NCBI GenBank assembly: GCA_965372795.1
Contig: CBDVDR010000004.1
Span: 64,001 to 128,000 of the forward strand
Direction: 5' to 3'
DNA: 64,000 nucleotides
Source: an uncultured bacterium
GTDB taxonomy: Bacteria; Zixibacteria; MSB-5A5; GN15; FEB-12
Below are positions 1 to 64,000 of the stretch, in pieces; position 1 is the first letter of the stretch; each line of letters begins with the position of its first letter. The notes below the pieces were generated by a model. The model was not told the origin of the DNA. It searched no databases and saw nothing but the letters and a program-made list of their open reading frames with translations. The position numbers and the translations under genes are program-made.

Positions 1-1421
1 ACATATTTTAATTTCAATAAATATAAAAGATAATTTTCTTTGTCTGTTTGATTTTGCAGTCCAACATAGGTTCTTATCCAATATTTATTTGATGTAAATT
101 TCAATTCCGTTTTGAGACGATGTTTAATATTATCGTTTGATAAGTTGCCAACCAGATTACGTTTATTAAATTTGTTTAGATATTCGATACGAAGTTTAAA
201 TTTATCACCAAGCGGTTTGATAACAGCTGACAAAATCTCAAGATTAAGAGTATCACTGTTAAAGCCACCTACGATTATTGAATTGCTGAATACAAATTTA
301 TTGCTAAAACTATATTTCGATTTTAACATCATTCCTTTTTGATCTGATCGTTTGGTCGAAAGAGAAAAATCTATAGATTCTAAATATAGTGTATGTCGAA
401 GATTAGCTGAATGACTACCGGATGAAATATCAAAAAATTCAGCGCCATAACTCCAGAAAGAATAATTTATTCTATGGTTCTTTCCTGAGATTGACCCTTC
501 ATTCATTAAAGCGAAGGATTTATATTCACCTCTTTGTATAGCAAACTCAAACTGATTGGTGAAATTGTATGTTACAAATTTATAGTTAATTGCGGTTTTA
601 TAATCTTCAATGGCTAATATTGAATCCCTGTTTTTGATTTGATTAAAACCGCCGGTAACAGATATTGAGCTTTTGCTTATATGTTTCTCGAATGAAAGTC
701 CCGCTGTAGACAATCTGAAGTTTTGATCACGTTTGTTGGATGAAAATAAAACAATATTATTATTATTTCGGGAAGCCTTAATAAAAACTCCGTTGCTCCC
801 GCCATAGTCAGGATAATAAAAAGATTCTTCTTCGAATTTACCAGAGTAATCAAGCAGCTTCCCTCGGTATCCCAAAACCGAACCAAGCCCTATTTTACGA
901 TTGTACGAACCTGCTATAAATTCTTTAATAAATGTTTTTTTAGAAAAATATTGAATCGAACGATAAACAAACCTTTCCTTGCCGCTATATTCACGATTAA
1001 GCCGTGTATTCAATTTCCATCCGGAAAAAAATGAATAATCTAATTTTATTCGATAGCGGGAATCTTCGCCTTTACTGATTTTTTGATAATAATTATATTC
1101 AATTTTACCTGAAGTTTCTTTTCTAATTTTAAAATCAGATTTCAAATAACTAAGTTGTTCAAGGTTTGGATCGGGAAGTTGCGATGAGAGGCTGTCTGTT
1201 TTGAATAAAAAATTGGGAAATTCTGAAAGAAGGTGGATATTTTGCTGATTGATCCCTTCTAAAAATATTTCCTGCAATTTATTAAATTGATAAGAGTCAA
1301 TCTCTCCCTGAATTAATGCCTCGAGAAGTTCATCTTCCGAAGGAAAGATGGTAGTAGATAATTGCTGAGCGCCTATCCCTGCTGATAGCCCCCATAAAAC
1401 GATCAGAATGAATAATTTCAA
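1..1421 (-). CDS. Secreted/outer-membrane protein, 3'-truncated by the window edge; resembles ComEA-related helix-hairpin-helix/beta-barrel proteins of FCB bacteria
   Basis: Not in the ORF track, consistent with no stop before position 1. Manual translation from TTG at 1421: MKLFILIVLWGLSAGIGAQQ (signal peptide) ...EDELLEALIQGEIDSYQFNKLQEIF... FIAGSYNRKIGLGSVLG..., still open at the edge (>470 aa). Starts 5 nt after the stop of the sigma54 activator. Confidence 0.75.
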   Translation of the reverse strand, partial: MKLFILIVLWGLSAGIGAQQLSTTIFPSEDELLEALIQGEIDSYQFNKLQEIFLEGINQQNIHLLSEFPNFLFKTDSLSSQLPDPNLEQLSYLKSDFKIRKETSGKIEYNYYQKISKGEDSRYRIKLDYSFFSGWKLNTRLNREYSGKERFVYRSIQYFSKKTFIKEFIAGSYNRKIGLGSVLGYRGKLLDYSGKFEEESFYYPDYGGSNGVFIKASRNNNNIVLFSSNKRDQNFRLSTAGLSFEKHISKSSISVTGGFNQIKNRDSILAIEDYKTAINYKFVTYNFTNQFEFAIQRGEYKSFALMNEGSISGKNHRINYSFWSYGAEFFDISSGSHSANLRHTLYLESIDFSLSTKRSDQKGMMLKSKYSFSNKFVFSNSIIVGGFNSDTLNLEILSAVIKPLGDKFKLRIEYLNKFNKRNLVGNLSNDNIKHRLKTELKFTSNKYWIRTYVGLQNQTDKENYLLYLLKLKY

Positions 1422-1425
1422 AATT

Positions 1426-2850
1426 TTATCTCAAATTATATTTTTTCAACTTTCGATAAAGAGTTCTTTCACCAATGCCAAGCTGTTTTGCTGTCTCTTT
1501 TCTATTTCCGCCTGTTTCTTCAAGTATCTTTTCAATTAATTTATATTCCATATCTTCCATCGACTTGCTGTCATCAACAAGATCGGAGCCACCCTGAATA
1601 TCATCGATTGATGCATCTGCTGGAAGGTGTGACAACAAGAGATCGCGAAGCATCTTAATTTCATTGCCTAATGAAATTATAGCCCGATAGATAAGTTCCT
1701 GTCCGGCTTCATCGGCGGTTTTACCGGTGGCAACCGGAAGATGCGTTGCAGCAGTGTTCTGTTCATCAAGAAAAGATTTAACATCAGCTACCTCGACCAA
1801 ACCTCCATCCGGTTTTAAAGCTATCATACGGTCGGTAAAGTTTTTGAGCTGCCTGATATTTCCGGGCCAGTTATATTTCATCAGTAAATCTAAAGTCGAA
1901 TCAGTATAATCCAGTTTCGGATTATTTTTCCAGAAAAACCTTAAAAGAGGTTGTATATCGCCTATGCGGTCCATCAGAGGAGGAAGAACAATTTTGACCA
2001 CTCCAATTCTAAAGTAGAGATCTTCTCGAAATAAATTTTCTGAGATCGCTTCCCCTAAATCTCTATTTGTAGCCGATACTAATCTGACATCTACTTTTTG
2101 AGCTTCGGATGAACCAACCGGATAATAGGTGCCATCCTCTAAAACTCTGAGAAGTTTTACCTGCATTGCCGGCAGGGTCTCACCAATTTCATCAAGAAGC
2201 ACCGTACCACCATCAGCTTTATGAAAAAGTCCTTCACGTTTTGTGATCGATCCGGTAAAGGCACCCTTTTCATGTCCGAATAATTCTGACTCCAATATCC
2301 CTTCTGAAATTGCACCGCAGTTTACCGCCACAAACGGTTGGCTGCTTCGCTTAGAATGATTATGAATTGCCCTGGCAACAAGTTCTTTCCCGGTGCCGGA
2401 TGCTCCAACAATTAAAACGGCAACATTTGCAGGAGCAATTCTCTCAATTGTCTCAGCAATAGCTTTCATCCTTGAGGATCGGCTTACAATATGATATTCT
2501 TCCAACAATCCTTTGGCATGCAAAATATTTTCTATTTTTTTGAGGATACCCTTCTCACCAAGCTCTATTGAAATCGATCCTTCGATATATTCTTCCTCTG
2601 GTTCATTCACCATATCGGTTTCAATAATTTTCCAAATCTCTGTCAGACCATTGAATCGTCTGATTCTGGTTGATACCGGTTTTTTTAATTCGGGATGAGA
2701 TTCATCAACCAAAATAAGGTCAACATGAGATTCTTTTACAATCTGATAGAGATGCGAAATCTGGGTAACAACCTGTCCGATATTGCTCCATTTTATATTG
2801 GAATTTATCTTTTGGTTTTCACTTATTAATATAACAACCCTATTTACCAT
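1426..2850 (-). CDS. Sigma54-dependent transcriptional activator (AAA+ and Fis-type HTH) with a degenerate receiver-like N-terminus
   Basis: GASGTGKE Walker A, ESELFGHEKGAFTGS, LLDEIGE Walker B, FREDLYFR, WPGNIRQL, C-terminal GNRKETAKQLGIGERTLYRKL. Confidence 0.95.
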   Translation of the reverse strand: MVNRVVILISENQKINSNIKWSNIGQVVTQISHLYQIVKESHVDLILVDESHPELKKPVSTRIRRFNGLTEIWKIIETDMVNEPEEEYIEGSISIELGEKGILKKIENILHAKGLLEEYHIVSRSSRMKAIAETIERIAPANVAVLIVGASGTGKELVARAIHNHSKRSSQPFVAVNCGAISEGILESELFGHEKGAFTGSITKREGLFHKADGGTVLLDEIGETLPAMQVKLLRVLEDGTYYPVGSSEAQKVDVRLVSATNRDLGEAISENLFREDLYFRIGVVKIVLPPLMDRIGDIQPLLRFFWKNNPKLDYTDSTLDLLMKYNWPGNIRQLKNFTDRMIALKPDGGLVEVADVKSFLDEQNTAATHLPVATGKTADEAGQELIYRAIISLGNEIKMLRDLLLSHLPADASIDDIQGGSDLVDDSKSMEDMEYKLIEKILEETGGNRKETAKQLGIGERTLYRKLKKYNLR

Positions 2851-2861
2851 GAGATAATTCT

Positions 2862-5033
2862 TTATCTTTTTCTTCGTTTTCTTCTTGGGAAATTTTTATT
2901 AACAAATTTTTTCTTAACTGCTTTTTTCTCTATCACCGGCATAAGATTTATTTCGCTCTTCAATTTATCTACTGACACAATAATAACTTTGATTTTATCA
3001 CCGAGACGATAAATTTTTTCTGTACGTCGACCAACAAAACGATATAATTTTTCATCAAAATGATAATAATCATCATCAAGTAAAGAAATCCTGACCATCC
3101 CCTCGGCACCAAGTTTATCAAGTTTTACAAAAAAACCATATCCTAACACTCCCGAAATCACACCGGGAAATTCATCTCCAACATGTTGTGCCATAAACCC
3201 AACCTGCTTGACTTTGATTGCCTGTCGTTCAGCTTGCTCGGCTTTTCTTTCAGTCTCTGAACAGTGGGTTCCGATATGATCAATTATACCTTTAATATCT
3301 TTACCTATCGCATGAGGATATTTTCCGTTTTTCAAGCTCCTGAGCAACCGATGCACTAACAGATCAGGGTATCTTCGAATCGGTGAAGTAAAATGGGCAT
3401 AATTATTAAACGCCAAACCAAAGTGCCCAATATTTTTCCTTTGATAAACAGCCTTCTGCATCGAACGAAGCATCAATTCGTTGATTAAATCAACTTCAGG
3501 AACACCTTTGATCTTTTCCAGAAAACGTGAAAATTGGATCGGCTTCATTTCAGGAGAAACCGGAAAACGATAGCCCAACCGTTTCATCATAATTGAGAAG
3601 GCTTCCAATTTTTCCATATCCGGTCGTCCATGGACCCGATAAAGCAAAGGCTGCCCAAGTCGTGAGACCTCTTTTGCCACAGCCCTATTGGCAACCAGCA
3701 TAAATTCTTCAACCAAACGGTGCGATTCAAGCCGTATCCGATGACCCAATTCAATAACTTCACCCTGCTTATTCATAACAATTTTTGATTCGGGCAAATC
3801 AAAATCAAGTGACCCTTCCGAAAAACGTCTTTTTGTCAATAACTGTGACAATTTTCTGGCTGCTATCAGATTCTCTTCCACCCGTTTAATTTTTGGTGGA
3901 GATTCTTTTCCATCAAAAAAATCCTGCACATCTTCATAGGAAAGTTTTGCTTTTGAATTTATGATCGAATCAAATATCTCCCACCGAAGCATATTCCCTT
4001 TTTTATCAAAAAATATATTTATCGAATGAGCCAAACGTCGGCGGTTTACTTTTAATGAACAGATATCATTCGATAAAATTTCAGGAAGCATCGGGATTAC
4101 CATCCCGGGCAGATAAACTGAATTCCCTCTTTTTAAGGCTTCCTTATCGAGAATAGATTTCTCCTGGACATAATATGAAACATCCGCAATATGAACACCA
4201 AGTCGAAACCCGCCAGTAATTTCCTCAACTGAAATAGCATCATCATGATCTTTGGCATCCGAGGGGTCAATTGTGTAAATCATCTCTTTGGTTAAATCTA
4301 CCCGGTCAGCAAGCTGTTCTTTATCAGGAAATTTGGCAACTTTCTCTGCAAAATTTATAACATCTTCAGGAAATTCATTTAGAAGATTATAACTTTTTAA
4401 AATTGTCAGCATATCCACTCCTTTTTGGTGTGGATAGCCCAACCTTTCGGTAATTTTACCTTCGGGATTTAGATGAGGATCATCCCAACAGGTCAATACT
4501 ACTACAACCTTTTCTCCATCCTTGGCATTATTAGATTCTTTGGGAGGGATATAAAGATCGCGGTGTATTTTCTGATTATCAGGACTGACATAATTAAAGG
4601 CTTTGCCTATATGAAAAATCCCAACCAGATTACGATCGGCACGATCTATCACTTTAATCACAGTTCCGGTCTTTCTACCGCTTGTAAAACCACCCAAACG
4701 AACCATGACTTTATCGCCATCCATTGCCGTAAACATCCCGGTTGTAGGGATCATAATATCCTGTTCTTCTTCGTTCTGAGTTGGAACAAAACCGATACCG
4801 TTGCGGTTAACAGAAATTTCCCCAACAATGATATCCATCTCAGAGACCAATCCGATTCTTCCCCGATTTAGTTTAACCAGCTCTCCGGAAAAAATGAGTT
4901 CTTTGACAACCTTGCGAAATTCTGGATATTCCCGTTTTGAGACGGAAAAAGCCTTAGCTAATTCTTTCATCTTCAGTGGATGACTTATTTCAGAACGAAT
5001 GAAATCAAGGATTTTTTTTTGCGTAAAAGGCAT
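2862..5033 (-). CDS. rnr: Ribonuclease R
   Basis: TIDPSDAKDHDDAIS catalytic motif, VHIADVSYYV, HFTSPIRRYPDL, C-terminal S1 domain and basic tail. Confidence 0.96.
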   Translation of the reverse strand: MPFTQKKILDFIRSEISHPLKMKELAKAFSVSKREYPEFRKVVKELIFSGELVKLNRGRIGLVSEMDIIVGEISVNRNGIGFVPTQNEEEQDIMIPTTGMFTAMDGDKVMVRLGGFTSGRKTGTVIKVIDRADRNLVGIFHIGKAFNYVSPDNQKIHRDLYIPPKESNNAKDGEKVVVVLTCWDDPHLNPEGKITERLGYPHQKGVDMLTILKSYNLLNEFPEDVINFAEKVAKFPDKEQLADRVDLTKEMIYTIDPSDAKDHDDAISVEEITGGFRLGVHIADVSYYVQEKSILDKEALKRGNSVYLPGMVIPMLPEILSNDICSLKVNRRRLAHSINIFFDKKGNMLRWEIFDSIINSKAKLSYEDVQDFFDGKESPPKIKRVEENLIAARKLSQLLTKRRFSEGSLDFDLPESKIVMNKQGEVIELGHRIRLESHRLVEEFMLVANRAVAKEVSRLGQPLLYRVHGRPDMEKLEAFSIMMKRLGYRFPVSPEMKPIQFSRFLEKIKGVPEVDLINELMLRSMQKAVYQRKNIGHFGLAFNNYAHFTSPIRRYPDLLVHRLLRSLKNGKYPHAIGKDIKGIIDHIGTHCSETERKAEQAERQAIKVKQVGFMAQHVGDEFPGVISGVLGYGFFVKLDKLGAEGMVRISLLDDDYYHFDEKLYRFVGRRTEKIYRLGDKIKVIIVSVDKLKSEINLMPVIEKKAVKKKFVNKNFPRRKRRKR

Positions 5034-5038
5034 GCTTA

Positions 5039-5067
5039 ATAATATTATTTTAAATTATCATTGTCAA
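5039..5067 (-). promoter_or_regulatory. Sigma70-type promoter of rnr, probably giving a leaderless or near-leaderless mRNA
   Basis: TTGACA-N17-TATTAT on the minus strand; 5 nt between the -10 box and the ATG; no SD. Confidence 0.6.
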
Positions 5068-5121
5068 GCATATCTGGCATAATTGCGCCAGATTGGCAGT
5101 TTTGTTTGATTTTAGGCAAAT

Positions 5122-5146
5122 AAAAAGCCCGCTCAAGCGGGCTTTT
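5122..5146 (-). terminator. Rho-independent terminator after the ECF/Spy operon
   Basis: AAAAAGCCCGC-TCAA-GCGGGCTTTT hairpin. Confidence 0.8.
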
Positions 5147-5184
5147 CCAAAAAAATGCGATTAGGAGGTATCAATGTATATTTA

Positions 5185-5835
5185 TCAGCCGCCAATTTTA
5201 CGGCGAAATTTGAGCTTTTTCATTCCGTGTTCAATTCCTTTAACACCCTTGTTTCCGTGAAGTTCCTTAATTTTTTGAATTTGTTTTTCTGACAAAATCG
5301 AGTTAAATCCATTATGATGTTTATACTTCATTTTAGCCATATTAGCCTTTAAACCGGCTTGTTCATCTATGGCAGAAAAAATATCAGACTCTGAACTATC
5401 ATCTTCATGCTTTAACATTTGTAATTTAGCATTGGCTTTTTGCAGTTCAGCTTTGGCATCAATCATCTCAAGTTTAAATTTGTACTGCATTTCTTTAATC
5501 TGTTTTTGCTGTTTTTCAGAAAGAGCAAGATCTCCCTCTAAAGTATGAAGCATTTTCAGACCAAATCCATCACCACCTCTTTGACCACGATGTCCCCCGC
5601 GATTGCCATGTTTATCACAGCTTCCATAACCGCCACGATCGCCGCAACCACGTCCTCGATCACCGAAAAACTCGCCATGCATTCCAGAGCCGTCAGCTTT
5701 GAAAATGAATTCCTTTATTTCTACATTTCCATCGCTATCAGAATCGCCTGATTTTTCAATCCATTCATGCTGCGCCAGAACCATTCCAGAGAACACTAAC
5801 AAGATTGTCATAGTTAATACGAGTGCTTTTTTCAT
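5185..5835 (-). CDS. Periplasmic Spy/CpxP/ZraP-family protein
   Basis: Signal peptide, Gly/Arg/His-rich linker, LALSEKQ and ILSEKQ (LTxxQ-like) motifs. Confidence 0.8.
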   Translation of the reverse strand: MKKALVLTMTILLVFSGMVLAQHEWIEKSGDSDSDGNVEIKEFIFKADGSGMHGEFFGDRGRGCGDRGGYGSCDKHGNRGGHRGQRGGDGFGLKMLHTLEGDLALSEKQQKQIKEMQYKFKLEMIDAKAELQKANAKLQMLKHEDDSSESDIFSAIDEQAGLKANMAKMKYKHHNGFNSILSEKQIQKIKELHGNKGVKGIEHGMKKLKFRRKIGG

Positions 5836-5854
5836 GATAAATTTCCTTCTATTC

Positions 5855-6481
5855 TTAATTTGAATTATTTTGAGAGTTAAATTGTCTTTGTCTTTTCATC
5901 CCCATGCCTCTTTTTTTTCCGCGCTTCAAATCAAACAATTCTTCAACTGCTCTCATCTCAAACCGTTGTTCAAACACAATGAGTTTACCGACCTGGATCG
6001 GATCCAAAAATCCAGATACTTCGTTGAGAAAATTATTTTTAATTTCAAACTGTTTATTATCGAGTATTCTTATTCTTTCTGTAAAATCAGTAACTTTTGT
6101 CTCGTTAGAATTGCTCTTCTTTAATTCATGCGCCAGAGAGTCTGTCAGGTATATTTTTTCTTGAATTGTTTTTTGTCGGGAGCTGCGAACTTCTTCCATT
6201 TCAGGTATGAATTTCTCTTTTTGTTCATCAGTTAATTTCAAAAATTCAAATAATTTTTTCTTGCGCATTTGATCAAATTTGCGATGTCGCATTTTCATCT
6301 TATCAAAATCCCGACCCGGTCCCGGACCTCTGAAAAACTGAAAATTTGAATCTGCGTCGCTATCATTTTGGGCAAACATCCTATCACAAAACTGGTCAAT
6401 TTCATCGGCTTGTACAGAAAAGGGCAGTAGAATTCCCAGAGATAGAATTGTTATTATCAATATGTTTTTATATTTTCTCAT
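5855..6481 (-). CDS. Second periplasmic Spy/CpxP-like helical protein
   Basis: Signal peptide, LKLTDEQ and FLDPIQ motifs, coiled-coil character. Confidence 0.7.
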   Translation of the reverse strand: MRKYKNILIITILSLGILLPFSVQADEIDQFCDRMFAQNDSDADSNFQFFRGPGPGRDFDKMKMRHRKFDQMRKKKLFEFLKLTDEQKEKFIPEMEEVRSSRQKTIQEKIYLTDSLAHELKKSNSNETKVTDFTERIRILDNKQFEIKNNFLNEVSGFLDPIQVGKLIVFEQRFEMRAVEELFDLKRGKKRGMGMKRQRQFNSQNNSN

Positions 6482-7017
6482 AATAGAATATCCTCAATAT
6501 CAAAATTATCTTCAAGATAATTAATTTCTTCCTCTGAAAGGTAGTTCAAAATCGCTTCATCAGTTTTTGCACTAATATCACCCTCAAACTCATAATAAAA
6601 CTGTTCAATCAGGTCATTTTCATCAGTCAGAAGCTCATTTAATTTTAAAATAGAACTATCAGTCACAGCAAATTGATTGTTTCCTGCAGATTGATTAAAT
6701 TCACCGGTTTTATAGGCTATAAAAGTAACGGAAAAAACCAATATTATTGCTGCTGCCACCGAAAATAATTTATAAATCGGAATTGTCATACCTTTTTTTG
6801 AATTGATCGACTGCTCGATATTCTCAAATATTTCCTCTGTATCTATTGATGGGATGACAAAATCCGAATCATTGCCTAAAAGATTTTTAGAATACTCTAA
6901 TTCTTCATAAAATCCCCGGCAATTTTCACAATTTTTCAAATGATCCAAAATTTCTGAGGGCAGTGCGCCGCTTCCGAAGTTTTCCAACAAAAGCTCTTTA
7001 TTCACATGGCATTTCAT
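6478..7017 (-). CDS. Zinc-binding transmembrane anti-sigma factor
   Basis: HLKNCENC (HxxxCxxC ZAS motif), one TM helix; ATG at 7017 overlaps the sigma stop (ATGA); ORF track start 7026. Confidence 0.85.
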   Translation of the reverse strand: MKCHVNKELLLENFGSGALPSEILDHLKNCENCRGFYEELEYSKNLLGNDSDFVIPSIDTEEIFENIEQSINSKKGMTIPIYKLFSVAAAIILVFSVTFIAYKTGEFNQSAGNNQFAVTDSSILKLNELLTDENDLIEQFYYEFEGDISAKTDEAILNYLSEEEINYLEDNFDIEDILL

Positions 7018-7586
7018 GATCGCCAACCTTTCTCGAGAGCCTGTTTTCTCAATTTTATCACAGCTTCACGGTAATTAGTTTTTACTGTTCCCAAAGCTTT
7101 ATTTGTATAAGAAGAAATTTCTTCGAATGAAAGTTCTTTATAAAACCGTAATTCAAAAATCAATCTTTGTTGTGGTGGAAGGGTTTGCATAAAATCCAGC
7201 ACCGACTCTTTGAGCTGCTTTTTCTCTAAATCCTTATCTGGTTGGATAGCTGTAATTGAATTATTTAGTATATCAGAAGATTCAAAATCATAATCATTGA
7301 CCATACGGGATAAGGTTTTTATAAAATTCAAACTCTTATTTGAAGCGATACGCATGAGCCAGCTGTTGAAACTGCCCTCTCCTCTAAATCTTTTGATATT
7401 CTCCCAGGCAGAAATAAAAGTTTCCTGAGCTAAATCTTTGGCAGAATCTTTACTGCCGGTCATTTTATATGTCAGGGCGATAATACTATTCATTTTAAGC
7501 CTCACTATCTCAGAAAACGCTTCCCGGCTGCCTTCCTTTGCCCGCAGAGCAAGATTGTCGATGTTAGTTTCGAACATTTTCTCCAT
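7014..7586 (-). CDS. ECF RNA polymerase sigma factor
   Basis: DLAQETFISAW and FNSWLMRIASN (region 2); LSFEEIS...LGTVKT (region 4). Confidence 0.93.
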   Translation of the reverse strand: MEKMFETNIDNLALRAKEGSREAFSEIVRLKMNSIIALTYKMTGSKDSAKDLAQETFISAWENIKRFRGEGSFNSWLMRIASNKSLNFIKTLSRMVNDYDFESSDILNNSITAIQPDKDLEKKQLKESVLDFMQTLPPQQRLIFELRFYKELSFEEISSYTNKALGTVKTNYREAVIKLRKQALEKGWRS

Positions 7587-7643
7587 TCTGTTTCCACTTA
7601 TATGACAACCAGAAGATAAAATAGATTAATAATTTCAGGAAAT

Positions 7644-7669
7644 AAAAAAAGCCGGAGAATTCCGGCTTT
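7644..7669 (-). terminator. Terminator after mreB
   Basis: AAAAAAAGCCGGA-GAAT-TCCGGCTTT. Confidence 0.8.
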
Positions 7670-7692
7670 GTAACTTCTTTTTGAGAATGAAC

Positions 7693-8721
7693 TTAATCTC
7701 GCTTGCTTTTTTCCAATACCTGAACATAATCGTTAAAATTTTCAAGTACTTTGCCGGTTCCACGAGCAACACAAGTCAGCGGGTCTTCAGCGATATTGAC
7801 CGGTAGATTTGTTTCCTGACGTAATCTTTTATCCAAACCGCGAAGCAGTGCTCCACCACCGGTTAAAATAATACCCCGTTCTAAAATATCGGAAGCCAGT
7901 TCCGGCGGAGTTCTTTCAAGTGCCTGGCGAACGGCTTCAATAATAATATCGATTGTCTCTGAGAGTGCCTCACGAACCTGCACTGATGAAAGCTTCAGAT
8001 TTTTTGGTACACCGGCAACAAGATCCCGTCCGCGAATATCCATCGAGATTTCTTTTTCCAATGGAAAAGCTGACCCAATATTTATTTTAATTTCCTCAGC
8101 TGTCAATTCACCGATCAGAAGATTATAATTTTTCTTGAGATACATTATGATTGCGTCACTTAACTCATCACCGGCGACACGAATAGAAGTATCATTTACG
8201 ATTCCATTAAGAGCAATCACAGCAATTTCTGAAGTCCCGCCCCCGATATCAATAATCATTGAACCGGAAGGTTGATCAACTGGAAGTCCAACCCCGATTG
8301 CCGCTGCCATTGGCTCAGGTAACAAATATACTTCACGGGCTCCGGCATTTTCAGCCGAGTCGCGAACAGCGCGTTTTTCTACTTCGGTAATTCCCGATGG
8401 TACCGAGATTACAACTCTTGGTTTCATCAGTAGTTTATTTTTAACTACCCGGCGGATAAAATCTGCAATTAATTTTTCAGCTATATCAAAGTCGGCAATT
8501 ACTCCATCTTTTAGAGGCCGAATAGCTTCAATAGTACCCGGGGTACGGCCAGTCATCTCTTTTGCTGCTGAACCGATAGCGAGTGTTTTACCGGTAGATT
8601 TTTCAATTGCAACTACAGACGGCTCATTTAGAACAATCCCCTGATTCCTTACATAGACCAGAGTATTAGCAGTGCCAAGGTCAATACCAATGTCATTGGA
8701 AAGTAAATTAAAGAATGCCAA
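7693..8721 (-). CDS. mreB: Rod shape-determining protein MreB
   Basis: [42 protein letters not shown] start. Confidence 0.97.
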
Positions 8722-8774
8722 GTTAATTCCTTTTAACGTTTACCATTTATCTTAGAGTGGATCCTATATCTTAT

Positions 8775-8801
8775 ATATCGAATCACACTAGTAATAGTTT
8801 A
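8775..8801 (-). promoter_or_regulatory. Weak sigma28-like promoter candidate upstream of mreB
   Basis: TAAA-N15-TTCGATAT on the minus strand (two mismatches in the -10 box). Confidence 0.3.
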
Positions 8802-8825
8802 CTTTTTTAGTATAAAAAGGGCAAT

Positions 8826-8853
8826 AAAAAAAGTGGCTAAAGCCACTTTTTTT
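8826..8853 (-). terminator. Terminator after maeB (symmetric)
   Basis: AAAAAAAGTGGCT-AA-AGCCACTTTTTTT. Confidence 0.8.
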
Positions 8854-8881
8854 ACTGAATATTGTATTTCGTCTTGTAATA

Positions 8882-11125
8882 TTAGGATTGTGCGTCAACT
8901 ACGGCGATTGCCGCCATATCAACAATCTCATTCACACCCAAAGTCGCATGTAATACATGAACCGGTTTTGACAGTCCCATCAGAATCGGACCAATAGCTT
9001 CAAGACCACCCATTCGCTGAGCAAGTTTGTAAGCAATATTGCCTGAGTTCAGATCAGGGAAGATAAAGACATTCGGTTCACCGCTTAAATCGGCAAATGG
9101 GTAACGTTTTTTCATATATTCCGGCATTAACGCAGTATCCAATTGCATTTCACCTTCTACTTCAATTTCCGGCTTTTTCTCTTTAATAATGCGAGTTGCC
9201 TCAGCAACTTTATTTGACTCAGGCGACCGAGCCGAACCGAAATTCGAGAAGGATAACATAGCAATCCGAGGTTCAATATGAAATCTCTTGGCTACTTTTG
9301 CCGAGCAAATTGCTATTTCAGCCAGTTCTTCTGCTGTTGGATTAATATTAACCGTCGTATCAGCAAACATGAATACTTTATCTTTCTGAATCATGGCAAA
9401 CATACCGGAAACACGAGACATTCCCTCCGAAAGATCAATTATTTCGAGTGCCGGACGAATTGTGTCAGGGTATGCAGAAGTCACACCGGATAGAACAGCA
9501 TCACAATCACCGCTTTCAAGCATCAAAATGCCAAAATATGTTCTATCTCTAAGAGACCAAATCGCATTTTCAAGTGTCATTCCTCGACGACAGCGTTTTT
9601 TATAATATTTCTTGGCATATTCCTGACGTTTGGGAGAAGTAACCGGATCAACAATCTCAATACCATTCAAATCAATCTCATGCTTGATTGCCACTTCACG
9701 AATATTCTTTTCATTACCAAGTACAACCGGAATAGCAATTTTTTCTTTGAGTACTAATTGGGCGGCTCTTAAAATTCGTGATGAGTTTCCTTCCGGAAAA
9801 ACAACTTTTTTCGGATCACTCTTTGCAATATTAGTAATGACCCGCATAAACGATCTGCCTTCACCAATGCGATTTACTAATTCTTCCCGGTACTCATCCA
9901 TATCTAATTCCCGCTGAGCAACGCCAGTATCCATTGCGGCTTGCGCAACTGCCGAAGCTTCCCAGGTAAGAATTCGTGAATCAAATGGTTTGGGAATAAG
10001 ATATTCCCGTCCAAAACTAAAATGATCTACGCCATACGCACGAGCAACTGCTTCCGGCACTTCTTCTTTGGCAAGATTTGCAAGGGCTTTAACCGCGGCA
10101 TGTTTCATCTCTTCATTGATTGCCGTAGCATGAACATCAAGAGCCCCGCGGAAAATGAACGGAAATCCCAGTACATTATTAACCTGGTTTGGATAATCTG
10201 AACGACCGGTAGCCATAATAACATCTTTGCGAGCATCAACTGCATCTGGATAAGTAATTTCCGGATCCGGATTCGCCATTGCTAAAATAATAGGATCCTT
10301 AGCCATCGACTTCACCATTTTCTTTGACACAAGATCTTTCATAGAAACTCCGACAAAGACATCGGCATCTTTCATCGCATCTTCAAGTGTTTGACAACTC
10401 GTTTTACGAACAAATTCCTGTTTATATTTATTAAAGGTATCTCCGCGCCCTTCATACATGACACCCTTGGAATCTATCATCAGTAAATTCTCATGTTTGA
10501 CCCCAAGACTACAGTAAAGTTTTGCACACGCAATACCGGCAGCACCCGCACCAGAAAAAACAACTCTCAATTTGCTAATATCTTTTTCAACCAGTTCCAG
10601 TGCGTTTAACAAAGCGGCAGCGGAAATAATCGCCGTACCATGTTGATCGTCATGGAAAACCGGAATTTTCATAGTCTTTTTCAATGTCTCTTCAATATAG
10701 AAACATTCCGGTCCCTTGATATCTTCCAGATTAATCCCGCCAAATGTTGGTTCGAGCAACTGGCAGCATTTAATAATTTCGTCCGGGTCTTCGGTGTCTA
10801 ATTCGATATCAAAAACATCAATGTCAGCAAACCTTTTAAATAGAACCCCTTTACCTTCCATCACTGGTTTACCGGCGGCAGCACCAATATTACCCAGTCC
10901 GAGTACGGCTGTTCCATTGGTTACAACTGCTACAAGATTTCCTTTGGCAGTATATTTATAAACATCTGCCGGATTTTTATGAATCTCCATACATGGCACT
11001 GCTACACCCGGAGTATACGCGAGTGATAAATCAAGCTGGGTCTTGCACGGTTTAGTTGGATTAACCTCAACTTTTCCCGGTTTACCTTTGAAATGGTAAT
11101 CAAGAGCCTCTTGTCTGGTAATCAT
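8882..11125 (-). CDS. maeB: NADP-dependent malic enzyme with phosphotransacetylase-like domain
   Basis: [42 protein letters not shown], plus PTA-like C-terminus ([12 protein letters not shown]). Confidence 0.97.
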
Positions 11126-11475
11126 TGAAAAAACTCCCGAAGCTTTTGCTTCTTATTTAATCAAATTTTATTGTCGACCTGAGCTGGAAAATATGTTTAT
11201 CCAGCCTCGCTGGTTATTTTTTTCACAAGCTCCATATATAAATACTTTGTCATAATAGTCAAGTCTATAAAGTAAATATTATGAAAAGTTTTCCTATAAA
11301 ACAACAAAAAGACTCCTAATTGACTTGTGTAATTTAAACGAATCTAATCATAAATATCATGACTCAAATTTTATGGATAATCAATTCAGAATTATATAAT
11401 TATTGATCTTTCATCTTCAAAATGATTTATTAATTCATATTCAATTTGATTCAATTTAAATGAACAGGAATAATC

Positions 11476-11892
11476 ATGGTTATCGAATATACTGATTCAA
11501 CTGAAGAAATCTCAGCCGGCATGTTGAATGGTTTCTTTGTCGGATGGCCTAATCCTCCATCTAATGAAACTTTCTTAAAAATACTCAAAAATAGCAGCCA
11601 TATTGAAATAGCTGTGGATAAAAACACCGGCAATGTTGTTGGATTTATTAATGCAATTTCTGATGGCGTGTTATCAGCATATATTCCATTATTGGAAGTT
11701 TTACCGAAATATCAAAATAACGGAATAGCTACAAAAATTATCGAAAGGTTATTTAATCGGTTAACAGATTTTTATATGATTGATTTAACCTGCGATGTAG
11801 ATATGAATCCATTCTACGAAAAATTTGGACTTAAAAAAATGAATGGGATGTTTATTAGAAACTTCGATTTTCAAAGTGGTAGAAAAGAGTAA
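11476..11892 (+). CDS. GNAT family N-acetyltransferase
   Basis: LLEVLPKYQNNGIA (motif A), PFYEKFG. Confidence 0.9.
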   Translation: MVIEYTDSTEEISAGMLNGFFVGWPNPPSNETFLKILKNSSHIEIAVDKNTGNVVGFINAISDGVLSAYIPLLEVLPKYQNNGIATKIIERLFNRLTDFYMIDLTCDVDMNPFYEKFGLKKMNGMFIRNFDFQSGRKE

Positions 11893-12894
11893 TTATTTAA
11901 AAGTTGTAAAATCCATATCAATAAATTGGACATTATTTTCAATCTTTTCTCTTCGACCGTCCATTAGTCGACGACACCAGTCATTTGGTTCAAGGTCACC
12001 TTCTGAGTATAATATAATATATAATTCTATCTCACGAAGTTTCAAAAAAAGCGGGATATGTTCTAACCAGCTTTTATCTAAAATATTCTCTCTGTTATAT
12101 CCTTCCATAAAATATTTCATATATCTTTTGACAAATTCAATATTGTCGTAACCGATATTTTTGTCTGCAAGGGAATAAAACAACGGGATTGTTATATCAT
12201 AAATAAACCACTCGTAATGGGAGTCGTCAGTATCAAATACAACCATTTCATCTGAATTATTGATAAAGAAATTTCCGTGATGGAGATCACTGTGGATTAG
12301 TCCGTAAGAGTCTTCATTTATCGGAAGGCTGGCAAGCTGTTTTTGAATGTTCTGACACTGTTGCAAAACTTTGACTTGATCTCCCGGCAAATATTCATCA
12401 ACATATTTTGAAATTTCATCCGACCAATGATGTCGTGACCATTCGGCTTTGGTTGGCTTATAGGATTTAGTCGCATTATGCATCCTCCCGGTGACTTCAC
12501 CCCATTTTATTAACAGCTCATCAGTGCAATTTCCCATTGATATATGCTTGCCGTCTATTTTTTCAAAAGCATAGACGAAGAAAGAACTGCCTTCAATCTT
12601 AATTTCTTCTACGAGTTTTTTTTCTGTTGAATAAATAGGAGAAGCAATCGAAACATTGTTTTTGTGAAGATGTTCCACCCAGTCAAGTTCGCCATAAATA
12701 GCTTCGGCACTGCGATGAAGATCATGGGTTATTTTCATAATAAAATTGTCAGATCCATTCTGACAATCGAATACAACACTTTCAAAAGACCCAAGTCGTT
12801 TCAAGGCTGTTTCTTTGACGCCAAAATAAGCTGCGGCTTGTTTTTGAATTATCTGTTCATTGGATTTATAAATTTTAGAGCTGAGTGGGTCCAA
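11893..12894 (-). CDS. APH/choline-kinase-fold phosphotransferase (YerI/AmiN-like small-molecule kinase)
   Basis: GLIHSDLHHGNFF (HxDxxxxN), VFDTDDS metal-binding segment. Confidence 0.85.
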   Translation of the reverse strand: MDPLSSKIYKSNEQIIQKQAAAYFGVKETALKRLGSFESVVFDCQNGSDNFIMKITHDLHRSAEAIYGELDWVEHLHKNNVSIASPIYSTEKKLVEEIKIEGSSFFVYAFEKIDGKHISMGNCTDELLIKWGEVTGRMHNATKSYKPTKAEWSRHHWSDEISKYVDEYLPGDQVKVLQQCQNIQKQLASLPINEDSYGLIHSDLHHGNFFINNSDEMVVFDTDDSHYEWFIYDITIPLFYSLADKNIGYDNIEFVKRYMKYFMEGYNRENILDKSWLEHIPLFLKLREIELYIILYSEGDLEPNDWCRRLMDGRREKIENNVQFIDMDFTTFK

Positions 12895-12897
12895 TGC

Positions 12898-13326
12898 TTA
12901 TTTCCTTAGTTGCTTGATACCACAATTATTCCCACATGATTTGATTTCATCTGTTAACGCATCTATTTTAATTACAGCTGTCAATATCATCGCCTTGGGA
13001 CCATACTTTATAGAATCGACTGTACAAAAATCCGTTTTTCCGCCAGCCTCTTTCCCAAGCAAAATAGCAATTCCACTCCGCACCGCAAGAAAACTTTTTA
13101 ACATAAGATACTCGGTAATCTCATCATCTACCTGATTTTCCTGAAGGAAGGTATCGGGCGCCAGACTCAACAGTTCGTCGGCTGTAAATTTTTTTAGCCA
13201 ATCCAGGATCAACCCCTTCTCGCCAACATCCCCGCCACAGGATTTCTTAATCAGCTGATAGTTGATAATCCGATTATCATGATCGAGTTTTATTTTCAAT
13301 AGTTCAGTTATATCGTTACAGGGCAT
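12898..13326 (-). CDS. Cys-containing hypothetical protein, IscU/NifU-N-like fold suspected
   Basis: PCND...IKLD...KSCGG...DWLKKFTADE pattern; further Cys in FCTVD and SCGNNCG; SD GGAAAGGA. Confidence 0.6.
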   Translation of the reverse strand: MPCNDITELLKIKLDHDNRIINYQLIKKSCGGDVGEKGLILDWLKKFTADELLSLAPDTFLQENQVDDEITEYLMLKSFLAVRSGIAILLGKEAGGKTDFCTVDSIKYGPKAMILTAVIKIDALTDEIKSCGNNCGIKQLRK

Positions 13327-13364
13327 ATAATCCTTTCCTAATAATAATAAACAGGTTACACCTG

Positions 13365-14084
13365 TTAGTGCCAGGTTACTCTGTAAATACGCTGTCCATC
13401 GGTAGCAGTTGGTCCTCTTCCACGAAACTTAATTAAAATTTTCAACAGTCCCCACCCGAAAATAAATCCGCCGACATGTGCCATCCAGGCGACTCCCCCG
13501 CCGGTCGATGAATCGACAAGGGCCATAAAAAATTGGTATATAAACCAGAAACCCAATACTATTTTTGCCGGCAAGGCTATAAATTGAATGAAGAAGAAAA
13601 TTATCAGCACCGTTACTTTTGCTTTGGGATATAATACCATATAGGCACCCATAACCCCTGCTATGGCACCCGATGCGCCTACCAGAGGAATCTGGGTAGA
13701 AGCACCAAACAAACTGTAAACAGCTATCGCAGATAGACCTGAAAGAATATAAAAAAGTAAAAACCTTACTTTACCAAAATAATCTTCAACATTATTTCCA
13801 TAAATCCATAAAAAGAGCATATTACCGATAAGATGCATCCACCCGCCATGCATAAACATCGAAGTAAACATTGTCAAATAAGGAGAAGCAGCCAGTCCCG
13901 GGGTCAATTCAACTGAATTCCATAATTCATAAGGGATAAACCCATATTGATAGGTTATCAGATGGAATCCCTGTTGTCCAAACATAACCGAGATGAGAAA
14001 TACAAGACTGTTAATCACAATCAAGGTAATTGTGAACACCGGTTTGTTAACTGTTGGAACATCATCTCTTATCGGGATGAACAA
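13365..14084 (-). CDS. Rhomboid intramembrane serine protease
   Basis: HGGWMHLIGNMLFL, GASGAI catalytic Ser, AHVGGF catalytic His. Confidence 0.95.
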   Translation of the reverse strand: MFIPIRDDVPTVNKPVFTITLIVINSLVFLISVMFGQQGFHLITYQYGFIPYELWNSVELTPGLAASPYLTMFTSMFMHGGWMHLIGNMLFLWIYGNNVEDYFGKVRFLLFYILSGLSAIAVYSLFGASTQIPLVGASGAIAGVMGAYMVLYPKAKVTVLIIFFFIQFIALPAKIVLGFWFIYQFFMALVDSSTGGGVAWMAHVGGFIFGWGLLKILIKFRGRGPTATDGQRIYRVTWH

Positions 14085-14096
14085 ATTTGACTCCTG

Positions 14097-16406
14097 TTAT
14101 TTTCTCTTAAAACTTTTCTTTCCTTTTTTAACGGTAAAAGTCATATATTGTTCGCCGATATTTCCAGCTTTATCGGTAATGATAATCCCCAGATGATGTT
14201 TGCCATATGATAATGACTCAAGCAGTTCCACCTTGCATAAATCGCTTTCAGGGTCATATTCAACGATCTGCCATTTACTATCAAGTTTTACTGTTATATC
14301 AAGATCATCGTCGATGCCTGATAACAAATCAACCAACGAAAATATAATCGGGCGGCTCACATTCTGATAGGTTCTACCGCTCAAATAATTAGCTTTCGAA
14401 ATTACCGGGGGATCGTAATCGGTAATGGCTGCAAAATATCCTCCACCGGTTGACTTTGCTGTCAAAACTTGATTATCAAATTCGGTATCAAGCCAAATCC
14501 ATTTATCCTTTTTAATATCCAGCCAGCAAATTCCAGTATATGCGTTCCACTTGCCTGTACCACGAAGTTTACAAACAATTTCAAAATTTTCTTTACAAAT
14601 AAACGCGTCCGGTAAAATTTGAAGAACTTTCGAAGCCATGTATCTGGTAGTATTCCCTGATAGCATTTTTTCTTTTATCTCAATAAATCTTGGTTTGTGA
14701 AAATATTCTTTCCCAAATTTAAGACTGAACATATTATTAATAACTATTTCTTCAACATCATCATAACCAATCGCAAAAATTCGTACTGAATCAATAGCTG
14801 AAATTAGGAATGATGTATCTTTTGAAAGGCTTACCCCTATCTGATCGATCATTTTATATTCAGGTTTAGGCGGAATAAACGCGTAATGAGTTATCATGGT
14901 ATGAAACTGGGGGTATTCCGTACCCAACAGTTTCCCTTGATAGTATAATTCAATTCGGGAGGTACACCCGGTGCGGACTTTCCCTTTAATCTGTACGATT
15001 ATGCCATCATCAACTACCTTATGTTCAAATTTAACATACGGTTTGCCTTTGAGATGAATTCCATTAAAAATATTATCTTTGATTACCCCATTTTTCCCGG
15101 AATAAGCAACCAGCCTGATAACACTTTTATCTATAGCATAGCCTTCAACTTGACAGACAACTCTGCCGGTTTCATCAACAGTTATTACACCTTTGGATAA
15201 TCGACCCCAGACATTGCCCCGGTTTAAAAAAGGAACAATAGAATCGATTGCAAAAGCTTCATAATTTTCTATCGGTGTAAAAAAGAATGAATGATATTTC
15301 AATTCAACTGTAGTGGTCGAATCCAGAGTATAAATATACTCCTGTGGTCCCCAGAGAAAATCAAATTCCAACGATGAACTATTGTTGGAAGCATCAGTAG
15401 CTTTAATTTTCACCCTGTGTTTGCCTAAGGACAATAGATTATTTCCAATGATCCCTTTAAAACCATTGACCCCATTACTGCCTTTATAAAAATTTCCTTT
15501 TTTTAAGTATAAAGCTCGAACATGATCCTCTTTTTCCACAGCTTGTTTGTACTCATAAACCGATTCCACTGATCTCGTATTTTTAAAATCAAGGGAATCA
15601 AATTTGACTTCATAATAAAGTTCATCATCAACATAAACTTGAAATTTATAAACGGTTTGTTTCATTCCATCCGGGCGCATCATATCAAAACAGTCAGTCA
15701 TTAACCCGAAAGGTCTGTTAAAATACAATAAAGTATCAATAATATATCGCTTGCTTTGGGATGATTTGGAAACATCAAAGATAATTTCTCTTTCACCGTT
15801 ATCGAACAGTGAATAATCATCGGTCTGTTTGAAGAAAATTCTTTCAAAAATTGGAGGAGTATTATCTTTTACTTTAAAACCATGTGTTAGCGGATTGAGG
15901 GGGACATTTTCCGGACTTCGTTTTTCAAAATGTAAATGAGGAGCACCTATGCCGGTTGAACCTGAATATGCAATTATTTCGCCCCGATTAAAACGGATCG
16001 AATCTTTTGGCAGATATACATCCTGATAATATCGTTTATCCGCAATTTGAGCATCAGTAACAAATGAGGCTATTTTATCATGAAATTTTGATAAATGATA
16101 AAAAACATAGATAAAGCCATCATCTCCCATAAGATATAAAGCTTTGCCAGAACCATAATAAGACATTTTAACCCGATATAGATACCCATTAACCGGCGCA
16201 TGAACCCCAACCCCGATTTTACCCCCGGTTCTTAAATCAACTCCGGTATGAAAGTGTCCTTGACGAAACTCTCCAAAACCATCAGAAAAATCAATATTTG
16301 TATTAACCGGCCATTTTTGACTTTCTGCAGCAACAAGTGTAACTCCAACTGCAATACTAATTAAGCAAAATAATGCACATCTAATAAATCGAATCATATA
16401 AAACAC
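14097..16406 (-). CDS. Secreted M23 family metallopeptidase with long C-terminal beta-rich region
   Basis: HFHTGVD (HxxxD), PHLHFE (HxH), signal peptide. Confidence 0.88.
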   Translation of the reverse strand: MFYMIRFIRCALFCLISIAVGVTLVAAESQKWPVNTNIDFSDGFGEFRQGHFHTGVDLRTGGKIGVGVHAPVNGYLYRVKMSYYGSGKALYLMGDDGFIYVFYHLSKFHDKIASFVTDAQIADKRYYQDVYLPKDSIRFNRGEIIAYSGSTGIGAPHLHFEKRSPENVPLNPLTHGFKVKDNTPPIFERIFFKQTDDYSLFDNGEREIIFDVSKSSQSKRYIIDTLLYFNRPFGLMTDCFDMMRPDGMKQTVYKFQVYVDDELYYEVKFDSLDFKNTRSVESVYEYKQAVEKEDHVRALYLKKGNFYKGSNGVNGFKGIIGNNLLSLGKHRVKIKATDASNNSSSLEFDFLWGPQEYIYTLDSTTTVELKYHSFFFTPIENYEAFAIDSIVPFLNRGNVWGRLSKGVITVDETGRVVCQVEGYAIDKSVIRLVAYSGKNGVIKDNIFNGIHLKGKPYVKFEHKVVDDGIIVQIKGKVRTGCTSRIELYYQGKLLGTEYPQFHTMITHYAFIPPKPEYKMIDQIGVSLSKDTSFLISAIDSVRIFAIGYDDVEEIVINNMFSLKFGKEYFHKPRFIEIKEKMLSGNTTRYMASKVLQILPDAFICKENFEIVCKLRGTGKWNAYTGICWLDIKKDKWIWLDTEFDNQVLTAKSTGGGYFAAITDYDPPVISKANYLSGRTYQNVSRPIIFSLVDLLSGIDDDLDITVKLDSKWQIVEYDPESDLCKVELLESLSYGKHHLGIIITDKAGNIGEQYMTFTVKKGKKSFKRK

Positions 16407-16575
16407 CTTATTTATAAGCTTTAACGAACTAATTAATTTTTCGACTCAAAAACAATAATATGTGTATAATTTTTGCTTATACATATTGCAATATCGGGTA
16501 TTTGGATTATATTCCAAAGCTATATTAGTTTTTAATAAGATTATTTAATTATTAGTAATAAAAGGAGTTATGTAA

Positions 16576-18399
16576 ATGTTCAATGCCTTACGAAAGATGA
16601 TTTTGCCGATTATCGTAATTGTGTTATTCTTTTTTGTCGGTATGATTATTCTCCAATGGGGTTTAGGGATGTCAAATCGACAATCATTTGTCGATCAAAA
16701 CCTGGCTGCCATTATTAACGGAGAAGAAATTAGCTGGCAACAATATAATCGTATTTTTGATAATTTGGTTCAAATCGAATATCAGAAAAACCCCGAGGCT
16801 GAGCTTTCAGACTCCCGCCGAGTTGCTTTGCAAAACGATGCCTGGAATCAACTTTTGCATGACCGTCTTATTATGCAGGAAGTTGCCAAAAGGAATATGA
16901 CTGTTACTGATGAAGAAATTTACGCTTACCTTCGTATGACCCCTCCTCCTGAACTTCAGCAAATGACAGATTTTCAGACCAATGGACAATTCGATTATCA
17001 AAAATATGTAAATACAATGGCAAACCCTCAAGCAGCTTCATTTTGGGCAAACGTCGAAAAAGCTGTTTTTAATGACATAATGAAATTAAAATTACAGGAA
17101 ATGATTATTCAGAATGCTCATATTACTGAAGAAGAAGTCAAATCCAGATTTATGTATACCGAGGAAAAAGTCAAAGTAGGTATGATCAACATTGATTATG
17201 CACGATTCTCAAGTCCTCCGCCAAAAAGCACTGATGAAGAATTAAAAGCTTATTTTGATGAAAATAAAGATAAGTACACAGTGGATGAAAAAGCATCGCT
17301 ATTAATTGCGATGTTGGAAAAAGAACCATCAGAGCTGGATCAACAAAGAATTTCAAATAAAATCAATTCCATATATGATTCCCTTGTTGACGGATCAGAT
17401 TTTGCTGAAATGGCGACCAGATACTCAGAGGACGTTACCGGTGAAAAAGGTGGAGATCTGGGTTGGTTTAATCAGGGACAGATGGTACCGGAATTTGATG
17501 AAATAGTATTCAGCTTGAAAAAAGGTGAGCTGTCTAAACCGGTTAAAACTCAGTTTGGCTGGCATATCATTATAAAACATGATGAGAAAACTGAAGATAA
17601 AACCCAAAAGGCTCATGCTTCTCATATTCTTTTAAAAGTACAATTATCTCAAGAATCATCGGATGTATTATATGATGAGATTTTTGAATTTAGAGAACTT
17701 GCTGTAAATTCAGGATTTGAACAAGCTATTCAAGAACTAGACTTCCCGGTGAAACAAACCGAGTTATTCCAAGCCAGAAGAGAAGTTCCATTTCTTGGTA
17801 GACATCAGGGTGCAAGCCAGTTTGCCTTTGAAAAAGAAGTAGGTGAATTCTCTGGTATTTTGGAAAGTAACTCAGCTTATTTTATTATTAAAGTTACCGA
17901 ACGCATACCGAGTGGATTGGCTTCTTTTGATGAATCAAAACAAAAAGTAATTTTTGATATTTTAAATTACAAAGTTTCTAATATTTGTCGTGATACAGCA
18001 GCCGCAATTTATAGTGACATCTTAAACGGCAGTTCTATTAAAGATGCAGCCAAAAATCATGGCGAAGAATACACCGTTTCTGATCCTTTTGATCGCGGCA
18101 GCTTTGTTAAAGAACTTAGGAGAGACCCAAATGCTATGGGAGCCGCATTCTCTATGGATGAAGTCGGTCAACACTCTGTTCCGGTTGATTATGATCAAGG
18201 TACTGTAATTTTTGAACTGCTTGAAAGAACCGCACCGGAATTGGAAGAATATACAGCCAAACATGATTCTATTTATAATGCTCTTCTTGTTTCAAAACAG
18301 AGAGAACTCTACGGCAGATGGTTTGAATTACTTTTGAAAAATTCCGAAGTTGAAAACAACATTCCTTCCGTTCTTTCAAAAGCCGATGATTATTTATAA
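16576..18399 (+). CDS. PpiD/SurA-like membrane-anchored parvulin PPIase chaperone
   Basis: N-terminal TM anchor, SurA_N-like region, FAEMATRYSED..GGDLGWF..MVPEF..VKTQFGWHII. Confidence 0.9.
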   Translation: MFNALRKMILPIIVIVLFFFVGMIILQWGLGMSNRQSFVDQNLAAIINGEEISWQQYNRIFDNLVQIEYQKNPEAELSDSRRVALQNDAWNQLLHDRLIMQEVAKRNMTVTDEEIYAYLRMTPPPELQQMTDFQTNGQFDYQKYVNTMANPQAASFWANVEKAVFNDIMKLKLQEMIIQNAHITEEEVKSRFMYTEEKVKVGMINIDYARFSSPPPKSTDEELKAYFDENKDKYTVDEKASLLIAMLEKEPSELDQQRISNKINSIYDSLVDGSDFAEMATRYSEDVTGEKGGDLGWFNQGQMVPEFDEIVFSLKKGELSKPVKTQFGWHIIIKHDEKTEDKTQKAHASHILLKVQLSQESSDVLYDEIFEFRELAVNSGFEQAIQELDFPVKQTELFQARREVPFLGRHQGASQFAFEKEVGEFSGILESNSAYFIIKVTERIPSGLASFDESKQKVIFDILNYKVSNICRDTAAAIYSDILNGSSIKDAAKNHGEEYTVSDPFDRGSFVKELRRDPNAMGAAFSMDEVGQHSVPVDYDQGTVIFELLERTAPELEEYTAKHDSIYNALLVSKQRELYGRWFELLLKNSEVENNIPSVLSKADDYL

Positions 18400-18415
18400 T
18401 AATTAAGTAGACTTC

Positions 18416-18673
18416 TTAAAGGCTCCCTGATTTTATGGGAGCCTTTTTTATTACCATGATTAATCTTGCCAATGCGGCGGCAGCCCAGACAAATTCCAAA
18501 ACTATAAATGGAATAATCCCATCTAACACAGCATAGTAGCCTGCCAACAAGGCACCAATAATATTCATTGTAAGATACATCGGACTAAGCTCTGTTAGTT
18601 TCCCAATTATATTTAATGCAAAGGCCGTCAGGAGGATTAAAACTCCAAAAGACCCAATCCATAACGGATTCAT
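18416..18673 (-). CDS. Small membrane protein (CBU_0592-like)
   Basis: IGSFGVLILLTAF, YLTMNIIGA, PFIVLEFVW; three TM helices. Confidence 0.75.
   Translation of the reverse strand: MNPLWIGSFGVLILLTAFALNIIGKLTELSPMYLTMNIIGALLAGYYAVLDGIIPFIVLEFVWAAAALARLIMVIKKAPIKSGSL
18418..18449 (+). terminator. Terminator after the PPIase gene, overlapping the 3' end of the convergent gene
   Basis: AAAGGCTCCC-N8-GGGAGCCTTTTTT. Confidence 0.8.
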
Positions 18674-18690
18674 AAATTATCCCTTTCAAT

Positions 18691-18724
18691 AAAAAAAGCC
18701 TTCCAAATTGATATCGGAAGGCTT
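18691..18724 (-). terminator. Terminator after ETF-QO
   Basis: AAAAAAAGCCTTCC-N-GGAAGGCTT. Confidence 0.75.
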
Positions 18725-18745
18725 CTCATAATAATTATCATGCGA

Positions 18746-20422
18746 TTATAAATTTGTATAATTCGGACCTTCACCGCCTTGGGGAGTAACCCAGCGAATA
18801 ACCTGATAAGGATCAGCGATATCACATGTTTTGCAATGGACACAATTTGAAGGTGTTAATTGGAGTTTCAACTTCCCTTCACGATCAGGATCATCAACCA
18901 TTTGATAGACCTCTGCCGGACAAAAATGCTGGCAAGGATTACCGTATTCTTTGGTGCATTGATTATTACATATATCATAATCAGCTATTACCAGATGTGA
19001 AGGCTGTTCTTCTTCATGCATTGTCCCTGATTTATAAACATCGGTCAGTTTGTCGAAGTAATATTCGTTATCAAACTTTACTGAATCCTTCTTAGGCGGT
19101 GAACCAAACTTCTCTTTGTATTCATCAGTTTTCATCATGTAGGTATGGTCGGGGTTGTTTACTCTCCGGTTAAATAAACCAGAACCACCGGTAAGAATTT
19201 GCATCATGCCATGAAACATTCCAGAGAATAAGCCGCCTTTAAAGCCGGCGTGGAAATTTCTGGTTTTATAGAGTTCTTTTTTTGCCCAGCTATTATCGAA
19301 TTTAGTTTGGTATGATTTTAAAGATTCAGAAGAAAAATCATCTTTCTTCAAAGCCTCAAAGATACTCTCAGCCGCCATTATTCCAGATTTTATAGCGAGA
19401 TGAATACCTTTTAGTCGGGCCGGGTTCAACATCCCTGCTGAATCTCCACAAAGTAATAACCCGTCATGATACAATTTGGGAACAGAAAAATAACCATTAT
19501 CAGGGATAGTCTTAGCCCCATAATGAAGCATCTTGCCCCCTTCAAGAATTTTTTTAACAATTGGATGCTTCTTATATAACTGAAATTTCATATGCGGGTC
19601 GTTTTGTGGGTCGGGCGAATTTAATCCGGCTGCAAATCCAATGGAAACCATATTATTTGCCATACCATACAGCCAACTTCCACCATACTCATTATTCGGG
19701 AGCGGCCAACCAAAAGTATGAATTACCTGTCCGGGTTTGATTCTACCTTCCGGCACTTCCCAAACTTCTTTGACACCGGTGAGATATGCCTGAGGTAAGC
19801 TATCTTTTACAAGTTCAGGAATTTTTTCAAATGCCTGCCGAGTCAGCGATCCATGCACACCCTCACAAAGAATTGTAACTTTTGCTTTTATGATTGAACC
19901 CGGTTCAAAATTAGAACGTTGTTTTCCCTCTTTATCTAAGCCCATATCAACAGTTTGAACACCGGTAACTTTACCATCTTCAATAATGAGATCATACCCG
20001 GCTAAACCGGCAAAAATATCGACTCCGACTGATTCCACCTGCTCACCTAGCCAGGCCGTTAGTTTATTTAGAGAAACCACGTAACAACCATGGTTATTTA
20101 ATGAAGGTGGAGTAAACGGTAATTTTGTTGCGCCATTTTCTGATAGATAATAAAGTGCTTCGTTGGTAACTTCTGCCTCAAGAGGAGCAGATTTTTCTTT
20201 ATAATCAGGGATAAGTTCAGCTAATCCTTTCGGATCCATCACTGCCCCGGAAAGTGAATGCGCCCCCACATACGAACCTTTATCTATAAATAATATTTCG
20301 GGCATTTCCTGCGAATCATCGCTATTAATCATCTCAGCTAATTTATAAGCCAGAGATAATCCCGCAGGTCCGGCTCCAACAATTAGTATCTCAGTTTCAA
20401 GGATTTCTCTTTGGAATTCCAT
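18746..20422 (-). CDS. Electron transfer flavoprotein-quinone oxidoreductase
   Basis: VGAGPAGL FAD motif, HSLSGAV, KGIHLAIKSG, C-terminal CPAEVY...NCVHCKTCDI 4Fe-4S motif. Confidence 0.95.
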   Translation of the reverse strand: MEFQREILETEILIVGAGPAGLSLAYKLAEMINSDDSQEMPEILFIDKGSYVGAHSLSGAVMDPKGLAELIPDYKEKSAPLEAEVTNEALYYLSENGATKLPFTPPSLNNHGCYVVSLNKLTAWLGEQVESVGVDIFAGLAGYDLIIEDGKVTGVQTVDMGLDKEGKQRSNFEPGSIIKAKVTILCEGVHGSLTRQAFEKIPELVKDSLPQAYLTGVKEVWEVPEGRIKPGQVIHTFGWPLPNNEYGGSWLYGMANNMVSIGFAAGLNSPDPQNDPHMKFQLYKKHPIVKKILEGGKMLHYGAKTIPDNGYFSVPKLYHDGLLLCGDSAGMLNPARLKGIHLAIKSGIMAAESIFEALKKDDFSSESLKSYQTKFDNSWAKKELYKTRNFHAGFKGGLFSGMFHGMMQILTGGSGLFNRRVNNPDHTYMMKTDEYKEKFGSPPKKDSVKFDNEYYFDKLTDVYKSGTMHEEEQPSHLVIADYDICNNQCTKEYGNPCQHFCPAEVYQMVDDPDREGKLKLQLTPSNCVHCKTCDIADPYQVIRWVTPQGGEGPNYTNL

Positions 20423-20513
20423 ATAACACCTTCTAAATAAATGTTATATCGAATATAACTAATCATAGGTGTGAAAAAAAGCACAAAGATTTGTTAATTT
20501 AGAAATTAACTAA

Positions 20514-20999
20514 TTATTTACGAGTGGAAGATCCATGCCTGGAAGAATTTCTTCCCTGATGACCTCTGTTGGAAGAGCTTTTGCCATAAGAGGATCGCGT
20601 ATTGAAGCTTCTCGATTCTATAACTTCACTCTCGCCATTCTTGTTGATTTGAAGCATATCAGCAATTTTTTGTTTGTCACAGCCAACGGTTACAAGTCTC
20701 TTAGAACAAATAATGGGCTTTTTAATCAACGTATGATCCTGCACCATTAACTCATATACTTCAGTTCTTGATGGTAATTCCTTGTCCAATCCATTCTTTT
20801 TATATGAATCAGATGAGGTATTCAAAAAGTGATTCAGGTCCAAAAATCCAATAATACGATTAAGATCTGATACGCTCAATGGATTTTTTTCGATATCTCT
20901 ACTCTCAAGTAAAATACCGGAATCCTGAATGAATTTTTTAACTTCAGCACAGGGACCCTGTTCACCGTAAGAATAAAATTGTGCTCTGCGGGGTGCCAT
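20514..20999 (-). CDS. ArsC/Spx/MgsR family thioredoxin-fold protein
   Basis: RDIEKNPLS, LIKKPII, VGCD; only one Cys at the CxxC position (QGPC); Ser/Arg-rich tail. Confidence 0.8.
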   Translation of the reverse strand: MAPRRAQFYSYGEQGPCAEVKKFIQDSGILLESRDIEKNPLSVSDLNRIIGFLDLNHFLNTSSDSYKKNGLDKELPSRTEVYELMVQDHTLIKKPIICSKRLVTVGCDKQKIADMLQINKNGESEVIESRSFNTRSSYGKSSSNRGHQGRNSSRHGSSTRK

Positions 21000-21399
21000 A
21001 ATTCCTCCAATAAAATATATTATTATAAAATTTTCGTAATAAAGTCAGTTTATACTGATATAATTAAAGTTTTAAAAAGTAAAGGCCTTGACAAATTTTA
21101 AAAAATAATCTTTGAATTGGCGAAAACCTTAATAGACTGGCAACAAATAGTTTTTTTTCAATTTGTCAATAAAAAACTAAAAAATCGACCATTTACTTTC
21201 TTAGAAATAATCTCGATTTTGGGTGCAAGCCTTAACCTACACTTATGTAAAAAACTAATTAAAATAAAAGTCATGTTATGATTACTTTTTCGAGAAAATC
21301 TATTAAGAAACTTTATACCTACATAAATATAACGTAAGTTTCTCGAAAAATGTTCATTATTTTTTGTATCTTATATCCCTAACGATCTAATCATCTAAT

Positions 21400-22017
21400 T
21401 TAGATTCGAAGAGCTACCCCAATTCCATCTCTTATCGGCATAATAGTTGTGTAAAATCGACTATCATTATAAAGATTTTGAGTGAATTCAATTATTGCTG
21501 TAGTCTCTTTATCGGGCTTTTTATCACATACTTTACCAGACCAAATTAAGTTATCAGTAATAAATACTCCGCCTTTGCGGAGCTTTGATGCGGCAATGTC
21601 AATTGTTTTGGGATAATCTATTTTATCAATATCATTTAAAATAATATCAAATTGACCGTCAATCTTCTTAGCTACTCGAATTGCATCCCCGACTTTGAAA
21701 TCGAACTGACTTTGTAAACCAGCTTTTTTGAAAAAATCAAAAGCCATTTTCTTATTATTCTTGTCAGTATCTGTCATGGTAATATGCCCTTTGCCTTTTG
21801 TTGCTAAGGAAAACCAAAAAGCAGAATATCCAAAACCTGACCCTAATTCGAGAATTTTACGAGCTTTGATAGTTGTTGTCATCTGATATAAATAACGACC
21901 AACAAGCGGACCAATAATTGGGAAATCATTTTCCAGTGCGAAATGTTCCATCTCTTTTAGAACAGCCGGCCGTTCAGGGATAATTTTTTCAAGATAAGTA
22001 TGGACTTTTTTAAACAT
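21400..22017 (-). CDS. SAM-dependent O-methyltransferase (caffeoyl-CoA OMT/YrrM-like)
   Basis: ILELGSGFGYS, DIILNDIDK, ITDNLIWSG, IRDG. Confidence 0.9.
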   Translation of the reverse strand: MFKKVHTYLEKIIPERPAVLKEMEHFALENDFPIIGPLVGRYLYQMTTTIKARKILELGSGFGYSAFWFSLATKGKGHITMTDTDKNNKKMAFDFFKKAGLQSQFDFKVGDAIRVAKKIDGQFDIILNDIDKIDYPKTIDIAASKLRKGGVFITDNLIWSGKVCDKKPDKETTAIIEFTQNLYNDSRFYTTIMPIRDGIGVALRI

Positions 22018-22027
22018 AATTATATAC

Positions 22028-22348
22028 CTAATTCATAATCAAAAAAACTTGATCGTCAATAACTTCAACTTCGTATCTTTTCAATTTAAACTTATCATCT
22101 GTTAAGCAGTTCCCATTATTCAAGTCATATTTCCAGCCATGCCACGGGCAGGTAATTGTTTGGTCAACAATTGATCCTTTTGCCATGGAAGCTTTCATAT
22201 GTTTACACTCTGATTCAAACCCAATAAATTTCCCATCCAGATTTGCAACTGCGATTCTCTTTGCGAGAATACGCTTTTCAATAATTTTACCAGGAGGGAA
22301 CTCACTGATTTTTCCCATTTTAATTTTCTGATTTTTTATCATACCCAT
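22028..22348 (-). CDS. Rieske-type 2Fe-2S ferredoxin
   Basis: CKH...CPWHGWKYDL. Confidence 0.9.
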   Translation of the reverse strand: MGMIKNQKIKMGKISEFPPGKIIEKRILAKRIAVANLDGKFIGFESECKHMKASMAKGSIVDQTITCPWHGWKYDLNNGNCLTDDKFKLKRYEVEVIDDQVFLIMN

Positions 22349-22457
22349 AAAAATATAATTGTCAGTGAATTATCTATTGAATATCAAATAGAATGTACAA
22401 TATCAAACACGTGTTTAATTAAAGATAGCAATATTTATTGAAAAAGCAATGACTAAC

Positions 22458-24695
22458 TCAGGAAGTTACTAAATCTTTTTCTTTTTCAGACAACTTGTCA
22501 ACTATTGTCTTTGTAATTGCTTTTGACTTACGTTTTCTTTCATACATTGACCATGCACCTGAGAAAAAGACCAAAAATGTTCCGAACCAGAATAAGTTAA
22601 TAAGCGGTTTTTCGGAAAGCTCGATAACAAGTGAGGCTTCTTCAATATCTGCCTGCGATAAAAAATCACCTGTGACTTCAAGCATAACTGATCCGTCTTC
22701 CGGGTTCACACCGGCAATCAAAATACTTGCTTTATTATAATCAAAAGTTACAGCAACCGGGTCAACACCCATTTTTGTGACCTCTAAGTATGGTTCAATT
22801 ACTTCTGATTTACCATCATATTCAACGGTTAACAATGCTGTCGCTTTAGAGAGAGATTCCGTATCACCATGACTATCAAGTTCGAAATCTTTAAAAGTCA
22901 GTTTGTATTTATCAATTATAGCAGATGCACCTTTTTGAAGAGAGATAATTGATCTATCAGAATCCTGACCAGGTTTAAAAGCGACCGGTGCCAGATAAAG
23001 ATCATAGGCTGCCCTTTTTTCCACATGAGGTTTCTTCATGACTCCGTCACTATTTTTTGGAAATTCATGAGGTAATATGGCAACAAAATCCATACCTTTT
23101 CCCTCTACCTCTACATGGCAATTAAATCCTTTTGGATTATCAACCGATTCGACAAACTTCAACTGATATCCCATAGCATTTACAATTTCGTTTTGAGGAA
23201 GAGTAATCGTTTTCTTCGTTTCGAATCCGGCTGATGCTGCCGCACCGATAAGAGCAATGGCAAGTCCAACATGAGAAAAATAGCCGGGTTGAATTCTTCT
23301 TTTCTTGCTATTAACAAAAATCACATATCCATTAGCTGTTATTGCTGAAACAGCAAATGAAAAGAATAATAAATAAATAAATTCAGAGGTTATGCCGGTG
23401 ATCAACAAAATTAAAGTTGTCAGTACAGCAGCAATTCCTCCAAGTTTTAGAATAATTGGCTTTGAGATTCCTTCATTCCATTTGAATGCCGGAAATATAG
23501 AAATCAAAAATAACAGGACGATTGCTATTGGAGTCATTGTTGCAAAATAGTAAGATAAACCAACATTTGAAGGGTTATCAGTCATTCTCGATAACAAGGG
23601 TGCTGAGGTTCCCAAAAGAATAAGTACGCCACCAACGAAAAGGATTAAAACTCCGATTGTAACTAAATATGATCGGGAGTTAATTTTAGAAAATGACGGC
23701 TCGGGCGAAATATCTTGCCATCGATAAAGAAGTAGAAATAAGCCCATTCCAATAAAGAATATTAATCCACCCGTAAGATATTGATTTATCCCCAGATCGA
23801 CAAATGAATGAACTGAAAAATCAGCTAGCACTCCCGAACGGGTCAAAAAAGTACCATAGAGAACTGACCAGAAAGTTAAACTGACTATAAACAGAGAGAA
23901 TCGCAACAATCCCCTTCGCTGTCTTTTAATAAATAACGAATGTATCTGAGTCGTTAAAAATACCCAGGGAATGAAAGAGGAATTCTCAACCGGATCCCAT
24001 GCCCAGAAGCCACCCCAACCCAAAGTCTTATATGCCCAGTAACCTCCCATTACCAAAGAGGTACCCAGCGCAACCCAGGCAAACATAGTCCATTTCCGAG
24101 CATATTCCGCCCATAAATTGTATTTCCGTTCAACCAGAGCTGTCATCGCAAAGCAGAATGGAAATACCACTGCTGCAAAACCTACAAACATTATCGGAGG
24201 ATGAATCGTCATCCAAAAATTTTGTAATAATGGATTTAAACCCTGCCCCTCTGATTGAGCCACTGGCAAAAGTTCAAAAGGTGATTTTTTTAAGAGTATC
24301 AATATAATCGAAATGATAAATAAATTCAAAAAGACCATATTTCCCTTTTCGAATTTTCCTGATGTATACATCATTACCAATCCAAAAATCGATGCAAAAA
24401 ATATCCAGAGTAAAAAGGTTCCTTCCTGGCCACCCCATAAAGTTGCAATCAAATACCCCAAAGGCAGATCGGTGGAAGAATAAGAAAATACATAGGCAAC
24501 AGAAAAGTTATGGGATAAAATTAGATACATTAAATCAAAAATAGCCAGACACAAAAACATTGTTGTCATAACATAGAACCCGCGGGCAAGGTTATGAAGG
24601 TCCTCTTTGCCTCTCCAGAATAATATATATAGAGCCATTGATGCTATTGCACAACTTAAGGCTGCAAATATAAACAGATCACCAAAATTTGGCAT
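22458..24695 (-). CDS. ccmF: Cytochrome c biogenesis heme lyase CcmF
   Basis: WGGQEG, IHPP, LGWGGFWAWDPVEN (WWD motif), SVHSF. Confidence 0.92.
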   Translation of the reverse strand: MPNFGDLFIFAALSCAIASMALYILFWRGKEDLHNLARGFYVMTTMFLCLAIFDLMYLILSHNFSVAYVFSYSSTDLPLGYLIATLWGGQEGTFLLWIFFASIFGLVMMYTSGKFEKGNMVFLNLFIISIILILLKKSPFELLPVAQSEGQGLNPLLQNFWMTIHPPIMFVGFAAVVFPFCFAMTALVERKYNLWAEYARKWTMFAWVALGTSLVMGGYWAYKTLGWGGFWAWDPVENSSFIPWVFLTTQIHSLFIKRQRRGLLRFSLFIVSLTFWSVLYGTFLTRSGVLADFSVHSFVDLGINQYLTGGLIFFIGMGLFLLLYRWQDISPEPSFSKINSRSYLVTIGVLILFVGGVLILLGTSAPLLSRMTDNPSNVGLSYYFATMTPIAIVLLFLISIFPAFKWNEGISKPIILKLGGIAAVLTTLILLITGITSEFIYLLFFSFAVSAITANGYVIFVNSKKRRIQPGYFSHVGLAIALIGAAASAGFETKKTITLPQNEIVNAMGYQLKFVESVDNPKGFNCHVEVEGKGMDFVAILPHEFPKNSDGVMKKPHVEKRAAYDLYLAPVAFKPGQDSDRSIISLQKGASAIIDKYKLTFKDFELDSHGDTESLSKATALLTVEYDGKSEVIEPYLEVTKMGVDPVAVTFDYNKASILIAGVNPEDGSVMLEVTGDFLSQADIEEASLVIELSEKPLINLFWFGTFLVFFSGAWSMYERKRKSKAITKTIVDKLSEKEKDLVTS

Positions 24696-24732
24696 ACATT
24701 GCTCCTTTTAGTCCATTTTGTACATAAAAAAT

Positions 24733-25653
24733 TTACTTTTCTATTACCTTTTCACGACGCTTGCGTCGTTCAGTAGTTATTACTTCTACATTTTCATCAG
24801 ATAAATCAAGAAGTTTGCTGATCACTTCATCAACCAAAAACTGTGGTGTTGAAGCTCCGGCAGAAATACCAACCGATTCAATAGATGAGTTTTCATCAAA
24901 CAGGCTCACATCAATATCCTCAGCTGAGCCTATAAGTATCCCTTTACCACATATGGCGTTAGCTATTTTAGCCAGTCTCTTTGAGTTAGCTGAACTTTGA
25001 GACCCAACGACTAAAACTATATCAACTTGAGGGGCTAAATCCATAATTGCCGATTGTCGCTGACTGGTTGCATTACAAATTGTATTAAAAATTTCAATAT
25101 GTGGCCACTTTTCTTGAGCCATTTTTATTATATCTTCAAATGACTCCTGATGAGCAGTAGTTTGAACGGTCAACCCTAATTTGGTATCCTTAAAATCTGG
25201 TAATGCAAGAAGTTCTTCAGGATTGGCAGCCACTGTAATATTATCCGGTGCATGACCGACAATGCCTTGAGTTTCATCATGGCTTGGATCACCATAATGG
25301 ATCACATGGTAACCATTTTTGATTACTTTTAGAATAATCTCATAAATTCTCTCAACCAAAGGACAAGTCGCATCTATAACTTTTAAACCTTTTTCTTTCG
25401 CCGATTCAATTACAGCCGGAGCAACGCCATGGGCTGATATAATTAATGTACCATCCTTGATACTATCCAAATTCGTAGCCTGACCGACTCCCATATCTAT
25501 AAATTTATTCACGACTGCTTCATTATGCACAATTTCGTTCATAATGGTAACTTGACCTTTTTCACTGGAAGCAGTTTCTTCTGCTATGTTGATCGCTCTT
25601 TTAACGCCCATACAGAAACCCTGATGGCGCGCCATAATTATTTTTTTTAGCAT
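24733..25653 (-). CDS. ispH: 4-hydroxy-3-methylbut-2-enyl diphosphate reductase
   Basis: GFCMGV, IVHN, SAHGV, DATCPLV, NTICNAT, SANS, AGASTP. Confidence 0.97.
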   Translation of the reverse strand: MLKKIIMARHQGFCMGVKRAINIAEETASSEKGQVTIMNEIVHNEAVVNKFIDMGVGQATNLDSIKDGTLIISAHGVAPAVIESAKEKGLKVIDATCPLVERIYEIILKVIKNGYHVIHYGDPSHDETQGIVGHAPDNITVAANPEELLALPDFKDTKLGLTVQTTAHQESFEDIIKMAQEKWPHIEIFNTICNATSQRQSAIMDLAPQVDIVLVVGSQSSANSKRLAKIANAICGKGILIGSAEDIDVSLFDENSSIESVGISAGASTPQFLVDEVISKLLDLSDENVEVITTERRKRREKVIEK

Positions 25654-26609
25654 GCTTTTTCCAAAAGTATTTTAGATTGATTAAATGCTTTATAAGAACT
25701 TCTGACCATCGGACCGGCTTCAACATGTCCAAAACCGATATCCTTTCCAATTTTGGCAAGTTCTGTAAATTCATCCGGATGGTAATATTTTTCTACCGGA
25801 AGATGAGATTCCGAAGGTCGTAAATACTGACCGATAGTTAAAATATCACACCCGGTGGAATAAATCTGATGCATCAGTTCTATTAGTTCATCGATATTTT
25901 CACCCAAGCCGACCATAAATCCTGTTTTTATTATTGGACGTGGGGAATAGTTTGAAGCAAATCTTAAGACTCCCAGAGAGCGGTCAAGTTTCGCTTTACC
26001 CCGAACTCTTTTATGAAGTCTTTGCACTGTCTCTACATTATGAGCAAATACGTCTACCCCGCTGTCGAGAACAATTTTAATAAGATTTTCATCACCGCTA
26101 AAATCTGGAACGAGGAATTCTACTTTAACTTCTTTATCCTGCCTTCGGAGGAGATCAATAGTCCGGGCAAAAATTGACGCTCCTCCATCAGGCAAGTCAT
26201 CTCTTGTGACAGAGGTGATAACAACTTGTTTTAATTCAAGCTTAGCTACCACATCGACAATTCGCTGCGGTTCCTCATTATCCAACCCCAGCGGCTTGGC
26301 TTTTATAACATCACAAAAATTACACATCCGGGTGCAATGTTTACCCAGAATCATAAAAGTAGCTGTCCCTTCATCCCAACATTCACGAATATTAGGACAG
26401 GCCGCTTCCTGGCAAACGGAATGTAAACCATGCTCGGCAAGAATATTTTTGACCCGCTTATAATTCGGACCAAGGTAAGCTGTGGTTTTCATCCAACGCG
26501 GAAGTGAAACCTTCGGAACCATGGCTCTTTCTTTTTGAGAAGGAGCTTTTGGGTTTTCAGCAAAAGCTGATTTTTGGCCAACCGATTGTGTAAATAAGAC
26601 TTTATGCAT
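25647..26609 (-). CDS. lipA: Lipoyl synthase
   Basis: CQEAACPNIREC, CTRMCNFC radical SAM motif, VRSSY. Confidence 0.97.
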   Translation of the reverse strand: MHKVLFTQSVGQKSAFAENPKAPSQKERAMVPKVSLPRWMKTTAYLGPNYKRVKNILAEHGLHSVCQEAACPNIRECWDEGTATFMILGKHCTRMCNFCDVIKAKPLGLDNEEPQRIVDVVAKLELKQVVITSVTRDDLPDGGASIFARTIDLLRRQDKEVKVEFLVPDFSGDENLIKIVLDSGVDVFAHNVETVQRLHKRVRGKAKLDRSLGVLRFASNYSPRPIIKTGFMVGLGENIDELIELMHQIYSTGCDILTIGQYLRPSESHLPVEKYYHPDEFTELAKIGKDIGFGHVEAGPMVRSSYKAFNQSKILLEKAC

Positions 26610-26635
26610 CTATTTAGTATATTATTAAATAACGT

Positions 26636-27232
26636 TTAATCCAGTAAAAACTTTTGTAAAAAATACTCCAACAATTTTGTATTATTTTCAAGCTCCGAGT
26701 GGAAAGAACTTGCCAAAACATTATCTTCTTTGACTAATACGGAAGAATTTTTAAAATCTGCAAGTTTTGTAACCTTTTCACCTACTCTTACAACTTTGGG
26801 AGCTCGAATAAACGAGACTATCAGCTTATTTCCATTTTCAAAGAGCTTTGTTTTAAGTTCGGTTTCAAAAGAAAATATCTGTCTTCCATAACCGTTCCTG
26901 ATAACATCAATATCAATGGCACCAAGAGATTTTATATTCGCTTGATTATCGACCACATTTTTTGCCAGCATAATCATACCGGCACAGGTGCCCCATACTG
27001 GCTTTGAACAGACAAATTCAGTAAGTGGTTCCCTTAAATTGAATCTATCTAAAAGAATATTCATGGTGGTTGATTCACCACCCGGAATGATTAAAGAATC
27101 AATTGTTTTTAGCTGTTCGGGCAGTTTAATCTCTTTGCCACGAGCTCCAATCAGACTAATCTGGTTCAAATGCCTTTCGTAGTCACCTTGGAGGGCAAGG
27201 ACCCCGATATTTATATTTTTGTATATGTTCAT
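26636..27232 (-). CDS. pdxT: PLP synthase glutaminase subunit
   Basis: GVLALQG, PGGESTT, GTCAG, FIRAP, FHSEL. Confidence 0.96.
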   Translation of the reverse strand: MNIYKNINIGVLALQGDYERHLNQISLIGARGKEIKLPEQLKTIDSLIIPGGESTTMNILLDRFNLREPLTEFVCSKPVWGTCAGMIMLAKNVVDNQANIKSLGAIDIDVIRNGYGRQIFSFETELKTKLFENGNKLIVSFIRAPKVVRVGEKVTKLADFKNSSVLVKEDNVLASSFHSELENNTKLLEYFLQKFLLD

Positions 27233-27312
27233 AATCTTTAAACAATCATAGTTGTAATTTCAAGGAAAATAAAGCGAAAAAATACGGTTCAAGTGATGAA
27301 ATTAAATCCAAC

Positions 27313-27341
27313 AAAAAAAAGCAGGCGAAAGCCTGCTTTTT
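27313..27341 (-). terminator. Terminator between pdxS and pdxT
   Basis: AAAAAAAAGCAGGC-GAAA-GCCTGCTTTTT. Confidence 0.8.
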
Positions 27342-27367
27342 AAGATATTCATTTTATGAAAATAGAT

Positions 27368-28252
27368 TTATCTGGTATGAAGAAGTTCTTCCTGATCTAT
27401 TGATGAGACCTGGATCCCTTTCATTGCCTGCCCCAATCCTCGTGAAGCCTCAACAATAATCCGGGCATCTTTCCAATGAGTAGTCGCACTAACAATAGCT
27501 TTAGCCCGTTTTTCAGGATTATCAGCTTTAAAAATACCCGACCCTACAAACACAGACTCGGCACCAAGTTCCATACACAAAGCGGCATCGGCCGGAGTGG
27601 CTACCCCGCCGGCGGCAAAATTCGGGACCGGAAGTTTACCGGTTTTTGCAACCATGCGAACCAAATCAATAGAAACCCGGTGTTCTTTTGCAATGCCATA
27701 CAATTCTTCATCAGACATAATCGTTAATTGTTTCATCATCGACCCAATTTCACGCAGGTGTTTAACAGCCTCAGAAACATCTCCGGTACCGGCTTCCCCT
27801 TTAGTGCGAATCATCGCCGCCCCTTCAGAGATTCTTCTAAGGGCTTCACCCAGATTTCGACACCCGCACACAAAAGGCACTTTGAAGGGCCATTTGTTAA
27901 CATGATACATATTATCAGCCGGAGTCAAAACTTCGGATTCATCTATAAAGTCGATTTCGAGTTGTTCGAGAACACGAGCTTCACTGATATGACCAATACG
28001 ACATTTTGCCATCACCGGAATAGTAACACATTTTTTAATGCCTTCAATAATATCAGGATCAGCCATGCGAGCTACTCCGCCTTCAGCACGAATATCGGAA
28101 GGAACTCTTTCAAGTGCCATAACAGCCACCGCACCGGCATCTTCAGCAATTTTAGATTGCTCAGGAGTAGTAACATCCATAATGACCCCGCCTTTGAGCA
28201 TTTCAGCTAAACCAACTTTTACTTTATGTTGTTTATCATTAAAATCGAACAT
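27368..28252 (-). CDS. pdxS: PLP synthase lyase subunit
   Basis: [36 protein letters not shown] at 28252 has SD AAGGAG (ORF track start 28285). Confidence 0.97.
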
Positions 28253-28340
28253 AATTGACTCCTTTTTAAAGATCGATAATGCCATATAAAAAGAGATTCC
28301 TTACTCTAATCATACGAAATTTCAGAGGAGATAATATAAT

Positions 28341-28369
28341 AAAAGAAGGGGCTTGAACACAAGCCCCTT
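28341..28369 (-). terminator. Terminator after the Rrf2 gene
   Basis: AAGGGGCTTG-AACA-CAAGCCCCTT. Confidence 0.75.
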
Positions 28370-28400
28370 AATTCATATTAGAGAAAATCTTTAGTAATAA

Positions 28401-28853
28401 TTACTTAGAAGATTTCTTTTTAGCGGTAGATTTAGTAACAGTTTTTTTTAGTGGGAGTTTATATTTCCCAAAATGCTCTTTTCCGAGCGCTTTTTTGAAT
28501 GATTTCTCCTGAGTTTCCCAGAATCCTTTAAGAGTACAGCATTTAAATTTATCACAACGACAGCCACCCTCTTCGGTGCATAAATTAAGATGAATAGGGC
28601 CATCAATAGCTTCGATAACATCCAAAAATGTAACTTCTTTAGGAGTTTTTGTTAAACGATAACCGCCAGTTACGCCTTGATAAGAAACAAGAATGCCGGC
28701 ACGGGTTAAATCTTTTAAGATTTTAGCCAAAAATTCGCGTGGAACAGACTCTGCTTCAGCTACGGAATTGATTGAGCCTAGTTTACCTTTTGGTAAATTA
28801 GACATATGCCTTACAGCACGAAGTGCATAATCAGATTTACGAGATAGTCTCAT
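28401..28853 (-). CDS. Rrf2 family (IscR-like) transcriptional regulator
   Basis: MRLSRKSDYALRA, FLAKILKDL, GVTGGYRL, Cys cluster CTEEGGCRCDKFKCC. Confidence 0.93.
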   Translation of the reverse strand: MRLSRKSDYALRAVRHMSNLPKGKLGSINSVAEAESVPREFLAKILKDLTRAGILVSYQGVTGGYRLTKTPKEVTFLDVIEAIDGPIHLNLCTEEGGCRCDKFKCCTLKGFWETQEKSFKKALGKEHFGKYKLPLKKTVTKSTAKKKSSK

Positions 28854-28937
28854 TTAAATATCCTTCCAAAAATAATAATGTTTATTGTCGATTTATAAGT
28901 CAATTCTTCCACTTTCAAGTTTTAGATTATACGTAAA

Positions 28938-28954
28938 AAGACTCATGTTGTCCA
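28938..28954. promoter_or_regulatory. Candidate IscR-type operator between Rrf2 and iscA
   Basis: AAGAC-TCATGTT-GTCCA (GAC-N7-GTC core) in the divergent intergenic region. Confidence 0.35.
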
Positions 28955-29193
28955 CAAAAATTATTAAGATTCTTTCTTTTTTTATCTATTTTAACTCTAT
29001 TTGTCATGGAATTGTCATTTTCTGACCGGGAAGTTTCATTTACCCGCTCTTATTGAATACTATTCATTGAAAACTAAAACAATTTTATAATTTTTTTGTT
29101 CCAACAAACTATTAGGGGGAACATTCTCTTATTTCTATATGTTAGTTTTTTGAATAAGAAATTATCCGTTGATTTAAACAGGAGAAGAATAAA

Positions 29194-29553
29194 ATGACTG
29201 AACAAACTAAAGTTGGAAATACTACAGATATAGTTGAACTTACCCCTTCTGCTATAGAAGAGGTTAAACGCCTGATAACACTTGAAAAAGAAGATAATTT
29301 GTATCTTCGCCTGGGTGTTGCCGCCGGCGGATGTTCCGGGATGTCATATACGATGGCTTTTGATTCTAATAAAAACCAATTTGATCGTGAATTCGATTAT
29401 GACGGTGTAAAAGTTATTGTTGAGCTTCGAGAACTTCGCCATTTATCCGGCACTGTTTTAGATTATAAAGGCGGCATGCTGGGTGGCGGATTTGAATTTC
29501 AAAATCCGAATGCCAAACGTTCTTGCGGATGCGGCTCGTCTTTTAGCAGCTAG
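29194..29553 (+). CDS. iscA: A-type Fe-S carrier (IscA/HesB/ErpA family)
   Basis: GGCSGMSY, NPNAKRSCGCGSSF. Confidence 0.93.
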   Translation: MTEQTKVGNTTDIVELTPSAIEEVKRLITLEKEDNLYLRLGVAAGGCSGMSYTMAFDSNKNQFDREFDYDGVKVIVELRELRHLSGTVLDYKGGMLGGGFEFQNPNAKRSCGCGSSFSS

Positions 29554-29555
29554 AT

Positions 29556-29801
29556 ATGACTTATAATATAATTGACCCGATTGATTTCTTTGAAGATGGT
29601 GTCTTTTCTGAAGATGGGTTTTTAAAAAAGGCTTCAGAGTACGACTGGGCAAAATTTACCGGAAAAAAAATTCTTGTTAGAGGTTGTTCTACCGTTGTTC
29701 CTCCCTGGGTTTATATGTATATTACCTCAAAACTGGTTTCAAAGGCAAAAACAATCAGGTATGGAAATGAGCATGACAATATTGTTGTTCACCGATCCTG
29801 A
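29556..29801 (+). CDS. Short DUF2480-family protein
   Basis: YDWAKFTGKKILVRGCSTVVPPWVYMYITSKL pattern. Confidence 0.7.
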   Translation: MTYNIIDPIDFFEDGVFSEDGFLKKASEYDWAKFTGKKILVRGCSTVVPPWVYMYITSKLVSKAKTIRYGNEHDNIVVHRS

Positions 29802-29857
29802 AACTGCTTAACCAGAGAATCATAGTTTTACTGATTATTTAAGAGAGGAAATTATAT

Positions 29858-30178
29858 ATGCCGAAAGTTCTGTTTTTACCGGAAGAAAAAGAAGTTGAAG
29901 TAGCCGAAGGCACTCCAATTTTGGATGCCGCTTTAGAAAATAATATCCATATCAACCATAATTGTGGTGGAAATTGTGCCTGCTCTACCTGTCATATTAT
30001 TGTCGAATCCGGTTTTAAGAGCCTTAATGAAGTTACCGAAGATGAAGAAGACATGCTTGATGAAGCCGAAGAATTGACCGACACTTCCAGATTAGCCTGT
30101 CAGGCTTTAGTAACAAAAGATCTTATCGTAAGAATTCCAGAAACAGTCTCTGTTTTTGATGATGATGATGAATTCTAA
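29858..30178 (+). CDS. fdx: ISC/adrenodoxin-type 2Fe-2S ferredoxin
   Basis: HNCGGNCACSTCH...SRLACQ. Confidence 0.93.
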   Translation: MPKVLFLPEEKEVEVAEGTPILDAALENNIHINHNCGGNCACSTCHIIVESGFKSLNEVTEDEEDMLDEAEELTDTSRLACQALVTKDLIVRIPETVSVFDDDDEF

Positions 30179-30198
30179 AGAGTATCAATAAACTACCT

Positions 30199-30224
30199 AA
30201 AGCCGGCTTTCAGCCGGTTTTTTT
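30199..30224 (+). terminator. Terminator after fdx
   Basis: AAAGCCGGCT-TTC-AGCCGGTTTTTTT. Confidence 0.85.
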
Positions 30225-30238
30225 ATGTCTCATTCTCC

Positions 30239-30265
30239 TTAACCGATTGTTAATAATGCCGATAA
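30239..30265 (+). promoter_or_regulatory. Sigma28 (FliA/WhiG/SigD)-type promoter of the pseudopilin cluster
   Basis: TTAA-N15-GCCGATAA directly after the fdx terminator (consensus TAAA-N15-GCCGATAA). Confidence 0.65.
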
Positions 30266-30300
30266 ATCAAGGATAAGGGATGATTTATGGAGTTTTGGGA

Positions 30301-31050
30301 ATGAAACAAATAAACACAAATGGATATACATTGATTGAGATGATTCTTGTAATCATTATTTTATCAATAATTTCTTCAGTTGCCATAAAATCATTAAATA
30401 AATCAACAGAAACCGCTCGAGTAGAAGAGACTAAAAAAGAACTTATACAACTGGCTAATTCAATCAGAGGCAACCCTTCTGAGTTGTCAGGTGGTAAAAG
30501 AATTGATTTTGGTTATATTGGCGATATCGGAGCCCTGCCCAATAATTTAGATAACTTGGTTCAGGACCCCGGTCTGGGAAACTGGTCAGGACCTTATCTT
30601 CATGATAATTTTTATAATTCATCAGGAGCGATAGATTCTGAATTTAAAATTGATGGCTGGGGAAAATTGTATTCCTACAGTGGGGGAAACTTTATTTCAT
30701 CCTCCGGAAATGGGAGCGATATTACAGTTAACCTTGCAAATTCAGTTACAGACCTTCTTTATAATTCAGTCAGTTTTGTAATCACTGATATTAAATCATC
30801 ACCTCCGGGCTTAATATATAAAGATTCGGTTAGTTTTAATTTAACCATCCCTTCCGGTGCCGGAGGATGGACAACCATGCTCCGCTTCCCAACCGATGAT
30901 GGGATGGTACAATTTGATTCAATCCCAATCGGGATTCAAAATCTACAAATTGTATATTATCCAACGGCTGACACACTAATAAGAAAAATTCATGTTAATC
31001 CGGGCAGTTCGGTTTATATGGAAATTAGTTTAAACGAAGAGCTTTGGTAA
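30301..31050 (+). CDS. Type IV pilin/GspG-like pseudopilin 1
   Basis: G|YTLIE prepilin site, RIDFGYIGDIGALP..L..PG..WSGPY, DGWG; ORF track start 30280, likelier ATG 30301. Confidence 0.85.
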   Translation: MKQINTNGYTLIEMILVIIILSIISSVAIKSLNKSTETARVEETKKELIQLANSIRGNPSELSGGKRIDFGYIGDIGALPNNLDNLVQDPGLGNWSGPYLHDNFYNSSGAIDSEFKIDGWGKLYSYSGGNFISSSGNGSDITVNLANSVTDLLYNSVSFVITDIKSSPPGLIYKDSVSFNLTIPSGAGGWTTMLRFPTDDGMVQFDSIPIGIQNLQIVYYPTADTLIRKIHVNPGSSVYMEISLNEELW

Positions 31051-32285
31051 TGTTAAAAAAAATAAACAAAAACCAAGGCTTTAGCTTAATCGAACTACTT
31101 ATGGTTATAATTGTTGCTGGAATTTTAATGTCTATGGCGATGCAGTCAATGACTGCTTTGATGTCTGATGCCCGAAAAATTAAGACAGAGCAAGAACTCG
31201 AGATGCTTGCCGATGCTATAATCGGTAAACCTGAGATAATGACCAATGGCATCCGATCTGATTTTGGATATGTCGGCGATATTGGCTCCTTCCCGGTTAA
31301 TCTTGATGGATTATATCAGAACCCCGGTTATGCAACCTGGGATGGTCCTTATATTGAAAACAAATTTCAAGAGGATCTAACCGGATTTAAAACCGATGAA
31401 TGGGGCACTGCTTATTCATATTCTGGTGGAACAACTATCAGTTCAACTGGAAGCGGCTCAACGATTACAAAAATAATAACCAATGCGACCACAGATTATT
31501 TATATAATACGCTCAATGGGTCGATCAAAGATGCCAATGACTCTCTACCGGGATCAATTTATAAAGATTCTGTTGATATTAAAATTACAATTCCTAATGG
31601 AGCAGGCGGTTTACTCAATAAAACTTATCATCTTGATGCTCTGGGAAATTTCACTTTAGATTCACTCCCGGTTGGAAAACATCCTTTGAAAATTATTTAC
31701 ACCCCCAATGTAGATACTTTAAAAAGGTATGTTACTATTTTGCCTCGGCATAAAAACTATCATATGTACAGGTTTTCCTCCGCTTACTTTGGCAGCTCGC
31801 CAACTACCACTGACACCATGGTTCTTCGCCCTGATGGAGACGGATCACTTAATAATCTAACAACGTACAATTGTGCGAGTAATTTTGAATGTGTCGACGA
31901 AATTACACCGGATGAAGATAATAGTTATGTGATAAGAGCATCAGCTAACATTGCATCTGAAACCTATAGCTGTGAAAATCCATCCGGTACACCCGGAACC
32001 ATAGATAAAATAACAGTTTTTTGTCGAGCAAGACGGACATCTAATCTGGGAAACATCAAACCATCAATATTTACGGGTGGTCTTGAAGATAACGGGACAA
32101 CCTTTAATCTGTCAGATAATTATACTGATTATAGTTATAGCTGGATAACAAATCCAAGTTCAGGAACAGCCTGGACGTGGACAGATATAACAAACATGGA
32201 AATCGGATTAGCCCTTAAAGGTAAAAACGGAAGCAACCCATCCTACTGTACTCAGCTTTGGGTTGAAGTGGAATATACTTATTAG
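31050..32285 (+). CDS. Pseudopilin 2 with an extra Cys-containing C-terminal beta domain
   Basis: G|FSLIE, RSDFGYVGDIG..WDGPY, DEWG; ATG overlaps the upstream TAA. Confidence 0.85.
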   Translation: MLKKINKNQGFSLIELLMVIIVAGILMSMAMQSMTALMSDARKIKTEQELEMLADAIIGKPEIMTNGIRSDFGYVGDIGSFPVNLDGLYQNPGYATWDGPYIENKFQEDLTGFKTDEWGTAYSYSGGTTISSTGSGSTITKIITNATTDYLYNTLNGSIKDANDSLPGSIYKDSVDIKITIPNGAGGLLNKTYHLDALGNFTLDSLPVGKHPLKIIYTPNVDTLKRYVTILPRHKNYHMYRFSSAYFGSSPTTTDTMVLRPDGDGSLNNLTTYNCASNFECVDEITPDEDNSYVIRASANIASETYSCENPSGTPGTIDKITVFCRARRTSNLGNIKPSIFTGGLEDNGTTFNLSDNYTDYSYSWITNPSSGTAWTWTDITNMEIGLALKGKNGSNPSYCTQLWVEVEYTY

Positions 32286-32290
32286 GTTAC

Positions 32291-33448
32291 ATGATGATTA
32301 AAAACAATTCAACATATAATCAAAATGGATTTACTTTAATAGAAGTAGTCCTGGTGATAATAATTTCCGGTATTCTGCTAACAGTCGCTTTAAAGTCAGT
32401 CGGTCAATTCGCAGAAACATCAAAAGTTGAAAACACAAAAACCGAACTCGAACAGATAGCCATCGCCGTACACGGTAATCCGGAACTTGAAAGCAGAGGT
32501 ATCCGAACTGATTTTGGATACATCGGAGATGTCGGATCAATGCCTCCTGATCTTGATGCTCTGGTTTCAAACCCGGGAAGTTATTCAACCTGGAATGGTC
32601 CTTATATCAATTCCCGTTTTATTCAATTGACTAATGATTATAAACAGGATGCCTGGGGTACAGATTATTCGTTTAGCGGAGTTGAACTAATTTCAACCGG
32701 TTCCGGATCGGAGATTGTAAAAAAACTTTCTAATTCAACTTCGGATTTTATTTATAACAATGTCTCGGGTGTATTGCTCGATTTAAACGGCACCAGTCCG
32801 GGTCCGGTATATAAAGATTCTGTATCGGTTCAACTAACTATTCCAGACGGTTCAGGAAGTTACATTACCAAAGCAACCATTCCTGATAATGGAGGATATT
32901 TTTCATTTGATTCCATCCCGATTGGAACTCATGACATAAATTTAATTTATACCCCTGATAATGACACTCTAAAAAGATTCACAACGGTTTTGCCGGGTGC
33001 AAATTCATATGGGGAATATCTATTAGCGAATGATGTCTGGTATGATACAACAGCAGGTGGAATCATTCTTATACCTTCTTCCGATACTGTCTTTCAAAAT
33101 CCACAATGTAATAATTTTTCTTTCTGGATTATAAACAATACAATTGCTCCAATTACGATAAATTCACTTAAATTGGAATGGACTTCTCCCCCGACTGCTT
33201 ATTTTAAAGAAGTCTTGTGGAATTCTATTAAAGTAATCAATGAGCCTAATCCAAAAATCGCATCCGGCGATATTTTTCCCTTTATCGCTCCTCAAACATT
33301 GAATGCCGGTCAAAGAGCAAAGATTACAGCCAAAGCTTTTCGGAGTGCAGTAACTGGTGGATCCGCTGTCAATATGGAAAATATCTCAATAATTGTAACC
33401 CTCTCTGATGGTTCCACTTTTATAGTTCCTTTGGGGGCTTGTATATGA
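32291..33448 (+). CDS. Pseudopilin 3 with an extra Ig-like C-terminal domain
   Basis: G|FTLIE, RTDFGYIGDVG..WNGPY, DAWG. Confidence 0.85.
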   Translation: MMIKNNSTYNQNGFTLIEVVLVIIISGILLTVALKSVGQFAETSKVENTKTELEQIAIAVHGNPELESRGIRTDFGYIGDVGSMPPDLDALVSNPGSYSTWNGPYINSRFIQLTNDYKQDAWGTDYSFSGVELISTGSGSEIVKKLSNSTSDFIYNNVSGVLLDLNGTSPGPVYKDSVSVQLTIPDGSGSYITKATIPDNGGYFSFDSIPIGTHDINLIYTPDNDTLKRFTTVLPGANSYGEYLLANDVWYDTTAGGIILIPSSDTVFQNPQCNNFSFWIINNTIAPITINSLKLEWTSPPTAYFKEVLWNSIKVINEPNPKIASGDIFPFIAPQTLNAGQRAKITAKAFRSAVTGGSAVNMENISIIVTLSDGSTFIVPLGACI

Positions 33449-34182
33449 AAAAGTTAAACTATAATTCTCAACAGGGTTTTACACTGATTGAATTGGTACT
33501 GGTAATAGTCATGATTGGTATTCTATCATCCGTTGCTGTAAGAAAGATGAGTTCAACAGTTGAGGATGCCCGTTTCGAGCACACCAAAGCTGAGCTTGAT
33601 CAACTAGCGTATTCTATCGTAGGTAATCCTCAGGCTTATTCTGATGGTGCGAGGGTTGACTATGGATATGTTGGAGACATTGGCGCCTTGCCGCTTAACC
33701 TTGATGCTCTGGCTTCTAATCCGGGTGGCTACTCATCCTGGGCAGGACCCTATATAGATAATTCTAATGGAAATGAATTTAAAAAAGATGCCTGGCAAGT
33801 TGATTATGTTTACTCAGGAACCAATATTCGTTCGGTAGGGTCGGGCAGTAATATCGATAAAGTTATTATTTCTAATTCTACTTTTCTATTGAATAACAGT
33901 GTCACGGGCTACGTAGTAGATGCCAACCAGCAACCGCCGGGTATATCATTTGCCGATTCAGTCGTTGTACAATTAACTCATCCCGATGGATCAGGTTCTA
34001 CAACAACACAATCAATGACACTCTCATCATCGGGGAATTTTAGTTTTAATAATATTCCTATTGGAAATCATCTGCTTGAGGTTATTCACCTTCCTGCAAC
34101 CGATACCCTATCTTATCAGATTTCGGTGAATCCGAATTCAATTGTCAAACTTGATATAGTTTTTCCTGCAGATATATTTTAA
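33445..34182 (+). CDS. Pseudopilin 4
   Basis: G|FTLIE, RVDYGYVGDIG..WAGPY, DAWQ; ATGA overlap with pseudopilin 3. Confidence 0.85.
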   Translation: MKKLNYNSQQGFTLIELVLVIVMIGILSSVAVRKMSSTVEDARFEHTKAELDQLAYSIVGNPQAYSDGARVDYGYVGDIGALPLNLDALASNPGGYSSWAGPYIDNSNGNEFKKDAWQVDYVYSGTNIRSVGSGSNIDKVIISNSTFLLNNSVTGYVVDANQQPPGISFADSVVVQLTHPDGSGSTTTQSMTLSSSGNFSFNNIPIGNHLLEVIHLPATDTLSYQISVNPNSIVKLDIVFPADIF

Positions 34183-34208
34183 AAAAGGGTTAGATGACTA
34201 ACCCTTTT
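34181..34208. terminator. Bidirectional terminator between convergent genes
   Basis: AAAAAAGGGTTAG-ATGA-CTAACCCTTTT. Confidence 0.8.
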
Positions 34209-34212
34209 AGAT

Positions 34213-35355
34213 TTAACTCTCTTTAATAACCAGATTGATGCCCCGTTTTTTTAGTTCGGGAATAAACAGTGCCGAATTAACGGCTAATTCCTGTGGGATA
34301 CAGCCTCGTTCGGTGATTTTATTTCCTGCTGCCATAGAGGCAATAATCGTAGCCGGGAAGGCAGTTGTACGCATCATCGCGGTTAGAGCTTCTTTGTTTT
34401 TCTGGCGGTCAATAATTTCATAAGTAACGGTCTTATCTTTGCCGTCCTTTTTACCTTGCAGAGTAACGCGGACCAAAGTCATATCGAGATCATCAAGAGT
34501 TAGATTTTTAATTAAAACCGCTTTGAGAAGCGAGCGAGGTTCAACCATTTGATTATCAACCTCAATTTTCTGGCGGGAAGCTAATCCAATATCGAGCATC
34601 GGTTTGAATAACTGACAATGTCCGGGGTATCTGATTGTTTTATAATCGAGAAAATCGATTTTACCGCTAAAAGTATTTGGCAGGGTTGATGTGCCACCGG
34701 ATGTGTAAAATGCTTCCAGTTTGCCAATACCGTCAAATTCCAATTCCTCAATTTCAGTCATTGGATTAACCATGGTTTGTTTGCCATCTTTTAAAATTAC
34801 ACATGGTTCCCAATATTCATTAATCAAACCTTCAGCTGAAAAAACCATCATATAATTCAGGGGTGGGCGAGGTGATTGGGGAAGTCCACCGACTCTTATT
34901 TTCAACGATGCAACTTCATCAAATTTTTTGTACCCATCCATTGCTAAAATAGAAACCATACCCGGTGCCAAACCGCAATCAGGTACAATAAGAACCCCTG
35001 CTTCTTTTGCAGCATCATTCATCTCAAGCTGTATATTGACAACTTCATTATTCCCGCCTAAATCAACCATATGACAATGTTGTTCTATGGCAATCTTAGT
35101 TAATTCGGAATTATATTTATAGGTAACACAGGAAACAACCGCATCATATTCATTCATGACAATTTTTACTGCCTCAAGGTCACCGGCATCAAGCATCCCA
35201 GCCTTGCCCTTCCCTGATCCGAATTTTTCTGCAACAGATTTGGCAAGGATTTCATTTATATCAAAGACACCAACCTGAGTAACGTCATCATTTGATGCTA
35301 AATCAGCTACTGCTGCTTGACCCATCAAGCCCGCACCTATTACCGCAATTTTCAT
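34213..35355 (-). CDS. Saccharopine dehydrogenase / lysine 6-dehydrogenase family protein
   Basis: IGAGLMG, PDCGLAPG, VGGLPQ, EAFYTSGG, YKTIRYPGH, AMMRTTAFP. Confidence 0.9.
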   Translation of the reverse strand: MKIAVIGAGLMGQAAVADLASNDDVTQVGVFDINEILAKSVAEKFGSGKGKAGMLDAGDLEAVKIVMNEYDAVVSCVTYKYNSELTKIAIEQHCHMVDLGGNNEVVNIQLEMNDAAKEAGVLIVPDCGLAPGMVSILAMDGYKKFDEVASLKIRVGGLPQSPRPPLNYMMVFSAEGLINEYWEPCVILKDGKQTMVNPMTEIEELEFDGIGKLEAFYTSGGTSTLPNTFSGKIDFLDYKTIRYPGHCQLFKPMLDIGLASRQKIEVDNQMVEPRSLLKAVLIKNLTLDDLDMTLVRVTLQGKKDGKDKTVTYEIIDRQKNKEALTAMMRTTAFPATIIASMAAGNKITERGCIPQELAVNSALFIPELKKRGINLVIKES

Positions 35356-35437
35356 ATTTTCTCCAAATCTAATTTACATTTAATTTTGAGAATATCGTCT
35401 GGAATAGTGGATTAAACAAGCAAAATTCTTGATTGAA

Positions 35438-37603
35438 CTAAATTAGTTGATTGGATTTCCTGATCAACCATTCTAATGATAAAGAGGCAATAATTATGAT
35501 AAGCAGCCAGAGTTTATTCCAAATAATAATCTCTCCCCGTTTCACAATTTTTTGGGCAGAAACATCAATCATATCCAAAGCATCATCAATTTCCTTAAAA
35601 TTGAAATAATCTCCTCCGGATAAGCGGGCAATAGCCGTTAACGTTGCTGGATCGGATCTTTGATCAAATTGCTCTAAAGAAAATGACTCTATCAAAATTT
35701 TACCTTCGGTTTCTTTTAGATATTCGCCATTTTTTTCAAAATAACCGTTAAACTTATATTCACCGGGTGCAAGATTATCAAATTCAGCTTTATACCGACC
35801 TTCTCCAATAGAAATCAAATCAATTTCCCGTTCGAGATCTCCGTTTACAGGAACCAATTTCACCGCCCCCAAGACTCCGGGAATTTCTCGAAACCCGAGA
35901 TCGTAAGCAAAACCGTTAAATCTGACTGTCTCACCCCTATTATAAATTTGTTTTTCAGGAGTTATTCGTATCGGATCGAAATCATCTTTAACCGTCAGCC
36001 ATGAAGAAGTACCTTCCAGAAAAGTTCTAAAATTGCTGCCATCCCCGCCAAATCCAAGATCAACAAACCCCCAGGTCCAAATCGGAAGGGCGGCACTGAC
36101 AAAAACTTTTCCCGGTCCGATTCGTCGATACCCGAATATCGGTGAACGATTATCAGAGCTGTTATCTGAATAAGCTAAGATTACTGCTTGTGGATTGGTT
36201 TCATCACAATCAACGAACGATTGAAACGGCGGCAAATCTGCCCAGTTATTTCTGATTGCAACCTGGTCATCACCCAAGCGGACCGAAGGATGAAACAATT
36301 GGCCTTCTGCGGGGATTGCCTGGAACTCTCGATACCGATATTGACCTCTTTTAGTTGGGTAAAAAGGTAAGATATCGGTCAGCCAATCGGGTGTATTTTG
36401 TTGAGAGAATTTTTCTCCCATCATCAACCAGAGTGCCCCGCCTTTATCAGCAAGATAAGATTTTAGAACAGTTCTAAGTTTACTTAGTTCTGGTGAGGGC
36501 ATGTCTTGAAGAATTACAAGGTCGTACCTATTTAATTCAGTCTGTTTGGTTGGAATTCGAGATGTCAGATTTCCAGCTGATGGAGCAGTCACTATTAATT
36601 CAGCGTCATATTTGTTAGTCTGATCAAAAAATCTTTTTAGAAACCCGGTTTCATAATCTGGGGCTGAGGTGATTAGTAAAACTTTCATTTTACTTTTTAA
36701 AACTTTAAGCGATATAGATTGGCTGTTATTCCCCGGATTTTCCTCTTTTTCATCAAACAAAATTTTGACATTCAAAATTTTCTGACCGGGAGATTTCGGA
36801 ATATAATTCAGAGTTATTTCACCCAGCCCGCTCTCCTGATCAATTTTAAAATTGTAATTGTCTACTACTTTACCGGAATCGACCAGTTCAACTTTTAATG
36901 TTTTTCCGTCCGCATCCTGCCAGTTGATATGAACTTTAATTTCAGATTTTTCACCGGTAAAAATAACCGGATTAAATTCTACTTCGGAAATTCCAATATC
37001 ATAATAACCAACATCATCGGCTACATTTACCGCAATTACAGGTGTTTGAACCGTTCTTGCAATATCCTTAGGGTCTTTTCCGGAATTTGAGTTTCCATCA
37101 GAAAACAATAGCCAGTAATCATCGGGGTTGGTCAATTGTTCGGTTTGCAAAGATGACAACAGGTCGCCGATTGCTGTTTGGGAAGGAATTACCTCGTTTG
37201 ATTTTTCCGAGACATTTCCACCGAAGTATTTGACCCTAAAATCAACTTCACTTTGAATAGACTCGTAGCGAGGAAGTGACAGCAAAGAATCCAGCCTTGC
37301 CTTGCGGCTTTTTCCCTGCTCAATTTTATTCATGCTCGAAGAATAGTCTAACAGAACTGTTACTTTTTTGGATCGTTCTATATTTTTGGTGTAACTTATA
37401 ACCGGTTCAAGCAGGGCTGTAAATAAAGCCAAAACCGCTAATATTCTTAATCCCCCAAGAATTATTTTTAAGTATAGAGGCAGGGGCGGATTAGTTTTGC
37501 GATACAGATAAATCGATAACCCAATAAATGCAATCAGGAAAATCCAGACAATTGCCTGCGAGCCTGTAAGAAAATGGATTTGGAATTCATCAAAGTTAAA
37601 CAT
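35438..37603 (-). CDS. Membrane-anchored vWA + GATase-like domain protein
   Basis: Two N-terminal TMs, LLDYSSSM (MIDAS), LFSDGNSNSG, YDLVILQD, C-terminal TM with EWLIRK. Confidence 0.75.
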   Translation of the reverse strand: MFNFDEFQIHFLTGSQAIVWIFLIAFIGLSIYLYRKTNPPLPLYLKIILGGLRILAVLALFTALLEPVISYTKNIERSKKVTVLLDYSSSMNKIEQGKSRKARLDSLLSLPRYESIQSEVDFRVKYFGGNVSEKSNEVIPSQTAIGDLLSSLQTEQLTNPDDYWLLFSDGNSNSGKDPKDIARTVQTPVIAVNVADDVGYYDIGISEVEFNPVIFTGEKSEIKVHINWQDADGKTLKVELVDSGKVVDNYNFKIDQESGLGEITLNYIPKSPGQKILNVKILFDEKEENPGNNSQSISLKVLKSKMKVLLITSAPDYETGFLKRFFDQTNKYDAELIVTAPSAGNLTSRIPTKQTELNRYDLVILQDMPSPELSKLRTVLKSYLADKGGALWLMMGEKFSQQNTPDWLTDILPFYPTKRGQYRYREFQAIPAEGQLFHPSVRLGDDQVAIRNNWADLPPFQSFVDCDETNPQAVILAYSDNSSDNRSPIFGYRRIGPGKVFVSAALPIWTWGFVDLGFGGDGSNFRTFLEGTSSWLTVKDDFDPIRITPEKQIYNRGETVRFNGFAYDLGFREIPGVLGAVKLVPVNGDLEREIDLISIGEGRYKAEFDNLAPGEYKFNGYFEKNGEYLKETEGKILIESFSLEQFDQRSDPATLTAIARLSGGDYFNFKEIDDALDMIDVSAQKIVKRGEIIIWNKLWLLIIIIASLSLEWLIRKSNQLI

Positions 37604-37659
37604 TAACTGTTATACTAATAAATCTATATGAAGTTGACAAGAAGATAGCGTGAATCTAA

Positions 37660-38646
37660 TCACGAAACCCGGGTAGTTGTAAATTCTACCATATCGGCAA
37701 GAGACTTATAATAAATCGAATTTTCTACTCGGGAGATAGATTCCAAGCCTTTTTGACCAAGCTCGCTAGCTTTTTTATAGGCATAATCAATCCCGCCGGA
37801 TTCTTTCACATAATCATATACCTTTTCAAAATATTCCTGATTATGTTCTTTATCATTAAGCATTTTAATAATCTCTTTGCGGGAAGCTTTGCCGGTTCTT
37901 CTTAAAGAGTAAATTAACGGAAGCGTGACTTTCCCGGTAAGAACATCATTCCCCGGTTCTTTACCGGTCTGTTCAACATTTCCGACAAAATCAAGCAGAT
38001 CATCGGCAATTTGAAAAGCTGTGCCGACATTTTCACCAAAACGGGCAAATCGGTTTCTTTCGGCATTTCCAAGGTTTGCCAAAATCGGTCCGGTTTCACA
38101 GGATACAGTGAATAGCGAGGCTGTTTTATCTGAAATAATTGTCAGATATTCTTCTTCTGAAAGATCATAATTGCTGGTTTCTTCAATCTGGCGCAGTTCC
38201 CCGACCGAAACTCTTTCGGTAGCATGCGAAATCGACTTGATAAGTTCTATAGAATTCGGCTCGACCATGATGCGAAAAGCTTTGGCAAAAAGATAATCGC
38301 CCATCAACACCGAAATCAGGTTTGTCCACTGTGCGTTGATTGTTTCCTGACCACGTCGCATATCCGATTCATCAACCACATCATCATGTAAAAGGGTCGC
38401 AGTATGGATCAATTCTATGGCTAATGAGGCTTCAATAGAATGTTCATCAAACTGACCCAATGCTCTTGAGGTTAAAAACAGAAATACGGGACGCATTCGT
38501 TTGCCGCGGGATTTCATCAGATGGCGGGCAATTGATGTAATTAGCGGAGAGTCACCTTTTAAATAATCGGCTAAAAGGGAATGGAATTCGGTAAGATCAT
38601 CTTTGATCGGCTCGGTGTATTCAGCCATTTTTTCTTTATCAAGCAT
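37660..38646 (-). CDS. Polyprenyl diphosphate synthase (IspB/HepT-like)
   Basis: GKRMRP, LHDDVVDESDMRRG (FARM), FQIADDLLD (SARM); likely ATG 38646 (ORF track start 38706). Confidence 0.93.
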   Translation of the reverse strand: MLDKEKMAEYTEPIKDDLTEFHSLLADYLKGDSPLITSIARHLMKSRGKRMRPVFLFLTSRALGQFDEHSIEASLAIELIHTATLLHDDVVDESDMRRGQETINAQWTNLISVLMGDYLFAKAFRIMVEPNSIELIKSISHATERVSVGELRQIEETSNYDLSEEEYLTIISDKTASLFTVSCETGPILANLGNAERNRFARFGENVGTAFQIADDLLDFVGNVEQTGKEPGNDVLTGKVTLPLIYSLRRTGKASRKEIIKMLNDKEHNQEYFEKVYDYVKESGGIDYAYKKASELGQKGLESISRVENSIYYKSLADMVEFTTTRVS

Positions 38647-38748
38647 AATAAAGCAATTCTCTCTCCAATAATTTATTTCAGAGCAACAAAATAGGGGTCT
38701 CGCCATTGCTTGTCAATTGGATTTTCAACAGAGTTATTGTTGTAAATT

Positions 38749-39531
38749 TTAAGGCATGTATAATTCTATATAATTCACAAATAGATGTAAAATAGCTGGA
38801 GCGGCAATGTTTTTAGTGCGCCACATGACAAAGCCCAAGATTAAACTAATCGGGATTAAATTTATAGAATTTAAAATCGCATCGTCAAGACCATGCCCTT
38901 GCCAGAAATACCTGATTGGTATATGCATTACAGCCATTAATATCGAAGTAATAATCCAGCCCTGCCAGTTCCCGAGCCAGGCCATGAAACGGGTTTGAAG
39001 ATAACCCCGAGTCATAAACTCTTCGGCAAAACCAACCACAGCAAAATGCCAGAAACCCCAAAAATGATTCGGTTGAAAACCGGTTTCAGGATATTTTATG
39101 TCAGGATTTGTTATGATTTCAATTAAACATAATCCAAGACCGAGTGAAATTGCTCCGTATAGATTTTGTTTTGAAATACCGATCGTTGCCCAGGATTCAT
39201 TTCTCAGCCTGAGGGCGATTATAATCGGAAGCATAATTATTCCAGACAGCAAAACCTGACTAATCACACCTTCGAAACTGAAAGAATCATTTGAACTCAT
39301 TTCCTGTAACTGTTCAGGAGATTTATCATAGGCAATCGCTATTATGAGCAGTAACATCATAATATTGCTGATGACAATAGCAAATAAGGCGGTTATACCG
39401 GATTGCTTTGGTTGTTCAAATTTAAAATCGGTTTTATCGGGTAAAAAATATTTTTCGAATGAATAGAACAGGGTTAAGGCGAGTGCAAATTGAATCGCAT
39501 AGCGGATGATCACAGCTGCTTCGATATTCAT
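38749..39531 (-). CDS. CPBP/Abi (CAAX-like) intramembrane metalloprotease
   Basis: AEEFMTRG, AVMH, LHLFVN. Confidence 0.88.
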   Translation of the reverse strand: MNIEAAVIIRYAIQFALALTLFYSFEKYFLPDKTDFKFEQPKQSGITALFAIVISNIMMLLLIIAIAYDKSPEQLQEMSSNDSFSFEGVISQVLLSGIIMLPIIIALRLRNESWATIGISKQNLYGAISLGLGLCLIEIITNPDIKYPETGFQPNHFWGFWHFAVVGFAEEFMTRGYLQTRFMAWLGNWQGWIITSILMAVMHIPIRYFWQGHGLDDAILNSINLIPISLILGFVMWRTKNIAAPAILHLFVNYIELYMP

Positions 39532-39551
39532 AGAATATCAATTTTCTCCAA

Positions 39552-40367
39552 CTAATTTATTATATCTAAAATTGCCTGCTGATAAGAAGGATCATCAAGA
39601 TAACCCCGGTCATTATGACCACCCTCAAGAATAAAAAACTTTTTCGGCTCGTTTGCTTTTTCATAGAGCTGCTCTGACATTGAAAACGGAATCATCTCAT
39701 CAGTCTTAGAATGAGTGATCAACACAGGACAGTTGACTTTGTCAATTTTATCGATTGAATTCAATTTATAACGCATCAAAAGTCCGATCGGTATCATCGG
39801 AAACATGATTTTCCCCATATCAACGGCTGATGTAAACGATGATTCAACAATCAACCCCTTGCAATCAACATTCATAGCCAGATCTATCGCCGGGACTCCG
39901 CCTAAGGAACGTCCAAAAATTATAATATTTTTTTTATCAATTGATTTTTCATTTACCAGCCAGTCAAAACCTGCTCTTGCATCCTCATAAATATTTTGCT
40001 CCGATGGTTTTCCATCAGATTCCCCATAACCCCGATACCCTAACAACAAAATATTTATATTCCGCTTAACAAAAAACTCAGCCGTCAGTAACCGGTGAGA
40101 GATATTGCCGCCATTACCCTGACAGAACAAAACAGTTTTGGTTGAATCAGATTGATTCTGAGCCGGCAGATACCAACAAATTATTTTTTCTGTTTTACTA
40201 ACTAAAATATTTATTTCTTCATAAGCCAAATTTAATTGGTCAGGAGTTACGGAAATATTTTTTGAAGGGACAAAAACCATTTTATGCTGATTCAGATAAA
40301 CATATAAACTAAAGACCAAAAATGTTCCACCGAGGATCGTAACTGTCCAAATAAGAAATTTAATCAT
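39552..40367 (-). CDS. Membrane-anchored alpha/beta hydrolase
   Basis: GYRGYGES, GRSLGG nucleophile elbow, DEMIP, GGHND. Confidence 0.9.
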   Translation of the reverse strand: MIKFLIWTVTILGGTFLVFSLYVYLNQHKMVFVPSKNISVTPDQLNLAYEEINILVSKTEKIICWYLPAQNQSDSTKTVLFCQGNGGNISHRLLTAEFFVKRNINILLLGYRGYGESDGKPSEQNIYEDARAGFDWLVNEKSIDKKNIIIFGRSLGGVPAIDLAMNVDCKGLIVESSFTSAVDMGKIMFPMIPIGLLMRYKLNSIDKIDKVNCPVLITHSKTDEMIPFSMSEQLYEKANEPKKFFILEGGHNDRGYLDDPSYQQAILDIIN

Positions 40368-40387
40368 TACAATTTTTTGTGACTAAG

Positions 40388-41929
40388 TCACTCCCATTCA
40401 ATAGTTGCCGGGGGTTTCGATGATATGTCGTAGGTCACGCGGTTCACCTGTTTTACCTCGCGGATAATCCGGTTTGAAATAAAAGCCAGTATCTCATGAT
40501 CAATCCTTGACCAATCGGCAGTCATGCCGTCAACTGAAGTAACCGCCCGCAATGCGACAACATTTTCATAGGTGCGTTCATCACCCATCACTCCAACTGA
40601 TTTAATCGGCAGTAACACCGCAAAAGCCTGCCAGATATCATCGTATATTTTATGATTATACAGTTCATCTATAAAAATAGCATCAACTTCCTGTAATATT
40701 TTAGTGCGTTCTCTGGTAATGTCGCCCAGAATTCTAACGGCAAGACCCGGTCCGGGGAACGGATGGCGACCGATAAAATTATCAGACAGTCCAAGCTTTT
40801 TACCAATCTCGCGCACTTCATCTTTAAAAAGCTCTCTTAGCGGTTCGACTAATTTCAATTTCATTTTGTCTTTTAAGCCGCCGACATTATGATGCGATTT
40901 AATTGTAACCGAGGGACCTTTAAAAGAAACCGATTCGATCACATCTGGATACAGAGTACCCTGTCCAAGAAAATCCACTCCTCCAATTTTTTCAGCTTCT
41001 TCTTCAAAAACATCAATAAAGGTTGTGCCGATAATCTTTCTTTTCTTTTCAGGATCAGAAACACCCTCAAGCCGATCAAGAAACAGATCAGAGGCATCAA
41101 CAGGATGTAGATTGATATTTAAAGTTCCCAGCATCTCGCAAACGGTTTCAAATTCATTTTTTCTTAATAAACCGTTGTCGACAAAGACACCATGAAGGTT
41201 TTCTCCAATGGCTTTGGAAAGAAGCATCGCCGCCACAGTTGAATCGACCCCGCCGGAAATGCCTAAGACAATTTTTCCATTACCGACCTGTTTACGGACA
41301 GACTCGATAGTGCTGTCGATGAAGGCTTCCGATGTCCAGTCAGCTTTCATTTTACAAATATCAAAGAGAAAATTGCTGATCACATTTTTCCCTTCGACCG
41401 AATGATGAACCTCGGGGTGAAATTGCAAGCCGTAAATCTTTTTCTTTTCGTTTGAAATAGCTGCGATTTCAAGGGAGTCGGTTGAACCGATGGTACTGAA
41501 GTTTTCGGGAAGTTTTATGATTGAATCAGCATGTGACATCCAGACCTGACTCTTGGCCGGTACAGAATCCATAATTGCTGATGAGTTTGATGGTGTTAAA
41601 ATCGCCCGACCATATTCTCTGGTTTGGGACTGTACCATCTCTCCGCCATAGTTCAGTACAATCAAAGACATCCCATAGCAAATACCTAAAATCGGTTTAT
41701 CTGTTTCATAAAATGATGGATCCAAACGGGGGGTTCCTTCATTGAGTGTCGATGCCGGTCCGCCGGAGAGAATATATCCTTTGATATTTTTATCATTATA
41801 AATGGAAAGATCAGAATTATAAGGAACTATTTCACAGTAAACTTGAGTTTCACGAATTCTTCGCGCAATTAGTTGTGTATATTGAGAACCAAAATCAAGT
41901 ATCAGAATCATCTCATGCTGAACGGACAT
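40388..41929 (-). CDS. guaA: GMP synthase (glutamine-hydrolysing)
   Basis: LDFGSQY, GICYG, QFHPEV, SGGVDS, IKSHHNVGG, KPPATIEWE. Confidence 0.98.
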   Translation of the reverse strand: MSVQHEMILILDFGSQYTQLIARRIRETQVYCEIVPYNSDLSIYNDKNIKGYILSGGPASTLNEGTPRLDPSFYETDKPILGICYGMSLIVLNYGGEMVQSQTREYGRAILTPSNSSAIMDSVPAKSQVWMSHADSIIKLPENFSTIGSTDSLEIAAISNEKKKIYGLQFHPEVHHSVEGKNVISNFLFDICKMKADWTSEAFIDSTIESVRKQVGNGKIVLGISGGVDSTVAAMLLSKAIGENLHGVFVDNGLLRKNEFETVCEMLGTLNINLHPVDASDLFLDRLEGVSDPEKKRKIIGTTFIDVFEEEAEKIGGVDFLGQGTLYPDVIESVSFKGPSVTIKSHHNVGGLKDKMKLKLVEPLRELFKDEVREIGKKLGLSDNFIGRHPFPGPGLAVRILGDITRERTKILQEVDAIFIDELYNHKIYDDIWQAFAVLLPIKSVGVMGDERTYENVVALRAVTSVDGMTADWSRIDHEILAFISNRIIREVKQVNRVTYDISSKPPATIEWE

Positions 41930-41930
41930 T

Positions 41931-43535
41931 TCATTTTTCCTTTTTAGCTAATTTCCCTTTAATGATTGTATCTTTTTTCAAACTATCGATTGTTTCAGGA
42001 TAATCTTCGACAAAATGCAAGCCTCTTGATTCTTTACGCATCAGAGCCGACTTTATAATCAATTTAGCCACCGTTGCCATATTTCTCAATTCGACAACTT
42101 TATAAGTTGCCGGAGTTGAAAGATAATAGGCTTCGATCCCTTGAGCAATAAGCTCGACTTTTTCCAAAGCTAAATTGAGTCTGTCAACAGATCTGACAAT
42201 CCCTACAAAATCCGACATCACGCGGCACAATTGTCGGCGGTCATGGGCAAGTAAAACTTTTTCACGCGGATACTGTAATGAAGAATGAATAGAATTATCA
42301 ACTGTGATCGTATCAGGAAGGGTAAACTTTTTAAAATAATCCATCGATTTTCTTGCCGCTTCTTCTGCCATAACGACCGCCTCAAGTAATGAATTTGAGG
42401 CTAATCTATTGGCGCCATGCATCCCGCTGAATGCAACTTCACCGGCAACAAACAAACCGGGTAGTTCTGTTTGCCCGCTTATATCTGAAACAATACCGCC
42501 ACAGACATAATGCGCAGCCGGGACAACCGGAATCGGTCGTTTGGTAATATCAAAACCTCTTCGCAGACATTCCTTATAAATATTGGGGAATCTATTTTTA
42601 ATAAACTCCGAATCAAGATGGCTGACATCCAACAACACAAATTCTTCGCCGCTCTCTTTTAATTCTTTGTCAACAGCACGTGCCACAATATCACGCGGTG
42701 CTAATTCTTTTAATTCATGCGTGCCATCCATAAAATATCTGCCGTCAATTGATTTCAACCGACCGCCCTCTCCCCTAACTGCCTCTGATATCAAAAACGG
42801 CCAACGTCCGGGAGTATAAAGCGAGGTTGGGTGGAATTGAATAAACTCCAAATTACCGATTGATAACCCAGCCCGATATGCCATAGCAACTCCATCACCG
42901 GTTGCAATTTTGGGATTAGTATTATGAAAATACACTTGCCCCATTCCACCACTGGCTAATAAAGTGACCGAGGCATAGAAGGCATCAAACTGACGATTCT
43001 CCTCAGCGAATACAAAAGCTCCAGCGCAAAATTCTTCACCCTTTAATTTGCCTTTAATAAGATCAAGAACTATATGGTCACGATAAATATCTATATTAGG
43101 ATAACTTCGACAGGCTTTTAAAAGAGCGCGTTCGATTTCTTTTCCGGTTAGATCTTTTGAGTGCAGAACCCGTTCCTGAGAATGACCTCCTTCACGCCCT
43201 AAATCGAAACTTCCATCAACTTGAGAAAAACGAACGCCTAAGGCAATAAGTTCTTCGATCACTTTTGGTCCGGCTTCAACAATCTGCTTTACAATCGATT
43301 CATTACAAAGACCGGCACCCGCTTTTAAGGTATCTTCAATATGAGAGTTAAAAGAATCAACTCCTGATAAAACAGCAGCAATTCCGCCCTGTGCTCGATT
43401 AGTGCTTGAGACAGTTTCACCTTTTTTTGTGACAATAGCAATTCTGGCATTAGGGTTTGCAGTAATTATCTTTACAGCATAAAACAACCCTGCAATACCC
43501 GAACCAATCACAAGATAATCATATCGTTTTTCCAT
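41931..43535 (-). CDS. nadB: L-aspartate oxidase
   Basis: GSGIAGL, AQGGIAAV, QFHPT, SEAVRGEG, HGANRLASNSLLE. Confidence 0.95.
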   Translation of the reverse strand: MEKRYDYLVIGSGIAGLFYAVKIITANPNARIAIVTKKGETVSSTNRAQGGIAAVLSGVDSFNSHIEDTLKAGAGLCNESIVKQIVEAGPKVIEELIALGVRFSQVDGSFDLGREGGHSQERVLHSKDLTGKEIERALLKACRSYPNIDIYRDHIVLDLIKGKLKGEEFCAGAFVFAEENRQFDAFYASVTLLASGGMGQVYFHNTNPKIATGDGVAMAYRAGLSIGNLEFIQFHPTSLYTPGRWPFLISEAVRGEGGRLKSIDGRYFMDGTHELKELAPRDIVARAVDKELKESGEEFVLLDVSHLDSEFIKNRFPNIYKECLRRGFDITKRPIPVVPAAHYVCGGIVSDISGQTELPGLFVAGEVAFSGMHGANRLASNSLLEAVVMAEEAARKSMDYFKKFTLPDTITVDNSIHSSLQYPREKVLLAHDRRQLCRVMSDFVGIVRSVDRLNLALEKVELIAQGIEAYYLSTPATYKVVELRNMATVAKLIIKSALMRKESRGLHFVEDYPETIDSLKKDTIIKGKLAKKEK

Positions 43536-44620
43536 CAGATAACCGCTTTTTTTAAATTCAATTTAGACAGCAAATTCTTTATCAATTTTTCTTCTCCCGG
43601 ATCAAGATCAATCACCTGATTAATATAATATATTTCTCTACCAAAATCAAAGTCACCCAATTTAACCCAATCTTTACCGGTTGTCACTATAACATCTGAA
43701 TCAAACAGGTCGGCTTTTGCTTTAATTTTTTTCAGAGTCTCTAAATCATAATCCTGATGATCTGAAAATTCCCAGGCAAAGTCAATATCAGTACTCAAAG
43801 CAGAAACCTGCTTTTTAAACGCCTTAAAATTACCAATCCCGGCAAAGATTAAGAGAGATTTATCCTCAAGATACTTAACTGACAAATTCCTCTCTTTGCC
43901 GACAAGTTCCGTTGCAGTAAATCGGGCATGGTATAAATCGACAAATGGATTATACGACAAGATTTCTTCTTTAAGTTTGGAAATATCACGGCTAAAATCA
44001 GACCGGGTGATAATTATCTGATCGGCACGGCTTAAAGCTGACAAAGATTCACGCAACACACCATAAGGGAAAAATTTCAACAACTTCTTTTTTACGGCAG
44101 CATCAAACGTTACAATATCAAAATTCCGATATAGTTTTTTGTGCTGAAAAGCATCATCTACAATCAATAGATCAACTTTATGCTGAGAAACCAAATTTTT
44201 TGCTGCCTCTGATTTCAAATTTGAAATTGAAAAAATTGCTTCAGGAAGTCTGTTAGCAAGAAATATAACTTCATCACCTATGTTTTCTGTTTTCATTTTA
44301 AGAAGTTTATATCCCCTCTCAACATAATCCTTATCAGATTTCCTACCATAGCCTGATGATACAATCCCAACTTTGAGACCTTCCTTGAGCAAAGCTTCAG
44401 CAATAAAAGCTACAACCGGAGTTTTCCCGGTTCCTCCAACGGAAATATTGCCTACCGAAATAACCGGAACATCTACTTTTACAGTTACTGATGTAAATGC
44501 AGAGTGGATTTTTTGTCCCGCTCGATATAGCCATGAAAACAACCATAACAAAAAGGCTGGTATCATCCAGATAGAAAATGGTTTACGATGAATAATTCTT
44601 TTCCAGATTTGCTCAAACAT
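43535..44620 (-). CDS. lpxK: Tetraacyldisaccharide 4'-kinase
   Basis: VGNISVGGTGKTP, GDE, DDAFQH, FSDH. Confidence 0.95.
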   Translation of the reverse strand: MFEQIWKRIIHRKPFSIWMIPAFLLWLFSWLYRAGQKIHSAFTSVTVKVDVPVISVGNISVGGTGKTPVVAFIAEALLKEGLKVGIVSSGYGRKSDKDYVERGYKLLKMKTENIGDEVIFLANRLPEAIFSISNLKSEAAKNLVSQHKVDLLIVDDAFQHKKLYRNFDIVTFDAAVKKKLLKFFPYGVLRESLSALSRADQIIITRSDFSRDISKLKEEILSYNPFVDLYHARFTATELVGKERNLSVKYLEDKSLLIFAGIGNFKAFKKQVSALSTDIDFAWEFSDHQDYDLETLKKIKAKADLFDSDVIVTTGKDWVKLGDFDFGREIYYINQVIDLDPGEEKLIKNLLSKLNLKKAVI

Positions 44621-45851
44621 TTTTTATTATCTTTAATATATATTCACCAGCATTTGAAGTTGGTGATCCTTTTTCATCAGTTTCGGTCTTGATGTTAAGC
44701 TTTAATTGCTTTAAATAAACTGATTCTACAACTGAAAACAAATCATCTTTTGAGTTAATTTGTCTTCCAAAATTATGCTCTAAAATATATTCAGAGGACT
44801 CTTTAACATTAGCAATGTAGGGTCCGTAAATTACCGGTGTACCAGCCCAAACCGGCTCAAGAATATTATGTCCGCCCTTATCAACCAGAGTACCGCCTAC
44901 AAAGGCTAAATCGGAAGCCAAATATAAATCATTCAATATCCCGATTTGATTAACCATGACAATATCTTCAGATTGATTAACTGATCCATATATTTTAAGT
45001 TTAATTTCGCCCTGAGTTAATTCATGGGATAATTGTTCACACCGCTCTATATGACGGGGAGCTAAAATCAGTTTAAAATTCTTATATTTCCCCTGCATCT
45101 TTTGAAGTAAACAAACTAATAATATTTCTTCCCCCGGTCGGGTTGATCCGGCAACTAATATAAAATCATCATCTGATAATCCCGCTCGATTTCTAATTTC
45201 TCTAATTCTTCCCTCGGATCGGTTCAAAATAGGGGCATCAAATTTCATATCTCCTGCTATAAATACTTTTGAAGGATCAGCTCCGCACCTGATATATCTA
45301 TCAGCATCAACTTTGGATTTTACGAACATTCTGGCATAGAATGGGAGAATCTTTTTCAAACTGCTCTTTAATAATTTATAGCGTCCAAAGGCTTTTTCCG
45401 ACATCCGACCATTAATCAAAACTACAGGAATATTTTTTTTTAAGGCTATTCTGAGAAAATTGAACCAGATTTCTGTCTCAGCAATAACAATGACTTTTGG
45501 TTTAATTTTATTGAATGTTTTGTTAACCGCTTGAGATGAATCTAATGGGAAAAAAGATATTGTTACATCATCTCCAAAATCTTTTATAGCGGTATTAAAA
45601 CCATTTTGAGTAAAGGTTGAGATATGCACTTTAATAGCAGGATTATTTTCCTTAAGAAATTTGACAATATGATTGATTACTTTGACCTCTCCCACCGAGG
45701 AAGCATGTATCCAAATATCAGCTTTTTTTGAATCAATTTCTCCAAGTCTCCCCTGCCAGAGTTGATCTCCGTTTTTGGCTTTTTTTGATACAAAGGGATA
45801 AATAACCAGATAAACTATTCCGGTTACTATTTTATATAGAAAAAGAATCAT
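44613..45851 (-). CDS. waaA: Kdo transferase
   Basis: WIHASSVGE, AETEIW, APRH, GGHNILEP. Confidence 0.95.
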   Translation of the reverse strand: MILFLYKIVTGIVYLVIYPFVSKKAKNGDQLWQGRLGEIDSKKADIWIHASSVGEVKVINHIVKFLKENNPAIKVHISTFTQNGFNTAIKDFGDDVTISFFPLDSSQAVNKTFNKIKPKVIVIAETEIWFNFLRIALKKNIPVVLINGRMSEKAFGRYKLLKSSLKKILPFYARMFVKSKVDADRYIRCGADPSKVFIAGDMKFDAPILNRSEGRIREIRNRAGLSDDDFILVAGSTRPGEEILLVCLLQKMQGKYKNFKLILAPRHIERCEQLSHELTQGEIKLKIYGSVNQSEDIVMVNQIGILNDLYLASDLAFVGGTLVDKGGHNILEPVWAGTPVIYGPYIANVKESSEYILEHNFGRQINSKDDLFSVVESVYLKQLKLNIKTETDEKGSPTSNAGEYILKIIKNV

Positions 45852-46969
45852 TTCAATTTCTCGCTGATTATCTTTGCAGTTCTTTCAGATGCTCCGGTTC
45901 CACCCAAAATTATTGGAATATTTTTCAGTTTCTCAACTGTTTGATCATAATATTCATTATCATTCCAAAATTTCTCAAGCTCTAAAAATATTCCTTCAGG
46001 AGAGGCATCATGTTGAATAAGTTCCGGAACAACTTTTTCGTCCATAACCAGATTTGCAAGGGCAATTTTATCAAGCTTGACAAGTCTTTTTGCAATCTGA
46101 AAAGTGATCTCTCCGGTACGATAGATCACTACCATGGGACGTCCGATAATTCCCGTTTCCAATGTTGCGGTACCAGAGGCGGTGACAACCATGGTGCTTT
46201 CAAATATTAACTGTCGGGCATTGTTGTATTCGATTGTGATGTCATCATCGGAATACTTATTTATCGCCTGTTCATAATCGTATACGCCTTTAATCGCCGC
46301 AACCTTTGCCTTTGTCCCATACTTGTTGTTAAATCTCTTGGCTGCCAGCAACATCGGTTCAAGCATCCTTTCGATTTCCTGTGGTCGCGATCCGGGAAGA
46401 AGCCCGATTGTTGCAGGTTCATCAATCTTTTTAGAGCTTAAAGAACTTATAAAATTAGACGGGATATCCTCCAGCAGATAATGACCTACAAACTCAGACT
46501 TAACATTATGATTATCAAAAAATTCTTTTTCAAAAGGAAGGATTACCAGACAGACATCAATCAACTCTCTTATATCATTAACACGATTTTTTCCCCAAGC
46601 CCAGACTTGCGGAGTAATGTAGTAAATGATAGGGATATTCAGTTCTTTTACTTTTTTTGCCAGACGTAGATTAAATCCCGGGTAGTCTACCAAAAGGATG
46701 ACATCAGGCTTATTAGTTTTTATTTCTTCAAGACAGGTATGAAATAATTTCCGAAAGAACAGATAATTGCGGGCAACTTCCCAAAACCCCAAAACAGCCA
46801 GATCTTTTCCTGAAGCTAACTGCTTTTGACCGAGTTTTTTTAAACGTTCTCCGCCCAACCCGGTAATATTTAAATCAGGGTATTTATGTTTGAGGACCTC
46901 GACAACTCTGGCGGAGGCATTATCACCGGAGGGATCTCCTGCGGAAAGAAATATCGAAGGACTTTCCAT
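45848..46969 (-). CDS. lpxB: Lipid A disaccharide synthase
   Basis: AGDPSGD, VDYPGFN, PQVWAW, LLPGSR, SGTATLE. Confidence 0.96.
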   Translation of the reverse strand: MESPSIFLSAGDPSGDNASARVVEVLKHKYPDLNITGLGGERLKKLGQKQLASGKDLAVLGFWEVARNYLFFRKLFHTCLEEIKTNKPDVILLVDYPGFNLRLAKKVKELNIPIIYYITPQVWAWGKNRVNDIRELIDVCLVILPFEKEFFDNHNVKSEFVGHYLLEDIPSNFISSLSSKKIDEPATIGLLPGSRPQEIERMLEPMLLAAKRFNNKYGTKAKVAAIKGVYDYEQAINKYSDDDITIEYNNARQLIFESTMVVTASGTATLETGIIGRPMVVIYRTGEITFQIAKRLVKLDKIALANLVMDEKVVPELIQHDASPEGIFLELEKFWNDNEYYDQTVEKLKNIPIILGGTGASERTAKIISEKLK

Positions 46970-47965
46970 TTACATGGTTTCTGTTTGAAGCATTTTTGCT
47001 GAAGAGACCTTACCAATTCGTTCAACTTCCAGAGCAATTCGCAGCGCTTCAGTAGCATCTTCAACTGAAACAGCCACCTCAGTATCATTAATTACAGAAC
47101 TTAAAAAAGCCTTGAGTTCATTGCCAAGCATATCTTCACCGGTATCATTTTTCTTTAAATATGAAAGATTTTTACCTGATTTACCCAATGGGAGAGTCAA
47201 CGATCCTTTGACCTTTTCTCCATTGGACAGCGTATAAATGTCTGCCTGTTTTTTTGCTAAATCAAGCGAGTAGTACCCTGATTTCTGGAAAATTCGTAAT
47301 TTTCGCATAGCATTCAAAGAGATTCTTGATGCGGTCAGATTTGCCACAGCGCCATTTTCGAAAGTTAATCTGGCATTGGCAATATCCACTTGATCGGATA
47401 TTACTGCAATTGCAGATGATTGAATATCTACGACCTTTGATTTAATCAGATGCAAAACCAAATCAATGTCATGGATCATTAAATCAAGAACCACCGCAAC
47501 ATCAGTTCCCCGAGGATCAAAAGCTGCTAAACGATGCGCCTCAACAAATGCCGGAGTGACACCGCTCTGTTTTACAGCAACAACAGCCGGATTAAATCGC
47601 TCAATCTGTCCGACGGTTACTTTAATTTTATGTTCTGAGGCAATTTTTTTCAGATGATTTGCTTCTTCAACAGTAGTTGTAATTGGCTTTTCTATCAGAC
47701 AATGGACATTTTTTTCTATCAGTTTTGAAGCAACCTCAAAATGAAGGCTTGTCGGAACAACGATAGACACCGCTTCAACATTTTCAGCTAATTCATCAAT
47801 GGTCTCAAAAGCTTTGATATTATATTCTTCTGAATATTGTTTGGCTTTTTCCGGGTCCACATCATAAAATCCAACTAAATCCGAAGCTTCAATCTGGCTA
47901 TACCAGCGAAGATGATGTCTTCCAAGAGCTCCAACTCCTATAACAGCAGTTTTTATTTTTCTCAA
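46970..47965 (-). CDS. Gfo/Idh/MocA oxidoreductase, probable UDP-GlcNAc 3-dehydrogenase (GnnA-like)
   Basis: GVGALG, IEKP, GQIERFNP, DLMIHDID, LTASRIS; abuts lpxB. Confidence 0.85.
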   Translation of the reverse strand: MRKIKTAVIGVGALGRHHLRWYSQIEASDLVGFYDVDPEKAKQYSEEYNIKAFETIDELAENVEAVSIVVPTSLHFEVASKLIEKNVHCLIEKPITTTVEEANHLKKIASEHKIKVTVGQIERFNPAVVAVKQSGVTPAFVEAHRLAAFDPRGTDVAVVLDLMIHDIDLVLHLIKSKVVDIQSSAIAVISDQVDIANARLTFENGAVANLTASRISLNAMRKLRIFQKSGYYSLDLAKKQADIYTLSNGEKVKGSLTLPLGKSGKNLSYLKKNDTGEDMLGNELKAFLSSVINDTEVAVSVEDATEALRIALEVERIGKVSSAKMLQTETM

Positions 47966-48052
47966 TCTATATCCTAACCAATTATTGCATTAATTTGATG
48001 AAAGATAATAGTCTGTAATCAGAAATAAAGCTGTTTTTGATAATAAGTTTCC

Positions 48053-48079
48053 TCAAATTATGGATAACTAAACCGATAA
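48053..48079 (+). promoter_or_regulatory. Sigma28-type promoter of the orphan gene at 48169
   Basis: TCAA-N15-ACCGATAA. Confidence 0.55.
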
Positions 48080-48168
48080 CTATTATAATAACTATAACTT
48101 GTGGTGGAGGGACAATTCCAGCCCATTGTTCCTACTCCATTGTGAACCAACGACTAACGCGAGAATCA

Positions 48169-49572
48169 ATGAGCACTCCTTTGATTACAACACCAACTCC
48201 AATCCCTGAAAAAAAATCTGAAATTAGTAACTCTCTTTTCATTAATTGGCAGGGAGGAAGCAATGAATTCAAACATAGTAATTTATTAGACAATATTGAT
48301 ATTGAGGATTATAAAACTATCTTTTTTGATCCAGTTGGTTACGCCATTGCTTATGGCTTATGGTCATCAGATGACAACCTGACAACAACAAAATATACCG
48401 ATATTGATGAAAAAGTATTTATTACTTTTATTACAAAAATCAGTCATTTTTTGTCGAAGATTCAAAAATTTCTCGATGGAGGCGGATGTTTCGTTATCAG
48501 ATCAAATATTCCTGATTCTCATATAAAAATAAGAAAAATAACATCCAAAGGTTCACAGGCTTACACTGAATCAGTGCTTTCAAGTTTTTTCTGGCTTGAA
48601 GATATAATCGGAAAATATACTCTAAAATTTTCCAATATAAAATCAATGAAGTTTCTCAAAAAAGATAATCCTTTCAATGAGACTCTTGGCAATACCGCAA
48701 TAGATAATATTCAGGCGGTTACTTGCGGTGAAAAAGGTAAGCAGGAAATAATTGCTCTGACAGGATCAAATTATAAAATTCCGGCAATTTCGAAAATAAT
48801 TCCCAAAACTAATTCTGGATGCGTGTATATTATTCCTATATTTTCACATAAAGATGAACAGGAACTCCTTCTCAAAACATTTAAAGAAATTAATAAATCG
48901 AAACAAAAAACGATTTCCAAACCAAAGTGGGTTGAATACTACAATAATCTGGTTGATGATTTAAATCCATTCCGAAAAACAATAGAACAAATCGAGCTTG
49001 AACTAACTGCGTTAAATAGACAAAAACAAGTTGCGGAAAAAAACCATAAGGAATTTGAAGGACTTATCAATTTACTTTACAACATTGATGATAATTATTT
49101 TTATGCTATAATTACCTCAATGAAGCTTCTCGGTTATAATTGCACCATTACCGACATAAATAACTATATTTTTATCGCCTCTGAAAATAATGAAAATGAA
49201 AACAAAGCCATTTTCGGAGCATGCGGGAATGAATCCGGCGTTATCACAATCAAACAATTTCAAGCATTTTATAAATCGTTTGTCGATTACAACGAGAAAA
49301 AACCAATCAAAGGATTCTTTATTGGCAATGCAGATTGCCTGCATGAACCTCTTAAAAGAGATAAGTGGTTTGATCAGGAAGTTATTGAACTTGCCCGACA
49401 AAAAGAAATTTGCCTGATACCTTCATATGAATTATTTACATCGGCAAGTTTCATTTTATACAAAACCGACAATGAAAACATTGATCAATTAAAGAATTCA
49501 ATTCGTAGAGATTTGCTTAACAGTGAAACAATGTTCAAGGTTAATCGAAAAAAATATAATATCAGATTATAA
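48169..49572 (+). CDS. Hypothetical protein: GATase-like N-terminal region, coiled coil, degenerate PD-(D/E)xK-like C-terminal domain
   Basis: Long ORF; likely start ATG 48169 (track start 48037); PKWV, coiled coil, LLGY, KGFFIGN, FDQEVIELA, ICLIPSYELF. Confidence 0.75.
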   Translation: MSTPLITTPTPIPEKKSEISNSLFINWQGGSNEFKHSNLLDNIDIEDYKTIFFDPVGYAIAYGLWSSDDNLTTTKYTDIDEKVFITFITKISHFLSKIQKFLDGGGCFVIRSNIPDSHIKIRKITSKGSQAYTESVLSSFFWLEDIIGKYTLKFSNIKSMKFLKKDNPFNETLGNTAIDNIQAVTCGEKGKQEIIALTGSNYKIPAISKIIPKTNSGCVYIIPIFSHKDEQELLLKTFKEINKSKQKTISKPKWVEYYNNLVDDLNPFRKTIEQIELELTALNRQKQVAEKNHKEFEGLINLLYNIDDNYFYAIITSMKLLGYNCTITDINNYIFIASENNENENKAIFGACGNESGVITIKQFQAFYKSFVDYNEKKPIKGFFIGNADCLHEPLKRDKWFDQEVIELARQKEICLIPSYELFTSASFILYKTDNENIDQLKNSIRRDLLNSETMFKVNRKKYNIRL

Positions 49573-49585
49573 AACCAAAATAATA

Positions 49586-50116
49586 TTATTTTCTCTTTAG
49601 AACATTTCTGTTACATGAGAAAAAATCCTTTTCAGGCATTGCCAGATCAAAATTAGAATGGTATTCATCCTGACTTATAATTACATAAGTAATACGTGCC
49701 CGCAATCCGGTGGGACCATTTTCAACCTGTTCAGTAACAAAAACGAAAGTCTTTCCATCAGCAGAGATTGAATCAAGGACATATTGATTAACAAATCCTT
49801 CGACATTAAACTGACGATAAACAAATTTATTACGGTTTTTATCAAAACTAATAAAACCATGATCTTCATGTACTTCACCTTTGGGATTCTTGTCCTGCGG
49901 TTCAAATACGGCTTTTGTTGAAACTTCAAAATATTTATTCTGTAAAGTTAAGTTATTTTTGATGGTCAGTGTTGAAGTACCCGATAGTCACTCGCCTGTG
50001 CCTTGCCATTCTCCCTCAAAAAACTTGAATGATGCCCACACATCCTCTTTGGAATCTTCCTGTGCAAATGCAATTACAGGCAAAAGTATCAATAAAATTA
50101 ATATTTTTTTCATCAT
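49586..50116 (-). pseudogene. Secreted lipocalin/nitrobindin-like beta-barrel protein gene interrupted by one in-frame TGA
   Basis: Manual translation: MMKKILILLILLPVIAFAQEDSKEDVWASFKFFEGEWQGTGE*LSGTS...PQDKNPKGEVHEDHGFISFDK...RQFNVEGFVNQY...RK-TAA; TGA at 49990-49988 (codon 43 of 177). Confidence 0.8.
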
Positions 50117-50238
50117 TCCCTTACTTTTTTTTTGAAATTACATTCAATGTCAGATTATTTTTATAAGTATACACTACAATAATTGACAGTTCAAGCTATA
50201 ATTAAATATCGCTGAATTATAAAGAGGATTAAAATTTG

Positions 50239-51012
50239 TTACTTCACTAAGCCCCTGGTAGAGGATTCGATAAAATCTAAAACTGTTTGAACTTCATCAA
50301 CAATTTCAACTTCACTTTTAATTCTTTCAACTGCTTGAGAAGTATTCAAATTACTGAAGAATAAAATCTTGAAAGTATTCTGAAGAGCTTTAATTGATTC
50401 TAATTTAAATCCGCGTCTTTTCAAACCGATCAAGTTCAAACCGGCTATTTTTAGGGGATATCCACCGACAAGGGAATACGGCACTATGTCTTGTTGCGCT
50501 CTAAAACCACCGCCAACCATTGCATGGCAGCCAATCTTTACAAACTGATGAACCGGAAGTACCCCGCCTAATATGGCAAAGTCACCAACTTCGATATGTC
50601 CGGCAAGATTTACAGAATTTGCCATAATAACATTGTCTCCGATAATACAATCGTGAGCCACATGCGAATAAGCCATCAGTAAACAATTTTCACCAACAAC
50701 CGTTTTGAACGAGTAATCGGTTCCACGATTAAATGTCACGTATTCACGAATAACGGTGTTATCACCAATTATCGCTTTGGTTTCTTCATCCCCGAATTTC
50801 AAATCCTGTGGAACAGTGCTGATTACGGCACCCTGAAAAACTTTGACATTTCTGCCAAGCTCGGCTCCATCGGCAAGTTGTACCATGGGACCGATCTGAG
50901 AACCTGCTCCGATCTTTACTTTATCTTCAATAATTGCATAAGGACCGATTGAAACATTATCACCGATCTCCGCTTTGGAAGAAACTATTGCTGTTTTATG
51001 AATATTTGTCAT
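50239..51012 (-). CDS. lpxA: UDP-N-acetylglucosamine acyltransferase
   Basis: Hexapeptide repeats, PQDLKF, IREYVT, AYSHVAHDC, VHQF, GLKRRGF. Confidence 0.96.
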   Translation of the reverse strand: MTNIHKTAIVSSKAEIGDNVSIGPYAIIEDKVKIGAGSQIGPMVQLADGAELGRNVKVFQGAVISTVPQDLKFGDEETKAIIGDNTVIREYVTFNRGTDYSFKTVVGENCLLMAYSHVAHDCIIGDNVIMANSVNLAGHIEVGDFAILGGVLPVHQFVKIGCHAMVGGGFRAQQDIVPYSLVGGYPLKIAGLNLIGLKRRGFKLESIKALQNTFKILFFSNLNTSQAVERIKSEVEIVDEVQTVLDFIESSTRGLVK

Positions 51013-52400
51013 CTGTCTACCACCATTGCCATAAAGTCAGCCGAAGCTACTAATTTATCTTCGACATACGCTTTGCCTGTCATCTTGCATGTATTCCTTC
51101 TAAAAGCCTGCATCTCAAGTTCGAATCTTAGTTGATCTCCCGGTTCGACCGGGCTGCGAAATTTGGCTTTATCAATTGACATAAAGTAAACAACTTTTGA
51201 TTGAGGGTCAGAAATTGCATTTAATAATAACACTCCACCTGCTTGAGCCATGGCTTCCAAAATTAGAACTCCCGGCATAATCGGATGCCCCGGAAAATGT
51301 CCCTGAAAAAATGGTTCGTTGATAGTAACATTTTTCATCGCCACAACTTTCTTTTCCGGCACTAAATCCAAAATTCTATCAATTAGCAAGAATGGGTAAC
51401 GATGCGGCATAATTTTCAGGATGGAATTTATATCAAAAAGAGCAGCACTTTTTTTAGAACTGAATTTACCGGCAATTTTTTTCTTCTTGTAAAGCTCACG
51501 CATTTTTTTTGCCAGAGCAACATTCGCCTTGTGCCCACTTCGGGCAGCAAGTACGTGTCCTTTAAATGGTACGCCAATTAATAAGAGATCACCCAATAAA
51601 TCCAATGTCTTATGTCGGACCGGTTCATTGTAAAACCTAAGCGGTATATCATTAATAATTCCCGTTTCGCCAACAAATGCTTTTCCTTTTATATTCAAGG
51701 CGTTTTTAATTCGATCAACTTCTATTTGTCCCAAATCTGAATCATAAATTACAATTGCATTATCCAGACCGCCGCCTTTGATCAGACCGGCACTTTTAAG
51801 CATCTCGACCTCAGTCAGAAAACAAAAAGTTCGGGCAGGGGCAAATTCATTTACGAATTCCTTTTCAAGGTCAACCAGGGTTGTATACTGGGTGCCTAAA
51901 GCAGGATTTTTATAATCTATCAAAAAAGTTATGCGAAGATCATCAGATGGCGTTACAACCAAATCAACATTACGATCCGATTCGCTGTATGCCATGGGTG
52001 AGTCGATCTCAAGATAATATTTATCTTCATCCTGAGTTTCAATGCCTGCTTCAAGAATAATATCAACATATGGTTTTGCTGACCCATCCCCAACCGGAGG
52101 TTCAGACTCGTCAAGTTCGACTATCATATTATCCAACTGCAAGCCGGCAAATGCCGCAAGAACATGTTCAACAGTATGGACTTTGGTCTCACCTTGCTGA
52201 AGGGTTGTCCCACGCGAAATATCAACCACATGATCAACATCAGCCTGAATCCATGGTTGGTCTTTCATGTCAGTGCGGACAAACCTGATCCCGGTATTCG
52301 GATCAGCCGGTTTAAATGTCATTTTGCAACTATTTCCGGTATGAAGTCCGACACCGGAGATAGATATTTCTTTTTTTATCGTGCGTTGTTTATCGTACAT
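51009..52400 (-). CDS. lpxC-fabZ: Bifunctional LpxC-FabZ fusion
   Basis: GVGLHTG, TVEH, ARTF, HKTLDLLGD (LpxC); MPHRYPFLLID, FFQGHFP..PIMPGVLILEAMAQ (FabZ). Confidence 0.97.
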   Translation of the reverse strand: MYDKQRTIKKEISISGVGLHTGNSCKMTFKPADPNTGIRFVRTDMKDQPWIQADVDHVVDISRGTTLQQGETKVHTVEHVLAAFAGLQLDNMIVELDESEPPVGDGSAKPYVDIILEAGIETQDEDKYYLEIDSPMAYSESDRNVDLVVTPSDDLRITFLIDYKNPALGTQYTTLVDLEKEFVNEFAPARTFCFLTEVEMLKSAGLIKGGGLDNAIVIYDSDLGQIEVDRIKNALNIKGKAFVGETGIINDIPLRFYNEPVRHKTLDLLGDLLLIGVPFKGHVLAARSGHKANVALAKKMRELYKKKKIAGKFSSKKSAALFDINSILKIMPHRYPFLLIDRILDLVPEKKVVAMKNVTINEPFFQGHFPGHPIMPGVLILEAMAQAGGVLLLNAISDPQSKVVYFMSIDKAKFRSPVEPGDQLRFELEMQAFRRNTCKMTGKAYVEDKLVASADFMAMVVDR

Positions 52401-52513
52401 ATTATCACCTTAATTTGCCTCGAAAATACGAAGAACAACGCACTGACTCAAGTAATTATTTTGTATGTTTTAGTAAAATAGATATCAGAGCCAAAAAAAA
52501 CATCACAATTGGC

Positions 52514-52771
52514 TCAAATATCCTTTAATGATTTGACCTTGCGTAACTTACGAAACAAGGAAATGTACTCCTTGACCATGATTTCTTCTGCATCAGACAA
52601 CCCTTCCATCATCGGAATACCAATTTTTAGTACTGCGCGAACCATATCAGCAGTTGTGCGATCATATTTTGTCGCCAGATTTTTCAATCGGCCTTTTAAT
52701 TCATAGGTTATAAAAATACTTAAACAATGAGTGCCTTTTGATTTTTTAGCCTGTTTTAGTTCAGAATTCAT
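52514..52771 (-). CDS. Ribbon-helix-helix (CopG-like) protein
   Basis: CLSIFITYELKGRLKNLATKYDRTTADMVRAVLK beta-alpha-alpha pattern; SD AAGGA. Confidence 0.7.
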   Translation of the reverse strand: MNSELKQAKKSKGTHCLSIFITYELKGRLKNLATKYDRTTADMVRAVLKIGIPMMEGLSDAEEIMVKEYISLFRKLRKVKSLKDI

Positions 52772-52786
52772 TTTCTATTCCTTTTT

Positions 52787-53335
52787 TTATAAGTGAAATT
52801 TTGCGTGGTATTGTTCATGCCCGATCAAAAGTTGAGGAGATCTGATTTTGATTTCAAATTTATTCATTATCTGGTCGATCACCGGTTTCCAGATTTCCTT
52901 TTTATCCCGATTTACGATAATTTGATTTATTAGATGACAGTGTTCAGAATTACAAATTATACAATTTGTCTCAAATTCTGGTTTTAGCCCGTATTGTTCG
53001 CTTACAAATTGAGTCAGTTCCTTTTTTAATTTTTTAAAAGCTCTGGTTTTGATTGCTTCAAGCATGGAAATCGTCTTTCCGGATTTTTCAGAAATTTCAC
53101 GGTATGTTCTGCCCATGTAATATAATCTTATAATTAGTTCCTTTTCATCCACAGTTAATGCTTTTAAGGCGTTTTGCACGGCATGTCTAACTTTTTGAGC
53201 TTCAGTCTGATTCTTAGTTATTAAATCCGAATCTTGATTTGGATAGTTTTTTGATAGTTTATCAATTGATATCAATTCCGGGGTGCAGCCAATTTCAACC
53301 AGCCAATTACTATAGACAGTTCTTTTTTTTCCCAT
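52787..53335 (-). CDS. Sigma70 region-4-like HTH protein with C-terminal CxxC...HxxxH putative zinc site
   Basis: ALTVDEKELIIRLYYMGRTYREIS...KTRAFKKLK; CIICNSEHC...GHEQYH; ATG 53335 has SD AGGAG (track start 53353). Confidence 0.8.
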   Translation of the reverse strand: MGKKRTVYSNWLVEIGCTPELISIDKLSKNYPNQDSDLITKNQTEAQKVRHAVQNALKALTVDEKELIIRLYYMGRTYREISEKSGKTISMLEAIKTRAFKKLKKELTQFVSEQYGLKPEFETNCIICNSEHCHLINQIIVNRDKKEIWKPVIDQIMNKFEIKIRSPQLLIGHEQYHAKFHL

Positions 53336-53586
53336 TTTTCTCCTTTTTATCAAGAAAAACAGGAAAAAACAGAGATATGTCTACACCATCCGTATCACTT
53401 CAAAATTGAGAAAATTGATGAGGTTATATCACATGAATCACTTTTTTTTGAAATTAGAATTCAAATAATTTCAGAATTGACCGATTTATTTAAGATAAAG
53501 GATTTAATCAGGAATCTTTCATTTTAGCTTGAATCCCGATTTTTCCTATTTATGTTGTTTATAAAATTGTTATACAGGGATTAATT

Positions 53587-54351
53587 TTGACCGAATTGGA
53601 ACGTACAGAAGTATTCAGACCTGATTTTGATCCATCAGGTTCTTTTAATCAATTTAAAGAATGGTCTAACAATCTTAATTTCAGAACTTCGAAACTTACC
53701 TATGTTTCACTATTCTTTCTGATTATTGCCTATCCAATGATGTCCATAGGATTTGTTGATGACCCGACTCAAATGCTCAAGTCATTGAATCCGGGCACAC
53801 TTATGTTCCTGCTTATTTCGACAATTATAATGCAATGGACTATTTTTTTACTTCTATATGTTTCGGTTTTCCGGGAAAATACAGGACTTGCCGGAATAGG
53901 TTTGAAAAAAATCCGAGGTGTGGATTTTTTATATGCAATTGCATTTTTACTCTCGGCAAATCTTATCTTAACCGGACTGGCTTGGTTTTTAGCTAAAATC
54001 GGGCTTCCAATGCCAGGTGAAATAGGCTTGCTTATTCCAGAAGATCCATTTGGACGGGGAGTCTGGGTGGCAGTCTCATTTACAGCCGGTTTTTGTGAAG
54101 AGACAGCCTTTCGCGGTTACCTGATGACACGGTTGCGGATTATAGGAAAATTCCCTTCCTGGATAATTCCTACAATTATCTCAGCTGTTGTTTTCGGTGC
54201 CTGTCATGCTTATCAAGGCTGGCCCGGATTTATTGTAATTTCTACCTATGGTCTTATGTTCTCGCTATTATATCTCCGCACAAAAACATTATGGCCCCTG
54301 ATAATTGCTCATTTTTTCCAGGATTTTGGAGCCTTGTTCTTCCCTCATTAA
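53587..54351 (+). CDS. CPBP/Abi intramembrane metalloprotease
   Basis: CEETAFRG, FGACHAYQG, AHFFQD. Confidence 0.9.
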   Translation: MTELERTEVFRPDFDPSGSFNQFKEWSNNLNFRTSKLTYVSLFFLIIAYPMMSIGFVDDPTQMLKSLNPGTLMFLLISTIIMQWTIFLLLYVSVFRENTGLAGIGLKKIRGVDFLYAIAFLLSANLILTGLAWFLAKIGLPMPGEIGLLIPEDPFGRGVWVAVSFTAGFCEETAFRGYLMTRLRIIGKFPSWIIPTIISAVVFGACHAYQGWPGFIVISTYGLMFSLLYLRTKTLWPLIIAHFFQDFGALFFPH

Positions 54352-54396
54352 AATTAACTCTTTGGATGTATCAGTTTTTTATATATCTTAAATTCT

Positions 54397-55434
54397 ATGA
54401 ACAGAAGTAATGCATCTTGGGGAATTTTATTATTATTCAGTACAATTTTTATACTTCTGAATTTTACAGCAACGGCCTCTGATAAATTCACTATTTCCAT
54501 CAGCCCAATTATGGAACAGAGTTATGGATCGACCGATTATGAACTTGATCTTCAATTCTTCGACTATGATTCTGACAGTATTATCGTTCTAAGAAGAATT
54601 ATTTCTCTTCTTGAATTTCCATTAGATATAACTCAGGGCGGTTTTAATCTTAGTATAAACTCAGCCATCACTCAGGATAAATTCTGGTTTGCAGAATTAC
54701 AATTTTTATCAGGCTTAACAAATCCAACAAAATTGATGAAAGACCATGACTGGGACAAAGCAGTGGGACGATTTGATACTAAATTCAGTTATACAGAATC
54801 AAAGCCAAAGAATTCTTCGATTACTATTATTCTCGAAGCTGGTAAAGAAATTTTTAGTATTGGAAAGATAAGAAACGGAATCCTGCTTGGTCTAAGATAT
54901 CAAAAAATAAATCAGGATATTGACAACTTTGATGGTTGGCAAAAACGATTTGATCCAATCGCTTATAATTGGGTGGATTCAAGTGATTTTGAGAATGATA
55001 CTCTAGCTCTTGCTCTTACCTATGAAGTTTCTTATTTGAGACCAGAATTTGGGATAATCAGCTTAGTCGATTTATCAAATTCTATTAGATTATCCCTAAA
55101 ATCAGCTTATACCCCTGTTTTTGCTAAAGATGAAGATGACCATATCCTCCGCAAGAAACTATCTATCTCTAAAGGTAATGGTAACGGCTTTATCTCAAAC
55201 TTTAAAATTGAATTTCTTCCTAAAACTTCACCCAAAAAGACTGTACCATTTATTAGTTTTTATAGTGAATATTCTTATCTCAATGTTAAAACTAATCAAA
55301 CCCAAACATGGTATGGAGATGACCCTGCTTCCCCAGGAATTGATGATACTGGCACAGAAATAAGTGGCGTACCCCATGAAATCGAATCAACCCAGATAAA
55401 AATTGGGCTCCAGCTTGGCTTTAGATTTCAATAG
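54397..55434 (+). CDS. Omptin-family outer-membrane protease
   Basis: Signal peptide, SLLEFPLD, MKDHDW (DxD), DEDDHILR (DxH), C-terminal LGFRFQ beta-signal. Confidence 0.75.
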   Translation: MNRSNASWGILLLFSTIFILLNFTATASDKFTISISPIMEQSYGSTDYELDLQFFDYDSDSIIVLRRIISLLEFPLDITQGGFNLSINSAITQDKFWFAELQFLSGLTNPTKLMKDHDWDKAVGRFDTKFSYTESKPKNSSITIILEAGKEIFSIGKIRNGILLGLRYQKINQDIDNFDGWQKRFDPIAYNWVDSSDFENDTLALALTYEVSYLRPEFGIISLVDLSNSIRLSLKSAYTPVFAKDEDDHILRKKLSISKGNGNGFISNFKIEFLPKTSPKKTVPFISFYSEYSYLNVKTNQTQTWYGDDPASPGIDDTGTEISGVPHEIESTQIKIGLQLGFRFQ

Positions 55435-55741
55435 CCTGTATAACAATCACTTACGAGCAGTTTAAGGTTTTCGTCTCTATTTGTTTTGCTGATTATTTCA
55501 TTTATATTAGACCAGTGAAATTGGCTTAAATTATTACGTTATAATGAATAAGAAGTAACAATGGGAACCAAATCCCGTATAGAAAACAGTGCCCGGAGGG
55601 CTTAAAAGAATTAGTTGAACAATTGACAAAGGATGTTTAAATTGTCGCATAATGTTTATGATGGTCAAATTGATTTAGAAAGTAAATTGTTTTGTGAAGA
55701 TCCCTGGGACAGTCGGGACAACTAAACATCATGGTGCTAAA

Positions 55742-57844
55742 ATGAAACGTCTTTTTGTATATTTAATTTTACCATTGATTATGAGTCATAATGTTTTATT
55801 GGCTCAGTCAACCATCCCTCCTGATGAGGATGTTGATTCTGATCGTGAAGCTATAACCATTGTGCTCGATCCAAAACTATTGGAATTAGCTGAAAATTAT
55901 GTTTATATGTTGGATCAACTTGAAGCAATCACTTCTGATTATTCAAAATACTTCTCAAAATATTCAACTCTGAAAAACGCTGAATATATTACCATTCTTG
56001 AGAAAATCACTAAATCAATTGGAAAAGGGATTTATTATAAAGATCTAAAACAATTAAAGATCGATATTCAAAAACTTAAAAAATCATTTAATCACAACGA
56101 TCAAAAGAAATCTCGTAATGACAAAGATTATAAATCATATAGACTTGCTGAAGAATTAAGTGAAGACATTCTTACTTTTGAAGAGTTCTATTATGAAGAT
56201 ATGGAATCCGAATTTGAAGAATATGACAATCTTGAAAATCTTCAACTATATCTGCTCAGCAAAAAACTAAACCGCCAAAATAGATATGAATCAAACGATA
56301 AAGTAAATCTCATAAATGAAATACTCGACAAAGAACGCGAATTAGCCGCTCTTAAAACTAAACTTTATAAAACTGAAAAATATTTAAATGCTTCAGAAGA
56401 TTCAATAAATAACAATGATCAGTCTCATCCAACTGAGATTCACATTGCTCCAACATTCAGATTTATGGACGAAACCGAACCATTTGTAGTTGTTGAAACA
56501 GTTCATATTGAAATGCCCGAAATTTTGATTTCACTCGAGGATTTCCCCGATCTTGCTGATTTACAAGACCTCGCTGATGTCCCTGATGTAAATATCATCT
56601 TCCATAGTGATGAAGAAGGTATAATCACTACCTCTATTGATGTCGGCACAGATTATTCTGCTATACGTATTAAAGAACGAAAAGCTATTTACAAAAGGGA
56701 CAAGGGTAACTATGTCCACCTGAGAGCCCTTATTGACAGCAGTAAATCAATTTCTTCAAATACTCCAATCCATATCAACAATCCTACCGGTGATGTTTAT
56801 ATAGAAGGTTGGAATGAAGATTATGTTCTTGCAAATGCTGACATTACAGTTTCGGCAGCCTCCTCAAAAAAAGCTGAAAAATTTATTGATCATATCGATT
56901 TGGAAATTTACAACAAGTTTGGGAAATTATATGTTAACACCGAGATCCCGGAACTAACTGATCCCGGAACTAAAATTGTTAGCTATTCGATAATCATTCA
57001 AGTCCCCGAATCCAATCCTGTTATCTGTCGAAATACTTACGGAACGGTCAAAGTTCTTGGCACCGAAAATGATGTGACCCTAAAAACTGAGTATTCAGAC
57101 ATTACCGTATCAGACATAAGCGGAAATTTGTATTTAGTTAATAATGACGGTAGTTGTACGATTAGAAATATTGAAGGTGAGATAAATCTCAAAAATTCTA
57201 ATGGAAGAGTTGCTCTTTTCACGTGCGAAGGATTTTATAAGATCGAGACTAAATTCCAAACTGTTGAATTGGATGGATGTGAAGGAGACGGAACCATCAC
57301 AAGCTATAGTGGAAATGTAAATATTTCAAATCATTATGGGGATCTTAAAATTAAAAATACCAAGGGACCTTTAAAAGTAACTAATTACGAAGGTGAAATC
57401 GAGGTTGCAAGTACTTATGGTTCCGTTACCCTTGCAAATATTTCAGGCAAGGTTACAGTTGCTAATTCATTTGCCAATATTATTGGAGATAATATTGATG
57501 GTGACATTAATCTATCCAATTTATATTCTACAATCTCTTTAAGAAATTTTTATGGTCCTACAAGGATAACCAATAACCAAGGTTCAACAATTTTATTCCT
57601 TGACGATGACCTTAACGGCGATGCTTCTATCAACTCTACTTCAGGTAGCATTATTTTAAAATTAGGCTTTGAACCTGACATGATCTTATCGGCAACTACC
57701 ATAAATGGAGAAATTATTACTCCATTACCATTCAAGATTAAAACAAAAGGTGAACTCAAGACATTGAATCATACTTTTGGAGCGGGTGATTATCGGCTGG
57801 ACATCACAGGCGACAAATCATCTATTGTGATTTCAGAAGAATAA
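55742..57844 (+). CDS. Secreted DUF4097 beta-strand-repeat protein with a long helical N-terminus
   Basis: Signal peptide MKRLFVYL..., repeated IxGxIxLxNxxGxV units; track start 55694. Confidence 0.8.
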   Translation: MKRLFVYLILPLIMSHNVLLAQSTIPPDEDVDSDREAITIVLDPKLLELAENYVYMLDQLEAITSDYSKYFSKYSTLKNAEYITILEKITKSIGKGIYYKDLKQLKIDIQKLKKSFNHNDQKKSRNDKDYKSYRLAEELSEDILTFEEFYYEDMESEFEEYDNLENLQLYLLSKKLNRQNRYESNDKVNLINEILDKERELAALKTKLYKTEKYLNASEDSINNNDQSHPTEIHIAPTFRFMDETEPFVVVETVHIEMPEILISLEDFPDLADLQDLADVPDVNIIFHSDEEGIITTSIDVGTDYSAIRIKERKAIYKRDKGNYVHLRALIDSSKSISSNTPIHINNPTGDVYIEGWNEDYVLANADITVSAASSKKAEKFIDHIDLEIYNKFGKLYVNTEIPELTDPGTKIVSYSIIIQVPESNPVICRNTYGTVKVLGTENDVTLKTEYSDITVSDISGNLYLVNNDGSCTIRNIEGEINLKNSNGRVALFTCEGFYKIETKFQTVELDGCEGDGTITSYSGNVNISNHYGDLKIKNTKGPLKVTNYEGEIEVASTYGSVTLANISGKVTVANSFANIIGDNIDGDINLSNLYSTISLRNFYGPTRITNNQGSTILFLDDDLNGDASINSTSGSIILKLGFEPDMILSATTINGEIITPLPFKIKTKGELKTLNHTFGAGDYRLDITGDKSSIVISEE

Positions 57845-57898
57845 AAAAAGCCGGCTTTCGAAATAAAAACCGACCTCACATTAAATTATCAATCATAT

Positions 57899-59215
57899 TT
57901 ATTGTGTCACAACTACTTTAGAATCGACGATTTCGATCTCTTTGAGTTGTTTCTTAATTTTATTTTCTATATCGATTATATAAGTATCATCATGATAAAT
58001 AATCGTCTCAAAGGTTGAAAGTTTTTTCAATTCAGACATAACCGTTGTGATAGTATCTACTCCGTTTGCAATAACTCTCATGGCATTCACAACAGTATTA
58101 GAAGAATCATTTACTTCGCCTCTTTCTACGGACAACTCCACCAATTGCGCCCGACCAAGTATTGTAGCAACAGCATTATTTACATAATGATTTAAAGTTG
58201 CTGTAATAGTTCTTAAAGCCTCTAACGCAGCTTTTTGAAGTTTTTCCTGAGCAATTTGTTCATTTAGACTTTTATTCTCAGCTAACAGAGTTTCAACATT
58301 TGCATACTGTTCATATAACATCCGATTGGCTTCAACCATCAACTCCTCGGAGGAACCTATTTCAATATCAAGGAAACTTGCTTCTTTTGCAGTTTTATCA
58401 AAAAGTTCCTTTTGGATTTTAGTAAGCTGATCAACTTCGAGACTTAGGTTTTGGCAAAGTATATTTTTACATTCTAATTCATGCGGTTTTACATGGTTAT
58501 TTTTTGTTAAAGAAAATTTCGAGATTCGACAGGCAAGTGATATAATTTGCGGAAGTTTAAATTCCTCATCATTATTACCCGGAGAAAATTCGTTTTGATA
58601 AAGACCGATTGCTTCACAAATCTTTTCTGGCAGATTCCACTGCTCCATCAAGAAACGACCAACCCGAGCATGGTTTGTACCCCAGGTTCTGTCTTCTAAC
58701 TCAAAAATATCATCACCCGATTCAGCCTGCTGCCATATTCGACTGAATTTATCTGGGAATGATTTTTCCATAATCAATAATCCGATATCATGAATCAACC
58801 CGGAGATAAATGCTTCTTCAGGGCTTTTATAATTTATTGCTTCAGCAATATCACGAGCTGCTATTGCGACTTCTAATGAGTGCCGCCAAAACCGCACTCT
58901 ATCAATTGAAGTTTCCCAGTCACCCGTTATATGATAGATAGAAGTCGACAAAGTTAAAGCTGAGACCGCTCTCATCCCCAAGGTCATAACAGCCTGAGAA
59001 ATAGTGGTAACTTCTCGACTAACGCTATAGAACGGAGAATTAACAACTCTTAAAACTTTAGTAACCAGAGCAGGGTCATGCTTTAAAACTTCAGCAAGTT
59101 CACCCATTGATGAATTTTCATCCCGAACTACTCTTATTACTTCAGAAAGAGTTTGTGGCAATGATGAAAGCTCTTTGTGCTCATCAAGTATTTTTTCGAA
59201 AAAGTCCTTATTCAT
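57899..59215 (-). CDS. HDOD domain protein with C-terminal HisKA-like helix pair
   Basis: LSSLP, DPALVTKVLRVVNSPFY, FWRHS, GLIHDIG; TLNHYVNNAVATILGRAQL. Confidence 0.9.
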   Translation of the reverse strand: MNKDFFEKILDEHKELSSLPQTLSEVIRVVRDENSSMGELAEVLKHDPALVTKVLRVVNSPFYSVSREVTTISQAVMTLGMRAVSALTLSTSIYHITGDWETSIDRVRFWRHSLEVAIAARDIAEAINYKSPEEAFISGLIHDIGLLIMEKSFPDKFSRIWQQAESGDDIFELEDRTWGTNHARVGRFLMEQWNLPEKICEAIGLYQNEFSPGNNDEEFKLPQIISLACRISKFSLTKNNHVKPHELECKNILCQNLSLEVDQLTKIQKELFDKTAKEASFLDIEIGSSEELMVEANRMLYEQYANVETLLAENKSLNEQIAQEKLQKAALEALRTITATLNHYVNNAVATILGRAQLVELSVERGEVNDSSNTVVNAMRVIANGVDTITTVMSELKKLSTFETIIYHDDTYIIDIENKIKKQLKEIEIVDSKVVVTQ

Positions 59216-59242
59216 ATTCGATAAATCCCTTATTTAATGCTT

Positions 59243-59269
59243 TTATCGGTAAATACGATGAGATTTGAA
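59243..59269 (-). promoter_or_regulatory. Sigma28-type promoter candidate for the HDOD gene
   Basis: Minus strand TTCA-N15-ACCGATAA (or TCAA-N14), ending 28 nt before the ATG. Confidence 0.5.
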
Positions 59270-59299
59270 GCTGTTTTTTTAAGAAAGTTGAATTAAGTG

Positions 59300-60511
59300 T
59301 TAAGCCTTTTTTTTCAGGCGGTCATAACGTTTCTTTAGATCGGATGTATGTGTTTTTGTACTCGGACAGATATTTTTAGCTTGAGTAACATATATAAGAG
59401 CATTCTGAATATCTTTGAGCTTATGTTCATAATATTTGGATAGTTCAATACAAGAGAGGAACCCTTCCCGATTGTTTTTCCCAGCAAGGACCGTCCAAAT
59501 TTCGACTGCTTTTTGAAGATTGCCGGTTTTTTTGAAGGAAAGAGAATGGAAATAATTAATATCATCAGAAAGCCCAGAATAATCGACTTCATTCATCTTT
59601 TTATAAATATCAAGGCTCTTTATAATCTGTTTTTTTCGACCGTAAATTTTTGATAAAGAATGCAGATCATCAACCGAATCAAGAGTTGCCCCTTCATTTT
59701 GAAATATTTCAGCGATATGAACCATAAGATAATATAAGGATAATATATCCAGTCGATTATGAAGCAGAACATTTTTCAGAGGATTTGAATTTTGTTCAGA
59801 CAACCACTCAAAATAGACTGAAGGGATCAAATATCCGGGAATATCATCTTTACGGTAGAAATGGAATAATTCTCTTTCCAGATTAGTCAAAGTACAATCC
59901 TGCAATCTTCTTTTAAATAATCGTCTTGAAGGATGAAGCAGATCAATATGTTTATCAAAGGGAACTTCTTTGGCTACCCGATTGATAATCATTCGAGTTC
60001 GCACCAATGGAATATCAAAAGCGGCACCATTGAAACTTACAATATTTTTATCATCACCAAATTCCTCGAACATCATCTCAAGCATCGCTGTTTCATCAGA
60101 GTAATCAGGGATCAAATACTGGCGTACTTCAAATCCATCATTGACAACTGATCCACAGCCAATTAAAAATGCTACCGCACCCGAACCGCCCAAACCGGTT
60201 GTTTCAGTATCAAAAAAAACTAATGACTCTACCGGAACTATATCTGAAGTCTCTTTTGTCAGAAAAGGTGCCATCGGAAATTCTTTAATAGAATGATTAA
60301 AACTATGTGACCCGTGGATATAATCAATCGGGTATTTCTCTTTTACGATGCAAACTGCCCCATAAGTATTAGTTGTAATTTTCCCGTCAAGAAAATCGGC
60401 TAATGATTGATAACGATTTGGAATATTTATTGTTGGTTTATTTTGTTTTTGATGAGAACCGACATGAGCTTGTAAAAGTTTTAGTTTGTCTTTTAGGTTT
60501 TTATCGGACAT
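59300..60511 (-). CDS. YprB/MrfB-like DEDDh exonuclease (RNase_H_2) with C-terminal TPRs
   Basis: FFDTETTGL, SFNGAAFD, HIDLLH, HNRLDILSL; TPR-like ELSKYYEHK. Confidence 0.9.
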   Translation of the reverse strand: MSDKNLKDKLKLLQAHVGSHQKQNKPTINIPNRYQSLADFLDGKITTNTYGAVCIVKEKYPIDYIHGSHSFNHSIKEFPMAPFLTKETSDIVPVESLVFFDTETTGLGGSGAVAFLIGCGSVVNDGFEVRQYLIPDYSDETAMLEMMFEEFGDDKNIVSFNGAAFDIPLVRTRMIINRVAKEVPFDKHIDLLHPSRRLFKRRLQDCTLTNLERELFHFYRKDDIPGYLIPSVYFEWLSEQNSNPLKNVLLHNRLDILSLYYLMVHIAEIFQNEGATLDSVDDLHSLSKIYGRKKQIIKSLDIYKKMNEVDYSGLSDDINYFHSLSFKKTGNLQKAVEIWTVLAGKNNREGFLSCIELSKYYEHKLKDIQNALIYVTQAKNICPSTKTHTSDLKKRYDRLKKKA

Positions 60512-61439
60512 GGATGATATCGTCTAAGGCAGATTGCATTTTCATCAAAACAAATCGATCTGTCTCATTATTTAAAATTTCCTGGCGATACCCGCATCTG
60601 TCCTCCGGGTCGCTCTGAATTAAAGCTATTGCAGCATGAGCCCGTCTTAAGGGGTCGGCTACTTTACTTTGATCAAAAAGAAGCTCTTTGGATATATCAG
60701 TATTTATTAATTCCAAAAGATGACAAGCATTATTTCCTAAAAGGTTATTTGATGAGTTAATCGAGTCAGTAATTATTGACAATACTTCGGTTGTATCCAT
60801 TGCGGCAAGAACAGTTACAGCTGATTTTCTGGCGCCATAAAACTCATCCCCCAGAGCATGAATCAATTGTTCTTTTCCATTTTGAATATTAATTTTCCCA
60901 GCCGCCACAACTGCCGCTTTGCGAACCTGTCCTATAGGATCAGATAAAGAATTTATAATAACAGCTTCCGCTTTTATATCCTTAATTTTCCCCAGTGCAT
61001 CAATCGCTTTTTCACGTACCCACCAGCTATTGTGAACGGCAATCGACATAAGTGGAGAGACTGCAGAACTATCTTTGATATCACCTAATGCCCAGCAAAC
61101 TCTGGCAACAACAAGATCATCGGGTCGGTTTAAAGCAACTATTAAATCAGGAACTGCATCGGAACCGATCTTTTTTAATATCTTAATAATCGTCAATCTT
61201 TCACGGGCTGATTTAGTATCAAACTTATTTATTAAAGCGGGTACCGCCTGCACCCCTAGTGCGGCGATTGAGTCAATCCCCGGTTCAACTAAATCTCTAT
61301 ATCTAACCTCACCTGATGAAGCATATACGAACAGTGAATCGATTTTCTTTTGAAGGGCTGTTTCAGCCGTAACTATTCCGGTAGCCATAAAGCTAATTAA
61401 GAAAATTATATTAAGTTTTAATATCACATATTTTAACAT
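60501..61439 (-). CDS. Secreted HEAT-repeat protein
   Basis: Signal peptide; AVPALI, VREKAIDALGKI, VRKAAVVAAGKI repeats. Confidence 0.88.
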   Translation of the reverse strand: MLKYVILKLNIIFLISFMATGIVTAETALQKKIDSLFVYASSGEVRYRDLVEPGIDSIAALGVQAVPALINKFDTKSARERLTIIKILKKIGSDAVPDLIVALNRPDDLVVARVCWALGDIKDSSAVSPLMSIAVHNSWWVREKAIDALGKIKDIKAEAVIINSLSDPIGQVRKAAVVAAGKINIQNGKEQLIHALGDEFYGARKSAVTVLAAMDTTEVLSIITDSINSSNNLLGNNACHLLELINTDISKELLFDQSKVADPLRRAHAAIALIQSDPEDRCGYRQEILNNETDRFVLMKMQSALDDIIHVR

Positions 61440-63382
61440 TACTGATTTTCCTTTGTGGTATCCGGCGGATTTAACTCAATATCCATTCCGCCACCCCATT
61501 TTGAGTCCGTTTTCCAGTAATAATTATCTTTTCCAAATCCGGTATATTGATCCTTTCCACCTAAATCAATAAACAGTCCGATTGAACCGAACTCTCTTCG
61601 CGGATTACCATATCCGTGAGTATTTTTTGGATTCTTAATAAAATATCGGTCATCTCCGGCATTATCTATCATAATCCCAATACCGTTAGCCGAGCCGGCT
61701 GCCTGAGACAGATCGGTGGCGGTATAAGTATCATTGCCCTGTCGATCTAAAAGAAAACCACATGAATAATCATGCCCGCAACCCTGAGAGACGCCTTTTG
61801 AAAAATAAACATCACTGCCAAAATTATCCAAAAGAAGCCCCAAACTCATATGGGTTCCGGCACCCTGGGAATATTGGAATGACTGATAGTAATCATTCCC
61901 TTTTTCATCGGCAAGTATCCCCAGTGACCACCAGTAACTCGAACCCTGTCCGAATATATCAGTAATGTAGCTGTCGTTTCCTTCAAAATCGAGCAAAGCA
62001 CCAACCCCGCCTGAGAACATCGGACGCATCCCAATTGCAAACCCCTGTCCAAATGAATAGAAATGATCCTCATAGCGAAGAATATCTTTATATTTACCCC
62101 CGGTATAATAATTATCATTTCCCTTTAAATCAAAAATTGCTCCATACCCTTCAACAAAGGCGTACCCCTGAGCTGAATTGGAGGCGTAATAATTATCCCG
62201 GCCGTCTTCATCAATCAACAATCCCAATCCAAAACAACCGGCACCTTGAACAAAATTATCACCGTTATAGATATCATGCCCATCGGCATCATATAGAATA
62301 CCGAATCCAAAATAACCGCTGCCAATACCAAAAGATTTTGAGTCGTAGCGGTCATCACCTTCAAAGTCGATCAAAATTCCGGTTGAAAAACAACCCGACC
62401 CTATAACAAAATCAGATTTTGCGCGATAAGCATCATTTCCACTCAGATCAATTATAATTGTACTATGAGGATTCTTGGGGTCATATGAGAGGTCATAAAT
62501 ATCATCACCCCCAAAATCGAGAATGAATTTATAGTCGCCTTTATAATAATCATTGCCGGTACCACCGATTGCCCACCCTGATTGTTTTCCAAGATACGAA
62601 TTCAGATTAGAGTTATCCGGAACATAAACAGCATCTTTGAATATTTTATCAGCTGATATATTCTTAGATTTTATTTGCCCATGTAAATTTTTAACTTCCA
62701 TCAAAATTTCTCTTAGACAATCTATTCCAGCTGAAATAATTGGGTCTTTGTCAATTTTTCTTCCAAAAGTGACAAATTTTTCAGCATAGGCAGTTTCAGC
62801 CTTTTCGACAGAATCAATTTTATCGGGCGAATAGAATTCTTCTTCTTCCCGGATTACAAGCAGTTCCAAAAATTCTTTTTTTAGAAATGACCTTTCATCT
62901 TTACTTAGCAGAGCTAACGATTTCTCAGTTGATCTCGGAAGAATTACATCCAGATAAACAGCCGCCCGGGCAAGAAGTTGATTTAAAGTGATGTCAGTAA
63001 AATAAAGGGTGTATTTGCGTTTCATTTCCTCAGCTGATGCCTGATACGCCCGGTTGCGCCTCTGTTGATCTACCAGACTTAAGTCCTGAAATAAAATCCC
63101 GCTAATAATTTCAGGTTGTCCTTTAACATAAGAGGCTTTTAATTGTTCAGTATAATCAACCATCCCTAAGGGTGAGTCCATCAAATCAGCGACTAATTTT
63201 AAACGGAAAGAATCGATCTCGGTATAATCCTGACGGAATGAGATATCTTCTACTTTCAACCCAAGATATTCAGATAAATGAATCAATCCGAATTTTTCCG
63301 GTTTAACGGTTTTTGAATCTTGGGCAAACAGAGTTGAAGTGAAAAGTAGAAATAATACAATTATGATATTAGATTTTAACAT
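61439..63382 (-). CDS. Secreted Gly/Asp-rich repeat protein (about 13 DxxGxDxY units)
   Basis: Signal peptide; DFGGDDIY, DLSGNDAY, DFEGDDRY, DADGHDIY, DEDGRDNY ... DLGGKDQY. Confidence 0.8.
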   Translation of the reverse strand: MLKSNIIIVLFLLFTSTLFAQDSKTVKPEKFGLIHLSEYLGLKVEDISFRQDYTEIDSFRLKLVADLMDSPLGMVDYTEQLKASYVKGQPEIISGILFQDLSLVDQQRRNRAYQASAEEMKRKYTLYFTDITLNQLLARAAVYLDVILPRSTEKSLALLSKDERSFLKKEFLELLVIREEEEFYSPDKIDSVEKAETAYAEKFVTFGRKIDKDPIISAGIDCLREILMEVKNLHGQIKSKNISADKIFKDAVYVPDNSNLNSYLGKQSGWAIGGTGNDYYKGDYKFILDFGGDDIYDLSYDPKNPHSTIIIDLSGNDAYRAKSDFVIGSGCFSTGILIDFEGDDRYDSKSFGIGSGYFGFGILYDADGHDIYNGDNFVQGAGCFGLGLLIDEDGRDNYYASNSAQGYAFVEGYGAIFDLKGNDNYYTGGKYKDILRYEDHFYSFGQGFAIGMRPMFSGGVGALLDFEGNDSYITDIFGQGSSYWWSLGILADEKGNDYYQSFQYSQGAGTHMSLGLLLDNFGSDVYFSKGVSQGCGHDYSCGFLLDRQGNDTYTATDLSQAAGSANGIGIMIDNAGDDRYFIKNPKNTHGYGNPRREFGSIGLFIDLGGKDQYTGFGKDNYYWKTDSKWGGGMDIELNPPDTTKENQ

Positions 63383-63448
63383 ATAGAAAAATGAAATATA
63401 AATTAAAGGTAATCAACAATAATCAGCTATTAATAAATATTGATAATC

Positions 63449-63484
63449 AAAAAAAAACGCCCCAAAAAGGAGCGCTTTTTTTTA
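63449..63484 (-). terminator. Imperfect terminator after pilA
   Basis: A-run, CGCCCC-AAAAA-GGAGCG, T-run. Confidence 0.55.
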
Positions 63485-63499
63485 TTAAACTCGGATAAC

Positions 63500-63934
63500 T
63501 CAGTCAAGGACGTCATTATTACCAACAGTAACAGCGAGGTTACCAGCTTCGGTAATAGTCCATATATCCATAGTTGCATCATCATCAAGGTTAGCAGTCG
63601 CAGTCGCAGTAAATGTATTGGCGGCGGCAGCAATACTATATTCATAAATAGCTGTTGCACCAATTTCAACACCAATACTTGGGAAAGTTCCAGGGGCACT
63701 GGCACTACCAAATGTCTGGCCATCATCACCGTAAAAACCCTGTTCCTGACGGTATGTACGTTCCATGGTGTAAATCTGTTTCAGAATCTGTTTTGCTTCA
63801 GACTGTTTGGATTTTGTAGTAGCTTGCATAAATCTCGGAATAGCGAGAGCAGCCAAGATACCAATAATTACGACCACAATCATCAACTCGATGAGTGTGA
63901 AACCTTTCTGACGGTTGTGAAATTTTGAAAACAT
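63500..63934 (-). CDS. pilA: Type IVa major pilin
   Basis: G|FTLIELMIVVVIIGILAALAIPRF...SEAK; FTATATANLDDD..DIWTI; SD AGGAGG. Confidence 0.9.
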   Translation of the reverse strand: MFSKFHNRQKGFTLIELMIVVVIIGILAALAIPRFMQATTKSKQSEAKQILKQIYTMERTYRQEQGFYGDDGQTFGSASAPGTFPSIGVEIGATAIYEYSIAAAANTFTATATANLDDDATMDIWTITEAGNLAVTVGNNDVLD

Positions 63935-63989
63935 CTAAGGCCTCCTAAATAACGTTAATGGTTCTAATTCTCATTCATATCTGTCATAT

Positions 63990-63997
63990 TTATCGGC
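63990..63997 (-). promoter_or_regulatory. Sigma28-type -10 element upstream of pilA (-35 lies outside the window)
   Basis: Perfect GCCGATAA on the minus strand, 55 nt upstream of the pilA ATG. Confidence 0.6.
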
Positions 63998-64000
63998 AAG

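Follow-up and report, generated by a model that had tools for sequence, protein, structure and literature searches.

We propose that a single FliA sigma factor probably drives one programme in this bacterium, comprising late flagellar genes, chemotaxis, signalling by second messengers and most components of the type IV pilus system, with the major pilin gene pilA standing apart on a sigma-54 promoter. FliA would read promoters of the form T(T/A/C)AA-N15(16)-(G/A/T)CCGATA(A/T), of which the genome has roughly 60-80. In the window, by which we mean the whole 64,000-nt stretch of DNA analysed, two FliA promoters are predicted, one for a cluster of prepilin-like genes and the other for an HDOD gene (Table 1). 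Elsewhere FliA would act on flagellin, the flgN operon, CheW, CheY-like regulators, the pilM-pilN-pilO-(unknown)-pilQ operon, a PilT-family retraction ATPase, a PilX-like gene and c-di-GMP-related genes. The boxed genes would then be co-expressed, with transcripts expected to begin 5-8 nt downstream of their boxes, and this bacterium and its relatives probably activate their swimming and pilus equipment together. An earlier note on this DNA had placed the prepilin cluster, the HDOD gene, pilA and an orphan gene of the lipid A cluster under one shared sigma factor; the first two keep their place, pilA loses it, and the orphan gene is ambiguous.

Table 1. Positions in the window of the promoters, promoter-like sites and genes discussed in the text
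Feature	Position	Strand	Details
Weak sigma-28-like site before mreB	8801-8775	-	TAAAC-N15-TTCGATAT; only 11.2 bits
Predicted sigma-28-type promoter, prepilin-like cluster	30239-30265	+	-35 TTAA 30239-30242, 15-nt spacer, -10 GCCGATAA 30258-30265
Four tandem paralogous prepilin-like genes (256, 413, 385 and 247 aa)	30280-34182	+	Prepilin N-terminal cleavage/methylation motif in each
Candidate sigma-28-type promoter, orphan gene	48053-48079	+	TCAA-N15-ACCGATAA, -10 at 48072-48079
Orphan gene in lipid A cluster, 467 aa from ATG 48169	48169-49572	+	
Site before CPBP (Rce1-like) gene	53461-53487	+	TCAA-N15-ACCGATTT; 10.6 bits
HDOD-domain protein, 438 aa	57899-59215	-	Pfam HDOD 199 bits, HD 38 bits
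Predicted sigma-28-type promoter, HDOD gene	59269-59243	-	-35 TTCAA 59269-59265, -10 ACCGATAA 59250-59243
pilA, major type IV pilin, 144 aa	63500-63934	-	Pfam N_methyl 43.6 bits
-12 element TTGC of predicted pilA sigma-54 promoter	63999-63996	-	Overlaps GCCGATAA box 63997-63990, 55 nt before ATG 63934

The four RCCGATAA boxes on which the earlier note had built its case were found at the coordinates and in the orientation it gave. RCCGATAA occurs 12 times in the window, compared with 4.0 +/- 2.1 times in dinucleotide shuffles (12 or more in 0 of 100 shuffles). Because seven of the remaining eight matches lie within long ORFs (7 of the 12 in all) and T[TAC]AA, sought 14-16 nt upstream, was found at none of these eight, the excess is only partly a promoter signal. 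Across the genome, an unbiased hexamer test of 1,545 upstream regions placed CCGATA (114 forward and 38 reverse occurrences, z = 6.2) beside the ribosome-binding site and the sigma-70 -35 element TTGACA. The two-element motif T[TA]AA-N15-16-GCCGATAA was present 11 times in the promoter zone, which makes up 3.8% of strand positions, never in other intergenic DNA, and six times in coding DNA. The looser T[TAC]AA-N14-16-[GAT]CCGATA gave 54, 6 and 134 matches in these three compartments (212, 11.6 and 22.6 per Mb), and T[TA]AA-N15-16-ACCGATAA, with A at -10 position 1, was less enriched (3, 2 and 11). A matrix built from 168 orthologous sites in relatives, with a preferred spacer of 15 nt, returned 73 promoter-zone matches at 14 bits or more (8-10 expected) and 100 at 12 bits or more (about 24-27 expected), the zones being assigned from crude gene calls (longest ORFs of at least 90 aa, chosen greedily) that err in places and mis-zone pilA itself. 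The strong enrichment in promoter position that a genome-wide scan was expected to reveal is thus present. The -35 elements are degenerate (TTAA, TAAA, TCAA and TTCA), and the HDOD and orphan-gene sites carry A instead of G at -10 position 1.

Scored with a matrix trained without its own gene family, the prepilin-cluster site reached 23.2 bits, rank 2 among all genome positions. A terminator-like hairpin (30199-30221) lies directly 5' of it, and the + strand of the intergenic region showed no sigma-70-like promoter. The box ends 14 nt before ATG 30280, which would make the transcript nearly leaderless, and ATG 30302 is a candidate alternative start that would fit the box position better. The four genes downstream likely form the transcription unit of this promoter. 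Their products, 45-48% identical in pairwise comparison, all exceed the cut-offs of Pfam N_methyl and NCBIfam TIGR02532, with the N-terminal prepilin motif followed by a hydrophobic helix, and prepilin-like matches occur in 40 of 40 relatives (2-8 per genome). None of the four reached the cut-off of a specific pilin family. Identities as GspG/H/K, FimU, PilV/W/X or ComG were considered and rejected, the matches lying mostly in the N-terminal segment and scoring 20-37 bits where the cut-offs are 49-400; we call the proteins prepilin-like, and not minor pilins of a named type, because no globular-domain match exceeded a family cut-off.

With the HDOD family likewise excluded from training, the HDOD site scored 18.5 bits, a value that 19 promoter-zone matches, a single match elsewhere in intergenic DNA and 20 matches in coding DNA reach or exceed. 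It can be read as TTCA-N15 or equally as TCAA-N14 before the -10 box, 27 nt from ATG 59215, and no sigma-70-like promoter was found in the HDOD intergenic region. The C-terminal part of the protein weakly resembles a histidine-kinase dimerisation region, with a weak NtrB-like match over residues 254-385. An HDOD paralogue (C9:32715-34043) is likewise boxed, by TTAA-N16-GTCGATA.

Conservation of these sites was counted in as many as 29 usable relatives, which represent four families, against a background of 0.7% per 130-nt window (1.34 Mb of strand sequence from the same loci); since the relatives are kin, the counts overstate independence. Within 130 nt of the prepilin orthologue start, 27 of the 28 usable relatives have NCCGATA and 19 have the full loose motif. 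Before HDOD orthologues the corresponding figures are 18/29 for NCCGATA, 28/29 for [GAT][CT]CGATA and 23/29 for the full motif. Both sites are conserved before their orthologues across four families of the order, and we regard both as well-supported FliA promoters. Such conservation, on which the proposal of the earlier note depended, extends to mreB in an nnCGATA form and fails for pilA and for a CPBP gene. At the prepilin, HDOD and orphan-gene sites, GCCGATAA or a close variant is preceded 15 +/- 1 nt upstream by a TAAA-like -35 element, which pilA lacks.

The same promoter type was found at pilus loci outside the window, namely before the pilM-pilN-pilO-(unknown)-pilQ operon, in which PilM, PilN, PilO and the secretin were identified, and before the pilT-family ATPase gene (PilT/PilU family, 497.5 bits against a cut-off of 319.1). 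The full loose motif lies within 130 nt of pilM in 22 of 29 relatives and of pilT in 27 of 28, and NCCGATA precedes pilT in all 28. Together with the prepilin cluster, these loci bear out the connection of type IV pili with sigma-28 that had been drawn from the window. Promoters of this type also precede a PilX-like gene and the c-di-GMP-related genes encoding GGDEF-GAF, HD-GYP-like and second HDOD proteins.

The sigma factor that such promoters call for is encoded at C4:32707-33381, 31 kb upstream of the window, in an flhA-flhF-fleN-fliA cluster (TIGR02479, 262.5 bits against a cut-off of 189.6; NF005413, 242.8 against 201). It is the only FliA/WhiG-family sigma in the genome, the next-best sigma being RpoD/RpoS-like. 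Among 40 relatives, FliA was detected in 39 (in 38 above the cut-off) and flagellin likewise in 39. Flagellin, FliG and FlhA are present in this genome, and the two positive controls bear the motif: flgN has TAAA-N16-GCCGATAA and flagellin has TAAAGTT...GCCGATGT about 210 nt upstream, the loose motif occurring within 300 nt before flagellin in 22 of 29 relatives. Promoters of this type also lie before a CheW gene and genes for CheY-like regulators. The earlier view that the regulon centres on pili rather than flagella therefore does not hold. FlgM, through which FliA activity is usually controlled, was not found in a search with Pfam PF04316.

Could the boxes of the window be chance occurrences, with no promoter function, of a short word rather rich in A+T in a genome of 38% G+C? 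We consider this very improbable. Of the 505 RCCGATAA copies in the genome, 437 fall in coding DNA, the density of ACCGATAA by itself rises only about twofold from the remaining intergenic DNA to promoter zones, the CPBP site is unconserved, the orphan-gene site overlaps a good sigma-70-like promoter, and chance would also account for the ORF-internal matches of the window that have no -35 element. For the prepilin and HDOD sites, however, chance is excluded by the high matrix scores obtained with their own families left out and by retention in 19-27 of 28 and 23-28 of 29 relatives, far from the background of 0.7%, and it sits badly with the strong orientation bias and promoter-zone enrichment across the genome. 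A second explanation, that the boxes are real promoters or operators read by another sigma factor or by a DNA-binding protein that regulates pilus and signalling genes, appears quite unlikely to us. Several ECF-type sigma factors are encoded, two of them within the window. The pilus sites favour GCCGATA(A/T) and the flagellin sites of the order GCCGAT(G/T)(A/T), the -35 element varies by family (TCAAGAT at pilT, TTAAC at pilM, TAAAC at mreB), and FliA is assigned as the reader solely through the identity of the motif. Against this explanation, ECF promoters typically have a GAAC-type -35 and a CGT-type -10. The motif, moreover, fits the sigma-28 consensus given in PMC8325347 in both elements and in spacing, stands before flgN and flagellin of the same genome, and is kept in relatives that, in 39 of 40 cases, encode FliA, here the sole sigma of its family. 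These observations point to FliA as the probable reader.

The box before pilA, which the earlier note had taken for a sigma-28 target with its -35 element beyond the window, reads differently once the sequence past the window end (GGGCACGCACCTTGCCGATAA) is included. T[TAC]AA is absent from the sigma-28 -35 position, and a sigma-54 GGCAC-N5-TTGC is found instead: the -24 GGCAC lies 5-9 nt past the window end (C4:128005-128009), and the predicted -24/-12 promoter is GGGCACGCACCTTGC, with GG and GC 10 nt apart in TGGCAC-N5-TTGC. In 21 of 29 relatives pilA is preceded by GG[CT]A[CT]-N5-TTGC, at 64-89 nt from its start, and the full sigma-28 motif precedes pilA orthologues in 0-1 of 29. RpoN is encoded at C13:94739-96130 with all three Pfam domains, as are many sigma-54 activators. 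As the box overlaps a conserved sigma-54 promoter, we no longer count pilA as a sigma-28 target, and the simplest reading is that the box is the tail of that promoter. A dual arrangement, in which the GCCGATAA box over the -12 element also serves as a -35-less sigma-28 promoter and FliA acts directly on the major pilin, seems unlikely. It would explain why the -10 box is perfect (14.1 bits by itself), why TTGCCGAT is retained in roughly ten closer relatives, and why GCCGAT and NCCGATA occur within 130 nt in 9 and 6 of 29 relatives, respectively. Against it, the -35 position has no T[TAC]AA here or in relatives, and distant relatives change the bases after TTGC to AATAG, CATAA or AAAGA whereas GGCAC-N5-TTGC stays. 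With pilA on its sigma-54 promoter, an indirect route to FliA could hypothetically run through an NtrC-family response regulator (C2:101767) whose upstream GCCGATA box is retained in 25 of 29 relatives. The pilA product matches the NCBIfam Myxococcus-type PilA model at 86 bits over its N-terminal 90 residues, below the cut-off, and a second pilin paralogue lies just past the window end (C4:128241-128666).

In Proteobacteria, pilA is usually driven by sigma-54 and PilR. The conserved GGCAC-N5-TTGC, RpoN and the many sigma-54 activators of this genome resemble that type of control, an example of which is the RpoN2-PilRX system of Xanthomonas oryzae described in PMC7170775. Control of type IV pili by sigma-28-family factors is itself already published for Rubrobacter and Actinoplanes (PMC8325347). 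According to that source (Schumacher et al., 2021), WhiG of Rubrobacter radiotolerans/R. xylanophilus, with the consensus -35 TAAA and -10 GCCGATAA, drives pilus and c-di-GMP genes and is kept in check by RsiG, an anti-sigma factor armed by c-di-GMP; of 20 predicted sites, start-site mapping confirmed 12, with three in the pilus cluster and five before DGC/PDE genes. The genome analysed here, from a different phylum, has the same consensus before type IV pilus operons and several c-di-GMP turnover genes. The Rubrobacter regulon, as presented there, was studied as a pilus regulon, whereas here the sigma lies in a flagellar cluster, flagellar genes are present, and flagellin and flgN share the promoter. 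In Actinoplanes missouriensis zoospores, flagellar and type IV pilus genes are transcribed by WhiG/FliA-like sigmas (Kimura et al., 2019; Jang et al., 2016; Hashiguchi et al., 2020; as cited in PMC8325347), which likewise places both gene sets of one organism under such factors. Several FliA-family sigmas are tied to sporangium development in Actinoplanes by the same account, in contrast to the single FliA found here, where the machine, retraction ATPase and prepilin-like genes are boxed with sigma-28 and the major pilin is assigned to sigma-54. The FliA-dependent class 3/class IV flagellar promoters of Enterobacteria, Vibrio and Legionella (consensus of Helmann, 1991, quoted in PMC8325347; Legionella review, PMC5655016) share the promoter architecture, the flhA-flhF-fleN-fliA cluster and the inclusion of non-flagellar genes, and in L. 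oakridgensis FliA can persist and act without flagella (PMC5655016). Type IV pilus genes are not named among FliA targets in the portion of PMC5655016 consulted, whereas at least three pilus loci have conserved sites here.

The orphan-gene site is ambiguous as a sigma-28 promoter. Its coordinates and strand agree with the earlier note, and its intergenic position does not under the longest ORF (start TTG 48037), within which it falls; it is intergenic only with a GTG 48142 or ATG 48169 start. The site scored 16.2 bits with the all-family matrix and overlaps the sigma-70-like TGGATA-N17-TATAAT at 48061-48089. Just 3 of 40 relatives have homologues, and two of four homologous loci show TAAA-N16-ACCGATTT or TAAA-N16-GCCGAAAT. 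The protein matched no family in Pfam, NCBIfam or PADLOC, and the ESM Atlas clusters closest to it consist of unnamed hypothetical proteins. The two weaker sites mentioned in the earlier note, before the CPBP gene and mreB, are both present in the sequence. The former was rejected as a conserved sigma-28 promoter, the full motif being found in only 4 of 29 relatives, in many of which the CPBP gene directly follows another gene. At mreB, where GC is replaced at -10 positions 1-2, the site may be a divergent or weak sigma-28 member, if a member at all; T[TAC]AA-N14-16-nnCGATA precedes mreB in 20 of 28 relatives, typically with gTAAACt, about 60 nt before the start.

The earlier note had placed (G/A)CCGATAA boxes ahead of a prepilin cluster, an orphan gene, an HDOD gene and pilA, and all four were found at those coordinates and on those strands, as were two weaker sites ahead of mreB and a CPBP gene. 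The source assembly comprises 3.35 Mb in 69 contigs with a G + C content of 38%, and the window corresponds to G000:C4:64001-128000. RCCGATAA occurs 12 times in the window, compared with 4.0 ± 2.1 times in dinucleotide shuffles, and none of 100 shuffles contained 12 or more. Only three of the 12 (those of the prepilin cluster, the orphan gene and the HDOD gene) are intergenic, correctly oriented and preceded by T[TAC]AA at 14–16 nt. The pilA box is intergenic and correctly oriented and lacks a −35 element. The remaining eight all lack T[TAC]AA at that distance, and seven of them lie within long ORFs. A scan of the whole window against Rfam at the gathering threshold gave no match.

Features of the window and of its genome (bare positions are window coordinates; G000 is the source genome and C a contig)
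Feature	Coordinates	Strand	Source
mreB site (weaker)	8801-8775	-	
Terminator-like hairpin	30199-30221		
Prepilin cluster site	30239-30265	+	
Four tandem genes with prepilin N-terminal methylation motif	30280-34182		Pfam
Lipid A cluster (LpxK, Kdo transferase, LpxB, LpxA, LpxC-FabZ fusion), broken by orphan gene	43535-52400		Pfam
Orphan gene	48037-49572		
Orphan gene site	48053-48079	+	
LpxC fusion ORF	51009-52400		
CPBP gene site (weaker)	53461-53487	+	
HDOD protein	57899-59215	-	Pfam
HDOD site	59269-59243	-	
pilA	63500-63934	-	Pfam
pilA box	63997-63990	-	
FliA/WhiG sigma factor	G000:C4:32707-33381		TIGR02479
Second pilin paralogue (past window end)	G000:C4:128241-128666		
rpoN	G000:C13:94739-96130		

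We next asked how well these sites are conserved. For each gene, the best match was taken in up to 30 genomes, its start was located by tblastn and the upstream DNA was read; the counts omit the source genome and loci with too little upstream sequence. The full loose motif occurs in 0.7% of 130-nt windows taken from other parts of these loci (1.34 Mb of strand sequence). Against this background it is conserved upstream of prepilin gene 1 and the HDOD gene, as it is upstream of pilM and pilT, and the sites are kept across four families though the flanking bases change, the relatives being kin rather than independent samples.

Promoter patterns upstream of orthologous genes in relatives
Gene	Usable relatives	Full loose motif	NCCGATA	Sigma-54 pattern
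Prepilin gene 1	28	19	27	0
HDOD	29	23	18 (28 with T allowed at position 2)	0
pilM	29	22	16 (24 with T allowed)	0
pilT	28	27	28	0
Sigma-54 activator	29	2	25	0
Flagellin (300-nt window)	29	22	2	0
mreB	28	10 (20 with −10 positions 1-2 left free)	2	0
CPBP	29	4	7	0
pilA	29	1	6	21

The motif is also enriched genome-wide where promoters are expected. Genes were called crudely, as the longest ORFs of 90 aa or more in a greedy choice (2,637 genes, 88.6% coding), and strand positions were divided into coding (88.5%), promoter zone (3.8%; intergenic with a same-strand start within 210 nt) and other intergenic (7.8%). The strict pattern T[TA]AA-N15-16-GCCGATAA gave 11 promoter-zone, no other intergenic and six coding matches, and the looser T[TAC]AA-N14-16-[GAT]CCGATA gave 54, 6 and 134, respectively. 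All six strict coding matches are antisense to the gene, as are 14 of 17 once the ACCGATAA variant is counted, a bias that may stem from codon usage or from real antisense promoters. A two-block sigma-28 matrix, with 168 orthologous sites of the relatives as its training set, found 73 promoter-zone hits at 14 bits or more (8–10 expected) and 100 at 12 bits or more (about 24–27 expected). In an unbiased hexamer comparison over 1,545 upstream regions, CCGATA occurred 114 times forward and 38 times in reverse, an orientation excess of about 76 that agrees with the matrix result, and it ranked alongside the ribosome-binding site and TTGACA (226 forward, 89 reverse). These hexamers indicate a housekeeping promoter of ordinary sigma-70 type, distinct from the oriented promoter signal CCGATA. 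The idea that CCGATA is the main promoter of the phylum was thus ruled out, TTGACA being the main oriented −35 hexamer and the primary sigma factor being RpoD-like.

With each site's own gene family left out of the matrix training, the prepilin site scored 23.2 bits, ranking second among all genome positions, and the HDOD site 18.5 bits, a level reached by 19 promoter-zone, one other intergenic and 20 coding hits. The terminator-like hairpin precedes the prepilin promoter, and no sigma-70-like promoter was found in the prepilin or HDOD intergenic region. The two sites are probably FliA promoters. The four prepilin-like genes are paralogues (45–48% identity) that match no named pilin family past the N-terminal segment, and a prepilin-like query found matches in all 40 relatives searched, with 2–8 per genome. 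Their products, at 247–413 aa, are much bigger than ordinary pilins, and the last carries a CarboxypepD_reg-like C-terminus.

A sigma factor of the matching family is encoded in the genome. The FliA/WhiG protein scored 262.5 bits on TIGR02479 (cut-off 189.6) and 242.8 on NF005413 (cut-off 201), and the next-best sigma factor is RpoD/RpoS-like. Its gene sits in an flhA-flhF-fleN-fliA cluster, followed by three PilZ genes and then by a consensus box, two CheY-like genes and FapA. A DUF2225 gene also lies downstream of fliA in this neighbourhood (locus L317, G000:C4:24000-33400) and one of the PilZ-domain genes is YcgR-like; the DUF2225/PilZ/CheY-like/FapA stretch forms a compact block for the control of c-di-GMP and motility. 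The genome also encodes flagellin, FliG and FlhA. Pfam PF04316 (FlgM) gave no match in it. FliA and flagellin are each found in 39 of 40 relatives from four families of one order, and the single relative without FliA, an 81%-complete genome, is also the single one without flagellin. The earlier note had envisaged a sigma-28 regulon centred on type IV pili rather than flagella. That proposal is supported at the prepilin cluster and the HDOD gene, but the regulon does not replace flagella, because FliA and flagellin are so widely retained, and neither pilA nor the CPBP gene (full loose motif in 4 of 29 relatives) could be kept as a member.

The 11 exact full-consensus sites precede the prepilin cluster, pilM, flgN, a CheY-like gene beside the fliA cluster, an NtrC-family sigma-54 activator, an FHA protein, a GGDEF-GAF cyclase, an SLT-LysM transglycosylase, a HEAT-repeat protein, a TPR protein and tyrosyl-tRNA synthetase. 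pilM heads pilM-pilN-pilO-(unknown)-pilQ. Looser sites lie ahead of a PilT/PilU-family ATPase (497.5 bits; cut-off 319.1), a PilX_N protein, CheW, an MCP, a second HDOD paralogue, an HD-GYP-like protein, rpoN and several kinases; those before various housekeeping genes may be false positives. The rpoN box, TAAA-N16-TCCGATA, lies 59 nt upstream of the gene; were it real, sigma-28 would contribute to setting the level of sigma-54. Most relatives carry a second sigma-28-like box (TAAAG...TCCGATAA or GCCGATAC) roughly 100 nt ahead of the main pilM promoter and about 145–195 nt upstream of pilM (pilM loci L118-L147; TCCGATAA at −169 in the source genome), which may be a tandem promoter or may belong to a small unannotated gene. 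Some 210 nt ahead of the flagellin start stands TAAAGTT...GCCGATGT, and across the order this promoter lies about 190–230 nt ahead of the start codon (G000:C11:42256; flagellin loci L178-L207). This distance implies a long conserved leader, which is possibly a target of post-transcriptional control of the CsrA/FliW type.

The pilA gene reads differently. The DNA upstream of it, beyond the window end, is GGGCACGCACCTTGCCGATAA, which has the form of a sigma-54 −24/−12 promoter whose −12 TTGC overlaps the box. GGCAC-N5-TTGC is what the relatives conserve, the bases after TTGC drifting in more distant families, and no −35 of the sigma-28 type was found in the relatives examined. Since the sigma-54 pattern is present in 21 of 29 relatives and the full loose motif in one, pilA appears to be sigma-54-dependent, not sigma-28-dependent as first suggested; that it is served by both factors is improbable. 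Directly upstream of pilA lies a second pilin paralogue (65% identity to pilA), and tandem arrays of two or three pilins occur in many relatives. We considered the sigma-54 response regulator at C2:101767, which has a sigma-28 box upstream, as PilR and dropped it: it is flanked by a subtilase gene and small unknown genes, no PilS-like kinase lies beside it, and its nearest NCBIfam families (AtoC, NtrC and PEP-CTERM regulators) all score below cut-off. A link from sigma-28 to pilA through this regulator is speculative.

Two further sites fall between these cases. The orphan box is intergenic, as described, if translation starts at GTG 48142 or ATG 48169, but not if it starts at the first in-frame TTG, 48037. 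It scored 16.2 bits, and promoter-zone hits at this level (41, about 2–3 expected) are mostly real. The site is weakened because homologues of the gene occur in only three of 40 relatives, only two of four homologous loci carry a TAAA-N16 relative of the motif, degenerate at −10, and a sigma-70-like TGGATA-N17-TATAAT overlaps the box; the case for sigma-28 use here is evenly balanced. The mreB site is weak in the source genome (11.2 bits), and 20 of 28 relatives retain TAAAC-N15-nnCGATA(T/A) about 60 nt ahead of mreB, so that the site may be a weak or divergent sigma-28 member.

We infer FliA dependence, start sites and co-expression from these patterns. FliA-RNA polymerase would start transcription 5–8 nt downstream of the −10 boxes, giving the prepilin cluster and the HDOD gene short leaders, and late flagellar genes would be co-expressed with genes for the pilus machine, the retraction ATPase, prepilin-like proteins, chemotaxis and c-di-GMP/HDOD signalling. 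The major pilin would require sigma-54 plus an activator. A further-reaching reading, tentative and rather unlikely, makes FliA the master switch of an order-wide "motile cell" programme of about 60–80 promoters. In it, the flagellar checkpoint that frees sigma-28 would also release pilMNO-pilQ and the retraction ATPase, along with the fibre proteins of prepilin type, the HDOD proteins and the enzymes of c-di-GMP, and the candidate boxes before rpoN and the NtrC-family activator would carry the programme on to the major pilin in a sigma-28 to sigma-54 to pilA feed-forward cascade.

Sigma-28-family control of type IV pili is already known. Excerpts of PMC8325347 describe a Rubrobacter sigma-28-family factor with the same consensus that drives type IV pilus operons and DGC/PDE genes, and state that pili and flagella of Actinoplanes zoospores are both transcribed by FliA-like sigmas. 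A 2026 preprint predicts such regulons across Actinomycetota (PMC12871210), and passages of PMC5655016 report that Legionella FliA acts on non-flagellar genes and persists without flagella. The consensus and the pilus and c-di-GMP targets of Rubrobacter recur here as predicted sites. On Zixibacteria with flagella and pili we found no title on regulation, which does not imply absence from print. What stands out here is the apparent conservation of the motif throughout an order of a distant phylum and the predicted division between a sigma-28 pilus machine and a sigma-54 major pilin, which suggests two-key control of piliation. If FliA dependence holds, sigma-28 control of type IV pili would be no actinobacterial oddity but would extend to a flagellated lineage of a distant phylum, in which pili and flagella are predicted to be co-regulated and not alternatives. 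For a lineage represented solely by assembled genomes, this provides a regulon that is concrete and open to test, and it predicts which surface structures are made together. For annotation, T(T/A/C)AA-N15-(G/A/T)CCGATA would mark about 5% of transcription units in such genomes.

The orphan gene (467–511 aa) interrupts an otherwise standard lipid A cluster. It had no match in Pfam, NCBIfam or PADLOC, its nearest ESM Atlas clusters hold unnamed proteins from several phyla, and it may be a recent insertion. The 463-aa ORF in the same cluster is LpxC fused to a FabA/FabZ-like dehydratase, a type of fusion typical of the Bacteroidota-Chlorobiota group.
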